Shown here: positions 1 to 64,000 of the stretch, one piece after another | Layout of the letters: each line of letters starts with the position of its first letter | Position numbering within the stretch: the stretch's first letter is position 1 | Source of the DNA: a phage | Direction: 5' to 3' (one strand) | Length of the DNA: 64,000 bases | NCBI GenBank assembly: GCA_036253495.1 | Contig: GCA_036253495.1_4125.1 | Position numbers and translations under genes: made by a program | The notes under the pieces: generated by a model | What the model saw: only the letters and a program-made list of their open reading frames with translations | Told to the model about the DNA's origin: nothing | Databases searched by the model: none

Positions 1-48
1 TATGTCGTAAAGATCATTAATGCGACACAACGTAGACAAGAATACAAG

Positions 49-390
49 ATGGAAATTCTACGCGGAGATAGTGAAATTCGTCTATATAATGTATCACGCT
101 ACACTAAGATACTGGTAAAACATTCTTATGAAGATGACGAGAAGTTAGCTGTAGCTAAAATTGATTCAAACACTTTCAAAGAACAAATGTTCATGGCTGC
201 TATGTCATATGATCAATTAACTTATAATAAGCTAGAAATGGGTTATAAATTACTTAGGTTATTAGAAGATCATTATGAAATTACAATTATGGACAAATTG
301 CTTACCAAAAGCCAAGAGGAACTAGAGAAAATGCATTTGTTATTAAAAAAATATATTGATGATAATTTAAATTATGGAGAAGTACGTTGA
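49..390 (+). CDS. hypothetical protein (113 aa from first ATG; frame is open to the window start, so the true start may lie upstream)
   Basis: ORF track; stop overlaps TTG start of next gene; no recognisable motif. Confidence 0.55.
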
Positions 391-1799
391 AAAGTAATTT
401 AGAAAATATACGCAAAAAAGCCGATAATTTAGTACTATGTTGTATAGGGGCTTTATTCGCTGTTACTTTAGTTTCCGGTGTTGTTCATGGTAGTTTTATT
501 ATTGCACTAATCGGTGCAGTTTTATTATTAGTAATGCTAACTCCTTTACTATTTGTTGAAAGTAATGCGTTCACTCGAACGTTGTTAAGTATAAATGTGA
601 TGTGCTGGAGTGCGTTACTAATACATCTTGGCTTAGGGATGGTGGAATGGCACTTTACAGTTTTTGTCTTTTTAAGTTTATTGATTGTATGGCGTGACTG
701 GCGTTGTGTATTAGCAGGTTCAGTACTGATTGCTATACATCATTTATTATTTGGATTGTTACAGGGTGCTGGAATTCCAATATTATTCGTGTTTTCTTTT
801 CACCATATTTCGTTATGGCACATTATAGAGCACGCAATATATGTAGTAGTACAGGCAATAGTTCTGATGTACGTAGCGTACATTATGGAGAAAGATGCAA
901 ATGAAGCAGATGAAATTCAACGAATTGCAAGATCAGTGAATTCTGAAGACGGCAATATTACTTTAGAAATACAAAATAATCATTTCAACTCCGAATTTGC
1001 ACAGACTTTTAGTAAAACAATATCAGCTATGCGTGAGGCAATTGAACAAGTACAAATTACAGTTCAGTCAATGAAAAGCAACTCCTATCATCTCGAAAGT
1101 AAAAGTAATGATTTAGCTTTCAGAACTGAAACACAAGGACAGGCACTTACTCAAATCGCTGCTGCTATGGAAGAATTAAGTGCTACATCTGCAAATACAT
1201 CTGATAACTCCAATACTGCAAAAAGTATGGTTAAAACTACAAAAGAATCCAGTACTAATGCAATTGAAAGTATCAATAATTGCAAAGAGCAGATGGATAG
1301 AATTAAAGAAGATTCTAATGCTATAGTTGCTATACTCAAAAATATAGAAACTATTGCTTTCCAGACTAATATTCTTTCTTTAAATGCCAGTATTGAAGCT
1401 GCTAAAGCTGGTGAACATGGACGTGGATTCTCTGTTGTTGCACAGGAAGTTCGTAACTTAGCAATGAAATGTGATGCATGTAGTAAAGAAATTAAAGAAA
1501 TCGTTGATAACTCCGTAAAAAACAACAACCAAGGAATAGAACAAATCAACGAAACTGCAAGTGATATTGATTCTATTGTAAAAAATGTTGATTCACTCTT
1601 GCAGTTCATTGATGATTTAGCTATAATGGCTGAACAACAAAGCATTGCAATCCTTCAGGTTACTGAGAGTGTTAATATGATGGACCGTTCAGTACAGCAA
1701 AATGCGGAGCATGTAAAGGACACAATGATGATGGTAGACAATCAACAGTCTGAAGTACATGCTTTACAAAAAGCCACTTCGATTTTTAACGTGAAATAA
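387..1799 (+). CDS. methyl-accepting chemotaxis protein-like membrane protein
   Basis: 470 aa; TTG start with GGAGA about 7 nt upstream; N-terminal ~150 aa strongly hydrophobic (several predicted TM helices); C-terminal region carries the MCP signalling-domain core [33 protein letters not shown]; intrinsic terminator immediately downstream. Confidence 0.85.
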
Positions 1800-1806
1800 T
1801 TTTAAA

Positions 1807-1832
1807 GCCAGGGTATTGACTCTGGCTTTTTT
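1807..1832 (+). terminator. rho-independent terminator
   Basis: GC hairpin gccagg..tctggc followed by TTTTTT. Confidence 0.7.
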
Positions 1833-1872
1833 CTTTGCTATTATTTTAATATTATTTAACCGAGGATATCAT

Positions 1873-2427
1873 ATGGACAATTACCTATTAATCTTACAAA
1901 TTTACAACGAACTGGGAAAACTTCTTGAAACGTGTAATTCACAGGGACGTAAATTAAGAATCGGTTTCGATTATGAAATTGAATACACAGGAGAGGGTAT
2001 TGCAACGCAGCAGATGTTCACAGAAGAAAATAAAACTATTCTGTGCGTTTACCCACATGAAGGTGATGAGGAAGACTGTGTTGTTGATTTTTCATATGAC
2101 AGTTCTTGGGCTTTTATTTCACGTAATCCTCGAATGAAAGAGGCAGTGGATTACAAAGAACCATCATATGATCCTATTGCGTTGTTCAGTACTGAGAATT
2201 TAGAAGAACAAAATTTCCAGAGTTCTGTAACTCACGATAAATTAATCACTGATGCACTTACGATTGAAGCTTTAGCACGTAACTATAAATTTGATTTCAA
2301 TCTCAATAATTATTATATGTCATATAGTGCAACAGCATCATTACTCACTGATGATCAATTAGTAGTATTACTCAAGGACTTGAAAAACTACGCACAAACG
2401 AGAAAAGAACATGAAAACACTAATTGA
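1873..2427 (+). CDS. hypothetical protein, FQ-motif paralog family
   Basis: Track ORF 1816..2427 trimmed to first ATG at 1873 (GAGGA RBS; upstream part overlaps the terminator); motif EEQNFQSS. Confidence 0.65.
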   Translation: MDNYLLILQIYNELGKLLETCNSQGRKLRIGFDYEIEYTGEGIATQQMFTEENKTILCVYPHEGDEEDCVVDFSYDSSWAFISRNPRMKEAVDYKEPSYDPIALFSTENLEEQNFQSSVTHDKLITDALTIEALARNYKFDFNLNNYYMSYSATASLLTDDQLVVLLKDLKNYAQTRKEHENTN

Positions 2428-2983
2428 TATTTTTAAAGTACTAGAAGAACTTACTCATAAGTTAGATGAACAAAAAAGAACTGAGAATATTTTTCATTAC
2501 TTCAACAATCCAATGTACCGATTAGTTTTTGATTGCAGTACTTTGTATCGTTATGCTAATATCCAAATACAACACTGCATTCAACATAAAACCAAAAATA
2601 TATGGTCAGTTGATGCTTCTTATGTGGCATCAGGCAGAGAGAGTAAATTTTTGGGTTCAGTTTCTGATTGTAGTCTTACTGTGAATAAACTCAAAGAAAC
2701 TAACGAATTAATCGTCAGAAATTTGTACGATGATTATTATGATGATGAAGAATATCTTCATATTGCACCTGAGCTACAAAATCCAGAAGAGCGAGAAGCA
2801 TATCTTTTCCAGTTGTCGTTGCTCCCAGGTTATGATATGATAGCTAAAGCTGATTTTGTATATCAACTATCAATGCAACTTGGTAGTGGGGAGTGTTCTG
2901 CTTTCAATAATCTATACAATGAAAGTACTGAAACACAAGAAGAATTATTGGAGGAATTAAATGCATTTCTCAAATCTTTATAA
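2411..2983 (+). CDS. hypothetical protein, FQ-motif paralog family
   Basis: ORF track; motif AYLFQLSL; short overlap with neighbours. Confidence 0.65.
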   Translation: MKTLIDIFKVLEELTHKLDEQKRTENIFHYFNNPMYRLVFDCSTLYRYANIQIQHCIQHKTKNIWSVDASYVASGRESKFLGSVSDCSLTVNKLKETNELIVRNLYDDYYDDEEYLHIAPELQNPEEREAYLFQLSLLPGYDMIAKADFVYQLSMQLGSGECSAFNNLYNESTETQEELLEELNAFLKSL

Positions 2984-3539
2984 TTACATGTCCGAAGAGT
3001 ATCAATATTACACTAAGATGGTTTTGAAAGTGAATGCTATTCTTAATAGTGATTTATGTAAAACTAAAAAGACATTTAATCTCCCATATATGCGTTTGGC
3101 GATTACTAAAGACCAGGAAGGTATGTATGATCATGCAGTAGTTTCGATGAATGATCTACGTGTCTTTCTGATAATTAAGTACAATAAAGAAGATTTAACC
3201 AACAACGATGGGTACATTAACTACGATTATATTATTGGAGGAAATGCTGAAGTTCCAGGGACAAGTGAATTTGCAGGGATTGTTATTTCAGGTAAAAAAA
3301 TTCCAAAGATTAATCTTAACAGTAGTACTATAGAAGAAGAACTATTCCAGTTAAGTACTATGTACAGTACTAACGAATTGGATTTATTACTTTTCAGTAC
3401 AATCGTCAATCATGAACTGGATAAGAAAGACAAATACTGTCCATTGCAACAAATTGTTCATCGTTTCAAACGTAGTGAATTTAAAAGAATTCATGAAGGT
3501 CTGGACAGTCTTATTAACAATACTGGGGATTTCTCATGA
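2961..3539 (+). CDS. hypothetical protein, FQ-motif paralog family
   Basis: ORF track; motif EEELFQLST. Confidence 0.65.
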   Translation: MHFSNLYNYMSEEYQYYTKMVLKVNAILNSDLCKTKKTFNLPYMRLAITKDQEGMYDHAVVSMNDLRVFLIIKYNKEDLTNNDGYINYDYIIGGNAEVPGTSEFAGIVISGKKIPKINLNSSTIEEELFQLSTMYSTNELDLLLFSTIVNHELDKKDKYCPLQQIVHRFKRSEFKRIHEGLDSLINNTGDFS

Positions 3540-4096
3540 AATATAGTCTTTACTATAGAGGGAAGTTCCTTGAGAAGTTTATTGAAGATTGTGTAGCTGC
3601 ACTGAGTTTAATTCGTGAAGGTGAATACATTAAAGTCAATCACACTGTACTAAGAGATCTTAATTTTTTTCTGAGTGGTGATTTGAATAATGATATGCAC
3701 TTCACAATAACGTACAACCACAAAGATATCATTGAAATCAATACACAACAACGACACATAAAAGAATACACCCGATTACGCAATACCAAGACAAAGCGTG
3801 TAGTAATTAAAAAAGGTGATGTAGAGTTGATGTGTAAAGATAGTACTGCAATAGATATCAGTACTTACTTCGATAATGAAGAAGATATGGATTGTGATTG
3901 CTTCCAGAAGAGTTTAATTATTGATGATCCGTATGTACTGTACGGTGCAGTACTGGCTCCGTTCTGTCAGAAGAACTTACCAGATGGATGTACGGTTGAA
4001 TTGAACTTGACAGAACTCATGAATGATGATATATTTGAGTACATGAGTACTAACTCCAAGGCAATGATTGAACATATTAAGGCAATCCAATGTTAA
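3536..4096 (+). CDS. hypothetical protein, FQ-motif paralog family
   Basis: ORF track; ATGA overlap; motif DCDCFQKSL. Confidence 0.65.
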   Translation: MKYSLYYRGKFLEKFIEDCVAALSLIREGEYIKVNHTVLRDLNFFLSGDLNNDMHFTITYNHKDIIEINTQQRHIKEYTRLRNTKTKRVVIKKGDVELMCKDSTAIDISTYFDNEEDMDCDCFQKSLIIDDPYVLYGAVLAPFCQKNLPDGCTVELNLTELMNDDIFEYMSTNSKAMIEHIKAIQC

Positions 4097-4575
4097 ATCC
4101 AGCAGACGTTATTAAATTTTGTAAAATTCTTGAGAAGTATTCTCATAAATTTGTGCACGAAGTACAGATAATGATTGATGGCATTCCCTTTAACTTCGTG
4201 AAAAACAACGACATTATCGCTGTGTTCTGTGGCTCATGGACATTTTGTGAACTCAACTGTCAAGAATCTCAAAATGTTATTGTGAAACGAAACATGATCC
4301 TATCAAGGGAAAGTTCAGTATTCATTGAACCAAGTGGTGAAATCATATACGAGAAAAAGAACGGCGACAGAACTTTAGATGATTTTATGGCTGAATTGAG
4401 CCTTGATAATGAGTTTCATAGAAATGCAGTACTGATACATAGTGCTATGGTGCATGAAACTAATTTAAATTCTATATCAATTAATTTCGGTGTTTATTCT
4501 TATTACAAATTTACATTTGATATGATATTTCAAACACTTAACAAACATCCTATATTCTGGAAATGCAATGAATAA
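4090..4575 (+). CDS. hypothetical protein
   Basis: ORF track; tight packing. Confidence 0.6.
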   Translation: MLNPADVIKFCKILEKYSHKFVHEVQIMIDGIPFNFVKNNDIIAVFCGSWTFCELNCQESQNVIVKRNMILSRESSVFIEPSGEIIYEKKNGDRTLDDFMAELSLDNEFHRNAVLIHSAMVHETNLNSISINFGVYSYYKFTFDMIFQTLNKHPIFWKCNE

Positions 4576-5026
4576 AGACGATTACGAATTACTGAAAAAG
4601 TTAATCCAGTACTGCCTCAATGAACTGGATAATGGTAAAGCTCGAAAATCAGGTTCATGGTTTGATGTAAGCTATCCATCAGACGGCGATGATATGATGA
4701 CATTATGGTCAAATGAAAGATACATTGATTATAGTGTAATGGATAATACTACTATAGATTATGTCAATGACAATGTATGGTATTTCAATACACAGTTAAT
4801 CATTGATATTAAAAGTATAGATTTAAGTACTGAGATTGATGAAGCAACCATATTTCAATTAAGTACTTTGTATTCTGATGAAGTGATATATCCGTTATTA
4901 CTTCTCCTACAGTTGCGAGCCATTGCAGCAGAACGTGGTTTCACATCCATATCATTTGCTCATGACATTGATGTACGAAGAGCTGAAATTACAAAATTAG
5001 TTGAGGGATATGATGGAACACTTTAG
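4568..5026 (+). CDS. hypothetical protein, FQ-motif paralog family
   Basis: ORF track; motif DEATIFQLST. Confidence 0.65.
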   Translation: MNKDDYELLKKLIQYCLNELDNGKARKSGSWFDVSYPSDGDDMMTLWSNERYIDYSVMDNTTIDYVNDNVWYFNTQLIIDIKSIDLSTEIDEATIFQLSTLYSDEVIYPLLLLLQLRAIAAERGFTSISFAHDIDVRRAEITKLVEGYDGTL

Positions 5027-5504
5027 TACTAAAGACTTTGTGGAATTGCATAAAATTCTTGAAGAAAAATATATCAATGAACAATATGGTCGATTCGAAC
5101 TGGCTCCAGATATTATTCTTAAAATACAAAAAGATGGTATGATCCGAGTTGTATTTGAGCAGAAAAGAGGTTTAGACCATGACATTTTCATGCTCTTTGA
5201 TAGCAATAGTCCTATCTATGATGCACCAAGTTTCGATACAAGCACCATTGGTTCACAATCCGCAGTCTTTCATCCAGGAACTACTGTTGTAAAAATCGAT
5301 GGTGTAGATTGCAACATGCGACCTGTATCATTGGATGAAATTGATGAAGTTGAATTTCAGAACAGTACTGTGAATAATTATAGTGCAATGTTCACCTACA
5401 TGTGCTATCTTAACAGTACTTGTTGCAAATTTCTTATGTACACATCGTATGTAAATGAAGATGAAGTACTACACTATGTATTGAAAAAACTAAGAGAATT
5501 ATGA
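5001..5504 (+). CDS. hypothetical protein, FQ-motif paralog family
   Basis: ORF track; motif EVEFQNST. Confidence 0.65.
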   Translation: MRDMMEHFSTKDFVELHKILEEKYINEQYGRFELAPDIILKIQKDGMIRVVFEQKRGLDHDIFMLFDSNSPIYDAPSFDTSTIGSQSAVFHPGTTVVKIDGVDCNMRPVSLDEIDEVEFQNSTVNNYSAMFTYMCYLNSTCCKFLMYTSYVNEDEVLHYVLKKLREL

Positions 5505-5505
5505 T

Positions 5506-6108
5506 ATGATCATTGACATGCCTATTCTTAATAAAATGCTTAACCCTGTCATTACGTTAGCTAAAAGTATTTCTAATAATGAAAAGTTGCATCTCCCATA
5601 CTCTATGTTAACGTATGCAACTGATTTTTACAGGATTGAAATCTCGGCATGTGAACAACGAATTACACTAGCATTCAAACGCCTTGGTGCTGGACTTGCA
5701 AATGATTTTGATATTTCACTGATACTTCATGGTGAATTAGAAGATAGTAAAATTCTGTCCTATGAAAGAATTCTTCGCAGTACAAATGAAATAAAATTAT
5801 TCAAAACATTTTCACATTATAATGGTTCTGATGTTTCATATTATTTTGATAAGGATTCATTTAAGAATATCAAAAGTGTTGAAGTGAAAGATTTCAGCGA
5901 AGAATGGTATTTTCAAAATACATTAATTCATTCTTTACCTTCATATGAAGAAATGAAGATGAACATTGATCTTTATGAAAAATTAAAATCAGAACTGAAA
6001 TGTAATTTTCTATTATCAATGAACTACAAAAAGATCAGTACTGATGTGGTATTGGAAGATGAACTAATGAAACGAATTTGGTCTGCTATACCAGTTATTA
6101 AGGAATAA
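5506..6108 (+). CDS. hypothetical protein, FQ-motif paralog family
   Basis: ORF track; motif EEWYFQNTL. Confidence 0.65.
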   Translation: MIIDMPILNKMLNPVITLAKSISNNEKLHLPYSMLTYATDFYRIEISACEQRITLAFKRLGAGLANDFDISLILHGELEDSKILSYERILRSTNEIKLFKTFSHYNGSDVSYYFDKDSFKNIKSVEVKDFSEEWYFQNTLIHSLPSYEEMKMNIDLYEKLKSELKCNFLLSMNYKKISTDVVLEDELMKRIWSAIPVIKE

Positions 6109-6110
6109 TA

Positions 6111-6650
6111 ATGCACATTGCAACATTATCAAATACTAAAGAATTTGAGCTATGGCCTGAGAAAGTTAACAGCTTAAGACAGCGTTATGTGAATTTCTGC
6201 CGTGGTATCAGGAAAGCCAGTAGAATGTCACATTCACTAAGCATGTCAATTGATGGTTGTGTTATGAATGCAGATAAGAACCGTTTGTACGTTGAATCAT
6301 ACAGTTCGCAAGCTCTGTACATTATGCTTCATGCTGGTACACAAATCCCACAGAATTCGATTGGTTGTTATTCAATTACATGGTCTGGACGAAAGTCTAC
6401 TAAATTATATCCGTGCAAAAGAAACGACCAATCGTTCAGTGTTGATATTAATTACTGTGAGTACACTGAAGAAGAACACTTTCAGCACAGTACTCTTCAT
6501 GATATCATTGAGTACAATGAATGCATCAATGTACTGGATAAATGTTATGATTTAGAACATAATACTGGTATCGTTGTAGTTAATAATTGCTTTTTTGATA
6601 GTGATGTACTTGATACATTAGATTATTTTTTAGAGGGTTACAATGACTAA
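6111..6650 (+). CDS. hypothetical protein, FQ-motif paralog family
   Basis: ORF track; motif EEEHFQHST. Confidence 0.65.
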   Translation: MHIATLSNTKEFELWPEKVNSLRQRYVNFCRGIRKASRMSHSLSMSIDGCVMNADKNRLYVESYSSQALYIMLHAGTQIPQNSIGCYSITWSGRKSTKLYPCKRNDQSFSVDINYCEYTEEEHFQHSTLHDIIEYNECINVLDKCYDLEHNTGIVVVNNCFFDSDVLDTLDYFLEGYND

Positions 6651-7260
6651 CATTAGAACAGAGTATGTTAAGTACGAGAAAGCACTACGTGATTTACTAA
6701 ACATTGCACCGGATTTAATTAGAGCTAAACAAACACTATTTGACAAGTACGGTCCGAAAAGTGAACTCAAGCTATCAAAAAAGGGAAAACCCACACAATA
6801 TACAACGCTGTATAATAGATATAGCGTTGGGATTTGTAATATCTATACAGATGAATTAGTACTGGAATTAACCCAAGACGATGATGAAGAAGCACATGAT
6901 TTATTTCCTGAATTTGAAGAGTGCATGTTTAGTCCAGGTAATCCAGTGTTTTTAACCTTAAATGATGGAAGAAAAACGCTAAAAGAATCGTTCATCACAT
7001 ATGATGCCAAAACTAAAACACTAATGGATATTGAATCTGGGTATAAGACTGATCTGAAATCACTTGAAGATTGTAAGGGTGCATTGTTTCAGATGGGTGT
7101 AATCACAGAGGTTACCACTACACCAGAAGAATTATGGCTTATGGTTTCAGTACTGAATGATTGGTACAAAGTGAAGAGTCTACGAAATATGTTCATTTAT
7201 ATCAAGCCTGATTGCATCAAGAAAGAAACACTAATTAACAATATGGTAATACCTGAATGA
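6643..7260 (+). CDS. hypothetical protein, FQ-motif paralog family
   Basis: ORF track; motif GALFQMGV. Confidence 0.65.
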   Translation: MTNIRTEYVKYEKALRDLLNIAPDLIRAKQTLFDKYGPKSELKLSKKGKPTQYTTLYNRYSVGICNIYTDELVLELTQDDDEEAHDLFPEFEECMFSPGNPVFLTLNDGRKTLKESFITYDAKTKTLMDIESGYKTDLKSLEDCKGALFQMGVITEVTTTPEELWLMVSVLNDWYKVKSLRNMFIYIKPDCIKKETLINNMVIPE

Positions 7261-7856
7261 AAAAAGATCCAAATGAAGACTTAATCAATTCTTTAAGTAC
7301 TATCAAAGATTTGTGGTTACGATATCGTGGATTGTATAGTGTTAAAGATACAGAAAATAACATACTCCAAAGTCTTAAAATCACGATTCGAATGCAATTC
7401 AAAAATGGAATGGCAGTTGATGTTGAGATGAACAAAACTGGAGTTTATGTATATGATGGTTCTCGAACTGCAATCTTTATGGCAGAATTCATAGATGAAG
7501 ACTGTAATCTATATTGTTCATACGACATTGAAAGTGGTGATATCGAAATGTTCGCTAATGAACCTATCCTGCTCCGTTTCACTAAATCATGGAATGAAGA
7601 TTACATTATATATCAAAATGGAGGCTTCTTAAATTCCGATGAGGAACCCATCGATAACATAGAAGAAATGGCATTCCAGAGTAGTACTGTTAATGATGAT
7701 GCATTATCTTATCAAGAAATCCTTGACACAGTGAATGGTTATGATAAGATACAGGCTGCAATGAAAGAGAACGGTATCTGTTACCTTACAGTACTGGACA
7801 AACTCTTCTACGATGAACTGTGTTCGTACCTGAACTGTATTCTCACTGAGGATTGA
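7257..7856 (+). CDS. hypothetical protein, FQ-motif paralog family
   Basis: ORF track; motif IEEMAFQSST. Confidence 0.65.
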   Translation: MKKDPNEDLINSLSTIKDLWLRYRGLYSVKDTENNILQSLKITIRMQFKNGMAVDVEMNKTGVYVYDGSRTAIFMAEFIDEDCNLYCSYDIESGDIEMFANEPILLRFTKSWNEDYIIYQNGGFLNSDEEPIDNIEEMAFQSSTVNDDALSYQEILDTVNGYDKIQAAMKENGICYLTVLDKLFYDELCSYLNCILTED

Positions 7857-8272
7857 TGATGATTCTATACCATGCAAGTACTGTTAAAATTGACAACTTC
7901 TACATTCCTTATGGTGGTTTACATATGGGAGGGAAGCATAGTGCTCTTGAGGCTGCGTTACGCAAGCTGAGAAGCCCACTGAACGTTGTTGATGCTGACA
8001 CGGTGTACTTGCATACCTTAGAAGTTGACGTTGATAACGTGCTTCTGTGTGAGGATATGGGTAGTGATGACGAATGGCGATCACTTATTGAGTATTGTGA
8101 TACTGAAGGTTACGATGCAGTTCAGTACAAGAATGAATACGAGCCGGACAATGTTCCTAGTTATATGATTTGGGATACATCTAAAGTTCGTATTGTTGAA
8201 GTTGATGCTATGCATATGGATGAAGCTGAAATGATTATCGAAGATTTTCTTGATGAATATGAAGGTGTATAA
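7856..8272 (+). CDS. hypothetical protein
   Basis: Track ORF 7853..8272 (TTG) trimmed to ATG at 7856 overlapping upstream stop (TGATG). Confidence 0.6.
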   Translation: MMILYHASTVKIDNFYIPYGGLHMGGKHSALEAALRKLRSPLNVVDADTVYLHTLEVDVDNVLLCEDMGSDDEWRSLIEYCDTEGYDAVQYKNEYEPDNVPSYMIWDTSKVRIVEVDAMHMDEAEMIIEDFLDEYEGV

Positions 8273-8796
8273 TGACTGATTCAATGACAGTACTGGTACG
8301 TACTAAGTTACTATTGAAGATTGGTGAGATTTTCACAGATCTTATGCACAATCAAATTGATATTACAGAACTAGATATTAAGCAACCGTGGGAAATTACA
8401 AGGTTCTCGGCGTTCCACCGATTGTCATATAAAGGTGAAACTGTTCTTGATTTTAATCACAAAGCAAAATTCATGGATTATGCCGCGTTGTACCGAAATA
8501 ATTATTCAGGTTGTATAACCAATAACTTCAAAGGAATAAAAGTACAGATTGAATCAATTGAATTTAACGAATTACTATATCCAGAATTTAAGTTAACTGA
8601 AGAATCTATGTTTCAGTACTCACTAATTCTAAAAGATCTAGAAACTCTAGAGTACTACAGAGAGTTAGTAGATATTTTTATGAATGTTCGTCTTTCAAAA
8701 GATATTGTGATATTCTGGTATACAGAGCGTATTACAGAGGAAGTACTTGAAGAATTTCTCGTAAATATGACAGCTATTAAGGAGAATTTATGTTAG
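8272..8796 (+). CDS. hypothetical protein, FQ-motif paralog family
   Basis: ORF track; motif EESMFQYSL. Confidence 0.65.
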   Translation: MTDSMTVLVRTKLLLKIGEIFTDLMHNQIDITELDIKQPWEITRFSAFHRLSYKGETVLDFNHKAKFMDYAALYRNNYSGCITNNFKGIKVQIESIEFNELLYPEFKLTEESMFQYSLILKDLETLEYYRELVDIFMNVRLSKDIVIFWYTERITEEVLEEFLVNMTAIKENLC

Positions 8797-9254
8797 ACAT
8801 TTTAGGAAACATTGATACGGTAAACTTTTTTATTCAAGACGCAATTATCAATATCACATCAAAGCCAATCCAAGTTAGAAGTAACTTTTATAGTGGGGAT
8901 GGTTATATGGTTGATATTGTTGAAGTTAAGAAAAATGTTTTCCAAATCAATATTCTCACACAAACGAGAACACAGATTTCTCGTATCATCATCAATAAAG
9001 ATGAAGCCGTCATTCGTTATAATTCAAAATTCATGATGTTCTTTAAAAAGAAAACTGGTATGTTCAGTACTAATCTCTTTGATGAATCATTTTATTCAAC
9101 CGATGTGGAATCTACCTTCTTCACACAAAGTACATTTATCAAATTTGATAGTATTGAGTTCGATTCAAATATCATGTCAGAAACATTACAATGCCTAAAG
9201 GTATTACATAATGAATTTACCAACTTTATCGATAGCCGAAACAAGATTAACTAA
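8790..9254 (+). CDS. hypothetical protein, probable FQ-family member
   Basis: ORF track; degenerate motif FFTQSTF. Confidence 0.6.
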   Translation: MLDILGNIDTVNFFIQDAIINITSKPIQVRSNFYSGDGYMVDIVEVKKNVFQINILTQTRTQISRIIINKDEAVIRYNSKFMMFFKKKTGMFSTNLFDESFYSTDVESTFFTQSTFIKFDSIEFDSNIMSETLQCLKVLHNEFTNFIDSRNKIN

Positions 9255-9669
9255 TATAAATGAATTAGTTAATGCTATCTTATCATGCAAATTAAAAATT
9301 GATACCAAATGTAAGTACAATGGTATTAATTTATACAAATTAAAATATTCACGAATACATAATTCAGTAAAATACATTTACGGTACTAGTCAAATCATCT
9401 TTGAAACGGTTACAGTGAACAGTAAATTACTTATTGATGTTTATATCAGTAATAAGATTAAAAATTCACAAAAAGTGTTGACAGTTTCTTCTGATAATGT
9501 TACTATGTTTGATACCAACAATAAGAAGTTAGATATTGATTTAGATGTTATTCTTGATGGTGACTTATTCCAGTACGAGTGTATTGGTCTAAATAATCCA
9601 TTTGATAAATCAGTACTAGTCAATTTAATCAAACATATTAAGGGTATTTTAGATGAAACTAACAACTGA
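9211..9669 (+). CDS. hypothetical protein, probable FQ-family member
   Basis: ORF track; motif GDLFQYEC; 44 nt overlap with upstream ORF, start uncertain. Confidence 0.55.
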   Translation: MNLPTLSIAETRLTNINELVNAILSCKLKIDTKCKYNGINLYKLKYSRIHNSVKYIYGTSQIIFETVTVNSKLLIDVYISNKIKNSQKVLTVSSDNVTMFDTNNKKLDIDLDVILDGDLFQYECIGLNNPFDKSVLVNLIKHIKGILDETNN

Positions 9670-10153
9670 TATGAAACTTTGCATTTCTTTGATTATGCGT
9701 TCATTCGATGACAAAAGGACAAGTAAAGTTACTATCACCAATGACCATTTACAATGCAGTACACTCAATAGTACTGTAGTTTTCGGATTACATAGCCTCC
9801 GTTTGACGATAGTAAATAATATTGACAATACGGCGATGTGTATTACCCCCTGCCACGTTCAGGATGAACATGGTGTTTATCTTCACCACATGGGGACTTC
9901 GTATTTCATTTTCAATGAAGAAAAGGGAGTACAAAAAGACTTTAACACGTTGTGCGTAGACGGCGGTGAATTGTTCCAGATGGGAACTTTATATCAGTGT
10001 GATTTTACTGATACATCTGAAGTACTTCCATTATTTCTTGATCTCATTAAGAATTTAGGTTCATTTACTGGTCGCTATAACAAATCATTAAAGGCACAGG
10101 CAATTCAAAATATCTCGGAAGCAATAGAATATTACGAAAACGCTGTGTCGTAA
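9653..10153 (+). CDS. hypothetical protein, FQ-motif paralog family
   Basis: ORF track; motif GELFQMGTL. Confidence 0.65.
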   Translation: MKLTTDMKLCISLIMRSFDDKRTSKVTITNDHLQCSTLNSTVVFGLHSLRLTIVNNIDNTAMCITPCHVQDEHGVYLHHMGTSYFIFNEEKGVQKDFNTLCVDGGELFQMGTLYQCDFTDTSEVLPLFLDLIKNLGSFTGRYNKSLKAQAIQNISEAIEYYENAVS

Positions 10154-10193
10154 CACCAGCACATGGATGTGCGATGACGATCAAGGATAGATC

Positions 10194-10667
10194 ATGGAGA
10201 TTAAAACTGTTGAAAACGGAAAGATTGATGACATTTTAGAGTTGGACGCTTTCAAAGTGCATGATATAATGTTTAACGTAAGAGACATTATCCAATGCCT
10301 TTTCTTGTGCAGCAAGTCAATGTATGAACATTTCCATTGCCCACGTACTAATATTTTTATACTAACTATCAGTACTGAAAACTCATTTATAATGGGTATA
10401 CCAATGAATACGAATGAAGAATATATTGATTGTGTTGTTCGTAATGATCCTTCTATCACACCACAGAGTGAAGTGCATAAGAAGAAAAATACATATACTA
10501 TTAAAGACGATAAAATTATGATGTGCGTTACCAAGGGTTTTCTACTTGACAACTTCATAATCAAAGATAGTTATCATGACTTTAAAGTATCTGAGAAGCA
10601 AGTCAACGTAGTTCTATATGCAAGTGATATCGAGAGCCTTACAGTGAAAGATCCAGACCTGGAGTAA
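10194..10667 (+). CDS. hypothetical protein
   Basis: ORF track; AGGATAG RBS before ATG. Confidence 0.65.
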   Translation: MEIKTVENGKIDDILELDAFKVHDIMFNVRDIIQCLFLCSKSMYEHFHCPRTNIFILTISTENSFIMGIPMNTNEEYIDCVVRNDPSITPQSEVHKKKNTYTIKDDKIMMCVTKGFLLDNFIIKDSYHDFKVSEKQVNVVLYASDIESLTVKDPDLE

Positions 10668-10669
10668 TT

Positions 10670-10807
10670 ATGGCTAAGAAATCTAAAGTAAACAACTTTG
10701 TTGCAAAGCACTGTAATGAGTTTAATAAGGCTCAAGTGCACGTGGACCGCAAGAAAGCTGCAAAAAATGGAAAAATTAAACACCAGTCGAGATTTTATCT
10801 CGACTAA
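10670..10807 (+). CDS. small basic protein (45 aa), hypothetical
   Basis: ATG 2 nt after upstream stop with GGAG RBS; MAKKSKVNNF...; below track size cut-off; terminator hairpin overlaps its 3-prime end. Confidence 0.4.
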   Translation: MAKKSKVNNFVAKHCNEFNKAQVHVDRKKAAKNGKIKHQSRFYLD

Positions 10808-10813
10808 TTTTTT
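10785..10813 (+). terminator. rho-independent terminator
   Basis: Hairpin agtcgagat/atctcgact followed by T-run. Confidence 0.65.
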
Positions 10814-10829
10814 GTCCGAGGAAATGTAA

Positions 10830-11666
10830 ATGTTCTTAAACTTCAAAGAGTATTCAGTACTTGATCATATCAAGATTCTATCTGAGAATCCTGAAACATT
10901 TGGTGCAGTAAAAACAGCAAATGGAGAATCTTATGATGTTTATAACATTACAGGACATACTGTTTCTGTAAAAAACAATATCCGTCCTTCGACACTAGAT
11001 ATTAATATTCGTAATAATGAAACTTATGAAACTTCACTATCATACGAATATGATTCAGATCTTAAGTCTGAAATATTCAACACACCATCAGTCCATTATT
11101 ACAAGTCAGAAGATACAATTCGTTACCGAGATACCACGATTAATGATATAGTTTTTAATCGTAGAATTAATGCCAGTGGTATAGTTTCAGTTCGTAGTAC
11201 TGATAGATTTGCAAAATATACTGTCGAAAATAATGTACGATCATTTGAAACAACTTTCCGTCTAACACAAGGTACAGAAGAAAGCAACATCACACTCCAA
11301 GAACGTTTGTCATCAGACGGGATTATTATGCGTAGTGTTGCTTTTTTCAGATATAACACCGAAGATGGGCGTCCAGTGATGTGTGATTTGGATATCACTC
11401 GTACAGGTGATAAAACAATTGCCACTATAACCTCTGGATACCGACATTCGTTTACATTAGAACTGGATGTACCTGATGCATCATTACTTGGTATTTTTGA
11501 TCCGCTGGCAGCATTTCAAGCAGAGTTAGTACTGAACCCTAAGCAGTACGAGATTCTTGATATCTTACGTAAAGGCATAGTTAATAAGTTGAAAACTTAC
11601 CAACAGTTAGGTGGTAAGATGAGTATAGTTAATACTATTCTCGAAAATATTGAAAGAGTAAGTTAA
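10830..11666 (+). CDS. hypothetical protein (278 aa)
   Basis: ORF track; GAGGAAATG RBS context. Confidence 0.7.
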   Translation: MFLNFKEYSVLDHIKILSENPETFGAVKTANGESYDVYNITGHTVSVKNNIRPSTLDINIRNNETYETSLSYEYDSDLKSEIFNTPSVHYYKSEDTIRYRDTTINDIVFNRRINASGIVSVRSTDRFAKYTVENNVRSFETTFRLTQGTEESNITLQERLSSDGIIMRSVAFFRYNTEDGRPVMCDLDITRTGDKTIATITSGYRHSFTLELDVPDASLLGIFDPLAAFQAELVLNPKQYEILDILRKGIVNKLKTYQQLGGKMSIVNTILENIERVS

Positions 11667-11686
11667 TACATGGAGATAGATTTAGT

Positions 11687-11989
11687 ATGGATACTAAATT
11701 TGAAATTAAATTCTTGACACAACCATATACTCCTAATACTGGGAAACGTTTTATTCCTGAAGGAGCAGTAGAGGTTGTTCACCCTGATGGTACTAAATTG
11801 TATTTGAATCCATGTTCATATGAGCGTGCTGTTGAAATGCTTATCATGAACTGTAAGCACAATACAAAGACAGAGGACAGTAAGTACATCAGTTATCTAT
11901 ATAGCGAGCACATCCTCGACTTCCAAGACGAGAATATGTTCATCCTTGCAATTCAAGACTTTGAAAATTGGATTGAAAATATTGTCTAA
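11687..11989 (+). CDS. hypothetical protein
   Basis: ORF track; GGAGATAG RBS. Confidence 0.65.
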   Translation: MDTKFEIKFLTQPYTPNTGKRFIPEGAVEVVHPDGTKLYLNPCSYERAVEMLIMNCKHNTKTEDSKYISYLYSEHILDFQDENMFILAIQDFENWIENIV

Positions 11990-11996
11990 AATCATC

Positions 11997-12024
11997 TGGA
12001 CATATGACAATTCAATGATATAAT
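11997..12024 (+). promoter_or_regulatory. sigma70-like early promoter (TGGACA-16-TGnTATAAT)
   Basis: -35-like TGGACA, 16 nt spacer, extended -10 TGATATAAT, about 30 nt upstream of the ATG at 12056. Confidence 0.5.
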
Positions 12025-12055
12025 GTTCGCATCTTTTTGATAAACGGAGATAAAG

Positions 12056-12442
12056 ATGAATACAAGTTCTATTCTAAAAGCAATTGGTGGTGTACTTCTC
12101 ATCGAGGTACAAGGTGAACCAAAACTATGTTGTTTAGAAGATATGAAACAAACTAAATTCTTTGGTACTGGTCAGATTTTCAATGCAATTCGTGTTTTGA
12201 ATGATAAAACAGTAGGTGACTACGGTCGTGCATGGCCTAACTATCGCAATGACGAAGGTGAAATCAGTACTGACTGGAAAACAATTGAAGCTGTTCGTCA
12301 GAATTGTGATTCAGATTGGGATTTCATTGTTGAAGTGTGTAATCAACTTCAAGAAGAAGTACCAGAGATTGTTGAACGTAAAGAAGTACTATCACAGCTA
12401 GAGAAGTTCCGTCACGGAACACTACAATACGAAGTACTGTAA
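12056..12442 (+). CDS. hypothetical protein
   Basis: ORF track; RBS ACGGAGATAAAG; preceded by promoter-like element. Confidence 0.7.
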   Translation: MNTSSILKAIGGVLLIEVQGEPKLCCLEDMKQTKFFGTGQIFNAIRVLNDKTVGDYGRAWPNYRNDEGEISTDWKTIEAVRQNCDSDWDFIVEVCNQLQEEVPEIVERKEVLSQLEKFRHGTLQYEVL

Positions 12443-12496
12443 TATCTCCGATTATTAAAACAAACTAATTAAACATTATATAAAAAGGAATTTAAA

Positions 12497-12805
12497 ATGG
12501 AAGACAACGGAATGAAATTTGATATGTTTGAAGGTGTACCAGAGTTTGATTTCAACAAGCTTGAAAATGGCGAAGAAGCAGAACTCGTAAGTGTTACCTT
12601 AAAATCGGATACTAAGAAGAAATACTCTTCAGCAGTTCGTGCTCGTTCACAAGAAGAATATGAAACGTTCATTGAAAGTATTCATTATGAAACAATGACT
12701 CGTGCAGATGGAAGTACTTATGAAGTTCGCGTTACAGTACTGAAACCTGAAGTTAATCCTCTTGAGAATTTGAAACCAGTCTACTGCTGGGGAACCTCAA
12801 ACTAA
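12497..12805 (+). CDS. hypothetical protein
   Basis: ORF track; RBS AAAAGGAA; followed by strong terminator. Confidence 0.7.
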   Translation: MEDNGMKFDMFEGVPEFDFNKLENGEEAELVSVTLKSDTKKKYSSAVRARSQEEYETFIESIHYETMTRADGSTYEVRVTVLKPEVNPLENLKPVYCWGTSN

Positions 12806-12820
12806 TACATAATAAAAAAA

Positions 12821-12846
12821 GGTCGGGAATATTCTCGGCCTTTTTG
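12821..12846 (+). terminator. rho-independent terminator
   Basis: Hairpin ggtcggg..ctcggcc followed by TTTTTG. Confidence 0.7.
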
Positions 12847-12859
12847 TCTATGAGGCACT

Positions 12860-13699
12860 ATGAAATTAAATTTTATTATCAACTTTAATGTTAAAGAAAC
12901 CGATCATTACGCATCAGAAGATGACCGTGTTGCACCAGCTTCGTCTGAATACATCAGAAATGAAAATGTCCATATGCATGAAAATTATTTCGACTTTGGT
13001 AATTTTATTATCTACCGTGGATTTAAGGATGTTGTATTCCGTTCCAGATATGAAGACTTTGAACATGCACTCATTGATGTACCAGATGAATTAGTATTCC
13101 AGTTCATGTTACTTGGTATTAAAGATTATGACTTTATAGTTTATAACCATTATACTAAGCGTATTATGATTGGTAATGATTCATATGATCTTACTTATTA
13201 TTCCAGTACTGATGAAGATTTAGAAAATATTAAACGCCGTTCTGGTGGTATACGTAATTGTTCATCTTCAAACTCCAGTAGAATGAGTGAAAGGTTTTTT
13301 GATTTCAAAAATAGCAATAATAACGACTGTGAAGACGCGGACAATACTGAACATGTAATGTTTGAAATTGACCACAATAATGGATATAATGACTTCCTTA
13401 ATGTTCTGAAGCCTTATATCAATCATAAATTCATCAAAGATGTAAATCTGGTAGCTCGTGACTTACAGTACAGTGATCGTACTGGTGGTATGCCTGTACC
13501 AATGGATCGTGTATGTACGAACAATACAGTGTTTAATGTACCACGAGAAGATGTTGCATTTGTATTTCTGGCATTTTTGAATTCAGATGCACTATGGGAC
13601 GATAATGAAAGACAATTTAGTTCAAGACATATTGAAATAATTCGTCAAAATACATTACTACTGTGGAAGAAATTTACTGAAAATACCCAGGACAAATAA
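12860..13699 (+). CDS. hypothetical protein (279 aa)
   Basis: ORF track; followed by terminator. Confidence 0.7.
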   Translation: MKLNFIINFNVKETDHYASEDDRVAPASSEYIRNENVHMHENYFDFGNFIIYRGFKDVVFRSRYEDFEHALIDVPDELVFQFMLLGIKDYDFIVYNHYTKRIMIGNDSYDLTYYSSTDEDLENIKRRSGGIRNCSSSNSSRMSERFFDFKNSNNNDCEDADNTEHVMFEIDHNNGYNDFLNVLKPYINHKFIKDVNLVARDLQYSDRTGGMPVPMDRVCTNNTVFNVPREDVAFVFLAFLNSDALWDDNERQFSSRHIEIIRQNTLLLWKKFTENTQDK

Positions 13700-13719
13700 A
13701 TTCTTGGTGATATAATGAT

Positions 13720-13752
13720 GAGTGGCAATATATCTTTGTCACTCTTTTTTTT
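13720..13752 (+). terminator. rho-independent terminator
   Basis: 9 bp stem gagtggcaa/ttgtcactc (one G-U) followed by a run of 8-9 T. Confidence 0.7.
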
Positions 13753-13760
13753 AATCCTGA

Positions 13761-14391
13761 AAGGTTCCATATGGAAATGATTAAGAGCCTAATCCACTCG
13801 AAAATGTAGAGGGTAGATGAGTAGTCCTTTCAGTACGAACAGCAGATGAAACCCGTCAGATGTGGGCATATTATGAACCCCTCACGGCAATGCGGCTGTA
13901 TAAAGAACTCCGATAAGCACACAGAGAGTTCCTAGATAGACATATAAGGATCGCACCTTACCAGATTTGCTAAGGGAGATTTCATTAGAAATTGCGGTCA
14001 ACTATTTGTACAAGATAGTTGCGTCCAAAATTTGGTGAAATCAAATACCAGTACTGTTCATATGGTACTCGTATTATGTGTCGGGATGTTTAAGACCGAC
14101 GACCGTTGCTACAAGAACCGCGATAGAGAGAAACAGAGCAACCCGCTTTCGCCTCGTTAAGAGAATTCGTGATATGAAATATGTGAAGACCACCAGCGTC
14201 AAATTTTAATTCTTTCCCCCAGTGGGGGGATGAAATATGCTCTTCCAAACCTCGTCAATATTAATTAAAACCATTTAGTACTATTAGAATTATTCAGAGC
14301 GTAGCGATGAATTAATTCTACTGATGTTGATTGAGTGCTAACGAAATCAATATCGAGTACATTATTTGATGTTTCCTAAAAAGGAATAATA
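13761..14391. other. ORF-free, GC-enriched intergenic island; candidate structured RNA, origin/packaging signal or decayed gene
   Basis: No ORF of 60 aa or more on either strand in a genome that is otherwise densely coding; local GC visibly higher than flanks (e.g. 14101-14160 about 50 percent); contains the hairpin cccccagtgggggg; only tiny peptide ORFs without credible RBS. Confidence 0.35.
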
Positions 14392-14934
14392 ATGCCTGTA
14401 TTTTCAAAGAACAAAACAACAGAGATCATTTATAAATCAAAAGAATTTGAAGTACTAGAAGAATTTGATAGAGATTCATTTGATGGATATAAAATAGTAA
14501 AAGAAAAAGGAACTATCAATCATATTGTTGAGTACATGGGAGGTGTAGAACTAGCAAAAATCACTTGTAGACCTACAAAAAACCCAGTAATTTTTTCTGT
14601 TCGCTATGGACATTACGGAGAAGAGCGATATAATTCTAATACAGTATCAAGGAAATTCCATGTTGTAGATGGGAAATTAGAAGGGGAATCCAGACAATAT
14701 AGTGTTCTTGGACTTCCTTTGTCAGTGAAGTACTTCCATCAAGGACATGATGTTACTATTGAAATTATGGATTTTATTGGGTTCAATGGTACAGTAGATG
14801 ACTTCAACTTCTATGTATTAGCAGAAGATGAAGCATTCAATATAATGATGAAGTACGGTTCTAGATTTAAATTTTTATATGAGTACAACCTGGACAGTAA
14901 ACTGTTCGATAATATCTTACAGAACTGTCTATAA
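14392..14934 (+). CDS. hypothetical protein
   Basis: ORF track; RBS AAAAAGGAA. Confidence 0.7.
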   Translation: MPVFSKNKTTEIIYKSKEFEVLEEFDRDSFDGYKIVKEKGTINHIVEYMGGVELAKITCRPTKNPVIFSVRYGHYGEERYNSNTVSRKFHVVDGKLEGESRQYSVLGLPLSVKYFHQGHDVTIEIMDFIGFNGTVDDFNFYVLAEDEAFNIMMKYGSRFKFLYEYNLDSKLFDNILQNCL

Positions 14935-14951
14935 TTAAAGGACTTAATGAT

Positions 14952-15479
14952 ATGGGGAAAAAGGATAATCCCACAAAAAACAAACATTCGGTACACTTCA
15001 GTACTGGAAAAGATAACTGGACTACTCCAAAGGAATTCTTTGAAGATTTGGATGAAGTCTGGGGATTTACACTTGATGCAGCATGTGTTAAAGAAACTGC
15101 ATTATGTGACAAGTTTTTTACACCGGAAGATGATAGTCTTTCACAGGATTGGGGAAACAATATCGTCTTTCTTAACCCACCATACAGCGACCTGAAACCT
15201 TGGCTATCTAAGGCAGTTGATGCTTATAATAATGGTGCAACAGTACTGATACTTGTTCCATCACGTACTGATACAATTGCATTTCAGGAATATGCATCTA
15301 AGCTTTGTGACTGTATTTGTTTTATTAAAGGACGTTTAAAATTTGGCATCCCTGAAGAACCAGATAAAAAGACTGATAGTGCTCCATTCCCTAGCTGTTT
15401 AATAGTACTGGATAAGTACTTAACACCAGCTAAAATCAACCATCTTAAATCTATCGGTCAGGTGATGAAGAATATATGA
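14952..15479 (+). CDS. dam: DNA N6-adenine methyltransferase, phage Dam family
   Basis: 175 aa; catalytic NPPY motif (FLNPPYSD); N-terminal WTTPKEFFEDL...FTLDAAC typical of small phage Dam-family enzymes. Confidence 0.8.
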   Translation: MGKKDNPTKNKHSVHFSTGKDNWTTPKEFFEDLDEVWGFTLDAACVKETALCDKFFTPEDDSLSQDWGNNIVFLNPPYSDLKPWLSKAVDAYNNGATVLILVPSRTDTIAFQEYASKLCDCICFIKGRLKFGIPEEPDKKTDSAPFPSCLIVLDKYLTPAKINHLKSIGQVMKNI

Positions 15480-16015
15480 AAGACACTTGTATAGTAACGT
15501 ATGGACGTATAAATCCAGTGCATTTGGGACATGGGTTAATTTTTGATAAAGCCGTATCGATGAAAGAACAATACAATGCTGATTTAAAAATATACCTTAG
15601 TACTACACAAGATTGTATTAAGAATCCATTACCACCTGAATTGAAAATGTATTACACTGAGGGTTTCTATCCAAGAATTCAACACAACATCAGTACTGAA
15701 GATAATCTTTTTGATATTATGCAGGAATTGAATGGTAAGTACAGTGATGTTCTTTTCATATGTGGTTCAGACAGGATAGAAAACTTTCAAAATGTACTTG
15801 ACAGATACAATGGAAACTTGTATAATTTTCGTAATATAAAAGCAATCCAAGCTGGTATAGACCGAACCGTTAGCAAGTACAGTTCAACTGAAATGCGTTC
15901 TTTTGCTAAGCGTGATGATTTTGAAAGCTTCAGTTCTTATCTACCAGGTGATGATAATGACTTGAAAATAAAACTTTTTAAAGATGTAATAAAATACATG
16001 AGGAAAGAACCATGA
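15476..16015 (+). CDS. HxGH nucleotidyltransferase (cytidylyltransferase fold; possible NMN adenylyltransferase)
   Basis: 179 aa; N-terminal GRINPVHLGH signature of the (H/T)xGH nucleotidyltransferase superfamily; ATGA overlap with dam. Confidence 0.6.
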   Translation: MKDTCIVTYGRINPVHLGHGLIFDKAVSMKEQYNADLKIYLSTTQDCIKNPLPPELKMYYTEGFYPRIQHNISTEDNLFDIMQELNGKYSDVLFICGSDRIENFQNVLDRYNGNLYNFRNIKAIQAGIDRTVSKYSSTEMRSFAKRDDFESFSSYLPGDDNDLKIKLFKDVIKYMRKEP

Positions 16016-16305
16016 CAGTACTCTTCAAAACTAACCCAGTACTATGGGAACAAAATGAAAGTTCAGGATATCGTAATATCCAAGTAGAATACAAAGGTAA
16101 CACTATTGTATCGGTTGTTGCGAACAAAACCCTAGGTGAATGGACATGTCAAGTGGTTCCAATGGGTTATTCATATCGTCTGGATGAAGTTGAATTTCTC
16201 GCTAATCTTTATTCACAAATGCAGTTCATTATGAACTTCCTTTGTACTGATACTGAACTTACACACGATGATGTAATCAACTTACTGGACAATTTACATG
16301 TCTGA
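16012..16305 (+). CDS. hypothetical protein
   Basis: ORF track; ATGA overlap. Confidence 0.65.
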   Translation: MTVLFKTNPVLWEQNESSGYRNIQVEYKGNTIVSVVANKTLGEWTCQVVPMGYSYRLDEVEFLANLYSQMQFIMNFLCTDTELTHDDVINLLDNLHV

Positions 16306-16588
16306 AATAAATGATATCACTTCTATCATATTGGATGAGTGTATTTTAGGATCATACGAAACATTTTCAGTACTAGACGGTATAGAACTATGGCACATTA
16401 AATGCCGTGGTATCAATGGCTTCAGTACTGAATGCAAAAAACTCTTGACTTCGTGCAGTACTGAAGGTAAACTGTGTACAGTGAGGTCATCACCGAGTCT
16501 TTCATATACTGGATATATAATTTATCTTGGAAGTGATCATTTATTCTATCTCACCAAGGAGAACTATTTTGACAAATACAAACAGTAA
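16298..16588 (+). CDS. hypothetical protein
   Basis: ORF track. Confidence 0.6.
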   Translation: MSEINDITSIILDECILGSYETFSVLDGIELWHIKCRGINGFSTECKKLLTSCSTEGKLCTVRSSPSLSYTGYIIYLGSDHLFYLTKENYFDKYKQ

Positions 16589-17186
16589 TACATATTTTCG
16601 TTACCTACGCCTTGGGCTATCACTTCGTCCAATTCGAGGTAAATGTGATTCTCTTGCTGATTTAGATTATGCATATTCCATTTATGATGATGGTGTACAG
16701 TATGTTCTGGGTGACTTCGGTGAGTTTGAAGAAACCAATGACAGTACTGGTATTATGGACGGCATTGAGAATCTAGATTGCATCGTAAACAGTTCAAGAC
16801 ATGATGTAATCAAAGAAATTCATAAATTTATTGAAACTAACACAGCAAAAACTACATGGTGTTTAGTAGGTACAGATCCACAAATGGCAATTGCTTTTGG
16901 TAATGAAGATGGATATGTAGCACAACTTATCATGGATTTTGCATCTAAAGAGAAATTTGAAGAATTCAAAGCAAAGATGGTTCAATCACTTCTTCAGATG
17001 GGTATCCCTGAAGATAAGATGCCAGAGATTCAAGATATTGAAGAATTTGTCTTAATTCCTTCAGATGAAAAATATGACGTATTATTCAGTACTCTGAACA
17101 TTCCAGGTGTTATCGTTGAAAGCTTTGATGACGATGATGGTGAAATCTACATCGAACTGGATGATGATGACGACGACGATGAATAA
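16527..17186 (+). CDS. hypothetical acidic protein with poly-Asp C-terminal tail
   Basis: 219 aa; ends ...IELDDDDDDDE; 62 nt overlap with upstream ORF so start uncertain; terminator downstream. Confidence 0.55.
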   Translation: MEVIIYSISPRRTILTNTNSNTYFRYLRLGLSLRPIRGKCDSLADLDYAYSIYDDGVQYVLGDFGEFEETNDSTGIMDGIENLDCIVNSSRHDVIKEIHKFIETNTAKTTWCLVGTDPQMAIAFGNEDGYVAQLIMDFASKEKFEEFKAKMVQSLLQMGIPEDKMPEIQDIEEFVLIPSDEKYDVLFSTLNIPGVIVESFDDDDGEIYIELDDDDDDDE

Positions 17187-17191
17187 TAATT

Positions 17192-17220
17192 ATGCCCGAC
17201 TTTGTTCGGGCATCTTTTTA
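17192..17220 (+). terminator. rho-independent terminator
   Basis: Hairpin atgcccga/tcgggcat followed by CTTTTTA. Confidence 0.7.
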
Positions 17221-17231
17221 AGGAAAAGTAA

Positions 17232-17504
17232 ATGGACTATCGAGTACTGAATAGAACATATAAAGCTTTATACAAAACATATATTGAAAGTAAAGTACAT
17301 AATCCTATCATTTATAAAAATCCAGTTTATATTATATGGAATGAATATTTTACAATGATTCAAAATTACTTTTACTCTAACGAAATCTTTATAGATGGTG
17401 AAATGCGTAAGCTAACACGCGTTGATAGTATAGGTGGTGAAATTGTGTTATTCTATACTGATTCTATTATTGGACAACAATCTATAAATTTAGAGATATT
17501 ATAA
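17232..17504 (+). CDS. small protein, IG-motif paralog family
   Basis: 90 aa; N-terminal MDYRVLNRTYK and central SNEIFIDGE. Confidence 0.65.
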   Translation: MDYRVLNRTYKALYKTYIESKVHNPIIYKNPVYIIWNEYFTMIQNYFYSNEIFIDGEMRKLTRVDSIGGEIVLFYTDSIIGQQSINLEIL

Positions 17505-17770
17505 TGAATTATAAGGATTTACATTTCACCTATAAACTAACATTTTATATGTATCGTTATGCTGATAACAACTTCATGGATAATGCATTTTATCATCGTT
17601 TGTGGAGTGATTATATAAATTCTTTACGTGAACATTTTATAGGTACTATAATTCAATACGAAGGTAAAACAGTAAAAATATTTCAAGTTGATAGTTACAA
17701 CGGGGATCTATGCTTCAAGGGTAGAGATTCTAGTGATGGATTACATGAGATTTATATCTATGAATTATAA
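17504..17770 (+). CDS. small protein, IG-motif paralog family
   Basis: 88 aa; MNYKDLHFTYK...LREHFIGTII. Confidence 0.65.
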   Translation: MNYKDLHFTYKLTFYMYRYADNNFMDNAFYHRLWSDYINSLREHFIGTIIQYEGKTVKIFQVDSYNGDLCFKGRDSSDGLHEIYIYEL

Positions 17771-18035
17771 GGATTTACAATTCACGTACAAAATTCTTCA
17801 TGAACAATATGAACGTGGTGAAGGAATATTAACTTACGATGAACGAGATTTTTTTCTTACATTGTGGTGTGAATATTTGGCAATGATTAACGAGATTTTT
17901 GTTGATAAAGAATATATGATTGACGACATGACTGTACGTATTATCAGAATTAAAAGTTATAATGGAAGTCTTGTTGGAATTTACTATAACAATGAAAAGG
18001 CGAAAAGCGGATTTGTTGATTTGGAGTATCTATGA
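17760..18035 (+). CDS. small protein, IG-motif paralog family
   Basis: Track ORF 17688..18035 trimmed to the ATG giving MNYKDLQFTYK, matching paralog N termini. Confidence 0.65.
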   Translation: MNYKDLQFTYKILHEQYERGEGILTYDERDFFLTLWCEYLAMINEIFVDKEYMIDDMTVRIIRIKSYNGSLVGIYYNNEKAKSGFVDLEYL

Positions 18036-18295
18036 ACTATAATGATTTACAATTCACGTATCAACTTTTATATGATGATATGAATAACGAATTAGGTTTC
18101 TACTATGAAGTACGTAATAAAATATGGTCAAATTATCTATCTGAGATACAACATCATTTTATAGGACTTCCAATACGTAGAAATAATAAAAACTATCGTT
18201 GTACTGATGTAGTAAGTCATAGAGGTAGGTTGCGTTTAGAATTCTACCGCAGAGACGGGGACTTCATTGGTATAAATTTACTGGATTTTAAATGA
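18032..18295 (+). CDS. small protein, IG-motif paralog family
   Basis: 87 aa; MNYNDLQFTYQ...IQHHFIGLPI. Confidence 0.65.
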   Translation: MNYNDLQFTYQLLYDDMNNELGFYYEVRNKIWSNYLSEIQHHFIGLPIRRNNKNYRCTDVVSHRGRLRLEFYRRDGDFIGINLLDFK

Positions 18296-18358
18296 TGAAA
18301 AACAACTTAAAGGAAATACAAGTATTTTATAGATTCTTATACTTGTCATATGTAACAG

Positions 18359-18580
18359 ATGAGTACTATGAAAGTGTGTATTATTTTTTTATGGCAACAT
18401 TACCGTACTATAGTAAGAGATTTATATATAGGAAAATCTATCATATCCAATGGTGAAAAATGTACCTGTACAGATGTTGTTAGTTTTAATGGTTCTTTAA
18501 CACTGTGTTTCAGATGCGATAATAATAGTGGGTCATTTTCATTAAACGTATATCAGTTAGAAGGAATAAATTTTGAATAA
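18359..18580 (+). CDS. small protein, IG-motif paralog family
   Basis: 73 aa; RDLYIGKSII...CTCTDVVSFNGSL resembles neighbours. Confidence 0.55.
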   Translation: MSTMKVCIIFLWQHYRTIVRDLYIGKSIISNGEKCTCTDVVSFNGSLTLCFRCDNNSGSFSLNVYQLEGINFE

Positions 18581-18773
18581 GTGTCCATATTGTAACAGTA
18601 CTCAATTAGCTCGTTTCCGCTTAGATTCAGACTGGGCCACTGGTGCTGGGGATTTCTTTCCCATCAATGATGATGCGGAATACACTGAAGAACAGCACAA
18701 AGATTTTGATAAATCATGGCGACCTGACATTGAGTGCATTTATTGCCTTAATTGTGAGCGTGTACATGACTAA
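18573..18773 (+). CDS. small zinc-ribbon protein
   Basis: 66 aa; CPYCN ... CIYCLNC cysteine pairs. Confidence 0.55.
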   Translation: MNKCPYCNSTQLARFRLDSDWATGAGDFFPINDDAEYTEEQHKDFDKSWRPDIECIYCLNCERVHD

Positions 18774-19029
18774 AGCTGAACTAATAGTTCATACATATAA
18801 AATGATATACAGTACTGAGTTATCCTGTGGTGCAGATAATCCAGTACTGGACTATTTTATAGAATCTTTGAAAGAACATTATATTGGTAAATCACTGATT
18901 CTTAATAATATTAATTTCACTGTAAAGGATGTAGCACCTGGAAAAAACGTACTAATAGTATGTGTTACTTCATCTGATAACCCAGTATACCCAATAACAA
19001 TAATTTTTGAGGTATTAGGTGATTTATGA
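18766..19029 (+). CDS. small protein, IG-motif paralog family
   Basis: Track ORF 18643..19029 trimmed to ATG overlapping upstream stop; LKEHYIGKSLIL. Confidence 0.6.
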   Translation: MTKAELIVHTYKMIYSTELSCGADNPVLDYFIESLKEHYIGKSLILNNINFTVKDVAPGKNVLIVCVTSSDNPVYPITIIFEVLGDL

Positions 19030-19316
19030 ATATCATTTTAATACAGAAAACATATGCTATATTGGTGAAAGATTATTCCATTACATTCGATTCACAAGAA
19101 AGTGCTCTACATAACCTATACAAAAACGTAACACAAGAATACAGAAATATGTTTTCTGACTTAGTAGTAGGAAGATATTTCAGTACTAGAAAATATCCAA
19201 AACTTCAAGCAGAGGATGTTTCTTTTTATTTCAATGGTCATATTACTATTCATAGTTTAGACCAAAATTCACCAACGTACTTAAACTTTTCATTCGATGA
19301 GGTAACCTTTTTATGA
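19026..19316 (+). CDS. hypothetical protein
   Basis: ORF track; ATGA overlap. Confidence 0.6.
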   Translation: MNIILIQKTYAILVKDYSITFDSQESALHNLYKNVTQEYRNMFSDLVVGRYFSTRKYPKLQAEDVSFYFNGHITIHSLDQNSPTYLNFSFDEVTFL

Positions 19317-19495
19317 GAACATTATTTTTTATCTGGAGTCTTTTTTCTCTTGCAGTACTGACAGTTGCAGGTGCTTATTCATTTTTAACAATGAATACAT
19401 GGTATATCAATTTACTATTTCCAATTGTCGGTGTAGGTTTAGGATTTACTTTACATAGTGTATGTAAGGATTTCAATGACAAATCAAACAAATGA
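19313..19495 (+). CDS. small hydrophobic (membrane) protein
   Basis: 60 aa, two hydrophobic segments. Confidence 0.5.
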   Translation: MRTLFFIWSLFSLAVLTVAGAYSFLTMNTWYINLLFPIVGVGLGFTLHSVCKDFNDKSNK

Positions 19496-19760
19496 AGTAC
19501 TTATTGCTGAAACAATGAAGATGATTTATAGTATTACTACAGCACAGAATATGCCCTATCCCATTAAGTCTTTATTGAGGACCGTGTATCTTGTGACTGT
19601 GCAGGAATACTATAAATCCAAGCACAAAAGCATTATTAGTGTTTATCGTGATTATGAAAGGATTCGTATTTTGTACTGGAACAAGAACCGAGTACGTTCT
19701 GAATGTGACCTTGCGGACTTCAAATTAGAGAATCTTTATTGTTATAAAGCGGGACAGTAG
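19476..19760 (+). CDS. hypothetical protein
   Basis: Track ORF 19458..19760; start placed at internal ATG, uncertain. Confidence 0.5.
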   Translation: MTNQTNEVLIAETMKMIYSITTAQNMPYPIKSLLRTVYLVTVQEYYKSKHKSIISVYRDYERIRILYWNKNRVRSECDLADFKLENLYCYKAGQ

Positions 19761-19818
19761 TATAAGTAGTGATATAATTGTTGGTATGGAATAATAACTA
19801 ACACAAGGAGCGTGTAGA

Positions 19819-20547
19819 GTGATTGACCGTATCAGATTTGCCAGCGAGTTAGCAAACCAATTAAACATTGCAAATTTCCAAATGCTAACATCCGTAATGG
19901 CAGAACATGCAACTGCATATTCAGTAAGTGGTGTCCAATGCGGACAAGAGAATTTACTAGCTGATGTATACAGTGAAGTGCAAGGTAAACAATATTCAGT
20001 CAAAACATACAAGGATAAGTTTGTTAGTCTGTATATGAACGGCGATATTGAAGAAGAACGTAAGTTTACCGATTTTATTATTGAACGTCGTGTATCAGGT
20101 GTGTCAAACCCGAATGCTGCAAGTGATGTAGTATTTGATGAAGTACTGAAAGATATATACGAAAATGAAGCGAAAAGTAAGAATCATTACAATGTACGTG
20201 AAACTAACACAGTGCTCTTGGGATATGATGAAGACGAATTTTTCTATTATTTCCGTATAACTGAAGTACCTTTTGATTATAAAAAACCACATACCACATG
20301 TGCTCGTGAATTTACTGAAAAGAGTAAAAACTACAAAAAGCACGAAGGCAATCGTTGTAGTGTAAATGGTTATGATGAGAATGGTGTACACATTTATGAA
20401 TGGGTACATCCGAACTGTCAGACTTACACACGTTGCCTTAAAAAGAGATATAATTTAGAAGAACATGAGTCTTTCTACTTCAAAGTTAAGAAGCAAGATT
20501 ATAACAGACCAGACGATTCTGAATTACTTGGTATGATTTACTTCTAA
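19819..20547 (+). CDS. hypothetical protein (242 aa)
   Basis: ORF track; GTG start with AAGGAG RBS. Confidence 0.65.
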   Translation: MIDRIRFASELANQLNIANFQMLTSVMAEHATAYSVSGVQCGQENLLADVYSEVQGKQYSVKTYKDKFVSLYMNGDIEEERKFTDFIIERRVSGVSNPNAASDVVFDEVLKDIYENEAKSKNHYNVRETNTVLLGYDEDEFFYYFRITEVPFDYKKPHTTCAREFTEKSKNYKKHEGNRCSVNGYDENGVHIYEWVHPNCQTYTRCLKKRYNLEEHESFYFKVKKQDYNRPDDSELLGMIYF

Positions 20548-20555
20548 GGTAAGTT

Positions 20556-20834
20556 ATGAATTTACAAAGAGATGTGTGGACATATGAATATCTTTTAGAA
20601 CTTTATGGTGATATGTATATTAAAAATAAACCATACATAGACGATATAAGGGCTATGATAGATGATTTTTCTTCTGAGTTTATTCCACTTTATACTAATA
20701 AAGAAGTTACACATAAATCAATGAATAAATCAGGTATCATTGATGAAATTGATTTTGATACACATGGTGTGTATTTTTATATTATTTTCTCCAATGATAC
20801 TGTTGGTATATACACGTATAAAGAATTAAAATAA
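20556..20834 (+). CDS. hypothetical protein
   Basis: ORF track; terminator downstream. Confidence 0.65.
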   Translation: MNLQRDVWTYEYLLELYGDMYIKNKPYIDDIRAMIDDFSSEFIPLYTNKEVTHKSMNKSGIIDEIDFDTHGVYFYIIFSNDTVGIYTYKELK

Positions 20835-20839
20835 GTACA

Positions 20840-20867
20840 GGCCAGCATGGATTGCTGGTCTTTTTTG
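20840..20867 (+). terminator. rho-independent terminator
   Basis: Hairpin ccagca/tgctgg followed by TTTTTT. Confidence 0.6.
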
Positions 20868-20877
20868 TAGGTACATT

Positions 20878-21177
20878 ATGGACAAAATACAATTAGTTAG
20901 TAGTACTATAACAATGCTTGCTGATGTTGCCAGATGGAGCAGTGGTGGTTCCGTTAGTACTATGCTCGGTATACTCACGCAATACACCTATACATGCAAT
21001 GGAATGTTATATGGTAAGGAGGTTGAAATTGATGATCCCTATGGAATTCCCATATCATATGACCGAGGTGTAATAAAAAGGGTTACTCTGAGACTAACAT
21101 ATCATCCATATTTTGTAGTAGAACTTCCAGATGGAAAATTAAGAGAATATGTTGCTAAAAGGTTAAAACTAAAATGA
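20878..21177 (+). CDS. hypothetical protein
   Basis: ORF track. Confidence 0.65.
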   Translation: MDKIQLVSSTITMLADVARWSSGGSVSTMLGILTQYTYTCNGMLYGKEVEIDDPYGIPISYDRGVIKRVTLRLTYHPYFVVELPDGKLREYVAKRLKLK

Positions 21178-21752
21178 ATATTGTAGAATTAAGTACTAAG
21201 CTGATTACTATGCGTAACGAGTGGTACAATTGGTATTATAACGGTACTGACATGGATTTTTCAAAATATCCATTTATGGAATCAGGATGTGATTCAAGAT
21301 ACCGCTGGTTGAGTAAAGATGATTCTGGTTTACATATTCGAGTTGATGATAGTGGTCAGGGAATTATAAAAGATTTACTTCAAGTTGAAGAACTCGTCCA
21401 TGATGAGTGGTGTGATAATGATCCATACCTAGGAAATATAATTTATGTAACTGAAGATGATTGTATATTCGTCATTCAGCGTCATGGTGATTCTATGTTT
21501 TATATAGCAGACAGCAGTACACCTGAAGGTGCAGCATCAGATGGTCTTATTCCTAAGATTAATATATTAGATTTTGGCTTACCTGAGCACTTCCAGATGA
21601 GTACTCTATTCGATATTCCACCGTTTGAGTTCTTTGACGAATTTAAATTGTACTACAGTGATCTTCAGAAATTGAGTACAGAGAGTCGTATTGAAATAAC
21701 TGTCAGGTACATGGACGGGGCAAAATTAACCGACACGGGGATAGAATTTTGA
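21174..21752 (+). CDS. hypothetical protein, FQ-motif paralog family
   Basis: ORF track; motif PEHFQMSTL. Confidence 0.65.
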   Translation: MNIVELSTKLITMRNEWYNWYYNGTDMDFSKYPFMESGCDSRYRWLSKDDSGLHIRVDDSGQGIIKDLLQVEELVHDEWCDNDPYLGNIIYVTEDDCIFVIQRHGDSMFYIADSSTPEGAASDGLIPKINILDFGLPEHFQMSTLFDIPPFEFFDEFKLYYSDLQKLSTESRIEITVRYMDGAKLTDTGIEF

Positions 21753-22438
21753 TTAAAGATTTAGATAGAATTTTATATGTACTAAGGGGTGTAATTACTT
21801 TACAACCACAGATTAACCGCATGGAGAGAGCCTTTGAATTAAAATCAAGAGAAACTCCATATTCACATATATCAAATGTAGTTGGCTCATTCTGCTCTGA
21901 AGACTCTGCATATGATATATATGTGTGTGAAGTACAGCCCAGTAATGATCTTGGTTTTGCAATCTTCGATAAAAATCAAGTACTGGTCAGTATGTTTCAG
22001 TGCAATAATCCTTTCTGGAAAACATGCCTGTACCCTGATTGGGCTATGCTTGACCCTACGAAGAGTAAGATTAAAGTATATGACTCTAAGAATGAAGAAG
22101 TTGTTATTGATTTGGATGAATCAATGACAGAGGAAGAACACTTCCAGCTTATGATGATGCGTGCGATGCCAGACTATGAAGCAATGATTAACACAGTACA
22201 ATACATTAAGGATACGATGAGATCATTGTGTAATCATGAGTTTTGTCATCCAGTATCTTATGAACATTTGGATTTAGATTTCAGTACTATCAAGTTTAAA
22301 GATAGTGTTATTGAATATATCCAAGAGAACACTAAATTTGATTTTATTAGTACAATGACAAATAATCCAAATACTAATTTCAGGCATCAGTACAATGAAT
22401 CTTTGTCTAATGGTCGAGATACCAGTTGGTGGAAATAA
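21749..22438 (+). CDS. hypothetical protein, FQ-motif paralog family
   Basis: ORF track; motif TEEEHFQLMM. Confidence 0.65.
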   Translation: MIKDLDRILYVLRGVITLQPQINRMERAFELKSRETPYSHISNVVGSFCSEDSAYDIYVCEVQPSNDLGFAIFDKNQVLVSMFQCNNPFWKTCLYPDWAMLDPTKSKIKVYDSKNEEVVIDLDESMTEEEHFQLMMMRAMPDYEAMINTVQYIKDTMRSLCNHEFCHPVSYEHLDLDFSTIKFKDSVIEYIQENTKFDFISTMTNNPNTNFRHQYNESLSNGRDTSWWK

Positions 22439-22439
22439 T

Positions 22440-22703
22440 ATGAATATCCAAGATAGATTGCAATTGTTGCACACACTTGAAGAAGCTGCTTTTGAACTTG
22501 TTAATAAAATTGCACAAGAACTCCCAAAAGGAACCAACATTCGTGTTCGTGAAATGGATTATTTAACGGGAGAAATTGAAGAAAAAGTTCTAACAGTGAT
22601 CAAAGTAACATACTATGAATCAGAGTTATCAATTCAATGTAAGTCAGATAATGGTTACGTTTCCTACTATGGCACAGATGTAGATATAGAGGTAATTAGA
22701 TGA
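22440..22703 (+). CDS. hypothetical small protein
   Basis: Track ORF 22395..22703 trimmed to ATG just after upstream stop. Confidence 0.55.
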   Translation: MNIQDRLQLLHTLEEAAFELVNKIAQELPKGTNIRVREMDYLTGEIEEKVLTVIKVTYYESELSIQCKSDNGYVSYYGTDVDIEVIR

Positions 22704-23845
22704 GTAATTTACGAGAAATATACAATGATTTAATGGAACTATGTGAATCTAATGATGCATTTTTCTATATAGATCACACAAGCCCTGGTGGTGGTTTATA
22801 CCGTGTATTCACCTATCGTCTGGCATCTTATACCGATTTCACAAATAAAAATGCACTAGAAACTCGTGGTTCTATGTGGGAAATTGATTCCAACGGAATT
22901 ATGATTCGTTGTGCAGCACGTACAATGAAAAAGTTCTTCAATGCATATGAAAACCCGTACACAATGTTCAGTACTGATACTACCTGTGATGATATTGCGG
23001 TTGTAATGCCTAAGCTAGATGGATCTATCATCAGCACATTCCGTGATAATGATGGTGAAATCCGTTGCAAATCACACACTTCGTTATCTTCTGACCATGC
23101 TATTAACAGTACTCGACTTTTGAACGAGAACCAAAATCTCTATCAATACATTGATGAAGCAGACCGTTTGGGCTATACTGTGAATCTGGAATACACAAGC
23201 CCAGAGTATCGAATTGTGTTACCATATCAGGTGGAACAGTTATTTGTTCTTAACGTTCGTCATCGTATTAGTGGTGAGTTGTTATGCGGTAAAGCACTAC
23301 GTGATAAGTTTCCATGCCTTTCACAGTACAGTACTAATATGACAGGTAATGACATTCATCATACATTCCCGATTATGCCTACATTTAAAGAGTCAATCGA
23401 TAAAGTACGTTCTATGATTGACATTGAAGGTTTTGTGTGTATAATGAAAGATGGTACAATGTGCAAAATCAAAACTGACTGGTATTGCTCTTTGCATTTA
23501 ACAAAAGATTCCATTCTTATTGATTCCCATTTATATGAAGCTGTACTGACTGGTGCAAGTGATGACTTAAAACAATTGTTCAGTACTGATACATATGCTA
23601 TGGATAAGATATTAAGAATGGAACAATTGGTATTTTCGTGCTATAATGCTTTACAAGATGAGGTAGAAAGCTTCGTCCATGCATACAAGCACTTAGAGCG
23701 AAAGGAATTCGCACAAAAGGTTCAGCAAGATTTACCGAATGTATTGAACCGACAAGGCTTGGCCTTTGCGTTGTACAATGGCAAAAGTGTCGATTATAAA
23801 GAGACTTTACTAAAGTACTACAAAGATGTACTAAAGGATTTTTAG
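22700..23845 (+). CDS. rnlA: RNA ligase 1 (T4 RnlA-like)
   Basis: 381 aa; nucleotidyltransferase motif I KxDG (VMPKLDGSI); N-terminal and C-terminal blocks (EIYNDLMELCE, IMKDGTMCKIKTDWY, GASDDLKQLF) colinear with T4 RNA ligase 1 as recalled. Confidence 0.85.
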   Translation: MSNLREIYNDLMELCESNDAFFYIDHTSPGGGLYRVFTYRLASYTDFTNKNALETRGSMWEIDSNGIMIRCAARTMKKFFNAYENPYTMFSTDTTCDDIAVVMPKLDGSIISTFRDNDGEIRCKSHTSLSSDHAINSTRLLNENQNLYQYIDEADRLGYTVNLEYTSPEYRIVLPYQVEQLFVLNVRHRISGELLCGKALRDKFPCLSQYSTNMTGNDIHHTFPIMPTFKESIDKVRSMIDIEGFVCIMKDGTMCKIKTDWYCSLHLTKDSILIDSHLYEAVLTGASDDLKQLFSTDTYAMDKILRMEQLVFSCYNALQDEVESFVHAYKHLERKEFAQKVQQDLPNVLNRQGLAFALYNGKSVDYKETLLKYYKDVLKDF

Positions 23846-23874
23846 TACTAACTAGCCCAGCACAAGGAGAAGTG

Positions 23875-24129
23875 ATGGCTAAACCTAAGTATAAAAATGA
23901 TGGTTCCCTTTCTCCTACTGAGTTCAGGAAAATACAACAAGAAATCGATGATTTACAGCACAAACGCTCAATGAAAGGTGTGAAGATTAGTAAGAAGCGA
24001 ATCGAGAATACTTTTGGGTGTAGTAGTACTGAATATAAGAAGAAAAGGAAACCAAAGGATGTTAAGCCGAGAATACATGATGTAACTCGCTATACATCAA
24101 AACGTGAAAATAAATTCGATCCACTATAA
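23875..24129 (+). CDS. small basic protein, hypothetical
   Basis: Track ORF trimmed to ATG with AAGGAGAAG RBS; Lys/Arg-rich. Confidence 0.6.
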   Translation: MAKPKYKNDGSLSPTEFRKIQQEIDDLQHKRSMKGVKISKKRIENTFGCSSTEYKKKRKPKDVKPRIHDVTRYTSKRENKFDPL

Positions 24130-24138
24130 GGAGTTCAT

Positions 24139-24375
24139 ATGAAAGTTGAAGTTCAGCATAGTATTGTTCAGGATATGTCAGTGGTTAAGTTTCTTTCTCT
24201 GAAAGATTACTTCAGATGTATCAAGTTCCTTGAAGAATCTCAATTACAGTGGACCCCCTTAAAGTACAGTTCATCCAATGACACTGCTAGTATTCGTTGT
24301 GATGAAGCTGTACTTGTAAAAATCTCCAAGCGATTTGGAGTTGGGAAATACAATGAAAAACAATCATTCAAGTGA
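24139..24375 (+). CDS. hypothetical protein
   Basis: ORF track. Confidence 0.6.
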   Translation: MKVEVQHSIVQDMSVVKFLSLKDYFRCIKFLEESQLQWTPLKYSSSNDTASIRCDEAVLVKISKRFGVGKYNEKQSFK

Positions 24376-24607
24376 TTTGTTATATTATAAAGTACTATCA
24401 GAATGTTTGACAGATGTATTGTACCGTGAGAGTAATACTCTACGTGCAAAATATATTAACAAAAGAGTACGTTATAAATCATCTTATGATGGGATGAATG
24501 TTTATGGTAAAATCACTAATGTATATGTAGATGATGATTTTACATTGAATATCACTGTCGATAATTGTATTGGTATCTCAATTGATGATATTATTGAGGT
24601 AATCTAA
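24353..24607 (+). CDS. small protein, IG-motif paralog family
   Basis: Track ORF 24335..24607 trimmed to internal ATG; LRAKYINKRVRY. Confidence 0.55.
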   Translation: MKNNHSSDLLYYKVLSECLTDVLYRESNTLRAKYINKRVRYKSSYDGMNVYGKITNVYVDDDFTLNITVDNCIGISIDDIIEVI

Positions 24608-24918
24608 TGAATAAAGCATTAAAAGAACTTCATAATTTAATGAATGCAGAAATTGAATTAACTAATACTATTTCTGAAATTGTTCATGATATGATTACAC
24701 AATACAAGAAATCACTCATTGGTAAGAAAGTTGAATGCTGGGATTACAACACTAAAACATGGTTCGAAACTATCATTAGTGATGTTAATGTTAAATTTCA
24801 TGTAGTTACTCATCACATTTCTGACGAGTGCTATGTAGAAGTAACTATAGGACACAACACGCGACATGAACGTTTTTCGTGGTACAATCTAAAGAATGTG
24901 AAATTTATTGAGGATTAA
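24607..24918 (+). CDS. small protein, IG-motif paralog family
   Basis: 103 aa; KKSLIGKKVEC. Confidence 0.6.
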   Translation: MNKALKELHNLMNAEIELTNTISEIVHDMITQYKKSLIGKKVECWDYNTKTWFETIISDVNVKFHVVTHHISDECYVEVTIGHNTRHERFSWYNLKNVKFIED

Positions 24919-25851
24919 ATGCCAACTATTACACTAACAGTTGGATTGCCAGGATGTGGTAAAACCACGTGGGCAGTGCAAGAAATTAAAAAAGCAAAGT
25001 CCAAGACTATCAACATCAACCGTGATGATATTCGAGAGTCTATGGCTGGGTCACATGATGCTTATAAATTCACTGATGCGAACGAGAAGTACGTAACTAA
25101 TCAACAGTTCAGTGCAGCAAACGCCGCAGCAGCGAATGGATGGAACATTATTGTGTCCGATACGAACCTGAAACAAGGTTTTCGTGATGAATGGAAACGT
25201 TGGGCTAAAGATAATGGCTACGACTACAAAGAAAAGAACTTCTACGAAGATTTTGTACCGAATGAAGACCGTGGTGCAGATGTTCATGAATTCTTTAAGA
25301 TTAAGGAATTCGTGAAGCTCTGTAAGAAACGCAACCTTCTTCGTGAGCGTTCAGTACAAGATGAAATCATTGACACTATGGCAGATACGTACTATTATAG
25401 TAAGGCGATGCACATTGGTTACTATGGTAATGCACGTGAAGCTGCTATCATTGTTGATATCGACGGTACTCTTGCTCATAAGTGGGGACGTAACCCGTTT
25501 GATGAAAGTACTGTCCTTCAGGATACACCAGATGAAGAAGTAATTCTGTCTGTCATTGCTGAGGCTGTTTTCCATAAGCGTAAGGTAATCGTCATGAGTG
25601 GGCGTACTGAAGGGTGTCGTGCTGATACTGAACAGTGGCTTAAGAATTGGGGCATTCCCTACGATGTATTGTTAATGCGAGCTATCGATGATAAACGTCC
25701 TGATGATGTTGTCAAATTCGAGTTGTATATGAATAACGTTGTTAATCATTACGATGTTAAGAAAGTATTTGATGACAGGGCCGCCGTTGTATTCATGTGG
25801 CGTAAGCTACTAGGCTTGAAAGTATTTCAGGTGGAACCTGGACTATTTTGA
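24919..25851 (+). CDS. pseT: polynucleotide 5-prime kinase / 3-prime phosphatase (T4 Pnk-like)
   Basis: 310 aa; N-terminal P-loop GLPGCGKTT; C-terminal HAD phosphatase motif IVDIDGTLA; colinear with T4 Pnk as recalled. Confidence 0.85.
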   Translation: MPTITLTVGLPGCGKTTWAVQEIKKAKSKTININRDDIRESMAGSHDAYKFTDANEKYVTNQQFSAANAAAANGWNIIVSDTNLKQGFRDEWKRWAKDNGYDYKEKNFYEDFVPNEDRGADVHEFFKIKEFVKLCKKRNLLRERSVQDEIIDTMADTYYYSKAMHIGYYGNAREAAIIVDIDGTLAHKWGRNPFDESTVLQDTPDEEVILSVIAEAVFHKRKVIVMSGRTEGCRADTEQWLKNWGIPYDVLLMRAIDDKRPDDVVKFELYMNNVVNHYDVKKVFDDRAAVVFMWRKLLGLKVFQVEPGLF

Positions 25852-25857
25852 TTATTA

Positions 25858-25892
25858 CAAAGGGATCAGTACTGATCCCTTTTCTTTTAATT
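25858..25892 (+). terminator. rho-independent terminator built on a perfect 20 nt palindrome
   Basis: agggatcagtactgatccct (perfect inverted repeat with CAGTACTG core and two GATC sites) followed by a T-rich tract. Confidence 0.7.
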
Positions 25893-25903
25893 TAGGTGAT
25901 ATA

Positions 25904-26164
25904 ATGGATAATAGTTATGATGTACATTTCAAACAATGCCAGTTGGTTTTACACTCCCTAATGGAAGAGTTGCGAATCAAGTACATAGGCAAAATTGCTA
26001 CATGTTTATCAACTGGAAGACGTGGGCAAATTGTAGAGATTTATTATTCTCCACTTAGTGATGAAATTAAAATAAAAGCTAAAATATTCCTAACTGGATC
26101 TAACAATTTCTTGGGTGAACATATGGTAAAAATTATCTCTGAATTATCGATAACGGATGAATAA
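25904..26164 (+). CDS. small protein, IG-motif paralog family
   Basis: 86 aa; LRIKYIGKIATC. Confidence 0.65.
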   Translation: MDNSYDVHFKQCQLVLHSLMEELRIKYIGKIATCLSTGRRGQIVEIYYSPLSDEIKIKAKIFLTGSNNFLGEHMVKIISELSITDE

Positions 26165-26166
26165 AC

Positions 26167-26433
26167 ATGGATATTAATAAAGATTTTAGATTTATCAATT
26201 CGCATATACAAGTACTGAAAACATTAGTAAAACAAGTATCAGAAAAATACACAGGAACTTATGTTAGATGTGCTTTTGATGCAAATGACTGGCAACGAAT
26301 TATAAAAATAGATTCAGTTTATCTTGATACAAATAATAGTATTACAGTTTCAGGTATTGATATGTATGGTCATCGATATCAATTTACTACAAGAGCCACA
26401 ATAACTACAGTGGATGGATATGAATACGAATGA
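26167..26433 (+). CDS. small protein, IG-motif paralog family
   Basis: 88 aa; VSEKYTGTYVRC. Confidence 0.65.
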   Translation: MDINKDFRFINSHIQVLKTLVKQVSEKYTGTYVRCAFDANDWQRIIKIDSVYLDTNNSITVSGIDMYGHRYQFTTRATITTVDGYEYE

Positions 26434-26719
26434 ATTCCAAGCATTATTGAAAACATTATATCTTCTTAAAGAAGAATCTCTTGCAATGTATAATGAAAAA
26501 CAATACAAGTTTGAAGAACAACTCATTCATTTTCATGATGAATATCTTGACTTTTTGAATAAAAAATACTCAAATGTTCAGTGCAAATATCGAGGTAGTG
26601 ATGTTATTATTACCGAAATCGAATCCAGTACTTACGGATATCCATACCTTTGTTGCAAATATATCCCAAGTAATATAACATTTCGCTCAAGAATGTATTC
26701 GAGGTTTATTTTTTCATGA
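26414..26719 (+). CDS. small protein, probable family member
   Basis: 101 aa; ORF track. Confidence 0.6.
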   Translation: MDMNTNEFQALLKTLYLLKEESLAMYNEKQYKFEEQLIHFHDEYLDFLNKKYSNVQCKYRGSDVIITEIESSTYGYPYLCCKYIPSNITFRSRMYSRFIFS

Positions 26720-26997
26720 ATAATGATTCATTGAAGTTTTTTTATTATCATTATCGTATTTTACGTAGTTTATATTTTTCAGAATCCGATGAAAGATTAC
26801 TAACATCATTATCAGTACTGATGGATAATTACGAGAACGAATTATCAAAAGTGGTTTTTGGTGTCAATGTTCTAGATGATACCGATTTAACATGGACAAT
26901 TATTGAAGTGGCGACCTGGAATGGTAATATTTTGTACAGGTGCGAACGAGCAGGTTTTTTATGGGATGCAACATATGACGAGATTAGAATTGTATGA
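26716..26997 (+). CDS. small protein, probable family member
   Basis: 93 aa; ATGA overlap. Confidence 0.6.
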   Translation: MNNDSLKFFYYHYRILRSLYFSESDERLLTSLSVLMDNYENELSKVVFGVNVLDDTDLTWTIIEVATWNGNILYRCERAGFLWDATYDEIRIV

Positions 26998-27274
26998 CAG
27001 GCAAGTGAAATTGATAAGAGATACTCGTCGTTTCTTTCATACTCAATTAGTAGACCCATGTTATGATATTTCCGATTTCCTTGAAACCTATCTCCTTGAT
27101 CTAACTACACCACTGCTTAAAAAATACGTAGGAACAAAAGCTATATATCTTGGAAGAGAAGTTGAAATTACCAACATATCATATTCTTATGGGGCATACA
27201 TGTATACGGCAAAATCTGATAATGGACAAAGATATTATGCAATACGATCAAGAGAACTTACTATTATTGGATAG
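26975..27274 (+). CDS. small protein, IG-motif paralog family
   Basis: Track ORF 26903..27274 trimmed to internal ATG; LKKYVGTKAIYLGREVEI. Confidence 0.55.
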   Translation: MTRLELYDRQVKLIRDTRRFFHTQLVDPCYDISDFLETYLLDLTTPLLKKYVGTKAIYLGREVEITNISYSYGAYMYTAKSDNGQRYYAIRSRELTIIG

Positions 27275-27302
27275 GCATCTTGCTATTCTTATCGACCTTG
27301 TG

Positions 27303-27566
27303 ATGGAAAGTGATGTAAAAATTTTTGAAAGTAGATTTCTTGAGGATTATAAAACTGAATTGCAAGAACTGTACAAAGGTAAAAAAGTATTACTTAGTAC
27401 TGGTGACTATGGTAAAATTGAGTACGTGTATTATGAATGGAAAAAGGTTATATATTTTATAAAAACCAAAATAAAATACCAAAATAAAACAAGAACCTAT
27501 AAAGCATATTACGATTCAAATGAGATAGAGATTATATATGACCAACACGTTAATAACAAAAAGTGA
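27303..27566 (+). CDS. small protein, IG-motif paralog family
   Basis: Track ORF 27150..27566 trimmed to first ATG after upstream stop; ELYKGKKVLL; start uncertain. Confidence 0.5.
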   Translation: MESDVKIFESRFLEDYKTELQELYKGKKVLLSTGDYGKIEYVYYEWKKVIYFIKTKIKYQNKTRTYKAYYDSNEIEIIYDQHVNNKK

Positions 27567-27861
27567 ATTAGATTATTTGAATTATATAAACAGATACTTT
27601 CTGATTCTATATAATATACTTCTTGAAGAACAATGCACTAAATCAAACCATCAGTTATATAACTATATTAACTGTATAATTAGTGAAATATATGAATCAT
27701 TGGAAAAGAGATTTAAGTACAGAACTATTAAGTGCGAAGATGATATTGTATATATTCATGGTGTTTTTGGTACAGGATATGGAATATTCGTTGATTATAA
27801 AATACACCCATTTGATCCGTACATAGAAAATAGTATGTACATAGAAGAGATTGAACTATGA
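27538..27861 (+). CDS. hypothetical small protein
   Basis: ORF track. Confidence 0.6.
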   Translation: MTNTLITKSELDYLNYINRYFLILYNILLEEQCTKSNHQLYNYINCIISEIYESLEKRFKYRTIKCEDDIVYIHGVFGTGYGIFVDYKIHPFDPYIENSMYIEEIEL

Positions 27862-28175
27862 CACAAGAAGAATATAATAAATTAATAATGTACGAGAATC
27901 ATTTTAATTATTGTCTGAAATGGTTATTGTACATTGATAACGTTGAGATGGATATGTACAGAAAAGAGGTGAATAAACGTGTTAAAGATTTCTATTACGA
28001 ATTGACTGATCTTTTTTATAATAATGTAGTATATGAAGCAAATACCAGTCGTGATTATGACCTTTATATCAAGCAAATATGGGGTACTGACTACGGTCTG
28101 ATGATTGATTGCAGTACTGATGTTAATACAGACAGACCCAGTACTACATTGTATCTGGATGAGATTTTCATATGA
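27858..28175 (+). CDS. hypothetical small protein
   Basis: ORF track; ATGA overlap. Confidence 0.6.
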   Translation: MTQEEYNKLIMYENHFNYCLKWLLYIDNVEMDMYRKEVNKRVKDFYYELTDLFYNNVVYEANTSRDYDLYIKQIWGTDYGLMIDCSTDVNTDRPSTTLYLDEIFI

Positions 28176-28474
28176 ATGAACTATTACTTTGTCATAAAAC
28201 ATACATTATGCTATTCAGAACGTGCCATGATATGCGAATTGAGGGGATACTAGACTACCCAACTATGATGATTAACTTCAGGGTGTTAATGGATTCATAT
28301 TCACAATCTGTTATTGATGCATTTGAAGGTAGAGAAATAAAGTTCAAAAATGCCAGGACAAATAATGAGCTATGTGATACAATTAAATCAGTGGGGATTT
28401 CGGTTCCAAATGTGTACGTAATCCCATTGATGTACGGAAAAGTAGTATCCACTAACGAAATTATTAGTATATGA
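28172..28474 (+). CDS. hypothetical small protein
   Basis: ORF track. Confidence 0.6.
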   Translation: MNELLLCHKTYIMLFRTCHDMRIEGILDYPTMMINFRVLMDSYSQSVIDAFEGREIKFKNARTNNELCDTIKSVGISVPNVYVIPLMYGKVVSTNEIISI

Positions 28475-28770
28475 TTAAAACATTATATGAAGCAGAAGAA
28501 ACATATAAACTTCTGTGGGAAACTTTTATTTTTGACAAATACTATAATAGAACTGAATGGTTAGAGGTAAGTAAAATATATCTTCAAATTTTAAATGATT
28601 ATTTTTGTCCGTTCGTTGCTGAATGTAAAAATAATCCAATTGAAGAAATTAATATAATCGAAATAGTAGATGGGTTTGGTGCGTGGTTGATATACCAAGA
28701 CAACTATCACTTTTCTAATTATATCGAAGATATCGGTAAAATAATTGTAATTAAAGGAGTCATACTATGA
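28471..28770 (+). CDS. hypothetical small protein
   Basis: ORF track. Confidence 0.6.
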   Translation: MIKTLYEAEETYKLLWETFIFDKYYNRTEWLEVSKIYLQILNDYFCPFVAECKNNPIEEINIIEIVDGFGAWLIYQDNYHFSNYIEDIGKIIVIKGVIL

Positions 28771-29384
28771 TTTATGCACTATACGTACTATACGTACTTG
28801 GTCTGGTTATTGGTTGGTTTTTGGCAAAATCTTACAACCGTAATGCACTGGCATACACAGTATTTGGTATTATTTTTACGCCAGTACTAGAACTAGGTTT
28901 ACTAATTATTATGGGTCGCCGTGACATGACACCAGTCATTGACGATAATCGTGATAAAGCAGTACATGATGTACCAGTTTTTGAAGGATATACGCCAACT
29001 TTAACTGTTGATGACGTTTACATTGATGGTGCTGCTGAAGAAGTTAAATCAGTTCAGGAAGAAGTTGAAGAAGTTCCAGTAAAAGAAGAACCACAACCAA
29101 AAGCATCAACAACTAAAACAAAAGCAAAAACTTCTAAGAAAACAAAAGGTCGCAAGACTAGCACTAAAAATACCAAAAAAACCAGTACAACTCGCAAAAG
29201 CACTAAAACTGATAAGGAAGCATCTTCCAGTACTACCAGTACTGATGATGGTACAAGCACTGTTCTACTGACAGCAGCAACAACTGCCGCAATTATCAGT
29301 ACTTCATCCTATAGCGACTCATCTTCCTCTTATGACAGTGGCTCTTGTGATAGTTCAAGCTCAAGTTCAGGAAGCTGTGATTAA
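28767..29384 (+). CDS. membrane-anchored protein with Lys/Thr/Ser-rich low-complexity tail
   Basis: 205 aa; two N-terminal hydrophobic helices, acidic linker, then KASTTKTKAKTSKKTKGRKTSTKNTKK... and Ser/Cys-rich C terminus. Confidence 0.6.
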   Translation: MIYALYVLYVLGLVIGWFLAKSYNRNALAYTVFGIIFTPVLELGLLIIMGRRDMTPVIDDNRDKAVHDVPVFEGYTPTLTVDDVYIDGAAEEVKSVQEEVEEVPVKEEPQPKASTTKTKAKTSKKTKGRKTSTKNTKKTSTTRKSTKTDKEASSSTTSTDDGTSTVLLTAATTAAIISTSSYSDSSSSYDSGSCDSSSSSSGSCD

Positions 29385-29728
29385 TGGTTCCGTTATCATC
29401 TGAACTAAGGTACTTCGAATCTCTCCTTGATCTTCAATCAGAATTCGTTAGTACCTTAAAAAATAAATTAATAGGCAAAAAAGTAAAATTCACTCAAGAG
29501 TATATTGACCACATCAATAAGGCTAAGGAGGATGAAGTAGATTCTGACTGGATTTATTGTGATGATGAAGCTTCTCATATCAACGAAAATACAGTTATGT
29601 TTATTACTTTGTTGCGAGTAAAGAATTCATCAATCTATGTTGATGTTGAATATGAAAATCCAAAAAGTTCTGAATGGTACGGATTCACTTACCGTTTAGA
29701 TCGTTTAGAACTAATAGAAGAGGAATAA
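29384..29728 (+). CDS. small protein, IG-motif paralog family
   Basis: 114 aa; LKNKLIGKKVKF. Confidence 0.6.
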   Translation: MVPLSSELRYFESLLDLQSEFVSTLKNKLIGKKVKFTQEYIDHINKAKEDEVDSDWIYCDDEASHINENTVMFITLLRVKNSSIYVDVEYENPKSSEWYGFTYRLDRLELIEEE

Positions 29729-29971
29729 ATGATTTTATTTTTTGCTTTGTATGGTGTAGGAGTACTGAGTACATTTATCAGTACTTTTCTTATCATCAAT
29801 TGGGGTTCTTTTAAAGATACCCCTACCACAATGATTAATATTAGTACCTGCTCTATGTTATCAGTACTGTGGCCTGTGTCGTTGGTGTATCTTTTCATTT
29901 CAATCTGTAAAGATTTTTACGATACACTAACAAAATTCAAGAAGAAGAAACATGACAAAGACGGAAATTGA
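29729..29971 (+). CDS. small membrane protein
   Basis: 80 aa; two hydrophobic segments. Confidence 0.55.
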   Translation: MILFFALYGVGVLSTFISTFLIINWGSFKDTPTTMINISTCSMLSVLWPVSLVYLFISICKDFYDTLTKFKKKKHDKDGN

Positions 29972-30206
29972 ACAGTTAAAGATGTTACAATCGTTATCTG
30001 ATGATTTTGTCCAACGTGCTAAGCACAAATATATTGGTCAAGAAATTCTTCTTAAACACTCCAGAGGTTGGCAAAAAATATGCATAAGAGATATGGGAAC
30101 ATATTATGGTGATGTGCGATATTACGTAGATTGCTATGTTAATGACCAAATTGCCAATACTCAAGTTGTCACCTATGATAAAATTATATGGATTAAAGAA
30201 CAATGA
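29952..30206 (+). CDS. small protein, IG-motif paralog family
   Basis: 84 aa; AKHKYIGQEILL. Confidence 0.6.
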   Translation: MTKTEIEQLKMLQSLSDDFVQRAKHKYIGQEILLKHSRGWQKICIRDMGTYYGDVRYYVDCYVNDQIANTQVVTYDKIIWIKEQ

Positions 30207-30946
30207 AACATTTCTTAGAAGTAACAGTTCCTGATGAAAAAGATTTGTATATAGTAGGAGACATTCACGGTAATGCAAAACTATGGGAACATACCAAGAA
30301 AGAATTTGGTATTACTCCTGAAGATTATGTATTCAGTTTAGGCGATTTAATTGACAGAGGTGAGCAAAGTGCTCACCTTTTGTTTGAGTTTTTATTCGCT
30401 GAGAATCGATATATGATCATGGGCAATCATGAATCGATGTGTATTGATTCTGCAACTCATCGTGACTGGTATCATTGCTGGACACAGAATGGGGGCGATA
30501 AGTTCCTGGAAGAAGTTGGTGTATCAGGAGTGGAATTCTTCCGTCAGTACTTGAACCAGCTACCTATGATTATCCAAATCAATCACAGAGGACTCAAGAT
30601 TGGCCTCGTACATGCAAGTGTAGACCTTAAGCACACTGACTGGAATAAGTTCATTACTGGGACAAAATCAATGTCCAGTGATACAATTGAGTCATGCCTA
30701 TGGGACAGAAAGACATTTGATTTCTGTAAAGCTAACAACGTCTTTAATGCACCACGTATTGCTAACGTCGATTACGTTCTTAGTGGTCATACCGCTGTGT
30801 TTGATCCCCTAATTTATGGAAACCGTATCTGGATTGACAGTCAGTTCCTTACTGGTGATTTGACTATTGCTACCCCACAAGGTGGTAAGATGCGTTATTT
30901 GCGTAAAGAAAAAGACGAATATTCATTCAGTCGATTCAAAAGGTAA
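30203..30946 (+). CDS. serine/threonine protein phosphatase (PPP-family metallophosphatase)
   Basis: 247 aa; motifs GDIHGN, GDLIDRG, GNHE. Confidence 0.85.
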   Translation: MKHFLEVTVPDEKDLYIVGDIHGNAKLWEHTKKEFGITPEDYVFSLGDLIDRGEQSAHLLFEFLFAENRYMIMGNHESMCIDSATHRDWYHCWTQNGGDKFLEEVGVSGVEFFRQYLNQLPMIIQINHRGLKIGLVHASVDLKHTDWNKFITGTKSMSSDTIESCLWDRKTFDFCKANNVFNAPRIANVDYVLSGHTAVFDPLIYGNRIWIDSQFLTGDLTIATPQGGKMRYLRKEKDEYSFSRFKR

Positions 30947-30951
30947 TTATT

Positions 30952-31230
30952 ATGCATGACATGATTGATAGTGCATTAACCGAATTTAACTTTTTTAAAA
31001 AATCACTCGATACAATAATCAATGATACCAACCAACAAATGAAAGACCATTTAAGTGATAAATTGGTTGGTCGTTGGGTTGAGCTACCATATATAGATGG
31101 AACTACTGTTGGTGTGATTCATAGAATTGTAACAATTCATGAAGTGAAGGTGTATGTTGAAATTTTGGTTGACAATGAAACTAACAAATGTTTTGTACAA
31201 TTAAGCACTGAAGATTTAACTTTTTTATAA
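30952..31230 (+). CDS. small protein, IG-motif paralog family
   Basis: 92 aa; LSDKLVGRWVEL. Confidence 0.6.
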   Translation: MHDMIDSALTEFNFFKKSLDTIINDTNQQMKDHLSDKLVGRWVELPYIDGTTVGVIHRIVTIHEVKVYVEILVDNETNKCFVQLSTEDLTFL

Positions 31231-31239
31231 GGATATAAA

Positions 31240-31467
31240 ATGAAAGTAATTTATGTTCAGGTTGAAAAATATCAAACTGAAGATGGTCGCATTTTTGATT
31301 CAGCTAAACAAGCTGAGCATCATGAACGTATTATTTCTGGTGTTCGTCGCATTTGTCCTAAATGTAACGGAACACAACAAGTTCCCGATGAAGAATTTCG
31401 TCGCTATTATGCATGTCCAGATTGTGATGGTAAAGGATATGTAGAAAAACAAGAGGTATGGAAGTGA
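31240..31467 (+). CDS. small DnaJ-type zinc-finger protein
   Basis: 75 aa; two CxxCxGxG repeats (CPKCNGTQ, CPDCDGKG). Confidence 0.6.
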   Translation: MKVIYVQVEKYQTEDGRIFDSAKQAEHHERIISGVRRICPKCNGTQQVPDEEFRRYYACPDCDGKGYVEKQEVWK

Positions 31468-31877
31468 AACTATATTGCTTAACAAACATGTACTGTCAGG
31501 GTGTTCAGGCTGGCATTCAGGCATTTCATGCTGGTATTAAACTCGTCAAAGATTATGAAGGTTCAGTATTCAGTACTCTAATCGATGAATGGTATAATGA
31601 GCACGAAACTATTGTAATTCTCAATGCTGGCAACCAAGATAAATTAACCACTCATTACGAGAATCTATCCAAACAGGGCAAGGTTCCATTTGCTAAATTC
31701 AATGAACCAGGTTTGAACGATACCCTCACTAGTGTAGCAGTACTATGCACTGAAGAAATGATTGATGACATGGCACTGATGCGTACTAACGACCCAATGA
31801 CTGATTTACAGCTATGTCACAAATACGGTCATATGTACGAAACACTAAAAGCTATGAGTACAATGAGGACTATTTGA
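31458..31877 (+). CDS. hypothetical protein
   Basis: ORF track. Confidence 0.6.
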   Translation: MEVKLYCLTNMYCQGVQAGIQAFHAGIKLVKDYEGSVFSTLIDEWYNEHETIVILNAGNQDKLTTHYENLSKQGKVPFAKFNEPGLNDTLTSVAVLCTEEMIDDMALMRTNDPMTDLQLCHKYGHMYETLKAMSTMRTI

Positions 31878-33073
31878 TGAATTTTCCTGAAAAGATTTTC
31901 GTCGCAAGACGTTTTGTTAGTGGGGATCAGGTTGACGGATATATTATCGACGCAACTAAAATGCACACTAAAGCATTTGAAACTAAGAAAGAACGTGTTG
32001 AGTACTGGGCAAGAACCAATAATATGCCGTCACTTATACTCGACAATGAACCGAAAAAAGGTTTTGCTATTGTTCAAAAATTGATTCACAGTGGGCGTGA
32101 TACCTATTTTGTTTGTCGTCACCCAGAAGGATTTGAGTTCAATATCACTGCAAACAATATGCTGGACTTAATCACACACAATGATATCGTTAATGGTGTA
32201 TTCCAAGATGCTATGTTCTTTAATAATAATCTTGAACTCATCAATGGTAATACAAAAACATTTGCTAAGATGCAAGAGAAGCAAGAAAAAGCTGAAGAAC
32301 GTAAAAGCGTTGTTGGTGAGTTGAAAGTTGGTGATGGATTCCTTTATAACAAAAAAGAGTACTACTATTGTGGTCGCGTTCATGCTCTTTGTTTGAAGAA
32401 AACTAAAGAATTCTCTTTACCTAACAAAAGTTCTTTCTATCATATGGTGTATTGTATCGCTGATGGTACATATGGTGTATGTGCAAGCCTTGACCGATAC
32501 GAATTAACACCCAGAGCACTCCATAACGTTAAAACAACAATGGAAGCTGAAATTGTTAAAGCAAATGCGTATTTCAATACGTACCGAATGCGAACTGAGA
32601 ACGCATTAGGTGAATGCAATAGACCAGTACTGATCAGTACTAAATCATTTAAAAGTACTGATATGAAAGTAAAATACACTGAAATCACTAAAGATGTTCT
32701 TGTTAATGGTCGTTTCAATGAAAACGTATTATTCATGACTGAACAGAATGGTCAAAAATATCGTGTATTCTTTGGTATTTCAGATAACAACAGCAGAAAT
32801 TCCTATGGATATTATCGCCATGATTATTCTATAGCGTACAAGGGTGATTTTGAAAAATACTGCGGATACCCAGTGGAAGTTGATGCGAATGGTGTAATGT
32901 CAATGGATGTTGATATCGATGAACATACATCTTTCAATACATGGCGTGGTTATAATTCACCTTTCTATCCACCAACCAAACGATACAGTAATAATACATC
33001 AGAATCTAATAAAAAACCTATGGTTCATATTAGCACTGACTGTCCTATTTTTTATGGAACCTATTATCTATAA
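31877..33073 (+). CDS. hypothetical protein (398 aa)
   Basis: Track ORF 31814..33073 trimmed to ATG overlapping upstream stop (ATGA). Confidence 0.6.
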   Translation: MNFPEKIFVARRFVSGDQVDGYIIDATKMHTKAFETKKERVEYWARTNNMPSLILDNEPKKGFAIVQKLIHSGRDTYFVCRHPEGFEFNITANNMLDLITHNDIVNGVFQDAMFFNNNLELINGNTKTFAKMQEKQEKAEERKSVVGELKVGDGFLYNKKEYYYCGRVHALCLKKTKEFSLPNKSSFYHMVYCIADGTYGVCASLDRYELTPRALHNVKTTMEAEIVKANAYFNTYRMRTENALGECNRPVLISTKSFKSTDMKVKYTEITKDVLVNGRFNENVLFMTEQNGQKYRVFFGISDNNSRNSYGYYRHDYSIAYKGDFEKYCGYPVEVDANGVMSMDVDIDEHTSFNTWRGYNSPFYPPTKRYSNNTSESNKKPMVHISTDCPIFYGTYYL

Positions 33074-33082
33074 GGGAATATA

Positions 33083-34501
33083 ATGAGCATTTTAGCAATT
33101 CTGGAACAAATCAAAAAGACTTCAAGTACACTTGGTAAGAAAGCAATCCTTGAAGAAAACAAAAACAATGAAACACTCAAAAAAGTACTGAAATATACGC
33201 TAGACCCTACTATCGTAAGTGGCTATAAGAAGCTACCAGACGCTACTGACGTGTATCAACATATGACGTTAGATGAAGCTATTGATAAGCTAGAATGCAT
33301 CTATAAGCGTGGTGTGACGGGTAATACAGGGCGTGATTTCATTGCTTCAGTACTAGGTTCTGTTTCCGACGATGACCAGGAAGTTCTCCGTAAAATGCTC
33401 ACGAAGAACCTTGATTGTGGTATTCAGGAAAAGAACTGTAATGATGTATTCGGTAAAGGCTTCATTAAAGATGAACCTTATATGCGTTGTTCATTGATTG
33501 ACAAGAAAACTGCTAAGAACATCAACTTCAAAGATTATGGTTATGCAGTCGCTGAGCATAAATTAGATGGGATGTATATGAACCACGTTGTTATCAATGC
33601 ATCATTAACATCCACTTCCCGTAATGGTAAGATTTATGACTTCCTCGGTTGTCGTGATGCTGAAATGGCTGGCCTTGCTCATCATATCCAAAGTACAGAT
33701 GAACGTTTCAGTAGTGGTGTAGTCTTTATGGGTGAGGGTTTAGTACTGGATACTGATGGGGAAACTATTCTTCCACGTACAACTGGTAACGGCATCATTC
33801 AGAAAGCTGGTAAGGATACTATCACCCAAAACGAAGCAATGCGTACTGTATTTGTACTATGGGATGTAGTGCCATACGATGCATATTGTGATGGTATCTG
33901 GGATGTAAAACGTAAGGAACGTCGCGAGATTCTCGAAGGTGCAATCAATGCATTAGGTAGTGAATTCGTGCGTATGGTTGGATATCGTAAGGTGAAGGAT
34001 CTCAAAGAAGCCTTTGCTTACAACTCTGAACTCATGAGTTCAGGTGAAGAAGGTTCAGTACTGAAATGTGAAGATGGTATCTGGAAATCTCATACTTCTC
34101 CTAAGCAGTTGAAAATGAAATTGAAAATGCAACTGGACTTGCGTATTGTTGGTTTCAATGAAGGTGAAGGTAAGCGTAAAGGTATGCTTGGTTCTTTACA
34201 ACTCGAAAGTGCTTGTGGTACACTGAAAGTAAGTGTTGGAACAGGCATTAAAGAGAAAGACGCTGAATGGACATTTAAAACCATTTGGGAAAGAATGCAA
34301 GAACTCATTGGCAAAGTTGTTACAATAGAGTGCAATGACGTAGTATATGATAAGCGTACTGGTGAGCCATCACTATTTTTACCAGTGTTTATTGAATTTA
34401 GATTTGACAAAAACACGTGTGACGATTATACTCGTATTTTAGAAATTCGCGAGAGTGCAGTTGAAGTGTTCTCTAACAGTATTATTGAATCAATTTCGTA
34501 A
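33083..34501 (+). CDS. ATP-dependent DNA ligase (T4 gp30-like)
   Basis: 472 aa; ligase motif I KxDG (AEHKLDGMY); N terminus ILEQIKKTSSTLGKKAILEENKNNE resembles T4 DNA ligase. Confidence 0.85.
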   Translation: MSILAILEQIKKTSSTLGKKAILEENKNNETLKKVLKYTLDPTIVSGYKKLPDATDVYQHMTLDEAIDKLECIYKRGVTGNTGRDFIASVLGSVSDDDQEVLRKMLTKNLDCGIQEKNCNDVFGKGFIKDEPYMRCSLIDKKTAKNINFKDYGYAVAEHKLDGMYMNHVVINASLTSTSRNGKIYDFLGCRDAEMAGLAHHIQSTDERFSSGVVFMGEGLVLDTDGETILPRTTGNGIIQKAGKDTITQNEAMRTVFVLWDVVPYDAYCDGIWDVKRKERREILEGAINALGSEFVRMVGYRKVKDLKEAFAYNSELMSSGEEGSVLKCEDGIWKSHTSPKQLKMKLKMQLDLRIVGFNEGEGKRKGMLGSLQLESACGTLKVSVGTGIKEKDAEWTFKTIWERMQELIGKVVTIECNDVVYDKRTGEPSLFLPVFIEFRFDKNTCDDYTRILEIRESAVEVFSNSIIESIS

Positions 34502-34515
34502 CGGATGATAATATC

Positions 34516-35592
34516 ATGATTGACAATGCTATTATACAAAGTGTGAATTTATTTTTATCAAGTGATGCATTGTCAATCTCTAATACTATTTGGAAAGAGA
34601 AATACAAATGGCTTCCAGAAAATTTTAGTTTTGATATGCTGGAAACTGATTCGTATAGTGAAAATAATAACAATATTCATGGTTTTGTCCGAACTGGTAA
34701 AAATGGATATACAAAAATGTATTTTCATAGTTGTGATGTTTGTAAACAAGATTCGTCATTGCACGGTCTTGGTATTTTCGCATCTGTACGAAGTAATTTG
34801 GAAAAAGGTATAGTTGCATGTGATTGTTCCATAACTTCAAAACTAACAAAATATCAATATATTGCTAAAATTTATAAAAAATGTTTGGAACTTGGATACG
34901 AATTTATTGGATTTAATGAGGATTGGGAATCAACACAGCCAAAAGGACTAATCCATCTAAAATTATCATGTAATATTCATGGATTATGGAATACAACAAC
35001 AATTGATAATTTACTGTTCCACTCTAAAGGTTGTAAGGAATGTGGGAGACGTAAAATCAGCCAAGCTAGAACAATTGGAGATGAATTCCATATAAATGAG
35101 TTTTTCAAAACAGGTAAATTTAGTAAAGGTAGTAAGTTTTGGCGTTCTGACCGTTTGAATACTTATGGTTACAAGAATTATTGGTTTTATGAATGTTCAG
35201 TATGTCATATGGTAGTTGAATCACAGATTGGTAACCTAAAGGATGGAAAAGTACCATGTTTATGTAATGGAAACATCCAACAACAATGCTATATAAATTT
35301 AGTACTTGACAATAATATTCCAATTGCATTAAAATATGGTATAGCAAACAACTTCACAACGAGAGAAAAATCTCAAAATAAGCATTCAATCTATGATATT
35401 GTAAACAGTGGTGTTTGGGAATTTGAAACAGTATCATTGTGTAAATCAGCAGAAGCGGAATGTAAGAGAATTTTCTCACCAGTACTTGAAGCTCGTGAAA
35501 TGAAAGATGGATATACGGAAACTACATCACCATTAGATATTGACAAAATCATTGAAATATATGAGAATTGGGGTGGTGTGCGAATAAAATAA
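34516..35592 (+). CDS. Cys-rich hypothetical protein
   Basis: 358 aa; several Cys pairs (CDVC, CKEC, CSVC); no confident family assignment. Confidence 0.6.
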   Translation: MIDNAIIQSVNLFLSSDALSISNTIWKEKYKWLPENFSFDMLETDSYSENNNNIHGFVRTGKNGYTKMYFHSCDVCKQDSSLHGLGIFASVRSNLEKGIVACDCSITSKLTKYQYIAKIYKKCLELGYEFIGFNEDWESTQPKGLIHLKLSCNIHGLWNTTTIDNLLFHSKGCKECGRRKISQARTIGDEFHINEFFKTGKFSKGSKFWRSDRLNTYGYKNYWFYECSVCHMVVESQIGNLKDGKVPCLCNGNIQQQCYINLVLDNNIPIALKYGIANNFTTREKSQNKHSIYDIVNSGVWEFETVSLCKSAEAECKRIFSPVLEAREMKDGYTETTSPLDIDKIIEIYENWGGVRIK

Positions 35593-35604
35593 CTGGAGGT
35601 GATT

Positions 35605-36396
35605 ATGAAATTTGTTGTAACGTCAGACGTACACGGTGGCACTGATTACCTCCATAGTGGTGATTACAGTGATACAGTACTGATCATTGCAGGGGACTTT
35701 GATGAAGCTAAACGCAGTCGTTATCGTACTGGTATCGAATCCCTGTGCAAGCAGTTCAAGAATGTAGTACTGGTTCCTGGCAACCACGAGTACTACGGTT
35801 CAAACATTCACAAGACTAATAAAGTTCTGTCCGATATGCAAGATGAGATTCCAAATTTCATCTTTTTGCAAAACAAATTTGTATGGCTGGATGGTGTCCT
35901 GCTCGTTGGTAGTACTCTGTGGACAGACTTTGACAAAGGTAATTCCATGACGAAGTTTGATGCTCGTCAGAAGATGAACGATTACAAACATATTCGTCAT
36001 GGAACAACATCCGAGCCTTGGCGTAAGAAACTGACACCCGAAGATACTGAGTTCATGCATCACAAAGATAAACAATTTATCAAAAATTCAGTTGACACAG
36101 TACGCTTAATGCAGGATAATGATTTCAAGGTCATCGTGATTACCCATCACGCACCGAGTTTTCAAAGTGTTTCGCCAAAATATAAAAACGATTCACTGAA
36201 TGGTTGTTACTGTTCAGACATGGATCAGTACATTGAAGATTTGGGTGCTGATGTTTGGATTCATGGTCATGTTCATAGTAGCTTTGATTACCACATCGGT
36301 AAGACACGTATCATTTGTAATCCAAGAGGTTACGAATCTTATAGTGGAGCTTGTGAGAATTTCGATTACAATCCCAAATTGGTATTCGAAATCTAA
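35605..36396 (+). CDS. calcineurin-like metallophosphoesterase
   Basis: Track ORF trimmed to ATG with GGAGG RBS; motifs SDVHGG, AGDFDE, GNHEYYG, GHVHSS. Confidence 0.8.
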   Translation: MKFVVTSDVHGGTDYLHSGDYSDTVLIIAGDFDEAKRSRYRTGIESLCKQFKNVVLVPGNHEYYGSNIHKTNKVLSDMQDEIPNFIFLQNKFVWLDGVLLVGSTLWTDFDKGNSMTKFDARQKMNDYKHIRHGTTSEPWRKKLTPEDTEFMHHKDKQFIKNSVDTVRLMQDNDFKVIVITHHAPSFQSVSPKYKNDSLNGCYCSDMDQYIEDLGADVWIHGHVHSSFDYHIGKTRIICNPRGYESYSGACENFDYNPKLVFEI

Positions 36397-36404
36397 GGAT
36401 TACT

Positions 36405-36800
36405 ATGATATATACATTGCATACAAAAGACAAAATGATCGTAATCAATGGAAGTACTCGTATGTTCCAAAGATATGGTATGCGTCTAGTGACTTATTGT
36501 GATAAAGTTCAATTCTATGATGATAAGAAAGGAATCAATTCAGTACTGAAAGATAGGTATCACTATAGTCGTGATATCCAGAGAGCAGATGATTTGGATT
36601 CTTTTAGTGGTAAAGTGTACGTTGTTGTTTGTGATGATAGTAAAGGTGATGTGTTACCTTTCAGTACTTTTGCATGTAATATGTTCTTTAGAAATGAACT
36701 CCCTGATTCATTCAGAATGATTGAGGTTGATTTTGATACCATACCGTGTGGAATTCGTTTAGAATTTCTTAACGCACTGGTATCAATTAGGGAGTACTGA
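36405..36800 (+). CDS. hypothetical protein
   Basis: ORF track; AAGGA RBS. Confidence 0.65.
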   Translation: MIYTLHTKDKMIVINGSTRMFQRYGMRLVTYCDKVQFYDDKKGINSVLKDRYHYSRDIQRADDLDSFSGKVYVVVCDDSKGDVLPFSTFACNMFFRNELPDSFRMIEVDFDTIPCGIRLEFLNALVSIREY

Positions 36801-37183
36801 TGAAACTTATTACTGTGTACACAATTGTATATAATAACGAAATCAAGTACGTGTTAAATGCAAACTTACACCACACTAGAGGTGAAACAAAGTTACAACA
36901 GAACAGTACAGAAATCTCTCACTACTGGCTGGATGATGATTCAGTTGAAGTGTATATTGATGGTCGTGCTGAATACTATGATGCAGTTTTCTTTGAAGAT
37001 TTAGATAAATCGAACGAATTCTTCATTTATGTCAGTACTGACCAATATTATACGCATTCTTTGTTTGACATTACCAACACTTCTGTGTATGATACAGGTA
37101 TGGTTAGGTTACTGAAGATAGACCCAACTCTGTACAACAAAGAAACAATTTACGGTTTACTAGATTTTACAAGAAAATTGTAG
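36800..37183 (+). CDS. hypothetical protein
   Basis: ORF track; ATGA overlap. Confidence 0.65.
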   Translation: MKLITVYTIVYNNEIKYVLNANLHHTRGETKLQQNSTEISHYWLDDDSVEVYIDGRAEYYDAVFFEDLDKSNEFFIYVSTDQYYTHSLFDITNTSVYDTGMVRLLKIDPTLYNKETIYGLLDFTRKL

Positions 37184-37208
37184 ACAAATACGAACACTGT
37201 GATATAAT
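37181..37208 (+). promoter_or_regulatory. sigma70-like early promoter (TAGACA-16-TGnTATAAT)
   Basis: TAGACA, 16 nt spacer, GTGATATAAT; about 36 nt upstream of the ClpP-like gene. Confidence 0.5.
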
Positions 37209-37243
37209 ACTCACATCAATGAAACAATAGAGGAAAATATACA

Positions 37244-37939
37244 ATGACTCAACAATTTATGTTTGGTGGTTATGCGAATGGTGAAACAACTAACATTTCA
37301 ATTCCATATGTAGTTGAAAAAGTTAATGGCAACGAACGTACTTATGATCTAGCATCTCGTATGATGCAAGACCGTATCATTTTCCTTGATACTGATTTCA
37401 ACGACCAGATGGCACATATCATCAAGCAACAATTGGTGTGGTTGGATTCTCAAGGTTCTGAACCAATTACTCTTTATATTTCCTCGCCGGGTGGTAGTGT
37501 TCATGCAGGTTTGGGTATTTCTGATATTGCTAAATCTTGTGTATCACCAATCCGCACAGTAGTGATGGGTTATGCAGCATCAATGGGTTGCTACACACAA
37601 TCAGTAGTTGGTACTAAAGGTTATCGTCTTGGTGGTAAACGCTCGTACTTTATGTGTCACCAAGTAAGTTCTGGTACACAAGGTCTGATCACTGATCAGA
37701 AAATTGCACTAAAACACTCTGATGCATTGAACACATTGCTGACGAAAGAAATCGCTGAAGCTGTAGGTGTTTCTCATGAAAAACTACTAGAAGATGCGGA
37801 CCGCGATTTGTGGTTGAGTGCAGATGAAGCACTTGAGTATGGTGAACTTGGATTTATCGATGGTATTATCCTTGGTCCACGTAATGAAAAAGGTCAATAC
37901 CTAGTTAAACGTCGCGGTGGCGTGGAAGAGTGGGTATAA
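37244..37939 (+). CDS. clpP: ClpP-family serine peptidase
   Basis: 231 aa; ClpP signature blocks ISSPGGSV.AGLGI and MGYAASMG (catalytic Ser), His in MCHQ, Asp in DADRDLW. Confidence 0.85.
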   Translation: MTQQFMFGGYANGETTNISIPYVVEKVNGNERTYDLASRMMQDRIIFLDTDFNDQMAHIIKQQLVWLDSQGSEPITLYISSPGGSVHAGLGISDIAKSCVSPIRTVVMGYAASMGCYTQSVVGTKGYRLGGKRSYFMCHQVSSGTQGLITDQKIALKHSDALNTLLTKEIAEAVGVSHEKLLEDADRDLWLSADEALEYGELGFIDGIILGPRNEKGQYLVKRRGGVEEWV

Positions 37940-37965
37940 TTCAGTACTAAAACTTAAAATATATT

Positions 37966-37990
37966 ATGCCTCACTATGTGGGGCATTTTC
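37966..37990 (+). terminator. rho-independent terminator
   Basis: Hairpin tgcctca/tggggca followed by TTTTC. Confidence 0.55.
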
Positions 37991-38002
37991 TAAGGAGTTA
38001 AA

Positions 38003-38296
38003 ATGTCAAAGAAACTTGTACGAAACTCTAGCACTGAAGAAGTTGAAATTCTTGATGATTCGGAATTCATCAGTACTGCACTAGAGCAGATCAGTACTCA
38101 AGCGTTAGCACTAAAAGACATTAAAGAATCAGAAGACCTACTGGTTGGTATGGCTGAAATTCTTGAATTGATGCAAGAAGTTCTTATGAAGAACAATATT
38201 AAACCAATTGATGCGGTGCAATATGCTGCAAATTTGCGAGCCGAACACGGTTCATTCAACGAGAAAAAAGCTGTCAGCACAGAAGATAAGGAATAA
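38003..38296 (+). CDS. hypothetical acidic protein
   Basis: ORF track; AGGAG RBS. Confidence 0.65.
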   Translation: MSKKLVRNSSTEEVEILDDSEFISTALEQISTQALALKDIKESEDLLVGMAEILELMQEVLMKNNIKPIDAVQYAANLRAEHGSFNEKKAVSTEDKE

Positions 38297-38300
38297 TACA

Positions 38301-38747
38301 ATGGCTAATGAACAACACAAAGAAGGTTATGACGCGTTTAAAAACAAAGTAGTTTTTAACAATGAACAGCTAAAATCACAGCACCCACTATTCCGTCAAG
38401 GCTATCGTGCTGCACAAGCTGACGCAATGAAGAAAAACAATGTAACCTTCCCAACTACATTGTTTGATATTCCTAAACGTCCTGAAGTGTTTAAGGCTGA
38501 TTGGACTGATATTATGGCAGCAACTAAACGACCACGTTTTGCAAAACTACATACCGACGAAGGTAAATGGCTGCTAATGGGTATCATGAAAGCTGTTGAA
38601 AAACGTGCACATACTATTGTCCGTTATCGTGATGTTGTTACTATGGTAGATGAAGCATTTGATATTGTACTTCAGTACGGCTACGATGAAGGTGTATTAA
38701 CTGTTGAAGATTGTCAACAATATAACTATACACCGACCGAAAAGTGA
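38301..38747 (+). CDS. hypothetical protein
   Basis: Track ORF 38208..38747 trimmed to ATG with AAGGA RBS. Confidence 0.65.
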   Translation: MANEQHKEGYDAFKNKVVFNNEQLKSQHPLFRQGYRAAQADAMKKNNVTFPTTLFDIPKRPEVFKADWTDIMAATKRPRFAKLHTDEGKWLLMGIMKAVEKRAHTIVRYRDVVTMVDEAFDIVLQYGYDEGVLTVEDCQQYNYTPTEK

Positions 38748-38757
38748 TTAAATAAAT

Positions 38758-38780
38758 GGGAGTCATTGTACTCCCTTTTC
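38758..38780 (+). terminator. rho-independent terminator
   Basis: Hairpin gggagt/actccc followed by TTTTC. Confidence 0.6.
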
Positions 38781-38795
38781 GCATAGGTAAATTAT

Positions 38796-39149
38796 ATGAG
38801 TAAAGTTTACATTTCTGTTGATATGGATTATTCATCTGATCCTATATGGACTTCTAAAACAGGAGACTATTGGATTAATGATGATCTTGATGGATACAAA
38901 AAACTTTTTAGTGCAGGTTTAATGCATAGCTTGTATGTTTACCAGCAAATTTGGGAGGCATCCAATTGGAGTTCATATCTGTCACCATCGGATATGATAA
39001 ATGTGGAAGCACCTGGGATGTTTATGATCCAACAAGCATCACATATATTAAGTCAAGCTTGTGCAGTACAAATAAAGAAGGAGTTTCCTGACTGGCACGT
39101 CTTTTATTGGTGCGACGCAAGTAACACTAGGAAGGAGGTAATACTTTAA
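38796..39149 (+). CDS. hypothetical protein
   Basis: ORF track. Confidence 0.65.
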   Translation: MSKVYISVDMDYSSDPIWTSKTGDYWINDDLDGYKKLFSAGLMHSLYVYQQIWEASNWSSYLSPSDMINVEAPGMFMIQQASHILSQACAVQIKKEFPDWHVFYWCDASNTRKEVIL

Positions 39150-39658
39150 TGATCTTTAAAATCACTAAAGAAAGCAGTATTGAGTTCTCAAAAAATATGT
39201 TTTTAATAAATGAGTACGCAAAAAATATCAGTACTGAAGCAATAGAAATAACCAAGAAATGGTACGATAATTATTTGAATACAAGAAAATGGTATCATAA
39301 AATTAATGATTACCAGTGGTTTCTTACTACTATAACTGAGGGAGATGGACTAGTATTAAGATATAATTGTATGAATTTTAATTACATTGGACTTGATTTC
39401 AATTCAACAATTGTTGGTATGGATATTAAAAAAATTAGAAAATTAACATCAATCAATACTAAGGAAATATATGAAGAATCGGGTAAAGTTTGGGAAGCTG
39501 TAACATTTATGATTAAGCACTCGTCATTTATGTATAGAAATTATGATATTAGTATGGATTTACAAGGTCGTAATATCCCATATACTTTAGATGAAAAACA
39601 ATATCATCACATGAAAATGTGTGAAGAGATGGTTGAATCTTTAAAATTAAAGGAGTGA
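39149..39658 (+). CDS. hypothetical protein
   Basis: ORF track; ATGA overlap. Confidence 0.65.
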   Translation: MIFKITKESSIEFSKNMFLINEYAKNISTEAIEITKKWYDNYLNTRKWYHKINDYQWFLTTITEGDGLVLRYNCMNFNYIGLDFNSTIVGMDIKKIRKLTSINTKEIYEESGKVWEAVTFMIKHSSFMYRNYDISMDLQGRNIPYTLDEKQYHHMKMCEEMVESLKLKE

Positions 39659-39659
39659 T

Positions 39660-40181
39660 ATGAACTATAATCAATTATCACAAGAAGATACTGATATTTG
39701 GCTAAAGAACGTAAACAATACGTTGGAACTTGTGCGACAATGTATTTCGGAAGCTGACCGTGTATCAGACGAAGCTAAAGAAAAAACATACAAACACTTT
39801 CACCGTAATATCTTCATGAAAATTTATGCACTTACTATGTATAATATGTACAAACCATCTGATATTTTTATTGGGTTGTATAGTGGGGCGATGTTCACAT
39901 TAGGTGGGATTTTTTCAGATACTGGTCGTACATTAGAACAAAACGAAAAAGATGTTATCGTGGCAGTTGATAAGATTATGAATAAGGAAGTGGATTTCAT
40001 TCTGGAAATCGTTCGTTGCTGGAATGTTTATAGCTCAAAACCATTTGACATTACACAGAAAGATATAGTAGACTATATGCGTATTTTACGTACACATCAG
40101 ATCTGTAAAGAACTATTAACCAATTTAGGGACATATGATGAAACATACAACGTGGTTGAAGATAGCCAGTGTCGTTGCTGA
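39660..40181 (+). CDS. hypothetical protein
   Basis: ORF track. Confidence 0.65.
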   Translation: MNYNQLSQEDTDIWLKNVNNTLELVRQCISEADRVSDEAKEKTYKHFHRNIFMKIYALTMYNMYKPSDIFIGLYSGAMFTLGGIFSDTGRTLEQNEKDVIVAVDKIMNKEVDFILEIVRCWNVYSSKPFDITQKDIVDYMRILRTHQICKELLTNLGTYDETYNVVEDSQCRC

Positions 40182-40617
40182 GGAAAGTAAGTGTCTTTCC
40201 CAGAAAGTAGGTTGTGTTATTGTAAAGAATAACCGAGTATTGAGTACTGGATATAACGGTACACCATCAAAGCAACCTAACTGTTGTGATGTTAATAAAC
40301 ATCTCGTAAACAATGGTCAATTTCAAAATTGGATTGATGAAGATGCAAAACACTTACATCACGAGTGGAGCAACATTCATGAGATCCATGCGGAAATGAA
40401 TGCATTACTATATAGTTCACCACAAGAACGTCAGGGTGCAACACTTTACACCACACTCCAACCGTGCTATACTTGTTCTAAGTTAATCGCTGGTAGTGGT
40501 ATTTCTCGTGTAATTTACGAAAAATCGTATCCTCGCACTCCACCAGAAGCTATTAAAGTACTGGAAGATGCTGGGATTATTGTAAATTGTATCTATGATA
40601 ATGGACTCAATAAATGA
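40135..40617 (+). CDS. cd: dCMP deaminase
   Basis: 160 aa; zinc-binding deaminase motifs HAEMNAL and PCYTCS. Confidence 0.85.
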   Translation: MMKHTTWLKIASVVAEESKCLSQKVGCVIVKNNRVLSTGYNGTPSKQPNCCDVNKHLVNNGQFQNWIDEDAKHLHHEWSNIHEIHAEMNALLYSSPQERQGATLYTTLQPCYTCSKLIAGSGISRVIYEKSYPRTPPEAIKVLEDAGIIVNCIYDNGLNK

Positions 40618-40874
40618 CAATGGTATATTTGTTTCTAGGTTGTATTGTTATATTTGTATTGTTTGCTATCTATTGTTTAGTTGATACTGATTATTCAATG
40701 CGTGGTAATAAGAATTATCAAGTACGTTTTTCCCCGCATAATAACAAGTACTACATTGTGAATGTTAGCCACACTACTGGTCGTGAAATGAAAGTAACTG
40801 GTAGATTTGGCTTTACAATTTACTATGATAACCAAATTGATGTTGATTATGTTGTTGAAAAGTTAAATAAATGA
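40614..40874 (+). CDS. small membrane protein
   Basis: 86 aa; N-terminal hydrophobic helix; ATGA overlap. Confidence 0.6.
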   Translation: MTMVYLFLGCIVIFVLFAIYCLVDTDYSMRGNKNYQVRFSPHNNKYYIVNVSHTTGREMKVTGRFGFTIYYDNQIDVDYVVEKLNK

Positions 40875-40875
40875 G

Positions 40876-40901
40876 AAAAGGAGCCTATGGCTCCTTTTTT
40901 A
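40876..40901. terminator. bidirectional rho-independent terminator between convergent genes
   Basis: aaaaggagcctatggctcctttttt: symmetric hairpin flanked by A-run and T-run. Confidence 0.7.
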
Positions 40902-41276
40902 TTATGCTTTTTTACGTAGGATGTATTGTCCATTATGTAATTTAATTTTGTGAATCATGTACATAGTGCAAAACCCTTCAATACCTGCTTCTTCATCTTT
41001 CAATTTAATGAAGAAAGTATTATCTCTTAGGCTTTCTACAAGGCTTTCATCTGAATCTTCGAAATTCATGATATATGAATCTTTATTTCTATACACCATC
41101 TGAACATATTCATAAACCTTACCGCTTTCATCGATTAGATCATAAGTATGTGCTGAACGTTGTTTTAAAATATATAGTTTACCAAGAATAGCTGCTCCAT
41201 TAATTTTAGCACCAGTAATTTCGATACCATTAATAGAAAAAGGAAGTCTTCCGGTTAATGCAATTGGTTTACCCAT
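40902..41276 (-). CDS. hypothetical protein, paralog of the N-terminal domain of the Ig-like repeat protein
   Basis: Track ORF 40902..41318 trimmed to internal ATG giving MGKPIALTGRLPF..., matching the N termini of its two paralogs; GGAGAAG RBS. Confidence 0.6.
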   Translation of the reverse strand: MGKPIALTGRLPFSINGIEITGAKINGAAILGKLYILKQRSAHTYDLIDESGKVYEYVQMVYRNKDSYIMNFEDSDESLVESLRDNTFFIKLKDEEAGIEGFCTMYMIHKIKLHNGQYILRKKA

Positions 41277-41336
41277 TATTATTATACTTCTCCAAGTAAA
41301 GTGCATGATAATTTTCATGCACTATATTATTAAAAA

Positions 41337-43763
41337 TTAAGCACTGATTGTTACAGTTGCAGTATCAGTTTTATTGCCATTCGCAGTAGTCACTGTAATG
41401 ACTACAGTACCTTCTTCTAGAGCAGTTACTAATCCATCATCACTAATAGATACTTTAGTAGGTTCATCTGCACTATAAGTTACTGATTTGTTAGTTGCGT
41501 TAGCTGGAAGAACTTCTGGAACTAGTTGAACTGTTTTAGTACCTGATAGTGAAAGATCAGTGGCTTTAGGTGTTAAACCAACGCTGGATACTGGTACTGG
41601 AATATTAACAGTTACAGCACATTTTGCAGTTTTTGCACCATCAGTAGTTTTTACAGTGATATCAGCAGTACCGTTTGCAACAGCAGTGATTAAACCACTT
41701 GCACTAACAGTTGCGACCCCAGCAGCAGAAGTACTATAAGTTACTGCTTTGTTAGTTGCATTAGCTGGTAGTACAGTTGGTGTTAGTTGTTGAGTTGCAC
41801 CAACAGATGTTAAAGTTGCTGTTGTTGGAGAAACAGAAACACTAGCTACAGGAACTGGGATTGACACAGTAATGACACCTTGACCTGTTTTACCACTTCC
41901 ATCAGCGGCAGTTGCGATAATGTTTGCAGTACCGTTAGTTAACGCAGTTACAACACCAGTACTAGCATCAACTTTCGCTACAGCAGGTGCACTAGAAGAC
42001 CATGTTACAGCTTTATTAGTTGCGTTAGCTGGAAGAACTTCAGCAGCCATTGCTTGAGTTGCGTTAACAGCAGTCAATGTTTTAGTTGCTGGTGTAACAT
42101 TAATAGTTGTTACTGGAACTGGAATTGCTACAGTTACTGCACAAACCGCAGTTTTTGCACCATCAGCGGTTGTTACGGTGATGTTAGCAGTGCCATTTGC
42201 TACAGCAGTTATCAATCCTGAAGTGCTAACAGTTGCTACACCCGCATTAGAAGTACTATAAGTTACTGCTTTATTGGTTGCATTAGTTGGTGCAACCGAT
42301 GGTGTTAGTTGTTGTGTTGCACCAACAGATCTTAAAGTTGCTGTTGTTGGAGAAACAGAAACACCAGTTACTGGTACTGGAATATTAACAGTTACAGCAC
42401 AAACTTTACTAAAGCCACCATCAGCAGTAGTAGCCGTGATATTAGCAGTGCCATTCGCTACCGCAGTGATTAAACCACTTGTACTAACGGTTGCAACACC
42501 AGCAGCAGAAGTTGCGTATGTTACTGCTTTGTTACGAGCATTAGCTGGTAGAACAGTTGCAGTTAATTGCTGTGTTGCACCAACAGAAGTTAATGAAGCG
42601 GTTGCAGGTGTTAGGTTAATACCAGTTACTGGGATCGTCACATCAATAATTGATTGTGCGGTTTTTTCACCATCAATAGTTGTTACGGTAATAGTGGCAG
42701 TACCATTATTAACAGAAGTTACTAAACCGTCATCATCAACTTCTGCTACTGTAGGTGCAGAAGATTCATAACGAACTTCCTGATTTGATGCAGTTCTTGG
42801 TAGTACCGTTGCTGTTAATGGTTCATTTGCACCAATAGTAGTGAATGTATATGTTTCAGGTGTTAACGTAACACCAGTTACTGCTGTTTGAACTTTAATA
42901 GAAGAAGTATCAGTAAATGAACCATCTTCAGATGTTGCAGTAATAGTAACATCACCATTGGATACACCTGTTACCAACCCAGAATCTTTATCAACTGTTG
43001 CAACGGATGGAGCAGATGAAGTCCATATAACTTTCTTGTCTGTTGCTGAGGCCGGAGTAACTTCAGCTAACAATTGTTGAGTTGACCCAACGTTTACAGT
43101 TGCAGATTTAGGAGAAACGGTAACACCAGTAACACCAGTACTGACAACGATAGAACACACATCTGTGAAATCACCATCGTGAGTTGTTACGGTTACATCA
43201 GCATTGCCATTTGCAAGTGCAGTTGCTAGACCTGTTTGAGCATCAACTTCAACGATTGTAGGAGCAGATGAAGAGTAGGTTACTGCCTTGTCTTTTGCAT
43301 TAGATGGAACTACTTGGGCTGATAGTTGTTTTGTTGCACCAACTTTAAGAGATGCATCTTTGGGTGTAATTACAACACCAGTTACGGGGATATCAGCATT
43401 AACATAATCGCGTTTTACGATACGACCATTATTTAATTTAATAACACGACCCATATAAAGCATAGTATACCCCATGCTAATACCATCATCAACATAGATC
43501 ATGAATGAATTGTCTTGAACCATATTAATTGCGTCTGCTGGTTCAACAGAATTTGGAATGTCGATACCACGAGTATCATACCAACGCATGGAAACTTTGT
43601 AATAGATATCACCATTATCATTGATGAGATCATACACGTTACCGGAACGTTGACGGTTAATATATAAAGTTTCCGTTAACACCTTACCATCGATTTTAGC
43701 GACAGAAACTTTAATACCACCAATACCAAAAGGCAATTTACCTTCACTAGATATTGCTTTCAT
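41337..43763 (-). CDS. virion-associated Ig-like (Big_2-type) repeat protein, Hoc-like decoration/adhesin candidate
   Basis: 808 aa; N-terminal ~130 aa domain shared with flanking ORFs, then about seven tandem ~90 aa repeats with VTGV..P.......G.TQQL...V.P.NATNK.VT..SS....ATV...GL.TAV.NGTA.IT pattern; late promoter upstream. Confidence 0.75.
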   Translation of the reverse strand: MKAISSEGKLPFGIGGIKVSVAKIDGKVLTETLYINRQRSGNVYDLINDNGDIYYKVSMRWYDTRGIDIPNSVEPADAINMVQDNSFMIYVDDGISMGYTMLYMGRVIKLNNGRIVKRDYVNADIPVTGVVITPKDASLKVGATKQLSAQVVPSNAKDKAVTYSSSAPTIVEVDAQTGLATALANGNADVTVTTHDGDFTDVCSIVVSTGVTGVTVSPKSATVNVGSTQQLLAEVTPASATDKKVIWTSSAPSVATVDKDSGLVTGVSNGDVTITATSEDGSFTDTSSIKVQTAVTGVTLTPETYTFTTIGANEPLTATVLPRTASNQEVRYESSAPTVAEVDDDGLVTSVNNGTATITVTTIDGEKTAQSIIDVTIPVTGINLTPATASLTSVGATQQLTATVLPANARNKAVTYATSAAGVATVSTSGLITAVANGTANITATTADGGFSKVCAVTVNIPVPVTGVSVSPTTATLRSVGATQQLTPSVAPTNATNKAVTYSTSNAGVATVSTSGLITAVANGTANITVTTADGAKTAVCAVTVAIPVPVTTINVTPATKTLTAVNATQAMAAEVLPANATNKAVTWSSSAPAVAKVDASTGVVTALTNGTANIIATAADGSGKTGQGVITVSIPVPVASVSVSPTTATLTSVGATQQLTPTVLPANATNKAVTYSTSAAGVATVSASGLITAVANGTADITVKTTDGAKTAKCAVTVNIPVPVSSVGLTPKATDLSLSGTKTVQLVPEVLPANATNKSVTYSADEPTKVSISDDGLVTALEEGTVVITVTTANGNKTDTATVTISA
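41500..43300 (-). repeat. in-frame tandem coding repeats (Ig-like domain array)
   Basis: Near-identical DNA segments recur at about 270 nt spacing; these also create the spurious antisense ORF 42274..42771. Confidence 0.6.
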
Positions 43764-43799
43764 ATACTTTCCTTTATAAATTGTATTGTAGTGTTATAT

Positions 43800-43807
43800 T
43801 ATTTATA
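43800..43807 (-). promoter_or_regulatory. T4-type late promoter TATAAATA
   Basis: Reverse complement of tatttata, about 36 nt upstream of the minus-strand start at 43763. Confidence 0.55.
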
Positions 43808-43831
43808 TTATACCAAAAGTATTTTAGGATT

Positions 43832-43854
43832 AAAAAAAGGAGTCCGAAGACTCC
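43832..43854 (-). terminator. rho-independent terminator (minus strand)
   Basis: Hairpin ggagtc cgaa gactcc; the A-run on + reads as a T-run on minus. Confidence 0.65.
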
Positions 43855-43867
43855 TTAAAATATAAAG

Positions 43868-44383
43868 TTATTGGAAACGAGCATACGGTGGGAATCTGGT
43901 TTGGTCAGGCCAATCTTTCGGAGAGAAGTAAGCAGTGAATTGCATTTTATCATTTGAATAAAGAACAAAATCATCTGGCTTTATTATAACTTTAGACAAC
44001 GAATTTGGCTCCACGTTCGTTCTTCTGAAAATTATTTCACCATTATGTAATTTTATTTTATTACTTTGATATTGAATACCAAAACCATACTTATTATTAA
44101 TAGCATCAGCTTCTTTTATGCAAAATGTATTATTTGCTAAAGATTTAGCAATTTCAGCATCGTCATCATCATACAACAATGTTGATTTATCTTTATTTCT
44201 ACCTGTGATTTTTATATCTTTGTAAATCTTGAAATTTTCAGATATTAAATCATATGAATCGAATGTTCTTTGTTTTATAACATACAATTCTTTAACAAAT
44301 ACTTGCCCTTCTATCTTTGCAGCAGTAACCTGCAATCCACCTATAACAAATGGAAATTGATCTAAGCCAGCTATTGGTTTCAT
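43868..44383 (-). CDS. hypothetical protein, paralog of the N-terminal domain of the Ig-like repeat protein
   Basis: 171 aa; MKPIAGLDQFPFVIGGLQVTAAKIEGQV...IKLHNGEII parallels the other two paralogs. Confidence 0.65.
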   Translation of the reverse strand: MKPIAGLDQFPFVIGGLQVTAAKIEGQVFVKELYVIKQRTFDSYDLISENFKIYKDIKITGRNKDKSTLLYDDDDAEIAKSLANNTFCIKEADAINNKYGFGIQYQSNKIKLHNGEIIFRRTNVEPNSLSKVIIKPDDFVLYSNDKMQFTAYFSPKDWPDQTRFPPYARFQ

Positions 44384-44517
44384 AACATCTCCTTACCTTA
44401 AAAATGGGATTGTAAACTGCCTCCCAATATGATACCATAGTTCAAATGGTCAATTGGTAAATCAATGAACTTAACAAAAACACTTGATACTACAGTCATA
44501 ATTGTTCAGTTTTGCAC

Positions 44518-44546
44518 TTGACATAATTGATCAATTATTGTACTAT
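44518..44546 (+). promoter_or_regulatory. sigma70-like promoter (TTGACA-17-TACTAT)
   Basis: Consensus -35 TTGACA, 17 nt spacer, -10 TACTAT, about 35 nt upstream of 44582. Confidence 0.5.
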
Positions 44547-44581
44547 TATTTATGTTCCTTAACTCAAATCCGAGGTAATCA

Positions 44582-45187
44582 ATGAAACGAATCTTGAAAG
44601 AGATTGTACAAACCGTTGTTTTAATCGCTGCATTAAACTTTCCGGCAGCGGCAGAAGTTTCAAAAAAATCATCTGTTTTTCTATTAAATGAACATGTTGT
44701 GTCAATTGATGGTGAACTAAATGATGAAACTGTACAAGAAGTGAAGAAGTTGTGGAAAGAAACAAGATTTAAAATTTTAACAATTACATCACCTGGTGGA
44801 GATTTTGATGCAGGATTAGATTTGGGATTGTTTGTGGCTGCTAAAAAGTTAACTGTTTATGTCCCAAAGCAATGTAATTCGTCTTGTAGTCTGGTTTTTT
44901 TCTCTGCATCATCTGAACGTAGGGATATGAGTGATACCGCAGTGATGGGTTTACATAACATCTCACTAGTATCTACGAATGGTGCAGATCCAGATACGAC
45001 ATTCGTTTCAGTTAGACAGTTGATGGAGTTTACACATCAAGTCTCAACTAAAGTTGGGTATCTTTTTACACTGTACGCACATAACGGTATCCCCGCTGAA
45101 ACACTCATTGATATCAGTACTAAACATGGTGAGGATATCGTTGTCTTACGAAGATCAGATCTCGTTAAATGGGGAATCATTCAATAA
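44582..45187 (+). CDS. secreted ClpP/S49-like (crotonase-fold) protein, possibly a divergent or inactive peptidase
   Basis: 201 aa; N-terminal signal-peptide-like segment; ITSPGGDFDAGLDLGLFV resembles the ClpP SPGG block, but the catalytic Ser context is not canonical. Confidence 0.4.
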   Translation: MKRILKEIVQTVVLIAALNFPAAAEVSKKSSVFLLNEHVVSIDGELNDETVQEVKKLWKETRFKILTITSPGGDFDAGLDLGLFVAAKKLTVYVPKQCNSSCSLVFFSASSERRDMSDTAVMGLHNISLVSTNGADPDTTFVSVRQLMEFTHQVSTKVGYLFTLYAHNGIPAETLIDISTKHGEDIVVLRRSDLVKWGIIQ

Positions 45188-45314
45188 AAAGTTGTATTTT
45201 TTATGAAGCAATGATATAATCCTAATACTAATTCATGATTTTGGTTAAGGGTGGTGTACTGCCACCCGATTTTAAGATATAATGGTTGTACATTATCAAC
45301 CAAGGAAACAAAAA

Positions 45315-45578
45315 ATGACAGAATTATCACATCTTCAAGGCTGGACAGAGTTCATCTTCTATGCTACTATAGTTACATATGGAATCATTGTTCTTTTATC
45401 AGTGATTATGGCAAGTGATTTCAAGAGTGGTTTTCTTGAAGAAAATGGTGAGTTTTCTTCTAAAACTGAAAAGTACTTTTATTATTTCTTTAAAATTTCG
45501 TATACAATTTTACTCATAATTTTGGGTTTACTATTGTATTTCATGTACACAATCTTAGATGTAATGCATCTTTTATAA
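45315..45578 (+). CDS. small membrane protein
   Basis: Track ORF 45282..45578 trimmed to ATG with AAGGA RBS; two hydrophobic helices. Confidence 0.55.
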   Translation: MTELSHLQGWTEFIFYATIVTYGIIVLLSVIMASDFKSGFLEENGEFSSKTEKYFYYFFKISYTILLIILGLLLYFMYTILDVMHLL

Positions 45579-45589
45579 CGGAGATATCA

Positions 45590-46192
45590 ATGACTTGTAT
45601 TATTGCTTACACTGATGGTAACACATCTTTTATCGCGGGTGACAAACTGGGTAGTAATGGTTTCACTAAAGCAATTCAAACTGAACCAAAAGTGTTTGAA
45701 AAAGAATTCATCAAAATCGATGAAAGTGGATTGAATCGCACCAAAGAAGTTATGGCAATGGGATACACGTCGAGCTTCCGCATGGGACAATTGCTGACGT
45801 ATAAACTTGATTTACCTGAACAGCAATCAAACCAAACATTCTCACAGTACTTAGTACTTGAGGTAATCCCACGTATTCGCACACTCTTCAAAGAAGAATG
45901 GGGTGCTCGTGATACAACTCAAGACGTTGGTGGTGGACAGTTTATTATTCTCCACAATCATACAATTTATGAAGTTCAAGAGGATTTTTCAGTACTCCAA
46001 CCTAAGACACAAATTACATCTGTTGGTAGTGGTACATATCATGCAATTGCAGCTATGCAAGCATATATTGAAGTTCAAAAAGAAACAGGTGTTAAGATGG
46101 TTGATCGCACCGATTCTATCTTCAAAATTGTAAGTGATAATGTTACCAGCGTTAGTGCTGAGTATGATTTACTAAGCTATCCTAAGCTGTAA
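45590..46192 (+). CDS. HslV/proteasome-like Ntn-hydrolase peptidase candidate
   Basis: 200 aa; Met-Thr N terminus then CIIAYTDG.TSFIAGD and later SVGSGTYHAIAAMQAY, resembling HslV blocks. Confidence 0.5.
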   Translation: MTCIIAYTDGNTSFIAGDKLGSNGFTKAIQTEPKVFEKEFIKIDESGLNRTKEVMAMGYTSSFRMGQLLTYKLDLPEQQSNQTFSQYLVLEVIPRIRTLFKEEWGARDTTQDVGGGQFIILHNHTIYEVQEDFSVLQPKTQITSVGSGTYHAIAAMQAYIEVQKETGVKMVDRTDSIFKIVSDNVTSVSAEYDLLSYPKL

Positions 46193-46200
46193 TACAAAAA

Positions 46201-46228
46201 AGGGGATTCTTATAATCCCCTATATTAA
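46201..46228 (+). terminator. probable rho-independent terminator
   Basis: Perfect 8 bp hairpin aggggatt/aatcccct; downstream tract is AT-rich rather than a clean T-run. Confidence 0.4.
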
Positions 46229-46252
46229 TTTAATAAGGAGAGTATTATAACT

Positions 46253-46465
46253 ATGATAACTATCAATTACTTTTCACTATGCTTTGTTTATTTTGTTGTT
46301 GTATTTCTAGCAGTTGTAGCGTACAATAATATTAAATGTATATATAAAATTATCAAAAACAAAGAGAAATTCAATGGATGGATGATATATCACATTGTCA
46401 TCTCGGTTGTGTGTATCTTATTTGTATACGATTTGAGTTCATTAGGTACAGTAGGTAAGCTATGA
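46253..46465 (+). CDS. small membrane protein
   Basis: 70 aa, two hydrophobic helices. Confidence 0.55.
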   Translation: MITINYFSLCFVYFVVVFLAVVAYNNIKCIYKIIKNKEKFNGWMIYHIVISVVCILFVYDLSSLGTVGKL

Positions 46466-47214
46466 TTTCTGACTCTTTTATAAAAAATAAAGGTAATAAA
46501 CGTGTATTGGTTATTTCCGGTGCAGGTCTATCCGTTGAAAGTGGGATGGAACCGTTTCGCATGGACGATGGCCTATGGGATCAATTTCAAATAAATGATG
46601 TATGTAACATTGCACGTCTTAGTACTAAGTATCATTTAGTACACACTTTCTATAATACATTACGTGTTAAAATGAAAGATTGTGTTCCTAATGATATGCA
46701 TTATTATATCAAATCTATAGAAGATACATACGGTGATAACTTTTTACATATGACTTCGAATATGGATGATCTCTATACTCGTATTGGTGGCAATGAATTA
46801 AAGTTACATGGTAATTTAAAAGAAGTTATTGAGAATTTTACAATTGGTGGTGACGATTATAGTATTGTGGATTGTGGTTATGAACCGTACATTCCGAAAG
46901 AAGGTGTCTTTGCGAAACCAAACGTAGTGTTCATTGGTGAATATTATCGTTATGTTGATGGTGAAAAACTCCCAATATACGATGAGCGTAATTTAGTATT
47001 GCAATCCTTAACAGAAGATGATACAGTTGTAGTCATTGGTAGCAGTGACACAGTACTGAAATGGTCACATCTGGTTGCGTGTTTACCATGCTTTAGTGTT
47101 AATATCAACATCAGAAAAAATGATAACGATTTCATGTTCAATGAAAAAATTATAAAACCAGCTACAAAAGCGATTCCAGTACTGGAAACTATCATTAAGG
47201 ATAGAATGAAATGA
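46462..47214 (+). CDS. Sir2-family NAD-dependent protein (deacylase/ADP-ribosyltransferase/NADase family)
   Basis: 250 aa; Rossmann motif ISGAGLSVESGMEPFR and catalytic-region LHGN; ATGA overlaps at both ends. Confidence 0.75.
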   Translation: MISDSFIKNKGNKRVLVISGAGLSVESGMEPFRMDDGLWDQFQINDVCNIARLSTKYHLVHTFYNTLRVKMKDCVPNDMHYYIKSIEDTYGDNFLHMTSNMDDLYTRIGGNELKLHGNLKEVIENFTIGGDDYSIVDCGYEPYIPKEGVFAKPNVVFIGEYYRYVDGEKLPIYDERNLVLQSLTEDDTVVVIGSSDTVLKWSHLVACLPCFSVNINIRKNDNDFMFNEKIIKPATKAIPVLETIIKDRMK

Positions 47215-47759
47215 TTCGAGAAGTACCTCTAGGTGAGTATGGTAAACGAGCAAACTTTGTATTCTGTTACTTCTTTGCTCGAAATTGTAACCCATATAAA
47301 GGTTATGATTTAAATGATATCCCTGTTGTGAATCTGGTATTACTCCAGCTTCGTTGGGATGGTTTACTGGGTGGTTGTGGTGGAACAGTTGAAGATACCG
47401 ATGCCACCTTAGAAGATGCACTATTCCGTGAAATTCAGGAAGAGATGGATTATAATATTTTCATCGAACAACTGAAACCATTGAAAACTTACGAACTATA
47501 TCCAGGAGCACATACTCATAGCTATAGTTATGAAGTTACTTACGAAGAATTGAAAGCGATTCGCGATGGATACTGTACTGCTAAACATGCAAGTGCAGAA
47601 GTGGCTGGTGTTAATTTATGTCACATTTCTCGTTATTCAAAGGGACAAAACCGAGAAGCAGGATATAATAATCTTATGACACAAAACTTCATAGGAACTG
47701 CTAAAATGGAATTAGAACATCTTGTTCAATCCGAGAATTTACTGATTAGTTACTTATAA
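47211..47759 (+). CDS. Nudix hydrolase-like protein
   Basis: 182 aa; Nudix-box-like GGCGGTVED...REIQEEMD with slightly non-canonical spacing. Confidence 0.55.
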   Translation: MIREVPLGEYGKRANFVFCYFFARNCNPYKGYDLNDIPVVNLVLLQLRWDGLLGGCGGTVEDTDATLEDALFREIQEEMDYNIFIEQLKPLKTYELYPGAHTHSYSYEVTYEELKAIRDGYCTAKHASAEVAGVNLCHISRYSKGQNREAGYNNLMTQNFIGTAKMELEHLVQSENLLISYL

Positions 47760-47770
47760 GGTGAATTATA

Positions 47771-48103
47771 ATGTCTTACTCAATGTTTCTGGATGATATT
47801 CGTGATCCTGAAAAGTATTATCCAAATCAAAACATGGTTTTATGTCGTGATTATGAAAGTGCATGTGCTTATGTAAATGAACATGGTTTACCACAATTTA
47901 TTAGCTTCGATCATGACTTAGGTGATGTTGGGGAGGATGAAAAAACAGGGTATTCATTTGCAAAATTTCTAATTGATTATATGGTCGAAAACAATATCAG
48001 TACTGGATTCGATTATATTATTCATAGCAGTAATCCTGTAGGGAAGGTCAACATTGACACATACTTACAGAATGGTTTTAGATTTTTGAGAGGGGACAAT
48101 TGA
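47771..48103 (+). CDS. hypothetical protein (conserved-looking FLDDIRDP / DHDLG / HSSNPVG motifs)
   Basis: 110 aa; immediately downstream of the Sir2-Nudix pair. Confidence 0.6.
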   Translation: MSYSMFLDDIRDPEKYYPNQNMVLCRDYESACAYVNEHGLPQFISFDHDLGDVGEDEKTGYSFAKFLIDYMVENNISTGFDYIIHSSNPVGKVNIDTYLQNGFRFLRGDN

Positions 48104-48399
48104 CAAAACATCATATACAAAGCTTTATAATCACAAGTGTTATATTTCTTGTTGTGTTTTGGTTCTTCTATCATCAAGATCAAACCAAGCACCGAAATAT
48201 ATACTACCGTACTGCTGTTGTTACTGACATAGGGCAGTGTGAAGAAAATACATGTTCATTTACTTATAAGACTGAAGATGGGTCTATTAAGTATGGAGCA
48301 TCAAGGAAACCAGTTTCAGTTGGGCAAATTGTTTACAATGAATGCTGGACAGAAAAGGCTCGCGGTCACCGCTGCTACGTTGACTATGAGCCACAATAA
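48100..48399 (+). CDS. small membrane protein
   Basis: 99 aa; N-terminal hydrophobic helix; ATGA overlap. Confidence 0.55.
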   Translation: MTKHHIQSFIITSVIFLVVFWFFYHQDQTKHRNIYYRTAVVTDIGQCEENTCSFTYKTEDGSIKYGASRKPVSVGQIVYNECWTEKARGHRCYVDYEPQ

Positions 48400-48463
48400 G
48401 AAGTGTCTGAGTCTATAATCTACCGTAGAGCACAAGGATGTGCTCATAACTCAAGGATGTTTT

Positions 48464-49903
48464 ATGAAAAAATACACAATTGACACAAACGTACTACTAT
48501 CCGATCCAAATGCAACCGTAGCATTTGATGGGGCAGCAGTGATTCTACCATTCACTGTTCTTGAAGAACTTGATTCAATCAAGAGCCGTAATGTTGACGT
48601 ATCACGTGATGCACGTTTCGCAATCCGTAACATCGATGCAATTCTGAAAGATGCTACTCATGAAGAAATCAGCAGTACTGGTGTTAATATTGCCAATATC
48701 CACAAAAATATGGATGCATCCAGTAAGCTATTCGTTATGACGAATGAAGAAGCTGAAGCACTTATTCGTATGGGCGGCAGTGAAGATAAAGTAGAAACTC
48801 TACTTAAAAGTACTGTACCAGATGACAAAATCATTCTAGTGGCTTTGGCATCACAATCAGTACTGGTAACTCGCGACATTAACATGCGTATCAAAGCAAT
48901 GAGCTACGGTGTTGAGGTACAAGATTACCGTCATGACGTTGCAATCGAAGATAGTGAGTTGATTCATATTGGTCAGCACCACCTTGATATTGATTTCTGG
49001 AAAACATTCAGTGAAGTTAATAATGCTGAAATTAAATCCCAACAAGAAGGTCGCCGTCTATATCACTATATTCCAACCGCATTGATTCAAGATGTTCTAC
49101 CAGATAATCTATGTATTGGTGATTATCTATATGATAATGCTGATGTACTATTCGTATACGAAGGTCAATCTGCTATCGAAGAAGAAGACGGTTCACTAAC
49201 ACCTGAAGATATTTTGGTATTCCAGGATATTGGTCAAAGTATCGCTCTTCGTGCTAAAGTTTGGGATATTAAAGCAAAGAATATTCAACAGGCACTAGCA
49301 ATTAACAGTATTCTTGACCCTGATGTACATTTGACAGTACTACTCGGTTCAGCAGGTACTGGTAAAACATTGATTACTGTTGCTACTTCACTCGAATTAG
49401 TGCTGGAAAAACGTAAATACGATCGTATAATCTTCTCCAAAACACAAGATTCTCAATTTGAAGAAATTGGTTTCTTGCCTGGTTCTGAAGCTGAAAAGGT
49501 CATCCCATTCTGTGGGGCTGCAATCGATGCTCTAGAGTATCTACACAAAGATGATGCTAACCCACAAGGTAGCATTGAAGAGATTCTCAAACGTAACGTA
49601 ATGCAGTTTAAAGCATTGAACTTTATTCGTGGTCGTTCTTTCACTAATACAATTCTAATTGTAGATGAATTCCAGAACATCACCCCTGCACAGGCAAAGA
49701 CTATTCTTACCCGTGCTGGACAAAACTGTAAGGTTATCATTATGGGTAACTTAGCACAGATTGATAGTAAGTTTATTAGTCCAGTGAACAGTGGTTTGAC
49801 ATATGTAACTGAAAAATTCAAAGATTGGGAAGGTTGCCGTATCATTGAATTGGAAGGTGTAGTACGTTCTGCACTCGCTGAGTTTGCAGAAGAAAATATG
49901 TAA
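48464..49903 (+). CDS. phoH: PIN-domain / PhoH-like P-loop ATPase (PhoH2-type)
   Basis: Track ORF trimmed to ATG with AAGGA RBS; N-terminal PIN-like IDTNVLLSDP, Walker A LLGSAGTGKT, Walker B IVDEFQN. Confidence 0.85.
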   Translation: MKKYTIDTNVLLSDPNATVAFDGAAVILPFTVLEELDSIKSRNVDVSRDARFAIRNIDAILKDATHEEISSTGVNIANIHKNMDASSKLFVMTNEEAEALIRMGGSEDKVETLLKSTVPDDKIILVALASQSVLVTRDINMRIKAMSYGVEVQDYRHDVAIEDSELIHIGQHHLDIDFWKTFSEVNNAEIKSQQEGRRLYHYIPTALIQDVLPDNLCIGDYLYDNADVLFVYEGQSAIEEEDGSLTPEDILVFQDIGQSIALRAKVWDIKAKNIQQALAINSILDPDVHLTVLLGSAGTGKTLITVATSLELVLEKRKYDRIIFSKTQDSQFEEIGFLPGSEAEKVIPFCGAAIDALEYLHKDDANPQGSIEEILKRNVMQFKALNFIRGRSFTNTILIVDEFQNITPAQAKTILTRAGQNCKVIIMGNLAQIDSKFISPVNSGLTYVTEKFKDWEGCRIIELEGVVRSALAEFAEENM

Positions 49904-49910
49904 TCTATTA

Positions 49911-49939
49911 TTGACATTAAATGTGTTCATTGCTATAAT
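49911..49939 (+). promoter_or_regulatory. consensus sigma70 promoter (TTGACA-17-TATAAT)
   Basis: Perfect -35 and -10 hexamers with 17 nt spacer, about 32 nt upstream of 49972. Confidence 0.65.
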
Positions 49940-49971
49940 GAACACACCATTATCGAAGAAGGAAGTAAATC

Positions 49972-50160
49972 ATGGCTAAACAACCTAAGAAAAAAGAACC
50001 AGAAGTTAAAGTTAAAAAAGTGAAAGTTATTCAATCCAAAGAACAACGCACTTATGAGCTACGTAAAGCTGAAACTTTAAGTGGGCTTCAGTCTCTACGT
50101 AAGCAAGGTGTACTAACACGTGCACAATATCGTGAACTGGTTGCACAAAAAGGTTTTTGA
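49972..50160 (+). CDS. small highly basic protein, possible nucleic-acid-binding
   Basis: 62 aa; MAKQPKKKEPEVKVKKVKV...; GGAAG RBS; driven by consensus promoter. Confidence 0.65.
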   Translation: MAKQPKKKEPEVKVKKVKVIQSKEQRTYELRKAETLSGLQSLRKQGVLTRAQYRELVAQKGF

Positions 50161-50263
50161 TTTAACGCGTTTTTTTGGAGTTCTTAATAAATACTTTCAT
50201 AAGAATAATAATACTTTTTATGAATTTAAAAAGAACTCCATGTGTTATTTCAGTAAGTTTTTC

Positions 50264-50291
50264 ATCCCTGTCAATTGGCAGGGATTTTTTA
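50264..50291 (+). terminator. rho-independent terminator
   Basis: Hairpin atccctg/cagggat followed by TTTTTT; preceded by a 9 bp inverted repeat pair (50177-50185, 50231-50239). Confidence 0.6.
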
Positions 50292-50304
50292 TTGGTGGTA
50301 AACT

Positions 50305-51051
50305 ATGGATCTTGAAAAACAAACCGAAGCAATCATCACCGAACTAATCAAAATTGGTTATAAATGCCCATTTATCTATGGTTCGTGGAATACTTTTTGT
50401 TTGTATAAGTATGATGACAAATTACCAAATGATATTGATGTTATTAATATAGTACCAGAAGAGTTTGAAGAAGGTGAGTTCTCTGTAAAATTAGATTGTA
50501 TTGATATACCTGTCAATATTGAATGTATGACTCTCAATCATCTTCGTGTCGAATTAATGCGTGGTGATGTTAAATACTATACCATCGGTTTTGGTACTAT
50601 TGTACCGAAATGTGCAAATCATCTTTTGATGTACCTTGGTCATATCGGTTCGGTTATGATGACACGCCGTAACAGTGAGATTCGTAAAATTTGCAGTACT
50701 GCATCAGATAAAGCCTTTAATAAAGGAAAAAAGAAGTTGACAGTACTGGAAGATTACGATAAGATGTTAGGACTAAAGAACATCTGGCATAGCATTCACT
50801 TCATCTATATCATTACGCATTATTACAATCTGTACAGATCCAACACTGAACATGAAATGAATATTGCGTCAATGAAACAAGAGTTTGATGTGCTTGAAAT
50901 GCTGAACATTCGCGACAACATATATAAGATATATGATGAAACATATGGTGATTATCATGTAAAAGCACAAGCTGTTATTGATTATGCGAAACCGATTCGT
51001 AACAAACTGATGACTGAATTTAGAAAATTATACCCCAAGGAGGATGTATGA
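50305..51051 (+). CDS. hypothetical protein, possible minimal nucleotidyltransferase fold
   Basis: 248 aa; N-terminal YGSW...(13)...NDIDVI resembles the GS...DxD pattern of Pol-beta-type nucleotidyltransferases (weak). Confidence 0.6.
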   Translation: MDLEKQTEAIITELIKIGYKCPFIYGSWNTFCLYKYDDKLPNDIDVINIVPEEFEEGEFSVKLDCIDIPVNIECMTLNHLRVELMRGDVKYYTIGFGTIVPKCANHLLMYLGHIGSVMMTRRNSEIRKICSTASDKAFNKGKKKLTVLEDYDKMLGLKNIWHSIHFIYIITHYYNLYRSNTEHEMNIASMKQEFDVLEMLNIRDNIYKIYDETYGDYHVKAQAVIDYAKPIRNKLMTEFRKLYPKEDV

Positions 51052-51114
51052 AAGATACTTTCAGAGGTCGCATGACTTTCCATTAAGGAACTTTAACTTA
51101 ATGGAGAAAATAAT

Positions 51115-51672
51115 ATGTTCTTTGACCAAACATTTACGTTGTACCATGATTCTGGAAAAGTAGAGATTGTTGATAATCTTCTACAATATATTGCTGACCA
51201 CGAAGGGGTTGATCTATTTCACAGCAAAATGAAATTTGATTTATCCGAGTTCAACAAGAAGAATCGTGAATCATTCTGGAAAAATCGTTTCTATTACGAA
51301 ATGTATCCTGAAAAGTTTGTAGGTTATTATCTCTGTACTGAAAAAGGTTTATTAGTATCGCCTGATTTACTTATGGGTGAATACATGGTTCTCTATAATG
51401 AGTACTGGGAACATAAACGTAAGGCCCGTGACACCGAATGGCGACACAAACGCTCTTACATGTACAAGCATAACCATTCTCGCTACAAACGTCCTAAGAC
51501 CCAACAAGAGCGTCGTATGGCGTGTGCAGTACTGAAGGATGATGGTGAACCTGATATTCGTGGAAAACGCAAGATGCGTTCACTACCGACATATTGGGAC
51601 GATTTTAGAACAAGACACAGTACTGGCTGGAAATACAGTACTAAGCGTAAAAAACAATACAAAGGGAGCTAA
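51115..51672 (+). CDS. hypothetical basic protein
   Basis: 185 aa; Arg/Lys-rich C-terminal half. Confidence 0.65.
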   Translation: MFFDQTFTLYHDSGKVEIVDNLLQYIADHEGVDLFHSKMKFDLSEFNKKNRESFWKNRFYYEMYPEKFVGYYLCTEKGLLVSPDLLMGEYMVLYNEYWEHKRKARDTEWRHKRSYMYKHNHSRYKRPKTQQERRMACAVLKDDGEPDIRGKRKMRSLPTYWDDFRTRHSTGWKYSTKRKKQYKGS

Positions 51673-51687
51673 TGCTCCCTATTTTTA
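51664..51687 (+). terminator. probable rho-independent terminator
   Basis: Hairpin gggagc taat gctccc followed by TATTTTTA; overlaps the stop codon. Confidence 0.5.
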
Positions 51688-51700
51688 TAGGTTAAACGTT

Positions 51701-52030
51701 ATGAGCAAAGTTGATGTTGATGTAGTTATTGGCTATATTGAAATTGAACAGTGTTGTATTGATACATTGATTGACACTCTTAATAAGTACCGTGCAGAGT
51801 ACAAGGGTAACATTAGTCTTTCACCGGACGGTGGTTACGGTGGATTCGATGGATACAATGTAATTTGGACACGAGAAGAAACGGATGAAGAATACAATAT
51901 CCGTTTGCAGTTAGAATCACAACGTCGCGAAGAAATTGAACGTCAAGAAATGAAACATTTAATGAACAAGAAATCATTAAGTGCTGAAGAGAAATCTAAA
52001 CTTCTAAAATATATCAAGGATTACATGTAA
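51701..52030 (+). CDS. hypothetical protein
   Basis: Track ORF 51539..52030 trimmed to first ATG after upstream stop. Confidence 0.6.
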   Translation: MSKVDVDVVIGYIEIEQCCIDTLIDTLNKYRAEYKGNISLSPDGGYGGFDGYNVIWTREETDEEYNIRLQLESQRREEIERQEMKHLMNKKSLSAEEKSKLLKYIKDYM

Positions 52031-52677
52031 TGAAAAATGTAACTCAAGAAAAGATTCTGTATCACGCTAAACATAACGGTTCTTTCAATATTATTAGCCG
52101 AGAATACGTTGGTCATATGGCTAAGTTGATTGATAATTTACTGGAATTTGATTTCCTGAATTGGGAAACTAATGATCTTTGGTATGAATACGCGGGACAG
52201 CAATGGGAACGTGATTATGATAATGCAACACATTCATACACTATCACCAAAGCAGGTGAAGTTCGTTTAGCCATTATGCGTTGTGCATATGCTTACAAAA
52301 ATCACAAAGGTGAAGAAAAACATACTCGTAGAAATGAAGAGCTATTGCTTCTCATGGAATCAGCAAAAATTACAATGCATGATTTGTTCCACCACCCACG
52401 TTGGTATGAAAATCTAACCAAAGCAGAGTACAAAGCGTTGCGTTACATTGATGAACAGAACAAAACGCCAATTTTAGTAGATGAAAGTGACGGTGAACTA
52501 AGCCTCAAATGTGTATTTGACAATTCCAGTACTGAGAGCATTGCTGACATTTCAGTACAAATGGCACTTAAAGCTATGGAACTATTCAAGACGCAATACC
52601 AAGGTACAAATGCCGATGAAATTGAGCGTGAGTTCATTACACGCGTACAGATTGCATTAGCTAAGACCAAAACTTAA
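52030..52677 (+). CDS. hypothetical protein
   Basis: ORF track; ATGA overlap. Confidence 0.65.
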   Translation: MKNVTQEKILYHAKHNGSFNIISREYVGHMAKLIDNLLEFDFLNWETNDLWYEYAGQQWERDYDNATHSYTITKAGEVRLAIMRCAYAYKNHKGEEKHTRRNEELLLLMESAKITMHDLFHHPRWYENLTKAEYKALRYIDEQNKTPILVDESDGELSLKCVFDNSSTESIADISVQMALKAMELFKTQYQGTNADEIEREFITRVQIALAKTKT

Positions 52678-52695
52678 AAACATTGGAAAATAATC

Positions 52696-52881
52696 ATGAA
52701 AAGACTTGCATATGTATTAGTATTAATGTTAATATCATCTTGTTCACTAATGGACTTTAAATACAGTACACAATACTATTCAGTGTTTGAAGAAGCACCA
52801 GATAACTGTTTACTAGAAAGTAATCAGATGTATGTCATTAATGGTGAAACAAAATTACAATACATTTGCAAAGAGGATTAA
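52696..52881 (+). CDS. small putative lipoprotein
   Basis: 61 aa; signal peptide with lipobox-like LISSC. Confidence 0.55.
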   Translation: MKRLAYVLVLMLISSCSLMDFKYSTQYYSVFEEAPDNCLLESNQMYVINGETKLQYICKED

Positions 52882-52884
52882 TTC

Positions 52885-53118
52885 ATGAAAAAGATTATCA
52901 TTTCTTGTTTAGTTGCTGGGGCAACCTTACTCGTAGGCTGTGCACCTAAAGTTAACGAGATGGATGCAGAAATGATCCGTAAGGACTTAACTAAACTGAA
53001 TCATAATGGCACACTCTATGCCTGTCATGAGATGCGACACGGACAGGATCTAAATCTTATGTGTCGCAAAATTGTTAACCGCAAACGCTTAACAACAGTC
53101 CCAAAGGATGCTCAATGA
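52885..53118 (+). CDS. small putative lipoprotein
   Basis: 77 aa; signal peptide with lipobox LLVGC. Confidence 0.6.
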   Translation: MKKIIISCLVAGATLLVGCAPKVNEMDAEMIRKDLTKLNHNGTLYACHEMRHGQDLNLMCRKIVNRKRLTTVPKDAQ

Positions 53119-53140
53119 AAGACGTAATGGGATATAAACT

Positions 53141-53500
53141 ATGAGTGATTATGTTGCATTCCTACATCGTTTTGGTAAAGCTGAAGAAAAGCACATCATT
53201 CGTCTACCAGCTTATGGTGAGAAAGACTGGTACAAAAGTACTATCAGTGTAGGTGCATTCCGTGACCGTGAAGCTGAATTCTTTCTCGGTAAACAACATG
53301 AACGAGAGGTACTTTGCTCCCTTTGGCGTTTAGACGAATGGGATGAAGAGAATGCAAGAACTGCGGTATCAATGCTTAAAATTGTTGGCATTGAGAACTA
53401 TCAGCACCCATATGATCTCTTACCTACGTTTGAACATGCTTCGTTATTTGACTTTTACAAAGCAATAGGGTACGATTATAAAAAGAAACGTTACATTTGA
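53141..53500 (+). CDS. hypothetical protein
   Basis: ORF track. Confidence 0.65.
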   Translation: MSDYVAFLHRFGKAEEKHIIRLPAYGEKDWYKSTISVGAFRDREAEFFLGKQHEREVLCSLWRLDEWDEENARTAVSMLKIVGIENYQHPYDLLPTFEHASLFDFYKAIGYDYKKKRYI

Positions 53501-53507
53501 GGATATC

Positions 53508-54125
53508 ATGACAACATCACAAAAGTACTGGTGGATTTTGGGACACCCTGAATTTATCAATAAAGACTACGTTGATGCTCGCATTGATGTTGAGCCACAC
53601 GATGTATGTCCCATCACCAATCGTATTGAAGATTATCCGGTACTGAATACAAAAACACAGTACTGGATCGAAATGCTAACTCCGTTTTTCGATGAAGACG
53701 AAGGGAAGTTCGTTCGTGGACATGAGTACGAGTTGGATTGTGGTGGTGATACATATGAAGAAGCAATTGATAATTTATACACCAAGATCCTAGAAAAGTA
53801 TGGTGATTACACACAAGAAGAAGCGGAAGCTAAGTATGATGCTGTACATCAGCGTGTAGTGACGAAAAGTGCTTTTCCTTCATCAATGTTCCAACCAGAA
53901 GAACTTCGTAACACATGGGAGAACTCAAAATTATCTGAAATTGAACTTGATTATATTCCAGGTGATATTGAAAACATTAAAGGTACAATAAAAGCCTTGA
54001 AAGAATTCCTCAAAACTTGTACAATAGAAGAACAAGAAGAGGCAAACAAACATTTACAATCAGAGGAATGTAAACTATGGGTGCTTGAGGAATCACTTAG
54101 AAAAGGTATAGACTACAACATATGA
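53508..54125 (+). CDS. hypothetical protein
   Basis: ORF track. Confidence 0.65.
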   Translation: MTTSQKYWWILGHPEFINKDYVDARIDVEPHDVCPITNRIEDYPVLNTKTQYWIEMLTPFFDEDEGKFVRGHEYELDCGGDTYEEAIDNLYTKILEKYGDYTQEEAEAKYDAVHQRVVTKSAFPSSMFQPEELRNTWENSKLSEIELDYIPGDIENIKGTIKALKEFLKTCTIEEQEEANKHLQSEECKLWVLEESLRKGIDYNI

Positions 54126-54490
54126 ACCCGAAATTGCTTAAACTGGTAGAAGAACTCCGTGAGATGCCGCCGATTGAACAAGTCGGTAATTACAAACGGT
54201 ATAGAGTAATTGCTCGTGCACTGGATAAGAAAGGTCGAGTACTGGCTACTCGTACCAACTCTTACACACAGACTCACCCTAAGCAGAAAGGCTTTGCAAT
54301 TCGTGCGGGTCGCCCTCAAGGGGAATTTTTACACGCTGAAATTTCGTGTCTTCTTGCTGCTCGTGCTGAAGTACATACTCTTCTTATCGCTCGTGTAAGT
54401 AAAGATGGAATTCCAGTTCCAGCAAAACCTTGTGAGATTTGTACATTAGCAATTCAGGAGTACGGGGTAAAAGAGATTATCCATACATGA
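54122..54490 (+). CDS. small cytidine/deoxycytidylate deaminase-like zinc-binding protein
   Basis: 122 aa; HAE (LHAEISCLL) and PCxxC (PCEIC) zinc-deaminase motifs. Confidence 0.6.
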   Translation: MNPKLLKLVEELREMPPIEQVGNYKRYRVIARALDKKGRVLATRTNSYTQTHPKQKGFAIRAGRPQGEFLHAEISCLLAARAEVHTLLIARVSKDGIPVPAKPCEICTLAIQEYGVKEIIHT

Positions 54491-54708
54491 AAATTGAACG
54501 ATATCAGCACCATACTGTACTGTTTGGTGAATCAATAATGTACTATTATATTTTTGAGCCAAAACATTCGTTACAAATAACTATATACGAAAATGGTAAA
54601 TTTAAAGATACCAATTTCCCATTACATGAATTGGCATTATATTCCAGTACTGATCACTTTAAGCATTTAGTATTTGTATATTGTATTCCAAATGAAAACG
54701 AGGAATAA
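54487..54708 (+). CDS. hypothetical small protein
   Basis: Track ORF 54439..54708 trimmed to ATG overlapping upstream stop. Confidence 0.55.
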   Translation: MKIERYQHHTVLFGESIMYYYIFEPKHSLQITIYENGKFKDTNFPLHELALYSSTDHFKHLVFVYCIPNENEE

Positions 54709-54710
54709 CT

Positions 54711-55121
54711 ATGTTAGAAGATGAGTTTCTAAAATTAAGTAGAAAGATATTTGATATACTAGGTGATGAAACAGATTTCAATCTAAGCGATAAAGATATC
54801 CCATTGGAAGATGGTGGTTTCTTTTTCGCATTTGGATCTACGTATAATCTGGATATTTCAAAGCCTATCAGTGATGATAGTGATTATACTGCAACAACAT
54901 ATTTTGATTTCCAGCTTAATGGACACAAAGAGCGTTTACTAACGTACAGACGTAAAGGTAGTTTCAATAGAACCGAGATTACATTAATGGATTTTGAGAA
55001 ACGCATCGAACTCGCGAAGAAACATCCATTCATCAGTACTCATGCGTTTAATAGGCTAATCGATCTATTAGACAGTTATCCAGAGACAATACGAGGGTCA
55101 TTACGTTTAAATGCAGATTGA
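54711..55121 (+). CDS. hypothetical protein
   Basis: ORF track. Confidence 0.65.
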   Translation: MLEDEFLKLSRKIFDILGDETDFNLSDKDIPLEDGGFFFAFGSTYNLDISKPISDDSDYTATTYFDFQLNGHKERLLTYRRKGSFNRTEITLMDFEKRIELAKKHPFISTHAFNRLIDLLDSYPETIRGSLRLNAD

Positions 55122-55296
55122 AATTTTAAAAAAAGAATATGATGGTGAAAGTCTATATGATATCCAAAGAGATGTGCATGAAGCTTTTGATTCAAGATTT
55201 AACCCATTAGCTGAACAAATCCCACAAGATGAATATGGCTTCCAACAAGGTACATTTACTGTAACTATTACATGGAGTCCAGATAAGACTAATTAA
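55111..55296 (+). CDS. hypothetical small protein
   Basis: 61 aa; ORF track. Confidence 0.5.
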   Translation: MQIEILKKEYDGESLYDIQRDVHEAFDSRFNPLAEQIPQDEYGFQQGTFTVTITWSPDKTN

Positions 55297-55396
55297 ACTA
55301 TTCATTGGTTGCAGTGCAATTGCAATTTATATGTTATGCCCAGCACCAATTAACACTGTTATGCTAATATGGTCAGTTGTTATTTTGTCTATTCTA

Positions 55397-55421
55397 TAAA
55401 GCACCCAAGTGGTGCTTTTTG
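55397..55421 (+). terminator. rho-independent terminator
   Basis: Hairpin agcacc/ggtgct followed by TTTTT. Confidence 0.65.
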
Positions 55422-55554
55422 TGTTTGTACAGTACTTAATCAATTGCACTTTTCCTTGATTTAGGTCAAGAGAAAAAGGCCAATATGAGGCTATAATGCT
55501 CTTTGTTGAAGTTAAATAAATTCACCCAAACGAATAACATACAAGGAATGTGAA

Positions 55555-56496
55555 ATGCAAATAGATAAATTATATACGGACGTAACTAACTTCCTCAACC
55601 AGAGTAACGCTGATTTAACAAATGAAAATGCAAATAAAGACGCTAAATGTGTTAATACACATCGTGATTTATTGGCAGGTATTCTTTCTAAACATTATTC
55701 CCAAGATGTGATTCCTGATGAATTGATGAAGTGGCATAATGAAGGTTACGGTCATATTCATGATTTAGACTATTACATTAGCCCATTAACAAACTGTTGT
55801 TTAGTTAATTATCCTGATATGCTTGCTAATGGCTTCATGATTGGTTGTGCCAAGATTGAAGAACCAAAAAGCTTTGGGGTAGCTTGTACAGTACTAACAC
55901 AGATTGTTCAGGCTGTGGCAAGTTCACAGTACGGTGGTCAGTCGTTGGCTCACATTGACACTGGCCTTGCACCATATGTACAAAAGTCATGGGATAAACT
56001 TCTAGAAAAACAAAAGAAATACAATCTTAGTACTGAATTCATCGAAGATGAGTTGCGTAAGGAAGTTTATGACGGTTGTCAAACAATTCTATATCAAACA
56101 AACTCAATGATCAGTACTAATGGTCAGGCTGCGTTCATTTCTTTGAGTTTAGGATTAGGTACATCTAAATTTGAAAAACTAATCACTGAACAATATTTGA
56201 AAGTACATGAAAATGGACTAGGTAAAGATAAGATTACTCCAGTATTTCCTAAAGTAATATTCTTTCTTCAGGATGGAATTAATATGAATACCAATGATAC
56301 TAACTATGATCTTAAACAGTTAGCTATGCGTTGTGCATCAAAAAGAATCTATCCAGACTTTGTTTCTGTACCATTGAACCATAAAGTAACTGGAAGTACC
56401 AGTACTGCTGTTACTCCTATGGGATGCAGAAGCTTCTTAGGTAAATGGGAAGATGAAAATGGCAACGAACAGTACAATGGCCGTTTCAATTTGGGT
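55555..56496 (+). CDS. nrdD: anaerobic ribonucleoside-triphosphate reductase NrdD, exon 1
   Basis: N-terminal 314 codons of a class III RNR; the frame runs into the interruption and stops at 56523; proposed 5-prime splice site after ...GRFNLG (exon ends in U). Confidence 0.75.
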
Positions 56497-57666
56497 AGAC
56501 ATACATGCCCCATTGCTGAGTGATCAGTAATTGCAAACACGTTAACATGCTGGAACCCCCTAAAGCCATAAACACTACAACGCAATCTTAATAGATAAAC
56601 GTGAATGTTACGAGAGTAGAAAAAAGTTTTATGGATATATAATAAGTTGTAAATCATATTATATGTACAATGGGAAATCAGCAGCCAAGCCATCATTAAT
56701 ATAATGGTGGAAGGTTCAACGAGTATAATACGTGACTCTAATATTAAAACTTCCATAAATAATATTTTATGGAGGATATATAATGAGAAAAGGAAGTATA
56801 TATAAAATAGAATGTATAGTAACTAATAAAGTTTATATTGGACAAACCGTTTTATATCCACCGATGAAAAGATGGGTGGAACACTGCCAAAACAATGATG
56901 AAAAATCATGTATTAGTAAAGCTATTAAAAAATTTGGTTTTGAAAATTTCACATTTCAAATTTTAAAAACTAATATTGATTTAAATAATCTTAATGATGA
57001 AGAAATAAAATATATTGAAATTTATGATAGTTATAAGAATGGTTACAACTCAACATTAGGTGGTCACCAAACCTTTAATGGAAGTAAAATAACTGAACTT
57101 GATGCTATAAAAATTATAGAATATATTAAATCATATAAAGATCTTTCATTCGTAGAAATAGCAAAAACTTTAAATGTTCCATACGGCTGTGTAAGTGATA
57201 TAAATTGTGGCGAAACTTGGTATCAAATAAATGAAACATACCCTATTAGAGATAACAAAAGAAATAAGATTGAAGATAATATAGATTCAATTTATGAGTT
57301 ATTGAGAAATGGTGTTTCTAGTATAGAAATTGCAAAAATATATAATGTTTCAAATGTCACCATTTGTAACGTTAATAATGGAACAATCTATCGAAACGAA
57401 TCAGTTGAATACCCAATTTTTAAACCACAAAATTCATCAAAACGACATTCTATTGAAATAGTTTCTAAGATTATTGATATGTTAATTAATACAGATAAAA
57501 ATTATTCTGAAATTGCAAAATGTTTAAATGTAGGAAGAAAAACTGTTGCAAATATCAATAACGGTTCTGGATATAAAGAACTATCAAATGAACTTGGTTA
57601 TATATCATTTCCTCTTCGTTAGAGTATGGTGTACTCTAATCCTTCATGAAAGTGAAGGTACAAATG
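56497..57666 (+). mobile_element. probable group I intron interrupting nrdD, carrying a GIY-YIG homing endonuclease ORF
   Basis: 1.17 kb separating two halves of nrdD; exon 1 ends in T, the interruption ends in G (candidate omega-G); GCCCC a few nt inside the 5-prime end can pair with exon GGGU (P1 with U-G wobble); ~285 nt structured segment precedes the ORF, as in the T4 nrdD intron. Confidence 0.6.
56783..57622 (+). CDS. GIY-YIG homing endonuclease (I-TevII-like)
   Basis: 279 aa; N-terminal GIY-YIG module (GSIYKIECIVTNKVYIGQT); repeated helix-turn-helix-like segments downstream; lies within the nrdD interruption. Confidence 0.8.
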   Translation: MRKGSIYKIECIVTNKVYIGQTVLYPPMKRWVEHCQNNDEKSCISKAIKKFGFENFTFQILKTNIDLNNLNDEEIKYIEIYDSYKNGYNSTLGGHQTFNGSKITELDAIKIIEYIKSYKDLSFVEIAKTLNVPYGCVSDINCGETWYQINETYPIRDNKRNKIEDNIDSIYELLRNGVSSIEIAKIYNVSNVTICNVNNGTIYRNESVEYPIFKPQNSSKRHSIEIVSKIIDMLINTDKNYSEIAKCLNVGRKTVANINNGSGYKELSNELGYISFPLR

Positions 57667-58530
57667 GTTGTCTCAATCAACCTACCGCTAATTGCTCTTG
57701 AAAGCACTACTGATGGTGATTTCTTTGATAAGATAGATGAGCATATGAACATTGCATACAGAGCACAGATGAACCGTGTAGAGCGTTTAAAAGGTACTAA
57801 GGCTAAACAGAACCCGATTCTGTTCATGGAAGGTGCTCTTGCACGTCTTGATGCAGAAGAAACTATTGACAAACTCTTCTACGATGGTTATGCTAGTATT
57901 AGTATTGGTTATGTAGGATTAGTTGAATGTTCAGAGATTTTGACTGGTTCAATCAGTAAAGAGTTCTGTATGTCAGTACTGAATTATATGAAAGTCAAAT
58001 GCGATGAGTTCAAAAAAGAGAGTAACATAGCTTTTAGTCTATATGGAACCCCAGCAGAGTCACTTTGCTACAAATTTGCACGTTGCATCGAATCTAAGTA
58101 CCCTTCAGTACTAAAACGTGATTACATCACAAATTCCTTCCATCAACCAGTATGGGTAGAAAGTTCACCATTTGATAAGTGGAGTTACGAAGAGGGCTTT
58201 GCTTACCTCAGCAATGGAGGAAACATCAGTTATGTGGAATCACCCAACCTAAGTAACAATATTCAAGCACTTGAGACTTTAGTCAATTACGCTTACACAA
58301 AGATTCCATATTTTGGCATCAACCAGCCAATTGACCAGTGTTTCGAGTGTGGGTATAAAGGTGAGTTCAGTGTAGATAAACACGGTTTTCATTGTCCAGT
58401 ATGTGATAATCGCAATGAGAAGACAATCTCAGTGATTCGTCGTGTTTCTGGATATTTGGGGAACCCATCGTCTCGTGGATTCAACAAAGGCAAACAACAA
58501 GAATGTTGTGAGCGTATACAACACAAATAA
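57667..58530 (+). CDS. nrdD: anaerobic ribonucleoside-triphosphate reductase NrdD, exon 2
   Basis: C-terminal part with zinc ribbon CFECGY...CPVCDN and glycyl-radical motif RRVSGYLG; exon junction reads ...FNLG|VVSINLPLIALE. Confidence 0.75.
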   Translation, partial: VVSINLPLIALESTTDGDFFDKIDEHMNIAYRAQMNRVERLKGTKAKQNPILFMEGALARLDAEETIDKLFYDGYASISIGYVGLVECSEILTGSISKEFCMSVLNYMKVKCDEFKKESNIAFSLYGTPAESLCYKFARCIESKYPSVLKRDYITNSFHQPVWVESSPFDKWSYEEGFAYLSNGGNISYVESPNLSNNIQALETLVNYAYTKIPYFGINQPIDQCFECGYKGEFSVDKHGFHCPVCDNRNEKTISVIRRVSGYLGNPSSRGFNKGKQQECCERIQHK

Positions 58531-58538
58531 GGTACATT

Positions 58539-58871
58539 ATGGATTTAAAGCCAATTGTAGTTAACAAATATAAAGAACCATATGATGTGTATATTGGTCG
58601 TGGGTCTAAATGGGGAAATCCATTTACCCACATTAATGACAAACAAACAAAGGCAGAGTTTATAGTTCCGACACGAGAAGAGTCGATTGAGAAGTTCAGA
58701 GAGTATCTTATCCAAAGAATTGAAAATGGTGAGGTTACTATCGAAGAACTACTTGAATTGGCTGGGAAGCGTCTTGGGTGCTTTTGTAAGCCAAAATCAT
58801 GTCATGGTGATGTTCTTGTAGAAATAGTGAGTGCAATATTAGATGAATTACCAGACGATAATCAAGGATGA
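58539..58871 (+). CDS. conserved phage protein of unknown function
   Basis: 110 aa; motifs YDVYIGRGSKWGNPF and GCFCKPKSCHGDVL. Confidence 0.65.
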   Translation: MDLKPIVVNKYKEPYDVYIGRGSKWGNPFTHINDKQTKAEFIVPTREESIEKFREYLIQRIENGEVTIEELLELAGKRLGCFCKPKSCHGDVLVEIVSAILDELPDDNQG

Positions 58872-59322
58872 TTTAGTCAATGGAGAGGGAGTTAGATGCT
58901 CCCTTTTTGTTTCAGGGTGTAGCCACGGATGTGAAGAATGCTTCAACGAAAAAGCATGGGATTATCGCAGTGGGGAAGTATTCAGTACTGAAACAGTTGA
59001 AATCATCCTGAATGAACTTAACAAGCCATATGTACAAGGATTATCCCTTTTAGGTGGTGATCCATTGATGCCAAAGAATATCAGTACTGTTATTGAGTTA
59101 TGTAAAGTAGTAAAAGAAAAATATCCAAATAAAGATATTTGGTGCTGGAGTGGTTATACTTTAGAGGAAATAATAAATAATCATGCCTCCGCAATACTAG
59201 AGTACATTGATGTATTAGTTGATGGTAAATTTATTCTTGAAGAAAAGAATTTAGAATTACCATTTAGAGGCTCTAATAATCAACGTATTCTTCGTAAAGG
59301 AGTAGATTATGCGTTATCTTGA
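58843..59322 (+). CDS. nrdG: anaerobic ribonucleotide reductase activating protein (radical SAM)
   Basis: 159 aa; N terminus MNYQ...VNGEGVRCSLFVSGC and cysteine cluster CSHGCEEC typical of NrdG. Confidence 0.85.
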   Translation: MNYQTIIKDDLVNGEGVRCSLFVSGCSHGCEECFNEKAWDYRSGEVFSTETVEIILNELNKPYVQGLSLLGGDPLMPKNISTVIELCKVVKEKYPNKDIWCWSGYTLEEIINNHASAILEYIDVLVDGKFILEEKNLELPFRGSNNQRILRKGVDYALS

Positions 59323-59467
59323 TATTATTTCTGAAAAGATACAGAAACGTGGAAATGAGTGGGTTGTTACTGACCACACAGGGAAGAAAGTTCTCGGTCG
59401 TCACCCAACCAGAAAAGAAGCACTTAAACAATTAAGAGCAGTTGAATTTTCTAAACACGGCGGTTAA
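59309..59467 (+). CDS. small hypothetical protein (52 aa)
   Basis: ATG overlapping the end of nrdG; below track size cut-off; terminator downstream. Confidence 0.35.
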   Translation: MRYLDIISEKIQKRGNEWVVTDHTGKKVLGRHPTRKEALKQLRAVEFSKHGG

Positions 59468-59474
59468 TATGAAG

Positions 59475-59500
59475 AAGCACCCTTTGGGTGCTTTTTTTAT
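59475..59500 (+). terminator. rho-independent terminator
   Basis: Hairpin agcaccc ttt gggtgct followed by TTTTTTT. Confidence 0.75.
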
Positions 59501-59505
59501 ACTAT

Positions 59506-59513
59506 TATAAATA
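59506..59513 (+). promoter_or_regulatory. T4-type late promoter TATAAATA
   Basis: Exact TATAAATA about 32 nt upstream of the tail-fibre-like gene start. Confidence 0.6.
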
Positions 59514-59544
59514 CACTATGGATATCTAGATAAAAGGGATATAT

Positions 59545-62244
59545 ATGGCAAAGAAAATATATGGTGGCATTGATGTTACACATAATGTAACAGTCAAAGG
59601 TAAGAGAAGTGTTCAGAGCATCAATGATAACGTATTTGATGAAAATGGCAATCTCACAATAGATGCATATACACAAGATGATATGCTGGAAATGGTTGGT
59701 ATGTTACCCATTTCTCGTTATGGTACACAAAACTATCTACCTGCTGGTGTCAATGGTACAACAGTTGGTTCTTCAGAAAATGCTAGTTCCAGAAATACAA
59801 AATTATTTTTGGAAGATGATAACACTTTAGTAATGTTACGTCCGGGTACTAATGGAAGTTCACAGGGGATTTATTATAGTTATATGACCCAGGCGGTTGG
59901 TACAACAAATACAAGTCGTATGGTTAATACTACTCGTGCATATAAACCAAATTATTTTGGTGCTGGGTATGCAGTTTATTTGTATCCAAGCAGTGATGAT
60001 ATTACTTGTGGTTTGGTGAGAACTGAAAATTCTGATGGTACATATATTGATAGAGTTTTTGTTTCAGTCAATAATGGTACTATGAATGATACAATGCACA
60101 CTGGTATTATTCTATCAGACCATACAGCCGTACAACCTTTTGGTGCAATACAATTTGTTATTCGTGCTGAAGATGGTTCATTATACTTTTTCAGTTTAGA
60201 TACACCAAGCAATACTCTTAAAATATCCGTTACTAAAGTTACTTTTAGTCCAAGTAATAACCCAGGTGGTGGTACTTATAGTGTTACTAGAATTACTGGT
60301 TGGGCCACAAGAACTTTTTATAATGCAATGGTATATGATGACAATATTGTTCCAACTATGAAAATAAATTCAACAAATACCAATGATAATCCATACGTTT
60401 TAATTCCAAGTGGTATTATTGGGTTTGGTGTTTATATGACAGATCCAGATTTATATGTTGCACAGAAATCTGGTACATCCGAATTCAGATTTAGATTATG
60501 TGGTGATATGTGGATGACAAATGGACGATATGACACACGCCCACAACATGGTTTTAGTATGACTTTTGATGTTGTGACAAAACAATGTAAATTAGATAAT
60601 ATGTTAACGACTACACCAGTTGCTGTTAATGACACGGGTTCAAGTATGAATGTAACGGGTCAATGCATAACAAAAGATCCATTTTATCTTCACGCGGGTC
60701 TGCGTAATATTTTTAGTAATTATTGCTATGTACCATCAACTGGTGATGCATTTTGTTCATTCTCACCAAACCTCGCAGAAGCATTGAACTTATCATATGC
60801 GAAATATCCACCACAGTCATTGTTTAATTTAATGAATGTTAGAAGTGTATCAGCAACTAATTTTATTAATGGTGTAGTATCACCAAGATTTGGTTCAGCA
60901 GTTGGTTCATACCAAGTAGGTGTAGAGTTATTACCAAATAACAGTACTAAACAATATTCAAGACGTTCTGGTGATGGTCGTTTTTATCCATCCTATGCTG
61001 TACATAAAGCTACACCGAACTTCACATTTAAGTCTCTAGACTATGGTACTGTTCCTGGTTATGAACCAACACCAGACCGAGCGTTTATAACTACACCAGA
61101 ATCTAGAATTTTTATAAGTTCAATTTCTGGATCAACGGTAACGACTAATGGTGGTGTTTTGGTGGCTGATAATAGAACATCAACTCCTATTAGTTTTGAT
61201 TATAAAGGTAATGTACTGAATAATGGTACAATCAGTATGTCTCAAGATATAATGAATGCTATTCGAAATTCCGAATTTGCTAAAGTTGCTAGTTCATGGA
61301 ATATATCACCAGAATCAATAAAAACATTATCTGTATTTGTTCCACAACAAACTGATATTCCTGTTTTTGGTGTTCTTGCAGCATCTACTACAGCCCGTGG
61401 TCTATATATTCGAGTTGTTGAATTGAATGTCAATACAAGAACTGGTGATATTACAACGTGGTCGTTCAAACGTTTAGTACATGAAAGTGTTCAAGCTGGG
61501 GATTACAAAACAGATACCGCATATCATCTTGATAGTGGAAGTATTGGTATTACTATATATGATGCGGGTTCTTTCTACTTCATTGGTGGTGGTATTCCTG
61601 GTTTCTTTAATACAGTTGGTAATACAAACTCTCCATTTTTCCGTGCTACAGTGGATAAAGCGACAGCCCAATTTAATAATTTCCATATAGCTGGTGGACG
61701 TCCGATCTATGCATTAGATGGTCAACCATTCGCTTTACCTAACATTGGGTTTGGTATTCTTCAAAGTATAGATAATAATAACAAAACAATTTTTAGAACA
61801 TATGGTACAACATTAGCGGATTATAATGCATGGACTGATAAAGGAAATCCAGTTATATGTCTTGTTTCCCAAGATGTTGCTCAAGGTTTTATTATATACT
61901 TCACCGAAGAGACACCAGTACTGATATCCGGTAAACACTATACATTACCAATATCAAATATAGATTTAACAACTGTGAAAGCAAATCCTGCCAATACTAC
62001 ATTTTATGTGTATATTAAATTAGTACAGGGTATTGCAAACTATCATATATCAACAACTGAATTAGCTGAAACTCATTCAATATTCTGGATTGGTACAGTG
62101 AAAACTGATAATTTACAAATAACCGAAATTAATATAGAAAAACGTTCTCGTTTAGACCTGTTTGGTTCATCATTCAACGCTGCCGGAAGTTCCTTCCCAG
62201 TAAGTTCTGGGTTCCCTTCAAGTTCTGGTAATGTGAATTGGTAA
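59545..62244 (+). CDS. tail fibre / receptor-binding protein candidate
   Basis: 899 aa; Gly/Ser/Thr/Asn-rich; late promoter; N-terminal block MLPISRYGTQNYLPAGVNGT shared with the ORF at 62856; C-terminal block shared with 62255..62845. Confidence 0.6.
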   Translation: MAKKIYGGIDVTHNVTVKGKRSVQSINDNVFDENGNLTIDAYTQDDMLEMVGMLPISRYGTQNYLPAGVNGTTVGSSENASSRNTKLFLEDDNTLVMLRPGTNGSSQGIYYSYMTQAVGTTNTSRMVNTTRAYKPNYFGAGYAVYLYPSSDDITCGLVRTENSDGTYIDRVFVSVNNGTMNDTMHTGIILSDHTAVQPFGAIQFVIRAEDGSLYFFSLDTPSNTLKISVTKVTFSPSNNPGGGTYSVTRITGWATRTFYNAMVYDDNIVPTMKINSTNTNDNPYVLIPSGIIGFGVYMTDPDLYVAQKSGTSEFRFRLCGDMWMTNGRYDTRPQHGFSMTFDVVTKQCKLDNMLTTTPVAVNDTGSSMNVTGQCITKDPFYLHAGLRNIFSNYCYVPSTGDAFCSFSPNLAEALNLSYAKYPPQSLFNLMNVRSVSATNFINGVVSPRFGSAVGSYQVGVELLPNNSTKQYSRRSGDGRFYPSYAVHKATPNFTFKSLDYGTVPGYEPTPDRAFITTPESRIFISSISGSTVTTNGGVLVADNRTSTPISFDYKGNVLNNGTISMSQDIMNAIRNSEFAKVASSWNISPESIKTLSVFVPQQTDIPVFGVLAASTTARGLYIRVVELNVNTRTGDITTWSFKRLVHESVQAGDYKTDTAYHLDSGSIGITIYDAGSFYFIGGGIPGFFNTVGNTNSPFFRATVDKATAQFNNFHIAGGRPIYALDGQPFALPNIGFGILQSIDNNNKTIFRTYGTTLADYNAWTDKGNPVICLVSQDVAQGFIIYFTEETPVLISGKHYTLPISNIDLTTVKANPANTTFYVYIKLVQGIANYHISTTELAETHSIFWIGTVKTDNLQITEINIEKRSRLDLFGSSFNAAGSSFPVSSGFPSSSGNVNW

Positions 62245-62254
62245 TGGAGATAAT

Positions 62255-62845
62255 ATGGCTTATAAATTTAGATCTGATGTGGAAGCGTATGCTTCCGTTA
62301 AATCACAAGGAAAAAATACTGGGACCACGATAACTGATCGTTCTGGTAATGTGTATCAAGCTGATGCTAATGGGAATGTTGATGTACCACTCATGAGTAC
62401 AGATGATGTGAATTACATTACCAGTTCCTTTCCGTTATCACAATTTGGTTCACTTTACAGTACTGAACCATTGGGTATTTCTGCTGCTGGTTTCAATTTA
62501 ACTTTCAGCAAAGAATTACCGTTATTCATGGCGGGAGCGGCGTATACCCTCCCAGCTAAAACAATAACGGACCCAGGAGTTACTGGAACTAATATTGAAA
62601 CACATTATGTATATGTTATATTAGATGTTGGGGTAGCTGACTACCTCATTTCTAAAACTCAACGCCCTGAAAGTAGTGTTAATATGTACATAGGACAACT
62701 GACAGTTTTCCCAGATGGCATTACAGGGGTCAGTATAAATAAAGTGTCAAGATTTGACGACTTCAGAGTAAGTGCTACAAAAATTGGTTCAGCTATCCCT
62801 ATCAGTTCTGGTACACCAGATGTGAATAGTGGGACAGAATGGTAA
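62255..62845 (+). CDS. tail-fibre-associated protein (shares C-terminal module with the upstream fibre gene)
   Basis: 196 aa; YTLPAKTITDP...HYVYVILDVG...SINKVSRFDDF parallels HYTLPISNIDL...FYVYIKLVQG...NIEKRSRLDLF; both end in SSG..W. Confidence 0.55.
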   Translation: MAYKFRSDVEAYASVKSQGKNTGTTITDRSGNVYQADANGNVDVPLMSTDDVNYITSSFPLSQFGSLYSTEPLGISAAGFNLTFSKELPLFMAGAAYTLPAKTITDPGVTGTNIETHYVYVILDVGVADYLISKTQRPESSVNMYIGQLTVFPDGITGVSINKVSRFDDFRVSATKIGSAIPISSGTPDVNSGTEW

Positions 62846-62855
62846 AGGAATATAT

Positions 62856-64000
62856 ATGGCTTCGAGACGAATTATAGGAAACGCAGAAATACTAGGGAAT
62901 TTGAAAATTAATGGAAAGTATGCATTACGTTCCTTTAATGGATTCCCTGCTGATTCTGCTGGTAATATCACTTACCAATATTATGACAAAGCGGAAGTGG
63001 ATCAAATGTTTGATATGCTTCCTGTTTCAAGGGTAGGTGATCAAGATTACCTACCGATGAGTATTAACGGTACATTTGAAGGTGCTTCTTCCTTTTCATT
63101 TGCAAAAATAATGCAACCTTGTATCATTGAAAATGATGGTACTGGTGTAATTTTACGTGCAGGTACAAATGGAAGTTCTTATGGTTTCTATTATGCTTAT
63201 ATAAAAAATATAAGAGATATAGAAACATTAACTCAAGATAATATAATTACAACCAACACGATGTATAGACCTTCTGTGCTACCAAGTACTGATTACATTT
63301 ATGAATTTTATGGGTCAAATGCATATGAATTACTATTTTGGGAATCGACTGATAGAGCATCATACTACCTTACATTAACAAATGAAACATTAAATGAATC
63401 TGCTCATAAACACTGTAGAATTCCAAAAACAGCAATAACAAATAAACCAATCTATGCACACATCGTAAATGATTCAGTTTATATATGGTGTATGGATTCA
63501 AGTGTATTGAGTAGTGTTCGCGGGTGTGCATTTATCATATACACAGTACCTTTAACTGCATTTAATACTGGTTCAGTTTCGACAGTAACACAGATTAGTG
63601 GTTATTCAGGAAGAACTATAAGAAATGTAACATACACTGCATCTAATAATATTCGTGTTTATGATAGTTATTCAGTGTTGGGTTCAGGTGGTGATGCACT
63701 AATAGCATATGATAATGGTGTTTCCAGAATAGATTATTGGGAAAATAACGCATTTAATACCCAAGCAGTTCTTAGCCCTGATGGTACAAAAATAAGAGTA
63801 GCGATATATCCAGGGTTTCGTGTCTTTACCGCAACAAAAACATCTAGTGTATATGCACTTGGTATCAGCTTTACATATGATATCAGTACTAAAACAATGA
63901 CACTTGACGGTTCTGAACGTGGTCCAATCAGAGTATCAGCTAATACATCAACTGGTAGTATAACAGTGAGTAACCCGTTTTCAATCAATATGGAAAACTT
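62856..64000 (+). CDS. second tail-fibre-like protein, 3-prime truncated by window end
   Basis: ATG 10 nt after upstream stop with AAAGGAA RBS; frame open to position 64000; N terminus paralogous to 59545 ORF (MLPVSRVGDQDYLPMSINGT; LRAGTNGSSYGFYYAY). Confidence 0.6.
   Translation, partial: MASRRIIGNAEILGNLKINGKYALRSFNGFPADSAGNITYQYYDKAEVDQMFDMLPVSRVGDQDYLPMSINGTFEGASSFSFAKIMQPCIIENDGTGVILRAGTNGSSYGFYYAYIKNIRDIETLTQDNIITTNTMYRPSVLPSTDYIYEFYGSNAYELLFWESTDRASYYLTLTNETLNESAHKHCRIPKTAITNKPIYAHIVNDSVYIWCMDSSVLSSVRGCAFIIYTVPLTAFNTGSVSTVTQISGYSGRTIRNVTYTASNNIRVYDSYSVLGSGGDALIAYDNGVSRIDYWENNAFNTQAVLSPDGTKIRVAIYPGFRVFTATKTSSVYALGISFTYDISTKTMTLDGSERGPIRVSANTSTGSITVSNPFSINMEN

What the first reader, a model, noticed from the sequence alone, without database searches (positions are those of the whole stretch)
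13761..14391. 630 bp ORF-free, GC-enriched island in an otherwise densely coding genome
Between a strong terminator (13720-13752) and the gene at 14392 no reading frame on either strand reaches 60 aa. GC content is visibly higher than the flanks (stretches near 50 percent against a genome average near one third). It contains inverted repeats including cccccagtgggggg, and only tiny ORFs without convincing ribosome-binding sites. Candidates are a structured non-coding RNA, a replication origin or packaging signal, or a recently decayed or horizontally acquired remnant. I could not recognise a tRNA cloverleaf by eye.
Basis: seen in the sequence. Interest (0 to 1): 0.55.

Follow-up and report, generated by a model that had tools for sequence, protein, structure and literature searches.

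The report
New large structured phage RNA gene
The "empty" 630-base gap is a gene for a roughly 500-nucleotide, intricately folded non-coding RNA of a family that matches nothing in Rfam or the papers searched, present in 4-5 copies in every Rak2-like jumbo phage examined and once in some enterobacterial prophages; its function is unknown.

Summary
Window 13761-14391 (Escherichia phage A4, Asteriusvirus) has no ORF of 60 aa or more, a terminator at its left edge, and modest GC enrichment (39% against 34.5%; the core is 43%).

The gap holds a conserved element of about 510 nt on the + strand (about 13753-14262), better conserved than the flanking genes. Phage A4 has four diverged copies, all on one strand. 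Related genera (GAP32, CBB, BF, fHe-Yen9-04, XbC2, K64-1) have 4-5. Single copies sit in enterobacterial prophages or islands, typically between a large serine recombinase and a CI-type repressor.

Counts on 45 and 65 distinct sequences support at least 14 helices, three of them pseudoknotted or long-range. Proposed pairs form in 87-95% of cells against 30-48% when the register is slid, and 61 of 90 pairs show changes on both sides. G-U outnumbers A-C 167 to 48, so the + strand is the folded one. No conserved ORF exists and 85% of indels are not multiples of three. Each copy has a TG-extended -10 promoter.

Nothing matches: no Rfam 15 family, no tRNA or tmRNA, none of the PA5oct lncRNAs, and none of the papers searched.

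Best reading: a stand-alone, trans-acting structured RNA comparable in kind to ROOL and GOLLD. Function is unknown. An origin-primer role is the main rival.

The parts
13689..13716 (+). Promoter: -35-like AGGACA, 16-nt spacer, TG-extended -10 (TGATATAAT, 13708-13716).
   Evidence: Best promoter-like site of the scan, 10 of 12 matches with TG. The layout TG(A/G)(A/G)AC(A/G), then about 17 nt, then TGnTATAAT precedes almost every jumbo-phage and prophage copy. It matches the 'divergent RpoD-like' TGAAACG promoter class described for CBB and GAP32 (PMC5259590). Transcription itself is inferred.
13720..13752 (+). Terminator-like hairpin (9 bp) plus U8, lying between the promoter and the RNA body.
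   Evidence: Kept with different stem sequences in the orthologues of this paralogue (121Q, GAP32, fHe-Yen9-04, XbC2, L032) and absent from the other paralogues. It ends the upstream gene's transcript; its effect on transcripts from the adjacent promoter is unknown.
13753..13785 (+). Variable 5' leader: AAUCCUG followed by a small hairpin (13763-13778).
   Evidence: The hairpin sequence differs between copies while staying self-complementary. The leader is missing from some prophage copies, where the -10 box lies about 10 nt before AACCUGAUCC.
13786..13977 (+). 5' domain. Helices: P2 13789-99/13809-16; P3 13821-25/13832-36; P4 13839-43/13895-99; P5 13853-56/13884-87; P6 13905-10/13926-31; P7 13945-49/13956-60. 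Long-range pairing 13890-92/13941-43.
   Evidence: 65 distinct sequences: 95.4% of cells paired against 29-39% when slid, and 26 of 35 pairs change on both sides. The 3-bp long-range pairing is 100% paired and switches AUG:CAU to ACA:UGU or AUA:UAU.
13978..14042 (+). Central variable domain, closed by P8 (13978-83/14037-42). It contains the recurrent module GUAC..AUAG..CGUCCAAAAUU.
   Evidence: Three stacked pairs (13978:14042, 13979:14041, 13980:14040) change on both sides in 7, 17 and 28 of 65 sequences. The domain is shortened or deleted in several copies (A4 copy 3, L013, L022).
14043..14203 (+). 3' core domain. Helices: P9 14044-54/14065-75; P10 14080-84/14096-100; P12 14119-23/14167-71; P13 14126-30/14146-50; P14 14152-55/14161-64. 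Pseudoknot P11 14105-09/14138-42. A 7-bp pairing joins the P9 loop (14057-63) to 14172-78.
   Evidence: 45 distinct sequences: 87% of cells paired against 40-48% when slid. The 7-bp loop pairing is 99.7% paired with all 7 pairs changing on both sides, and P11 is 100% paired. Covariance model R1 built on this domain scores 127 bits here.
14197..14201 (+). First CGUCA motif.
   Evidence: It changes in parallel with the second motif: CGACA at both sites in prophage L084 and CUUCA at both in phage K64-1.
14212..14232 (+).
   Evidence: The inner C-G pairs are kept in 42 of 45 sequences, the rest being U-G. The stem extends to 8-11 bp in most copies.
14233..14262 (+). Conserved 3' tail GAUGAAAU..CAAAYCYCGUCAAU, holding the second CGUCA motif (14252-14256).
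   Evidence: The last 13 columns are nearly invariant in 45 sequences. Parallel variation with the first motif.
14263..14391 (+). Weakly conserved AT-rich spacer with local hairpins, running to the ribosome-binding site of the gene at 14392. It is probably not part of the conserved RNA.
   Evidence: Conservation drops after 14262. No terminator-like site before 14392, so this copy may be co-transcribed with the downstream gene.

Best explanation
The gap encodes one of four paralogous genes of phage A4 for a large RNA of about 480-510 nt with several pseudoknots. The RNA belongs to a family that matched nothing in Rfam 15 or the papers searched. Shown here: the sequence is conserved beyond the level of neighbouring proteins. 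It folds on the + strand into two conserved domains, joined through a variable domain closed by helix P8 and followed by a G+C-rich hairpin and a conserved tail. At least 14 helices are supported by compensatory change. No protein frame is conserved. Each copy carries its own conserved TG-extended -10 promoter. Inferred: the RNA is transcribed by host RNA polymerase, possibly with a phage activator, and works in trans as a folded RNA. The long stretches of invariant unpaired nucleotides (AGAGAGAAACAG, GAAACCCGU, GAUAGACAUAU, UAAGGGAG) and the two co-varying CGUCA motifs point to a compact tertiary fold. That fold would bind a partner or assemble with itself, as the phage-associated ROOL and GOLLD RNAs do. 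The benefit must be general to mobile elements, because the same RNA sits in lytic jumbo phages, temperate prophages and a small genomic island with no shared protein neighbour.
For: - **Identity:** the window is Escherichia phage A4, ON286972.
- **Copies:** four in A4 at record 65.1, 125.8, 205.6 and 321.0 kb, all on the + strand and all in intergenic gaps. In each IMG/VR jumbo contig with several hits, all 3-5 copies lie on one strand.
- **Age of the duplication:** paralogue groups are shared across genera, so it is old.
- **Structure:** searches give 87% and 95% paired against 30-48% when slid, 0 of 500 shuffles reach the observed covariation score, and 35 of 55 and 26 of 35 pairs change on both sides.
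- **Strand:** G-U 167 against A-C 48.
- **Non-coding:** no ORF of 25 aa or more is shared by more than 21 of 65 sequences, and only 170 of 1166 indels are multiples of three.
- **Promoters:**; promoter class from PMC5259590.
- **Wider distribution:** 9 bacterial loci and 72 metagenome loci score 92-162 bits with model R1. Prophage context is recombinase, then the RNA, then a divergent CI repressor.
- **Stand-alone unit:** copy 3 lies between two minus-strand genes.
- **No partner gene:** no protein neighbour is shared between jumbo-phage and prophage contexts.
- **Related precedent:** RNA-seq on the related jumbo phage PA5oct found abundant non-coding transcripts of similar size, though they are not homologous (PMC7318152).
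Against: - No transcript data exist for this element; the ends of the RNA are inferred from conservation.
- The window copy has a terminator-like hairpin directly after its promoter and no terminator before the next gene. It could therefore be poorly expressed or part of a longer mRNA.
- Many paralogues carry a terminator-like hairpin before the conserved 3' hairpin and tail, which is odd for a single mature RNA.
- The single-sequence folding energy is not exceptional (z = -1.8 on the + strand, -0.95 on the - strand).
- All homologues were collected with sequence patterns taken from the family itself, so diversity is limited and the sequences are related by descent. The tool's own caveat on shuffle control (a) applies; the slid-register control does not depend on it.
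- Function is not addressed by any result here.
Confidence: 0.6

Rival explanations
1. Structured primer RNA of a replication origin. Each copy would mark one of 4-5 origins of a T4-like genome. Its transcript, started at a middle-type promoter, would fold, form a persistent hybrid with the template and prime leading-strand synthesis, as ColE1 RNA II and the phage T4 oriF, oriG and oriE transcripts do (my recollection of that literature).
For: 4-5 dispersed copies, all co-oriented, in each jumbo genome. Non-coding, with its own promoter. The promoter belongs to the TGAAACG class reported mostly before DNA-synthesis genes in CBB. The window copy and copy 4 have no terminator after the RNA. There is an invariant G5-6 run near the 3' end followed by AT-rich DNA. 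The size resembles the roughly 550-nt RNA II.
Against: Many copies carry an internal terminator-like hairpin. T4-type origin transcripts need no conserved fold, whereas this RNA keeps pseudoknots and about 100 invariant unpaired bases. In prophages the element lies next to the integrase and repressor rather than within the replication genes, and it also sits in an island of about 10 kb. No plasmid carries it. No iterons or initiator gene were seen nearby.
Confidence: 0.15
2. Cis-acting 5' leader (riboswitch-like or attenuator) that controls the genes downstream of each copy.
For: The window copy, copy 2 and copy 4 are followed by + strand genes with no terminator (window copy, copy 4) or only a possibly regulated one (copy 2) in between. 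The window copy has a promoter-proximal terminator-like hairpin that could act as an attenuator.
Against: Copy 3 faces minus-strand genes, and prophage copies converge on the repressor gene. The downstream genes are unrelated between copies and contexts. A length of 500 nt with two pseudoknotted domains far exceeds the cis-regulators I know of.
Confidence: 0.08
3. A free-standing or mobile ribozyme related to self-splicing introns. The order of strands in the 5' domain (helix, inner hairpin, knot strand, helix return, hairpin, knot return) is that of the group I P3-P7 pseudoknot. The joining segment UAGAUAGA recalls the group I 'S' element (my recollection only).
For: Topology. Phage and mobile-element distribution. 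HNH endonuclease genes occur in the neighbourhood.
Against: No match to the Rfam group I or group II models even at E = 10. The P7-like helix has only 3 bp, and its G-C pair becomes A-U in 14 of 65 sequences. There are no exons: all copies are intergenic with their own promoter, and the leader that could form P1 is absent from some prophage copies. Orthologues are syntenic, so the element has not been mobile recently.
Confidence: 0.05
4. A decayed or frameshifted protein gene, or a DNA-level element such as a packaging signal or a protein-binding repeat.
For: Some depositors annotated small ORFs here.
Against: No shared ORF, and indels are not in threes. Compensatory changes tolerate G-U but not A-C, which indicates a single folded strand. 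The conservation exceeds that of the flanking genes.
Confidence: 0.02

Closest known systems
ROOL (RF03087) and GOLLD (RF01998) RNAs
   Same: Large (over 450 nt), many helices and pseudoknots, carried by phages and prophages, no associated protein gene, function unknown. Both known RNAs form homo-oligomers (PMC12286853, listed).
   Different: No sequence or structure match. The hosts here are Enterobacterales, not Firmicutes or lake metagenomes. The copies are not next to tRNA genes. There are 4-5 diverged paralogues per genome. Oligomerisation is untested.
OLE RNA (RF01071)
   Same: A conserved ornate RNA of about 600 nt with long invariant unpaired stretches.
   Different: OLE is chromosomal in extremophilic Firmicutes and has partner proteins (my recollection). 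This RNA is on mobile elements with no conserved neighbour. No model match.
ColE1 RNA II and phage T4 origin transcripts
   Same: A non-coding transcript of a few hundred nucleotides from its own promoter; several per T4-type genome; a G-rich segment near the 3' end.
   Different: No origin activity is shown. The fold is far more elaborate. Internal terminator-like hairpins are present. None of the plasmids searched carries it.
lncRNAs ncRNA001-004 of jumbo phage PA5oct (PMC7318152)
   Same: Four ORF-free loci of 236-619 nt in a distant relative of the Rak2 group. All four are transcribed and two are highly expressed.
   Different: Model R1 finds nothing at any of the four loci, and blastn finds no Pseudomonas phage.
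Group I intron catalytic core
   Same: The same strand order as the P3-P7 pseudoknot, and A-rich conserved joining segments.
   Different: See the membership test: no exons, the P7-like helix is short and variable, and there is no Rfam match.

Membership tests
Any Rfam 15 family (including ROOL, GOLLD, OLE, HEARO, RNase P, tmRNA, 6S, group I and II introns, STAXI) | Score at or above the family's gathering threshold against its covariance model. | tested here: not met
   0 matches in the whole window at gathering thresholds. At E up to 10 there are only scattered chance hits, none shared between the window copy and ten homologous loci.
tRNA / tmRNA | Cloverleaf or tmRNA detected by ARAGORN. 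| tested here: not met
   0 genes in the window.
Large ornate phage-associated RNAs (the kind represented by ROOL and GOLLD) | Over 400 nt, many helices and pseudoknots supported by covariation. | tested here: met
Large ornate phage-associated RNAs (the kind represented by ROOL and GOLLD) | Carried by phages or prophages, with no conserved partner protein gene. | tested here: met
Large ornate phage-associated RNAs (the kind represented by ROOL and GOLLD) | Frequent adjacency to tRNA genes. | tested here: not met
   The A4 tRNAs lie at record 304-307 kb. The RNA copies lie at 65, 126, 206 and 321 kb.
Large ornate phage-associated RNAs (the kind represented by ROOL and GOLLD) | Homo-oligomeric assembly. 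| not testable with these tools
   Needs size-exclusion chromatography with light scattering, or cryo-EM. The paralogue-specific 7-bp loop pairing could be within one molecule or between molecules.
Group I intron | P3-P7 pseudoknot core. | tested here: inconclusive
   The same strand order is seen in 13839-13960, but the P7-like helix has only 3 bp.
Group I intron | A conserved G-C pair in P7 that forms the guanosine-binding site. | tested here: not met
   Pair 13892:13941 is G-C in 51 sequences and A-U in 14 of 65.
Group I intron | Inserted in a gene, with P1 holding the 5' splice site. | tested here: not met
   Intergenic with its own promoter. The leader is absent from some prophage copies.
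Origin primer RNA (ColE1 RNA II or T4 ori type) | Non-coding transcript from a dedicated promoter. | tested here: inconclusive
   A promoter consensus is present and conserved; transcription was not measured.
Origin primer RNA (ColE1 RNA II or T4 ori type) | Replication initiates at the locus, with an R-loop. | not testable with these tools
   Needs marker-frequency analysis or two-dimensional gels.
PA5oct lncRNAs | Homology to ncRNA001-004. | tested here: not met
   No R1 match in L203, L219 or L220.
Protein-coding gene (possibly frameshifted) | A reading frame conserved across homologues, with indels in multiples of three. | tested here: not met

The most novel reading that the evidence does not exclude
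This is a new class of large functional RNA, either a ribozyme or a self-assembling RNA machine, that mobile elements of Enterobacterales use against or upon the host. Jumbo phages would need 4-5 specialised paralogues, each with its own private 7-bp loop pairing. The two CGUCA motifs that change in parallel would be twin docking or processing sites for one partner.
Probability: 0.2. Interest if true: 0.9.

Novelty: new member of a known kind. Interest (0 to 1): 0.78.

Why it matters
Bacterial and phage RNAs above 400 nt with elaborate conserved folds are few: the ribosomal RNAs, RNase P, group I and II introns, OLE, GOLLD, ROOL, HEARO and raiA. Several of those proved to be catalysts or unusual assemblies.

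This family occurs in E. coli phages that are already in culture (A4, 121Q, PBECO4, phAPEC6). Genetics, RNA-seq, probing and cryo-EM are therefore immediately feasible, which is not so for most orphan large RNAs.

The family also corrects annotation. Several deposited genomes carry three to six spurious 'hypothetical proteins' over these loci. Its multi-copy state in jumbo phages and its position beside the integrase and repressor in prophages give concrete handles on function.

Tried and rejected
- **Rfam and tRNA searches:** Rfam at gathering and at E up to 10 on the window copy and ten homologues, plus ARAGORN, found nothing.
- **First IMG/VR pattern:** it was too specific to Asteriusvirus and gave 0 hits; a relaxed pattern worked.
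- **PA5oct lncRNAs:** tested as possible homologues and rejected.
- **Proposed helix 14186-90/14196-200:** rejected, only 35% paired. My first register for the outer part of the CCCC/GGGG hairpin was off by one.
- **Complement of CGUCA inside the RNA:** none found.
- **Conserved protein neighbour across contexts:** none. The flanking proteins have no Pfam family, and the 278-aa and 279-aa ORFs upstream are not paralogues.
- **Weak R1 hits at window 41746-42427:** these lie inside an 808-aa ORF and are chance.
- **Other collections:** no plasmid matched, and only 2 of 5426 E. coli genomes did.
- **Hammerhead core:** the GAUGAG..CGAA segment was considered by eye and rejected, because positions essential to the hammerhead vary (GUUGAG variants; the GAA becomes GAU or GCA).
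- **RNase P-like motifs:** considered from memory and rejected for lack of any model match.
- **Single-sequence folding energies:** uninformative.
- **Literature:** the searches and papers read gave no description of this RNA; the search was too broad to be informative.

Full report
**What the window is.** The region is 99.7% identical to Escherichia phage A4 (ON286972.1), a 355.5-kb Rak2-like jumbo myovirus of the genus Asteriusvirus. Window coordinate equals record coordinate minus 51383. Depositors annotate nothing between A4_403 (window 12860-13699) and A4_404 (14392-14934).

**Checking the observation.**
- No ORF of 60 aa or more lies in 13700-14391. The longest stop-free stretch in any frame, 70 codons, is in the lowest 1% of equal-sized windows.
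- A terminator-like hairpin with a T8 run is at 13720-13752.
- GC is 39.3% against 34.5% for the window, which is only the 91st percentile. The conserved core reaches 42.7%. The GC contrast is real but modest, and two coding stretches of the window are as GC-rich or richer.
- The palindrome cccccagtgggggg is at 14216-14229.
- ARAGORN finds no tRNA.

**Conservation and copy number.**
- blastn against 50,697 phage records finds the stretch in 62 records, all Rak2-like jumbo phages. Identity is 85-88% in Asteriusvirus, where the flanking genes are about 81%. It is 66-73% in Cronobacter GAP32, Pectobacterium CBB, Serratia BF, Yersinia fHe-Yen9-04, the Erwinia, Xanthomonas and Salmonella phages and Klebsiella fENko-Kae01.
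- Every record has 4-5 matching places.
- I fetched the whole A4 genome. It holds four copies at record 65.1, 125.8, 205.6 and 321.0 kb. All are on the + strand, all lie in intergenic gaps of 650-900 bp, and they are 73-79% identical to each other. A covariance model later found exactly these four.
- Copy 3 lies between two minus-strand genes (endonuclease VII and A4_1), so it is a separate unit.
- A pattern scan of IMG/VR returned 44 loci, and a second pattern added 14. All come from contigs of 350-380 kb or fragments of them, with 3-5 hits per large contig and all hits of a contig on one strand.
- Clustering shows that paralogue groups are shared between genera, for example CBB, GAP32 and BF in one cluster. 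The duplication therefore predates those genera, and every copy has been kept.

**It is a folded RNA on the + strand.** Alignments show the signature of a structured RNA: blocks of invariant sequence, helices whose two sides change together, and indels confined to hairpin tips. I wrote down a structure from those changes and had it counted.

- *3' domain, 45 distinct sequences.* 87.2% of cells are paired against 40-48% when the partner is slid by 1-3 columns. 35 of 55 pairs change on both sides. No shuffle out of 500 reaches the covariation score. Helices P9, P10, P12, P13 and P14 are 90-100% paired. Pseudoknot P11 (14105-09 with 14138-42) is 100% paired.
- *The 7-bp loop pairing.* A 7-bp pairing joins the P9 loop (14057-63) to 14172-78. 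It is 99.7% paired and all seven pairs change on both sides. The four A4 paralogues each have their own version:

| Copy | Loop strand | Partner strand |
|---|---|---|
| 1 (window) | UUCAUAU | AUAUGAA |
| 2 | AUCGAAU | AUUCGAU |
| 3 | AUUGUAU | AUACAAU |
| 4 | AUUGCAU | AUGCAAU |

- *5' domain, 65 distinct sequences including prophage and metagenome copies.* 95.4% of cells are paired against 29-39% when slid, and 26 of 35 pairs change on both sides. A 3-bp long-range pairing (13890-92 with 13941-43) is 100% paired and switches AUG:CAU to ACA:UGU or AUA:UAU.
- *Helix P8.* P8 (13978-83 with 14037-42) closes a central domain that is variable and partly dispensable.
- *One proposal failed.* The helix 14186-90 with 14196-200 was only 35% paired and was dropped.
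- *Strand.* Across all counted pairs G-U occurs 167 times and A-C 48 times. The + strand is therefore the one that folds, which argues against a double-stranded DNA signal.
- *No coding frame.* No ORF of 25 aa or more is shared by more than 21 of 65 homologues, and only 15% of indels are multiples of three.

Two caveats apply. The sequences are related by descent, and they were collected with patterns from the family itself. The slid-register control and the number of independent pair types are therefore the more reliable measures.

**Transcription signals.**
- The best promoter-like site of the region is AGGACA, a 16-nt spacer, then TGATATAAT at 13689-13716.
- The same layout, TG(A/G)(A/G)AC(A/G), about 17 nt, then TGnTATAAT, precedes nearly all jumbo-phage and prophage copies.
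- It corresponds to the 'divergent RpoD-like' promoter with a TGAAACG -35 box that Buttimer et al. described for CBB and GAP32, mostly before DNA-synthesis genes (PMC5259590).
- In this paralogue and its orthologues the promoter is followed at once by a covarying hairpin plus U run (13720-13752). Other paralogues lack it.
- Many paralogues have another terminator-like hairpin inside the element, before the universal CCCC/GGGG hairpin and tail. The window copy has none, and no terminator before gene 14392.
- The true RNA ends therefore need experiments.

**Beyond jumbo phages.** Model R1 (158 positions, 27 pairs, 3' core) also finds the RNA in the following places.
- Nine bacterial genome records, scoring 121-128 bits. 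They include the complete Serratia fonticola chromosome and large contigs of Citrobacter amalonaticus, Enterobacter chinensis and Silvania.
- 72 metagenome loci.
- Klebsiella phage K64-1, at 114 bits.

In the bacteria the whole RNA is present, both domains included, and it lies in integrated elements.
- The typical order is large serine recombinase, then the RNA on the same strand, then a divergent CI/S24 repressor, a small cro-position ORF (inferred from size and position only) and further shared early-region ORFs of unknown function.
- In Serratia fonticola it follows a recombinase and a ParB/RepB-like gene at the edge of an element beside rof and tilS.
- Only 2 of 5426 complete E. coli genomes have it. 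In strain LR-29-1 it sits in an island of about 10 kb beside ffs.
- No plasmid in PLSDB has it.
- No protein neighbour is shared between the jumbo-phage and prophage settings.

**Comparison with what is known.**
- Rfam 15 gives no match at gathering thresholds over the window. Nothing consistent appears at E up to 10 on the window copy or ten homologues. The RNA is therefore not ROOL, GOLLD, OLE, HEARO, RNase P, tmRNA, 6S or a recognisable intron.
- The four RNA-seq-defined lncRNAs of the distantly related jumbo phage PA5oct (PMC7318152) are not homologous by R1.
- Reviews and genome papers on jumbo phages that I could search do not mention the element.
- The strand order of the 5' domain equals that of the group I P3-P7 pseudoknot. 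However, the P7-like helix is 3 bp, its G-C pair is replaced by A-U in 14 of 65 sequences, there are no exons, and some copies lack the leader that could form P1. I treat this as a resemblance only.

**How it most likely works.**
- *Shown:* a conserved, multi-copy, promoter-equipped, non-coding element whose + strand folds into a two-domain architecture with several pseudoknots.
- *Inferred:* it is transcribed as a stand-alone RNA and acts in trans through its tertiary fold. It would do so by binding a partner or by self-assembly, as the other large phage-borne RNAs do.

Three points support a trans role. The RNA is independent of neighbouring genes. It occurs in lytic, temperate and island contexts. 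It has long invariant unpaired segments.

One unexplained feature bears on mechanism. Two direct CGUCA motifs (14197-14201 and 14252-14256) change in parallel: CGACA at both sites in one Serratia prophage, and CUUCA at both in K64-1. There is no complementary sequence inside the RNA. This suggests that one external partner reads both sites.

The main rival is a structured origin-primer RNA. It is favoured by the dispersed, co-oriented copies and by the promoter class. It is disfavoured by the internal terminators, the elaborate fold and the prophage position. Cis-regulation, a mobile ribozyme, and coding or DNA-level explanations rank lower.

**Verdict.** It is one member of a family of large structured RNAs that matched nothing in Rfam or the literature I could search. 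Its function is open, and it sits in phages that can be grown and engineered.

Noticed in passing
window 14197-14201 and 14252-14256; L084; L221 845-849 and 915-919: Two direct CGUCA motifs in every family member change in parallel rather than complementarily: CGACA at both sites in a Serratia prophage and CUUCA at both in Klebsiella phage K64-1. The neighbouring bases also match between the two sites in most of the 80 distinct sequences tabulated. There is no complementary UGACG inside the RNA.
   Followed up: partly
window 13689-13752: A promoter with a TG-extended -10 is followed within about 5 nt by a terminator-like hairpin plus U8, and then by the RNA. The arrangement, with different stem sequences, is kept in the orthologues of this paralogue in four other genera but not in the other paralogues.
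   Followed up: partly
window 14005-14033; P14 insertions in L003, L013, L022 and others (alignments A3, A6): A module GUAC..AUAG..(U/A)NCGUC(C/U)AAAAUU recurs in the central variable domain and again as an insertion in helix P14 of other copies, as if a portable structural or binding element had been inserted twice.
   Followed up: no
L003 11150-11185, L004 41150-41185 and many IMG/VR copies (alignment A3, columns 224-258): A terminator-like hairpin with a U run lies inside the conserved element in most paralogues, upstream of the universally conserved CCCC/GGGG hairpin and tail. The window copy and copy 4 lack it.
   Followed up: no
upstream of all copies, e.g. window 13689-13716, L008, L081, L089: The -35-like box TG(A/G)(A/G)AC(A/G) travels with the RNA into enterobacterial prophages. 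It equals the TGAAACG box of the 'divergent RpoD-like' promoters reported for CBB and GAP32 before DNA-synthesis genes (PMC5259590).
   Followed up: partly
L089 4775-5038 and 5227-5490 (Serratia fonticola chromosome): Two tandem rof genes, 97.7% identical at the protein level, sit at the edge of the integrated element that carries the RNA. This is possibly a duplication created by integration.
   Followed up: no
ON286972 record 4139-6138 (L002; outside the window): A stretch of about 2 kb in phage A4 has no annotated gene, in a region otherwise packed with small ORFs. Model R1 finds no match there.
   Followed up: no
ON286972 record 230273-232584 (L005 15474-17785; outside the window): The large terminase subunit is annotated as two ORFs (A4_29 and A4_30) separated by a 276-bp gap. 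This could be an intron or intein-type interruption, or a frameshift.
   Followed up: no
window 13761-14391 and the homologous loci in other GenBank records: Several deposited genomes (for example SHEFM2K, E9.1, JP4, WPEC3 and WPEC5, fHe-Yen9-04) annotate two to six small 'hypothetical proteins' over this RNA locus. None of these frames is conserved.
   Followed up: partly

What the first reader, a model, noticed from the sequence alone, without database searches (positions are those of the whole stretch)
14952..16015. Orphan Dam-family N6-adenine methyltransferase coupled to an HxGH nucleotidyltransferase
The methyltransferase (NPPY motif) has no partner restriction enzyme and overlaps (ATGA) a nucleotidyltransferase with the GRINPVHLGH signature. 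The methyltransferase specificity is unknown; whether it relates to the enriched AGTACT palindrome or to GATC is open. The nucleotidyltransferase could be an NMN adenylyltransferase (NAD salvage) or could supply an activated nucleotide for DNA modification.
Basis: inference. Interest (0 to 1): 0.5.

Follow-up and report, generated by a model that had tools for sequence, protein, structure and literature searches.

The report
Orphan phage methylase beside unrelated nucleotidyltransferase
Two neighbouring genes of a giant E. coli phage encode a stand-alone DNA adenine methylase and a small NMNAT/PPAT-like nucleotidyltransferase; both are already annotated in dozens of related phages, and nothing indicates that they work together.

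Summary
ORF 14952-15479 is a 175-aa Pfam PF05869 "Dam" adenine methyltransferase with NPPY. ORF 15476-16015 is a 179-aa HxGH nucleotidyltransferase (GRINPVHLGH, SSTEMR). The two overlap by ATGA.

The window is an Asteriusvirus jumbo coliphage, 99.6% identical to phage A4, where both genes are already annotated.

No restriction partner was found, so "orphan" holds. "Coupled" does not hold:
- ATGA overlaps join 21 of 103 neighbouring gene pairs in the window.
- The adjacency exists only inside the strongly syntenic Rak2-like jumbo clade.
- It is absent from 53 distant loci, PA5oct-like phages and cyanophages.

The nucleotidyltransferase belongs to the large phage-specific "cytitidyltransferase" family. 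Cyanophage members are virion proteins. Its fold is closest to NadM/archaeal NMNAT, with PPAT and NadD nearly as close. The acceptor substrate is unresolved. Sister genera carry a canonical NadM-Nudix NMNAT plus Nampt in addition to this gene.

Methylase specificity cannot be computed. AGTACT is 8-fold enriched and GATC depleted, and both patterns are clade-wide. A Staphylococcus phage carrying the closest outside homologue shows no AGTACT enrichment.

By-product: a conserved, covarying, roughly 460-nt structured RNA candidate lies just upstream (13794-14256). It occurs 4-5 times per genome and has no Rfam match.

The parts
14952..15479 (+). Orphan phage-type N6-adenine DNA methyltransferase gene (175 aa), orthologue of A4_406
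   Evidence: Pfam PF05869 Dam 4e-32. phrog_111 7e-57. PADLOC oMTase 2e-35. 95% identical to the A4 protein annotated 'DNA N-6-adenine-methyltransferase'.
15174..15185 (+). Codons of the catalytic NPPY tetrapeptide (motif IV)
   Evidence: Read from the sequence. N75, P76, P77 and Y78 are invariant in orthologues down to 44% identity.
15476..16015 (+). Stand-alone HIGH-motif nucleotidyltransferase gene (179 aa), member of the phage 'cytitidyltransferase' family, orthologue of A4_407
15503..15532 (+). GRINPVHLGH: the (H/T)xGH nucleotide-binding signature
   Evidence: Sequence. G10, R11, P14 and H19 are invariant across 28 diverse family members. (T/H)xGH is present in 144 of 150 representatives.
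15881..15898 (+). SSTEMR: second superfamily motif (ISxTxxR type)
   Evidence: Sequence. S136 and R141 are invariant. S-x-[ST]-x-x-R was found in 147 of 150 representatives.
15476..15479 (+). ATGA start/stop overlap between the MTase and NTase genes
   Evidence: Sequence. The same junction type occurs in 21 of 103 adjacent gene pairs.
16012..16015 (+). ATGA overlap between the NTase gene and the next ORF (16012-16305, phrog_14956, unknown function)
14392..14934 (+). Upstream ORF (180 aa, phrog_16210, unknown function), 17 nt before the MTase gene
   Evidence: No Pfam or PADLOC match.
13720..13744 (+). Terminator-like hairpin plus T-run, the likely upstream limit of the transcription unit
   Evidence: Terminators are annotated at the equivalent place in Munch and GAP32.
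17192..17213 (+). Terminator-like hairpin, the likely downstream limit of the transcription unit

Best explanation
These are two functionally independent genes in one tightly packed, probably co-transcribed block of an Asteriusvirus (Rak2-like) jumbo coliphage.

(1) The first gene encodes a small, TRD-less, phage-type orphan N6-adenine DNA methyltransferase of the PF05869 'Dam' family. It most likely methylates the phage's own replicating DNA at a short adenine-containing motif and so blunts host restriction. The enzymatic class is shown by homology. The target motif is not known. GATC is the family precedent, from my own knowledge of the T1, HP1 and VT2/933W enzymes.

(2) The second gene encodes a stand-alone copy of the catalytic domain of the large phage-specific 'cytitidyltransferase' family. 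This is a HIGH-motif alpha/beta nucleotidyltransferase with the NadM/NadD/PPAT architecture. It most likely transfers AMP from ATP to a phosphorylated small-molecule acceptor. An NMN-like mononucleotide is the leading guess, but the acceptor is inferred, not shown.

Their adjacency and ATGA overlap reflect conserved synteny and genome compaction, not a pathway.
For: Identity of the window: 99.6% to Escherichia phage A4, genus Asteriusvirus, where both genes are already annotated.

MTase: PF05869 at 111.6 bits; PADLOC orphan MTase; NPPY and 58 other residues invariant in orthologues down to 44% identity; no nuclease-like neighbour. The RaK2 paper reports virion DNA cut only by methylation-insensitive enzymes, and two MTases including the orthologue gp447 (PMC3622015).

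Independence of the two genes: ATGA overlap occurs in 21 of 103 pairs. No MTase lies next to the NTase in 53 distant IMG/VR loci, in Paride, or in syn9 and S-SCSM1. Of 1678 phage records with the MTase family and 560 with the NTase family, the two lists share few of their commonest host genera; the co-occurrences I verified directly are all Rak2-like jumbo phages. Synteny in that clade is general, as the CBB region mirrors the window from RNA ligase to NrdD.
Against: The adjacency MTase followed by NTase is kept down to 43%/36% protein identity in Eneladusvirus, so a functional link cannot be formally excluded. Neither enzyme activity has been measured in any clade member. The NTase falls below the Pfam CTP_transf_like and NCBIfam NadD cut-offs, so even 'adenylyltransferase' is an inference from fold. 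The MTase falls just below the TIGR01712 equivalog cut-off (90.9 against 97.05).
Confidence: 0.65

Rival explanations
1. The nucleotidyltransferase is a true NMN/NaMN adenylyltransferase. It makes NAD+ during infection, for the phage Sir2 or to counter NAD-depleting defences.
Confidence: 0.25
2. The methyltransferase is a GATC (Dam-type) enzyme, like the characterised PF05869 members.
For: Family membership. T1-like and Stx-phage homologues are retrieved at 30-35% identity. From my own knowledge, these enzymes methylate GATC. RaK2 DNA behaves as Dam-methylated in digests (PMC3622015).
Against: Identity to those enzymes is only about 30-35%. The closest outside relatives are Firmicute phage enzymes of unknown specificity, at 41-47%. 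The hosts themselves are Dam+, so the RaK2 digests do not discriminate. GATC is depleted here (102 against 166.8, z=-8), which a self-protecting GATC methylase would not require.
Confidence: 0.35
3. The methyltransferase writes m6A in the hyper-abundant (C)AGTACT(G) palindrome, in a relationship like that between highly iterated palindromes and methylases.
For: AGTACT is 8-13-fold enriched in every clade member tested that carries the orthologue: window, A4, WPEC5, RaK2, pEa_SNUABM_19 and CBB; XaC1 is equally enriched, but its orthologue is only inferred from the Xanthomonas count. It is not enriched in the relatives tested in which no orthologue was found: Paride (none beside its NTase) and Vibrio 2.275.O (no Vibrio record in the E<=1e-31 search). 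The enrichment is at DNA level: it occurs in all three frames and in intergenic DNA, z=24 against codon shuffles.
Against: The co-occurrence amounts to a single phylogenetic event. Staphylococcus phage 80, with the closest outside homologue (47%), has AGTACT at 4 against 7.6 expected. There is no mechanistic reason for a protective methylase to have an enriched target. Other clade-specific genes could equally be responsible.
Confidence: 0.08
4. MTase and NTase form a two-step DNA hypermodification module, in which the NTase supplies an activated nucleotide-linked donor.
For: Conserved adjacency within the Rak2-like clade down to 36-43% identity, and translational coupling.
Against: No other hypermodification genes lie in the unit. 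Each family occurs overwhelmingly without the other. PF05869 enzymes are plain AdoMet methylases. The SD-1_S14 record appears to lack most of the MTase yet keeps the NTase (record quality doubtful).
Confidence: 0.04

Closest known systems
Phage-type orphan Dam methyltransferases of Pfam PF05869 / TIGR01712 (T1 Dam, HP1 Dam, VT2/933W Dam)
   Same: Size of about 170 aa, no separate target-recognition domain, (D/N)PPY catalytic motif, phage-borne, no cognate nuclease. The Pfam score is four times the cut-off.
   Different: Only 30-35% identical to the T1-like and Stx-phage enzymes. It falls below the TIGR01712 equivalog cut-off. Specificity is untested, and it sits in a 350-kb virulent jumbo phage.
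NadM / archaeal NMN adenylyltransferase (Francisella NadM-Nudix 2qjt, M. jannaschii MJ0541 1f9a)
   Different: 13-17% identity, no Nudix domain, fails the curated NMNAT/NadD models, and coexists with a real NadM-Nudix in sister phages.
Phosphopantetheine adenylyltransferase (CoaD/PPAT)
   Different: 12-16% identity. The profile-to-PDB E-value is only 0.013. There is no CoA-pathway context.
T4-like cyanophage 'cytitidyltransferase' (syn9 gp184/gp185; S-SCSM1 virion 'NMNAT')
   Same: Same family: 30-39% identity over the whole domain and the same motifs.
   Different: The cyanophage and most metagenomic members are 380-1100 aa. They carry long basic or acidic C-terminal extensions, sit among structural genes and are found in virions. 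The jumbo-phage protein is the bare domain, located in a block of small non-structural genes.
Highly iterated palindrome HIP1 and its methyltransferases in cyanobacteria (recalled from the literature, not tested here)
   Same: A short palindrome enriched many-fold genome-wide, co-occurring with an orphan methyltransferase.
   Different: Here the link between AGTACT and this MTase is only a single-clade co-occurrence. It is not reproduced in a Staphylococcus phage with the nearest homologue.

Membership tests
Pfam PF05869 Dam (phage-type N6-adenine MTase) | Profile score above the curated gathering cut-off | tested here: met
   111.6 bits against 28.1, E=4e-32, covering profile positions 7-153 of 169.
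Pfam PF05869 Dam (phage-type N6-adenine MTase) | Catalytic (D/N)PP(Y/F/W) motif IV | tested here: met
   NPPY at residues 75-78, invariant in six orthologues down to 44% identity.
NCBIfam TIGR01712 phage_N6A_met (equivalog) | Score above the equivalog cut-off | tested here: not met
   90.9 bits against a cut-off of 97.05. This is a near miss, so functional equivalence to the curated set is not guaranteed.
Dam-type (GATC) specificity | Methylation of the adenine in GATC | not testable with these tools
   Only indirect evidence is available: 30-35% identity to T1-like and Stx-phage enzymes, and GATC depleted 0.6-fold.
Orphan (solitary) methyltransferase | No cognate restriction endonuclease in the neighbourhood | tested here: met
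   Seven flanking ORFs have no Pfam, PHROG or PADLOC nuclease match. The MTase itself best matches the PADLOC 'oMTase' model, E=2e-35. Small proteins of unknown function remain, so an unrecognised nuclease is not excluded.
HIGH-motif nucleotidyltransferase superfamily (cytidylyltransferase-like) | (H/T)xGH motif after strand 1 and an ISxTxxR-type motif near the C-terminus | tested here: met
   HLGH at residues 16-19 and SSTEMR at 136-141, conserved family-wide.
HIGH-motif nucleotidyltransferase superfamily (cytidylyltransferase-like) | Rossmann-like alpha/beta fold of the superfamily | tested here: met
HIGH-motif nucleotidyltransferase superfamily (cytidylyltransferase-like) | Pfam PF01467 CTP_transf_like above the gathering cut-off | tested here: not met
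   14.6 bits against 21 for the window protein. Several family relatives do pass: P0032 at 30.8 and P0043 at 32.5.
NMN/NaMN adenylyltransferase (NadD, NadM, NadR) | Match to curated NMNAT/NadD models | tested here: not met
   TIGR00482 scores 20.2 bits against 112.45. The profile-to-PDB E-value is 0.004-0.01.
NMN/NaMN adenylyltransferase (NadD, NadM, NadR) | Genomic association with NAD-salvage partners (Nampt, PnuC, Nudix) | tested here: not met
   No Nampt or NadM-Nudix homologue in the window. In sister genera these genes lie about 25 kb away and include their own NMNAT.
NMN/NaMN adenylyltransferase (NadD, NadM, NadR) | NAD+/NaAD synthesis from ATP plus NMN/NaMN | not testable with these tools
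   Needs an enzyme assay.
Phage 'cytitidyltransferase' family (phrog_3041 / phrog_395) | Profile match over the whole catalytic domain | tested here: met
   phrog_3041 5.5e-54 and phrog_395 1e-25. 560 phage records by tblastn. 3361 representatives at E<=1e-3.

The most novel reading that the evidence does not exclude
The orphan methyltransferase marks the adenines of the hyper-abundant (C)AGTACT(G) palindrome. This motif occurs about once per 360 bp and is 8-13-fold enriched in the seven Rak2-like enterobacterial jumbo phage genomes sampled. The mark would give these 350-kb genomes a dense epigenetic 'self' signature, read by phage proteins for DNA organisation, packaging or host/self discrimination. 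This would be a viral counterpart of the pairing between highly iterated palindromes and methylases.
Probability: 0.07. Interest if true: 0.7.

Novelty: already known. Interest (0 to 1): 0.22.

Why it matters
As stated, the finding matters little. Both genes are annotated as 'DNA N-6-adenine-methyltransferase' and 'cytitidyltransferase' in A4, 121Q, PBECO4, RaK2 and dozens of other records, and protective methylation has already been proposed in print for this clade.

Two open questions remain of modest interest.
- Which motif does this methylase subfamily recognise? It occurs in the enterobacterial Rak2-like jumbo phages sampled and, in a close homologue, in phi11-like Staphylococcus phages.
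- What is the substrate of the very large phage-specific nucleotidyltransferase family? It has thousands of members, and cyanophage members are packaged in virions. No member has been assayed, to my knowledge.

The follow-up produced something of greater potential value than the finding itself. It is a conserved, covarying, multi-copy structured RNA candidate of about 460 nt, immediately upstream, with no Rfam family.

Tried and rejected
- Sequence search of both proteins against PDB chains gave nothing meaningful.
- The first AF2 model, built from a shallow 13-sequence alignment, was poor (pLDDT 74.7; Foldseek TM about 0.4). It was replaced by a 28-sequence alignment (pLDDT 94.6).
- The search for related loci with the diverse alignment failed because no stretch was conserved enough. 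The closer alignment was used instead.
- I looked for neighbours that recur beside distant NTase homologues. Only structural genes recurred, such as tail-tube-like and tape-measure-like genes, which says nothing about substrate.
- I considered Hia5-type non-specific adenine methylases as a model. They have a TRD region and a different architecture (PMC3299994), so they are not comparable.
- Literature searches for PF05869 specificity, AGTACT in phages, and methylomes of these phages found nothing usable.
- Four papers on jumbo coliphages (phAPEC6, fEgEco12, UE-S1, EJP2) mention neither the nucleotidyltransferase nor NAD genes.
- I did not fetch a whole Asteriusvirus genome. Absence of Nampt and NadM-Nudix is inferred from the syntenic slot and from ranked tblastn lists, not from an exhaustive scan.

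Full report
**What the window is.** The 2.2 kb around the finding is 99.6% identical to Escherichia phage A4 (ON286972, 355 kb, genus Asteriusvirus). It is 79% identical to other members of that genus, such as 121Q, PBECO4 and WPEC5. In A4 the two genes are already annotated as A4_406 'DNA N-6-adenine-methyltransferase' and A4_407 'putative cytitidyltransferase'. The window has 33-37% G+C, nearly all genes on the + strand and no tRNA genes.

**Check of the observation.** The two ORFs are exactly where stated.
- ORF 14952-15479 encodes 175 aa with NPPY at residues 75-78.
- ORF 15476-16015 encodes 179 aa with GRINPVHLGH at residues 10-19.
- The two overlap by ATGA.
- The nucleotidyltransferase also has the second superfamily motif, SSTEMR, at residues 136-141.

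The overlap, however, is not a mark of partnership. With a simple gene call, 21 of 103 adjacent same-strand pairs in this window have the same 4-base overlap, and 22 more overlap in other ways. The nucleotidyltransferase gene is joined to the next ORF of unknown function by another ATGA at 16012-16015.

**The methyltransferase.**
- It matches Pfam PF05869 'Dam' at 111.6 bits against a cut-off of 28.1.
- It matches phrog_111 at E=7e-57.
- Its best PADLOC model is 'orphan methyltransferase', E=2e-35.
- It falls just short of the NCBIfam equivalog TIGR01712 (90.9 against 97.05 bits).
- No solved structure is detectable by sequence.

Orthologues at E<=1e-31 occur in 84 phage records. These cover the enterobacterial Rak2-like jumbo genera sampled: Asteriusvirus, RaK2/K64-1, Munch-like, EJP2, Eneladusvirus, Mimasvirus and Yersinia fHe-Yen9. 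The closest outsiders are phi11-like Staphylococcus phages at 47% identity. T1-like and Stx-phage Dam homologues are only 30-35% identical. NPPY and 58 other residues are invariant among six orthologues down to 44% identity, which suggests an active enzyme.

None of the seven flanking ORFs matches a nuclease family in Pfam, PHROGs or PADLOC, so 'orphan' is supported. The RaK2 paper reports, as data not shown, that virion DNA is cut only by enzymes insensitive to Dam, Dcm, CpG or EcoKI methylation. It names two methylases, one of them the orthologue gp447 (PMC3622015). This fits an active methylase. It does not identify the motif, because the hosts are themselves Dam+.

**The nucleotidyltransferase.**
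- Curated libraries barely see it: Pfam FAD_syn E=0.015, CTP_transf_like E=0.039, NadD TIGR00482 at 20 bits against 112.
- PHROGs places it firmly in phrog_3041/395 'cytidyltransferase'.
- A profile of 13 close homologues found 3361 relatives among 1.84 billion representative proteins.
- Of the best 150, 98 are longer than 400 aa, and 142 carry the domain at the N-terminus.
- The C-terminal parts are mostly unassigned, highly charged sequence. Occasional DUF5824, P-loop kinase or intein pieces occur.
- The (T/H)xGH motif is present in 144 of 150 and the S-x-[ST]-x-x-R motif in 147 of 150. G10, R11, P14, H19, K57, R100, S136 and R141 are invariant in a diverse 28-sequence alignment.

By tblastn, 560 phage records carry the family. 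Most are T4-like cyanophages. In these the gene is the long-known 'cytitidyltransferase', sits among structural genes and has been detected in virions (PMC9602691). PA5oct-like Pseudomonas phages have it too.

With the deeper alignment the AlphaFold model reached pLDDT 94.6.
- Foldseek gives TM 0.60-0.66 to NadD and PPAT at 12-20% identity.
- A profile comparison with the NadM-Nudix protein of phage CBB gives 82% probability over the first 65 residues, aligning GRxNPxHxGH with GRFQxxHxGH and KNPL with KNPF.

The protein is therefore a genuine HIGH-motif nucleotidyltransferase, most like mononucleotide and phosphopantetheine adenylyltransferases. The acceptor cannot be read from these data.

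**Is it the phage's NMNAT?** The CBB genome is collinear with the window from RNA ligase through PNKP, DNA ligase, ClpP, an Ig-domain protein, Sir2 and PhoH to NrdD. Between the Ig-domain protein and Sir2, CBB carries a bifunctional NadM-Nudix NMNAT and a Nampt. Both genes are present at 56-96% identity (Nampt) and 61-96% (NMNAT) in GAP32, Eneladusvirus, Munch-like phages, EJP2, RaK2 and K64-1. K64-1, Munch and BF were shown to carry the small nucleotidyltransferase as well, and the RaK2 and EJP2 records annotate a cytidyltransferase beside the methylase; CBB and GAP32 were not checked for it.

The window has no homologue of either NAD gene; only Sir2 is retained. Apart from EJP2, which its own record files under Asteriusvirus and which has both genes, no Asteriusvirus record appears among the 40 best hits for either protein. 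Only 10 Escherichia records match the NMNAT at all, against 33 Escherichia records that carry the methylase orthologue (32 besides EJP2). The small enzyme is thus kept whether or not a canonical NMNAT/Nampt pair is present. This argues against its being simply 'the' NMNAT and leaves it without an NMN-producing partner here. I rate the NMNAT reading at about 0.25.

**Is the pair a module?** The adjacency is conserved within the Rak2-like clade, even at 43% (MTase) and 36% (NTase) identity in Eneladusvirus. Gene order in that clade is conserved generally. Outside the clade the two families do not travel together.
- None of 53 distant viral loci with the nucleotidyltransferase has the methylase within 4 kb.
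- Paride, syn9 and S-SCSM1 do not have it nearby either.
- The commonest host genera of the 1678 methylase-bearing and the 560 NTase-bearing phage records differ sharply; co-occurrence was confirmed directly only in the jumbo clade.
- No other modification genes are in the unit.
- One record (Salmonella phage SD-1_S14) appears to lack the first ~140 codons of the methylase while keeping the nucleotidyltransferase. Its fragmented annotation suggests a low-quality assembly, so I give this little weight.

I find no support for a supply-of-activated-nucleotide role.

**AGTACT or GATC?** The enrichment is real and striking.
- AGTACT occurs 177 times against 21.6 expected.
- The extended palindrome CAGTACTG occurs 57 times against 0.6 expected.
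- The motif occurs in all three reading frames and at proportional density in non-coding DNA.
- It exceeds synonymous-codon shuffles by z=24 (147 against 31.8 +/- 4.8).
- In the same shuffles GATC is depleted (102 against 166.8, z=-8.1), and GCGC is absent (0 against 34).

The AGTACT enrichment (8-13-fold) and the total lack of GCGC recur in A4, WPEC5, RaK2, pEa_SNUABM_19, CBB and XaC1. They are missing in Paride and in Vibrio phage 2.275.O. The latter shares the NAD genes, and no Vibrio record appeared in the E<=1e-31 methylase search. The pattern therefore co-occurs with the methylase orthologue, but as a single clade, which counts as one evolutionary event. The only independent test available goes the other way. 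Staphylococcus phage 80, with the nearest outside homologue, has AGTACT at 4 against 7.6 expected. I therefore rate the AGTACT-target idea at under 0.1 and GATC at about 0.35, with the rest unknown.

**Verdict on the finding.** The description is accurate and the family assignments are right. Orphan status is supported. The 'coupling' is a by-product of compaction and synteny. The gene pair is already annotated in dozens of public genomes. It is of low interest as stated.

**By-product worth recording.** The 647-nt ORF-free stretch just upstream (13745-14391) follows a terminator-like hairpin. It is more conserved than the surrounding genes.
- It is 86-88% identical across Asteriusvirus.
- It is 66-74% identical over about 480 nt in Eneladusvirus, Mimasvirus, Munch-like phages, EJP2 and XaC1, where the neighbouring proteins are only about 40% identical.
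- BLAST finds 269 places in 62 records, which is 4-5 per genome. These include full-length copies at non-syntenic positions in CBB and XaC1.
- Carefully annotated records place no CDS there.

An alignment of 11 copies gives a consensus structure of 74 pairs in 16 helices.
- 95.2% of cells are paired, against 35-47% when partners are slid by 1-3 columns.
- 28 pairs show compensatory changes, against 16.3 +/- 2.1 in shuffles (0 of 500 reach it) and 5-8 in the slid controls.
- Invariant G-U pairs favour the + strand.
- Rfam 15 has no match, even at E<=10.

The core maps to window 13794-14256. I did not establish expression or function.

Noticed in passing
window 13794-14256 (+), within the ORF-free stretch 13745-14391: Candidate structured RNA of about 460 nt, conserved more strongly than the flanking genes. 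It is 86-88% identical within Asteriusvirus and 66-74% across Rak2-like genera. BLAST places it 4-5 times per genome in 62 phage records. The consensus has 74 pairs; 28 show compensatory changes; 95% of cells are paired against 35-47% in slid controls. No Rfam 15 match.
   Followed up: partly
whole window; also L001-L004, L058, L062, L063: AGTACT is 8-13-fold enriched (CAGTACTG about 90-fold in Asteriusvirus), in all reading frames and in intergenic DNA, z=24 against codon shuffles. This holds in the seven enterobacterial Rak2-like jumbo phage genomes sampled, but not in Paride, Vibrio phage 2.275.O, the cyanophages or Staphylococcus phage 80. The cause is unknown.
   Followed up: partly
whole window; also L001-L004, L058, L062, L063: GCGC is completely absent: 0 against 34-56 expected in the window, and 0 in every other clade member sampled. 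Many G+C-rich 6-bp palindromes also have zero copies. This is far stronger than ordinary restriction avoidance.
   Followed up: partly
window 14935-14951; L001 6558-7172 (A4_405): Phage A4 carries a 615-nt HNH homing-endonuclease-like ORF (phrog_953, E=1e-64) inserted between the upstream ORF and the methylase gene. The otherwise 99.6%-identical window lacks it, so this is a mobile-element presence/absence polymorphism. It also changes the methylase N-terminus.
   Followed up: partly
window 43868-46462, compared with L062 14983-18190: The NadM-Nudix NMNAT plus Nampt pair present in CBB, GAP32, RaK2, K64-1, Munch, EJP2 and Eneladusvirus, between the Ig-domain protein and Sir2, is missing at the syntenic slot here. 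Two protease-like ORFs (phrog_26024; phrog_1040, HslV-like) occupy the space.
   Followed up: partly
window 15798-15826 (+): A perfect sigma-70 consensus (TTGACA, 17 nt, TATAAT; 12 of 12) lies inside the nucleotidyltransferase coding sequence. It may be an internal promoter for the downstream small ORFs, or a chance match.
   Followed up: no
window 55555-58530: The anaerobic ribonucleotide reductase NrdD is split into two ORFs (55555-56523 and 57646-58530) by a GIY-YIG/HTH homing-endonuclease ORF (56783-57622). In CBB the gene is intact.
   Followed up: no
window 387-1799 (+): A 470-aa phage ORF with a methyl-accepting chemotaxis protein signalling domain (PF00015, E=7e-37).
   Followed up: no
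window 46462-47759 (+): A Sir2-family gene overlaps by 4 bases a Nudt16-like Nudix hydrolase gene. This is a possible NAD/ADP-ribose-handling pair, retained although the NAD-synthesis genes are absent.
   Followed up: no
window 17232-19029 (+): A tandem run of five or six small paralogous ORFs of about 73-128 aa, several starting MNYxDLxFTY. This looks like a locally amplified gene family of unknown function.
   Followed up: no
L073 (Salmonella phage SD-1_S14, OR699183 79500-83000): This Asteriusvirus record appears to lack roughly the first 140 codons of the methylase gene while keeping the nucleotidyltransferase and most of the upstream RNA-like element. The many tiny annotated CDS suggest a low-quality assembly.
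   Followed up: partly

What the first reader, a model, noticed from the sequence alone, without database searches (positions are those of the whole stretch)
17232..31230. Expanded superfamily of ~85-115 aa proteins with a central K-(Y/H)-I-G-K-x-V motif, more than 20 tandem members
Many small ORFs between 17.2-19.0 kb and 24.3-31.2 kb share the same layout: a variable N-terminal helix-like segment ending in a basic/aromatic-Ile/Val-Gly motif (LRIKYIGKIATC, LKEHYIGKSLIL, AKHKYIGQEILL, LKNKLIGKKVKF, KKSLIGKKVEC, LKKYVGTKAIYLG, ELYKGKKVLL, LREHFIGTII, IQHHFIGLPI), then a short beta-rich C terminus. A subgroup at 17504-18295 also shares an almost identical N terminus MNY(K/N)DL(Q/H)FTY. The genes are tandem, co-directional and linked by ATGA-type overlaps. 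Such diversified arrays of small early proteins are typical of host-takeover or anti-defence loci, but this family has no function I can assign.
Basis: partly seen in the sequence, partly recalled or inferred. Interest (0 to 1): 0.7.

Follow-up and report, generated by a model that had tools for sequence, protein, structure and literature searches.

The report
Tandem small helix-plus-barrel phage proteins
A giant E. coli phage carries 15 to about 24 diverged tandem copies of a small protein, an N-terminal helix joined to a Tudor/SH3-like mini-barrel. The copies vary sharply between sister phages and their function is unknown, most plausibly binding host proteins.

Summary
The window is an Asteriusvirus (RaK2-like jumbo coliphage), 98.4% identical to Escherichia phage A4. 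The small co-directional, overlap-linked genes and the K-[YL]-[IV]-G-K-x-V motif are real and far above chance.

"More than 20 members of one superfamily" is only partly shown:
- 15 genes form one decoy-free network in iterated profile searches.
- One further gene pair joins by profile-profile comparison.
- About 7 more score above every control but below formal significance.
- 19476, 20878, 23875 and 24139 do not belong.

No Pfam, NCBIfam or PDB sequence match exists. The family is confined to Asteriusvirus and Alcyoneusvirus.

Members are 29-43% identical, or absent, between sister phages whose core genes are 83-97% identical. They are still under purifying selection (pN/pS about 0.2-0.27). 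They are mostly acidic, absent from the phAPEC6 virion proteome, and have no late promoters nearby.

Best reading: a fast-diversifying repertoire of intracellular binder proteins for host takeover or counter-defence. The function is inferred, not shown.

The parts
17232..17504 (+). Cluster A member (90 aa)
   Evidence: Pairwise phmmer E 1e-8 to 17760. Iterated HMM with no decoys. phrog_32291.
17504..17770 (+). Cluster A member (88 aa), motif EHFIGTII, N-terminus MNYKDLHFTYK
   Evidence: PSSM p=0.002.
17760..18035 (+). Cluster A member (91 aa), N-terminus MNYKDLQFTYK
   Evidence: Its profile recruits 26420 at 2e-14.
18032..18295 (+). Cluster A member (87 aa), motif HHFIGLPI; this is the modelled protein
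18292..18580 (+). Cluster A member split into two ORFs (18292-18456 and 18359-18580) by one extra T in a T-run near 18384-18390; motif DLYIGKSI
   Evidence: DNA alignment with A4 and 121Q, where the 94-aa gene is intact. HMM hits for both halves.
18766..19029 (+). Cluster A member (87 aa), motif EHYIGKSL; this gene bridges to cluster B
   Evidence: The 25904 profile hits it at 1e-7. hhalign score to the cluster B profile is 23.7.
19026..19316 (+). Divergent cluster A member (96 aa)
   Evidence: Recruited by the 17232 profile at 1e-21. hhalign to A3 gives 98% probability over 86 columns.
20556..20834 (+). Twilight candidate (92 aa), PLYTNKEV at the motif position
   Evidence: hhalign to A2 scores 24.0, against a shuffled-null maximum of 15.8 and a real-protein null maximum of 11.7. 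Recruited at 5e-4 in the small pool only and lost in the larger pool.
22440..22703 (+). Marginal candidate (87 aa)
   Evidence: Profile hhalign to A2 scores 20.4, but the single sequence scores only 13.5.
24353..24607 (+). Cluster B member (84 aa), motif AKYINKRV
   Evidence: Recruited by the 29384 profile at 1e-13. hhalign to A2 gives 96-98% probability.
24607..24918 (+). Cluster B member (103 aa), motif KSLIGKKV
   Evidence: Iterated HMM links it to 29384, 29952 and 30952 at 1e-17 to 1e-22.
25904..26164 (+). Cluster B member (86 aa), motif IKYIGKIA; its profile links clusters A and B
   Evidence: hits 24607 at 5e-20, 29952 at 2e-17 and 18766 at 1e-7.
26167..26433 (+). Cluster B member (88 aa), motif EKYTGTYV; a diverged allele relative to A4
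   Evidence: links it to 29952 (1e-17 from its own profile, 5e-20 from the 29952 profile). 82% nt identity to A4 among neighbours at 98-100%; pS 0.51, pN 0.093.
26420..26719 (+). Divergent member (99 aa) related to cluster A
   Evidence: Hit by the 17760 profile at 2e-14. hhalign to A3 scores 24-28 over 64-66 columns.
26716..26997 (+). Twilight candidate (93 aa), KVVFGVNV
   Evidence: hhalign scores 18.0 to A2 and 20.9 to A3 over 68 columns, above all nulls.
26966..27274 (+). Twilight candidate (about 100 aa), motif KKYVGTKA; not annotated in A4
   Evidence: hhalign to A2 scores 20.3, aligned on the motif columns. PSSM p=0.027. A4 leaves a gap in annotation at L001 12997-13237.
27237..27566 (+). 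Twilight candidate (109 aa), motif ELYKGKKV
   Evidence: hhalign to A2 scores 24.2-24.4. PSSM p=0.0003. Only relatives at 86-97% identity exist in 5.8 billion proteins.
27538..27861 (+). Cluster C member (107 aa), paralogue of 27858
   Evidence: Pair hhalign gives 94.5% probability. Profile to A3 gives 94% (score 42.7, 65 columns) and to A2 73%.
27858..28175 (+). Cluster C member (105 aa)
   Evidence: Iterated HMM to 27538 at 1e-33 to 1e-36. hhalign to A2 scores 18.1.
28172..28474 (+). Marginal candidate (100 aa), DAFEGREI
   Evidence: hhalign scores 15.4 to each profile. This is above the real-protein null (13.7) but within the shuffled null.
28471..28770 (+). Twilight candidate (99 aa)
   Evidence: hhalign to A3 scores 18.1-19.9 over 45-85 columns.
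29384..29728 (+). Cluster B member (114 aa) with an insertion in the β part, motif NKLIGKKV
   Evidence: hhalign to A2 gives 99% probability. PSSM p=0.0002.
29952..30206 (+). Cluster B member (84 aa), motif HKYIGQEI; this is the second modelled protein
30952..31230 (+). Cluster B member (92 aa), motif DKLVGRWV
   Evidence: Hit by the 24607 profile at 4e-17. hhalign to A2 gives 97-98% probability.
17192..17213 (+). Terminator-like hairpin just upstream of the first family gene
   Evidence: Similar sites at 20839-20861 and 25859-25882 divide the region into long polycistronic blocks.

Best explanation
SHOWN:
- The region holds a lineage-specific multigene family of small soluble proteins (84-114 aa) in a RaK2-like jumbo coliphage.
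- The family arose by tandem duplication and has diverged heavily.
- Each protein has an N-terminal helix (cluster B) or helical hairpin (cluster A). A Gly turn follows, then a 4-5-stranded Tudor/SH3-like small β-barrel.
- The K-[YL]-[IV]-G-K-x-[VI] motif is structural. It forms the C-cap of the helix, the Gly turn and the first barrel strand.
- Conserved positions are mainly core hydrophobics and turn glycines, so the surfaces are free to vary.
- The genes sit in polycistronic, overlap-coupled blocks interleaved with conserved RNA-repair and nucleotide genes (RnlA, PseT, NinI-like phosphatase).
- They are replaced or diverged between sister phages, yet remain under purifying selection.

INFERRED:
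- They are non-virion, non-enzymatic proteins made before late gene expression.
- Each acts by stoichiometric binding to a host protein, or possibly a phage protein.
- Together they form a diversifying repertoire for host takeover or counter-defence.
- The host RNA polymerase β lobe is one concrete candidate target. It is the target of the structurally closest domains: CarD, Mfd and the UvrD/PcrA Tudor domains.
For: Family and motif:
- Pairwise and iterated profile links with no decoys recruited.
- hhalign scores above both shuffled and real-protein nulls.
- An independent PSSM gives 15 of 33 small genes at p<0.05.
- Codons at the motif vary synonymously.

Fold:
- AlphaFold2 pLDDT 87.7 for 18032-18295, and the same order of elements in 29952-30206.
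- The conserved columns are core hydrophobics plus G45 and G65.

Restricted distribution:
- 23 and 7 hits in 5.8 billion proteins.
- 12 small representatives in 1.84 billion.
- Present in Asteriusvirus (13-16 copies) and RaK2 (5 or more). None detected in GAP32, CBB, XbC2 or Yen9-04.

Hypervariability:
- Members are 29-43% identical to 121Q or have no match, while core genes are 83-97% identical.
- The 25.9-28.8 kb block matches only phage A4 among 50,697 phage records.
- 26167 has undergone a gene-sized allelic replacement relative to A4.

Functional constraint: pN/pS is 0.21-0.27, against 0.08 for core genes.

Not structural or late:
- None of phAPEC6 gp358c-gp392c is among the 62 virion proteins (PMC7247149 Table 1).
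- There is no TATAAATA in 15-32 kb.

Charge: pI is mostly 4.4-6.7, which argues against generic nucleic-acid binding.
Against: - No experiment or transcriptome exists for any Asteriusvirus, so timing and targets are unknown.
- Cluster A against cluster B as whole profiles is weak (P about 0.01). One origin for all members is therefore not proven.
- The cluster B model has low confidence (pLDDT 65.8; residues 54-71 are below 50).
- No CarD_TRCF Pfam match appears even at E<=0.1.
- In phage CBB the proposed early host-takeover region is a different part of the genome.
- The catalogue of 268 anti-defence proteins does not mention SH3, Tudor or barrel folds.
Confidence: 0.5

Rival explanations
1. 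There is no single family. Two or three unrelated small-protein families (cluster A, cluster B, cluster C) and several orphan genes merely converge on a generic helix-then-β layout. The h-G-K-x-V element would then be a common way to start a small β-barrel.
For: - The direct A3 against A2 profile comparison gives only 4% probability, P=0.0097, over 25 columns.
- PHROGs, which is built by remote-homology clustering, keeps the genes in 17 separate families.
- The twilight members never reach formal significance.
- YajC, CarD and KOW-type barrels also begin with h-G-D/K-x-V (one weak YajC hit, E 0.035; the rest from general knowledge).
Against: - Bridging hits recruit no decoys: the 25904 profile hits 18766 at 1e-7, 17760 hits 26420 at 2e-14, 27538 matches A3 at 94% probability, and 29952 matches A3 at 57%.
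- The A/B alignment is in register at the motif.
- All candidates lie in the same arrays of the same phage lineage.
- None of 21 small ORFs elsewhere in the window scores above 13.7.
Confidence: 0.22
2. The proteins are specifically RNA-polymerase binders. They would mimic the CarD, Mfd or UvrD Tudor-like RNA-polymerase-interacting domain and dock on the β lobe to redirect or shut off host transcription.
For: - Mfd and CdnL also appear for the second model.
- These phages use the host RNAP with phage sigma factors (PMC7247149; PMC5259590).
Against: - There is no sequence similarity to PF02559.
- The fold is generic.
- Fifteen or more divergent paralogues are unlikely to share one conserved target.
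- No interaction data exist.
Confidence: 0.12
3. The proteins are Sm/Hfq-like or otherwise RNA-binding accessory factors of the adjacent RnlA/PseT tRNA-repair module.
For: - The genes are interleaved with RnlA (22700-23845) and PseT (24919-25851).
- An N-terminal helix followed by five bent strands is the Sm layout.
Against: - There is no LSM or Hfq Pfam match.
- Most members are acidic, pI 4.4-6.7.
- RnlA and PseT are conserved across all RaK2-like genera, but the family is absent from GAP32, CBB, XbC2 and Yen9-04.
Confidence: 0.06
4. The genes are functionless or nearly neutral duplicates that persist in a large, tolerant genome, or they are minor virion or assembly components.
For: - Turnover between strains is extreme.
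- One copy carries a frameshift.
- Selection is about three times more relaxed than on core genes.
Against: - pN/pS of 0.21-0.27 indicates purifying selection. The diverged 26167 allele has pS 0.51 against pN 0.09.
- The core fold residues are maintained.
- The proteins are absent from the phAPEC6 virion proteome.
Confidence: 0.08

Closest known systems
CarD_CdnL_TRCF RNA-polymerase-interacting domain (Pfam PF02559) and the UvrD/PcrA C-terminal Tudor domains
   Different: - There is no detectable sequence similarity.
- The helical module is N-terminal and packs on the barrel, whereas CarD has a C-terminal helical domain.
- These are stand-alone proteins of 85-115 aa in multi-copy arrays.
- RNAP binding has not been tested.
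Generic SH3-like small β-barrel proteins (SH3, Tudor, chromo, KOW, Sm/LSm/Hfq, YajC)
   Same: A barrel of four or five short antiparallel strands. The Sm fold and YajC also place a helix directly before the barrel. Such domains appear throughout the hit lists of both models, and a KOW-domain protein of Serratia phage PS2 appears in BFVD, the viral predicted-structure library.
   Different: No family signature (Sm1/Sm2, KOW, YajC) is matched at the Pfam thresholds. One YajC hit at E 0.035 is below its cut-off.
PHROG families phrog_32291, phrog_21004 and about 15 others, all of unknown function
   Same: These are the same proteins, already clustered from public Asteriusvirus genomes. Five window genes fall in phrog_32291 and two in phrog_21004.
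   Different: PHROGs treats them as unrelated families with no fold or function. Here they are linked into one network of 15-17 members and given a fold.
Arrays of small overlap-coupled accessory ORFs in T4-like phages and hypervariable accessory hotspots of phage genomes
   Same: Co-directional small genes with ATGA overlaps lie between conserved enzymes such as pseT and rnlA. Content differs from strain to strain. Such hotspots are enriched for defence and counter-defence genes (abstract of 10.1101/2024.10.15.618418; the T4 comparison is from general knowledge).
   Different: Here most occupants of the hotspot are paralogues of one fold family rather than unrelated genes.

Membership tests
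Window helix + barrel family (clusters A/B/C) | Significant sequence or profile similarity among members | tested here: met
   Met for 15 genes by iterated HMM with no decoys, and for 27538/27858 by hhalign at 94% probability. About 7 further genes are only above the nulls.
Window helix + barrel family (clusters A/B/C) | Central K-[YL]-[IV]-G-K-x-[VI] motif at the helix to strand-1 junction | tested here: met
   A PSSM trained on other phages gives 15 of 33 small genes at p<0.05 with central positions. Both AlphaFold2 models place the motif at the end of the helix and the first strand.
Window helix + barrel family (clusters A/B/C) | Common origin of cluster A and cluster B | tested here: inconclusive
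   The whole-profile comparison gives P=0.0097. Individual bridges are stronger, at 1e-7 and at 57-94% probability.
CarD_CdnL_TRCF interacting domain (PF02559) | Match to the family HMM | tested here: not met
   No Pfam family was hit by more than one of the 27 proteins at E<=0.1, and PF02559 was not among the hits. The PDB profile search found no CarD or Mfd.
CarD_CdnL_TRCF interacting domain (PF02559) | Tudor-like β-barrel fold | tested here: met
CarD_CdnL_TRCF interacting domain (PF02559) | Binding to the RNA polymerase β lobe | not testable with these tools
   This needs pull-down or two-hybrid experiments, or complex prediction.
Sm/LSm/Hfq | Sm1/Sm2 sequence motifs or a family HMM match | tested here: not met
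   No LSM or Hfq Pfam hit.
Sm/LSm/Hfq | N-terminal helix followed by a five-stranded bent sheet | tested here: inconclusive
Virion structural proteins | Detected in purified particles, or preceded by a late promoter | tested here: not met
   The syntenic phAPEC6 genes gp358c-392c are absent from the 62-protein virion proteome. There is no TATAAATA in 15-32 kb. This is indirect, because it concerns a sister phage.
Early host-takeover or anti-defence genes | Early transcription from host-type promoters | tested here: inconclusive
   Sigma-70-like sites are not enriched, 88 against 94.9 +/- 9.6. No Asteriusvirus transcriptome was found.
Early host-takeover or anti-defence genes | Similarity to a known anti-defence protein, or inhibition of a defence system | not testable with these tools
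   No anti-defence library is available here. The EVADES catalogue text mentions no SH3, Tudor or barrel fold.
Early host-takeover or anti-defence genes | Hypervariable accessory-island behaviour between close relatives | tested here: met
   Members are 29-43% identical or absent, against 83-97% for core genes. The 25.9-28.8 kb block is found only in A4.

The most novel reading that the evidence does not exclude
The arrays are a phage-encoded, rapidly diversifying library of Tudor-like mini-binders. The paralogues share a scaffold. Cluster A also shares a conserved polar helix-1 patch, N/K4-D5-Q7-T9-K11. Each paralogue would neutralise a different host protein: RNA polymerase β-lobe partners such as Mfd or UvrD, or components of anti-phage defence systems. 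Gene-sized allele swapping between co-infecting jumbo phages would keep the set current. This would be a new structural class of anti-defence or host-takeover proteins.
Probability: 0.15. Interest if true: 0.7.

Novelty: new variant of a known kind. Interest (0 to 1): 0.42.

Why it matters
About 80% of jumbo-phage genes have no known function. Here a block of roughly 20 hypothetical genes reduces to one recognisable scaffold: a helix plus a Tudor/SH3-like barrel. That scaffold has been duplicated, diversified and swapped between sister phages.

This gives a tractable experimental set. The proteins are small, soluble and easy to express, so they suit searches for host targets or defence-system inhibitors. 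It also gives a concrete first hypothesis to test, namely binding to the RNA polymerase β lobe. If the members do bind different host factors, the family would be a new class of phage modulators and a natural source of compact binder domains.

Tried and rejected
- Pfam, NCBIfam and PDB sequence or profile searches found nothing usable.
- An HMM built from the window alone finds no member beyond the six cluster A genes, even at E<=10. Homologues from related phages were needed.
- The full-sensitivity search of 1.84 billion representatives returned three large proteins (4419, 1808 and 917 aa). Pfam shows these are repeat or low-complexity proteins such as DUF11, with scores summed over several stretches. 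I rejected them as spurious.
- I considered that the motif might be a DNA element, such as an internal -10-like TATA box or a recombination site. I rejected this because the codons vary synonymously.
- The T4-type late promoter TATAAATA is absent from the region.
- The sigma-70 scan shows no enrichment.
- The direct hhalign of cluster A against cluster B is weak.
- A search for relatives of 27237 to deepen its profile found only proteins at 86-97% identity.
- Literature: no Asteriusvirus transcriptome, no phage Tudor-like RNAP binder, and no barrel fold mentioned in the anti-defence catalogue.
- Phage CMSTMSU (L016) has fragmented ORFs and added little.

Full report
**Origin of the window.** Positions 17000-31500 are 98.4% identical over their full length to Escherichia phage A4, an Asteriusvirus. 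Asteriusviruses are RaK2-like jumbo myoviruses of about 355 kb. Other Asteriusviruses match only about half of this stretch, at roughly 86% identity. In A4 every small gene here is annotated "hypothetical protein". The named genes are Dam, a cytidylyltransferase, RnlA (window 22700-23845), PseT polynucleotide kinase/phosphatase (24919-25851), a NinI-like phosphatase (30203-30946) and a DnaJ-like zinc-finger protein. The whole stretch is coded on the + strand at 29-36% G+C.

**Checking the observation.**
- All quoted motif strings exist at the stated genes.
- Gene junctions are mostly 4-nt ATGA overlaps (14 cases) or TAATG overlaps.
- The shared MNY(K/N)DL(Q/H)FTY start of 17504, 17760 and 18032 is real. 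It is also visible as a 49-nt DNA repeat, 69-84% identical.
- A strict motif regex occurs in 8 small genes, against 0.085 expected after shuffling. It occurs nowhere else in the window except once in PseT.
- That regex was written after seeing the data, so I built an independent test. An 18-residue PSSM was trained only on sequences from 121Q, JNE01 and RaK2. Fifteen of the 33 small window proteins score at p<0.05, where 1.65 are expected. Nine exceed the best score of all 85 + strand ORFs outside the region.
- Codons at the motif vary synonymously (TAT/TAC, ATA/ATT, GGT/GGA/GGC), so the conservation is in the protein and not in a DNA element.

**How many genes are related.**
- Pairwise phmmer links only six genes, all within 17232-19029. 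An HMM iterated inside the window adds nothing.
- I then pooled ORFs from the syntenic regions of 17 related loci: A4, 121Q, JNE01, RaK2, GAP32, CBB, Hallingskeid, XbC2, Yen9-04, phAPEC6, JP4, EC.P1, CMSTMSU, KP13-7 and three metagenomic contigs. Shuffled and reversed decoys were added.
- Iterated searches recruited no decoy. They joined 15 genes into one component: 17232, 17504, 17760, 18032, 18292/18359, 18766, 19026, 24353, 24607, 25904, 26167, 26420, 29384, 29952 and 30952.
- The link between the upstream cluster (A) and the clusters around PseT (B) rests mainly on the 25904 profile hitting 18766 at 1e-7.
- 27538 and 27858 are a clear pair. The 27538 profile matches the cluster A profile at 94% hhalign probability and the cluster B profile at 73%.
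- Against the two family profiles, column-shuffled controls never exceed 15.8 and 19.1. Twenty-one genuine small ORFs from elsewhere in the window never exceed 11.7 and 13.7.
- Against those controls, 20556, 26716, 26966, 27237 and 28471 score 18-24. Gene 22440 reaches 20.4 only as a profile, and 28172 is marginal at 15.4. Their alignments are anchored on the motif columns.
- 19476, 20878, 23875, 24139, the zinc-ribbon gene 18573, the membrane proteins 19313 and 29729, and 31240 behave as non-members.
- A direct comparison of the cluster A and cluster B profiles is weak: P=0.0097 over 25 columns, though in register at the motif.
- The defensible count is therefore 15-17 robust members and up to about 24 if the twilight candidates are accepted. 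"More than 20" is plausible but not demonstrated.

**Fold.**
- With 24 sequences, AlphaFold2 gives 18032-18295 a confident model (pLDDT 87.7, pTM 0.72). It has two helices (3-18 and 25-43) and then strands at 47-50, 53-63, 66-72 and 78-82.
- The motif HHFIGLPI spans the last turn of helix 2, the Gly turn and strand 1.
- The cluster B protein 29952-30206 gives a weaker model (pLDDT 65.8). The order of elements is the same: one long helix (3-27) and then five strands, with KYIGQEI again at the junction.
- In BFVD, the library of predicted viral protein structures, the significant matches are Asteriusvirus proteins. RaK2 proteins follow at TM 0.5-0.6. None has a known function.
- In 42 distinct cluster A sequences the most conserved columns are core hydrophobics, the invariant G65 of a β-hairpin and the turn position G/D/N45. 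There is also a polar N-terminal patch: K/N4, D5, Q7, T9 and K11.

**Distribution and evolution.**
- Profile searches of 5.8 billion proteins return 23 (cluster A) and 7 (cluster B) proteins. All are 83-134 aa, carry no Pfam domain, and come from E. coli-associated contigs of up to about 359 kb or from named Asteriusviruses.
- A full HMMER scan of 1.84 billion representatives returns 12 small proteins plus three spurious repeat proteins.
- Copy number by the strict criterion is 16 ORFs in the window (15 genes, since one is split), 16 in A4, 13 in 121Q, 13 in JNE01 and 5 in RaK2, which has about five more twilight candidates. It is zero in GAP32, CBB, XbC2 and Yen9-04.
- Between this phage and 121Q, core proteins are 83-97% identical. 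Most family members are 29-43% identical or have no match.
- The ten-gene block at 25.9-28.8 kb has DNA similarity only to A4 among 50,697 phage records.
- Against A4 the family shows pN/pS of 0.21-0.27, compared with 0.08 for core genes. The genes are therefore constrained, but more loosely.
- Gene 26167-26433 is only 82% identical in DNA to A4, while its neighbours are 98-100% identical. Its pS is 0.51 and pN 0.09, which looks like a gene-sized allelic replacement.

**Clues to role.**
- The proteins are mostly acidic or neutral, pI 4.4-6.7.
- None of the syntenic phAPEC6 genes (gp358c-392c) is among the 62 virion proteins found by mass spectrometry (PMC7247149 Table 1).
- No T4-type late promoter lies in 15-32 kb.
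- Terminator-like hairpins at 17192, 20839 and 25859 divide the region into long polycistronic blocks shared with RnlA and PseT.
- Sigma-70-like sites are not enriched.
- No Asteriusvirus transcriptome was found.
- In the relative CBB, the authors place the presumed early region elsewhere in the genome (PMC5259590). "Early" therefore remains unproven.

**Interpretation.**
- The structural and evolutionary picture is well supported. This is a lineage-specific, tandemly amplified and rapidly diversifying family of stand-alone proteins, each a helix plus a Tudor/SH3-like barrel. The noticed motif is the structural hinge between the two modules.
- The function is inferred. A non-enzymatic fold, a conserved core with variable surfaces, acidic charge, absence from virions and accessory-island behaviour all point to stoichiometric binders of host proteins, or possibly phage proteins, used for takeover or counter-defence.
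- The similarity to the CarD, Mfd and UvrD RNA-polymerase-interacting domains gives one testable target, the β lobe. The fold is too common for this to count as more than a lead.
- These proteins are not members of PF02559 by sequence.

**Novelty.** The proteins are already in public databases as hypothetical proteins and as PHROGs of unknown function. The new points are their unification into one network, the fold assignment, the structural meaning of the motif and the measured hypervariability. I rate this a new variant of a known kind (small β-barrel binder domains in phage accessory hotspots), of moderate interest.

Noticed in passing
window 18292-18580 (T-run at about 18384-18390): One family gene is split into two ORFs by a single extra T (T7 here, T6 in A4 and 121Q, where the 94-aa gene is intact). 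This is either a homopolymer sequencing error or a real frameshift pseudogene.
   Followed up: partly
window 26167-26433 and 19313-19495: These two genes are 82% and 88% identical in DNA to phage A4, while their neighbours are 98-100% identical. Synonymous changes dominate (pS 0.51 against pN 0.09 for 26167). This looks like gene-sized allelic replacement by recombination between related phages.
   Followed up: partly
window 23875-24129 and 24139-24375: Two small proteins between RnlA and PseT are conserved in almost every RaK2-like genus examined, at 58-71% amino-acid identity. The exception is 23875, which has no match in RaK2. This contrasts with the variable family around them. 23875 is very basic (pI 10.1, net charge +13). 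They may be conserved partners of the RNA-repair enzymes.
   Followed up: partly
window 26966-27274 (A4 locus L001 about 12966-13274): This motif-bearing ORF (KKYVGTKA) overlaps both neighbours and is not annotated in phage A4, which has a gap between A4_436 and A4_437. Substitutions against A4 are compatible with coding (Sd 3, Nd 2). It is probably a missed gene.
   Followed up: partly
window 18573-18773: A 66-aa protein with a CxxC...CxxC zinc-ribbon pattern sits inside the cluster A array. It is conserved in JNE01 (83%) and RaK2 (70%) but was not found in A4 or 121Q by BLASTP. That is probably because my ORF extraction requires ATG and this gene starts with TTG.
   Followed up: no
window 28767-29384: A 205-aa protein with N-terminal transmembrane helices and a long Ser/Thr/Lys-rich low-complexity tail ending in an SSSSSGSCD-type repeat. 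It differs from A4 by indels (12 gap positions).
   Followed up: no
window 16527-17186: A protein with an extreme poly-Asp C-terminus (…DDDDGEIYIELDDDDDDDE) lies immediately upstream of the array. A strong terminator-like hairpin follows at 17192-17213.
   Followed up: no
window 22700-23845, 24919-25851, 30203-30946: RnlA, PseT and a NinI-like phosphatase are conserved across all RaK2-like genera. The phAPEC6 authors suggest that RnlA and PseT counter the Prr anticodon-nuclease abortive-infection system (PMC7247149). The variable family therefore sits inside a region already tied to counter-defence.
   Followed up: no
cluster A proteins, residues 3-11 (for example window 18038-18064): The most conserved segment of cluster A is the polar N-terminal helix-1 stretch YKDLQFTYK, with T9, Y10, K11, D5 and Q7 conserved. 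It is not the barrel. This could be a shared interaction patch, or a constraint from translational coupling at the gene starts.
   Followed up: no
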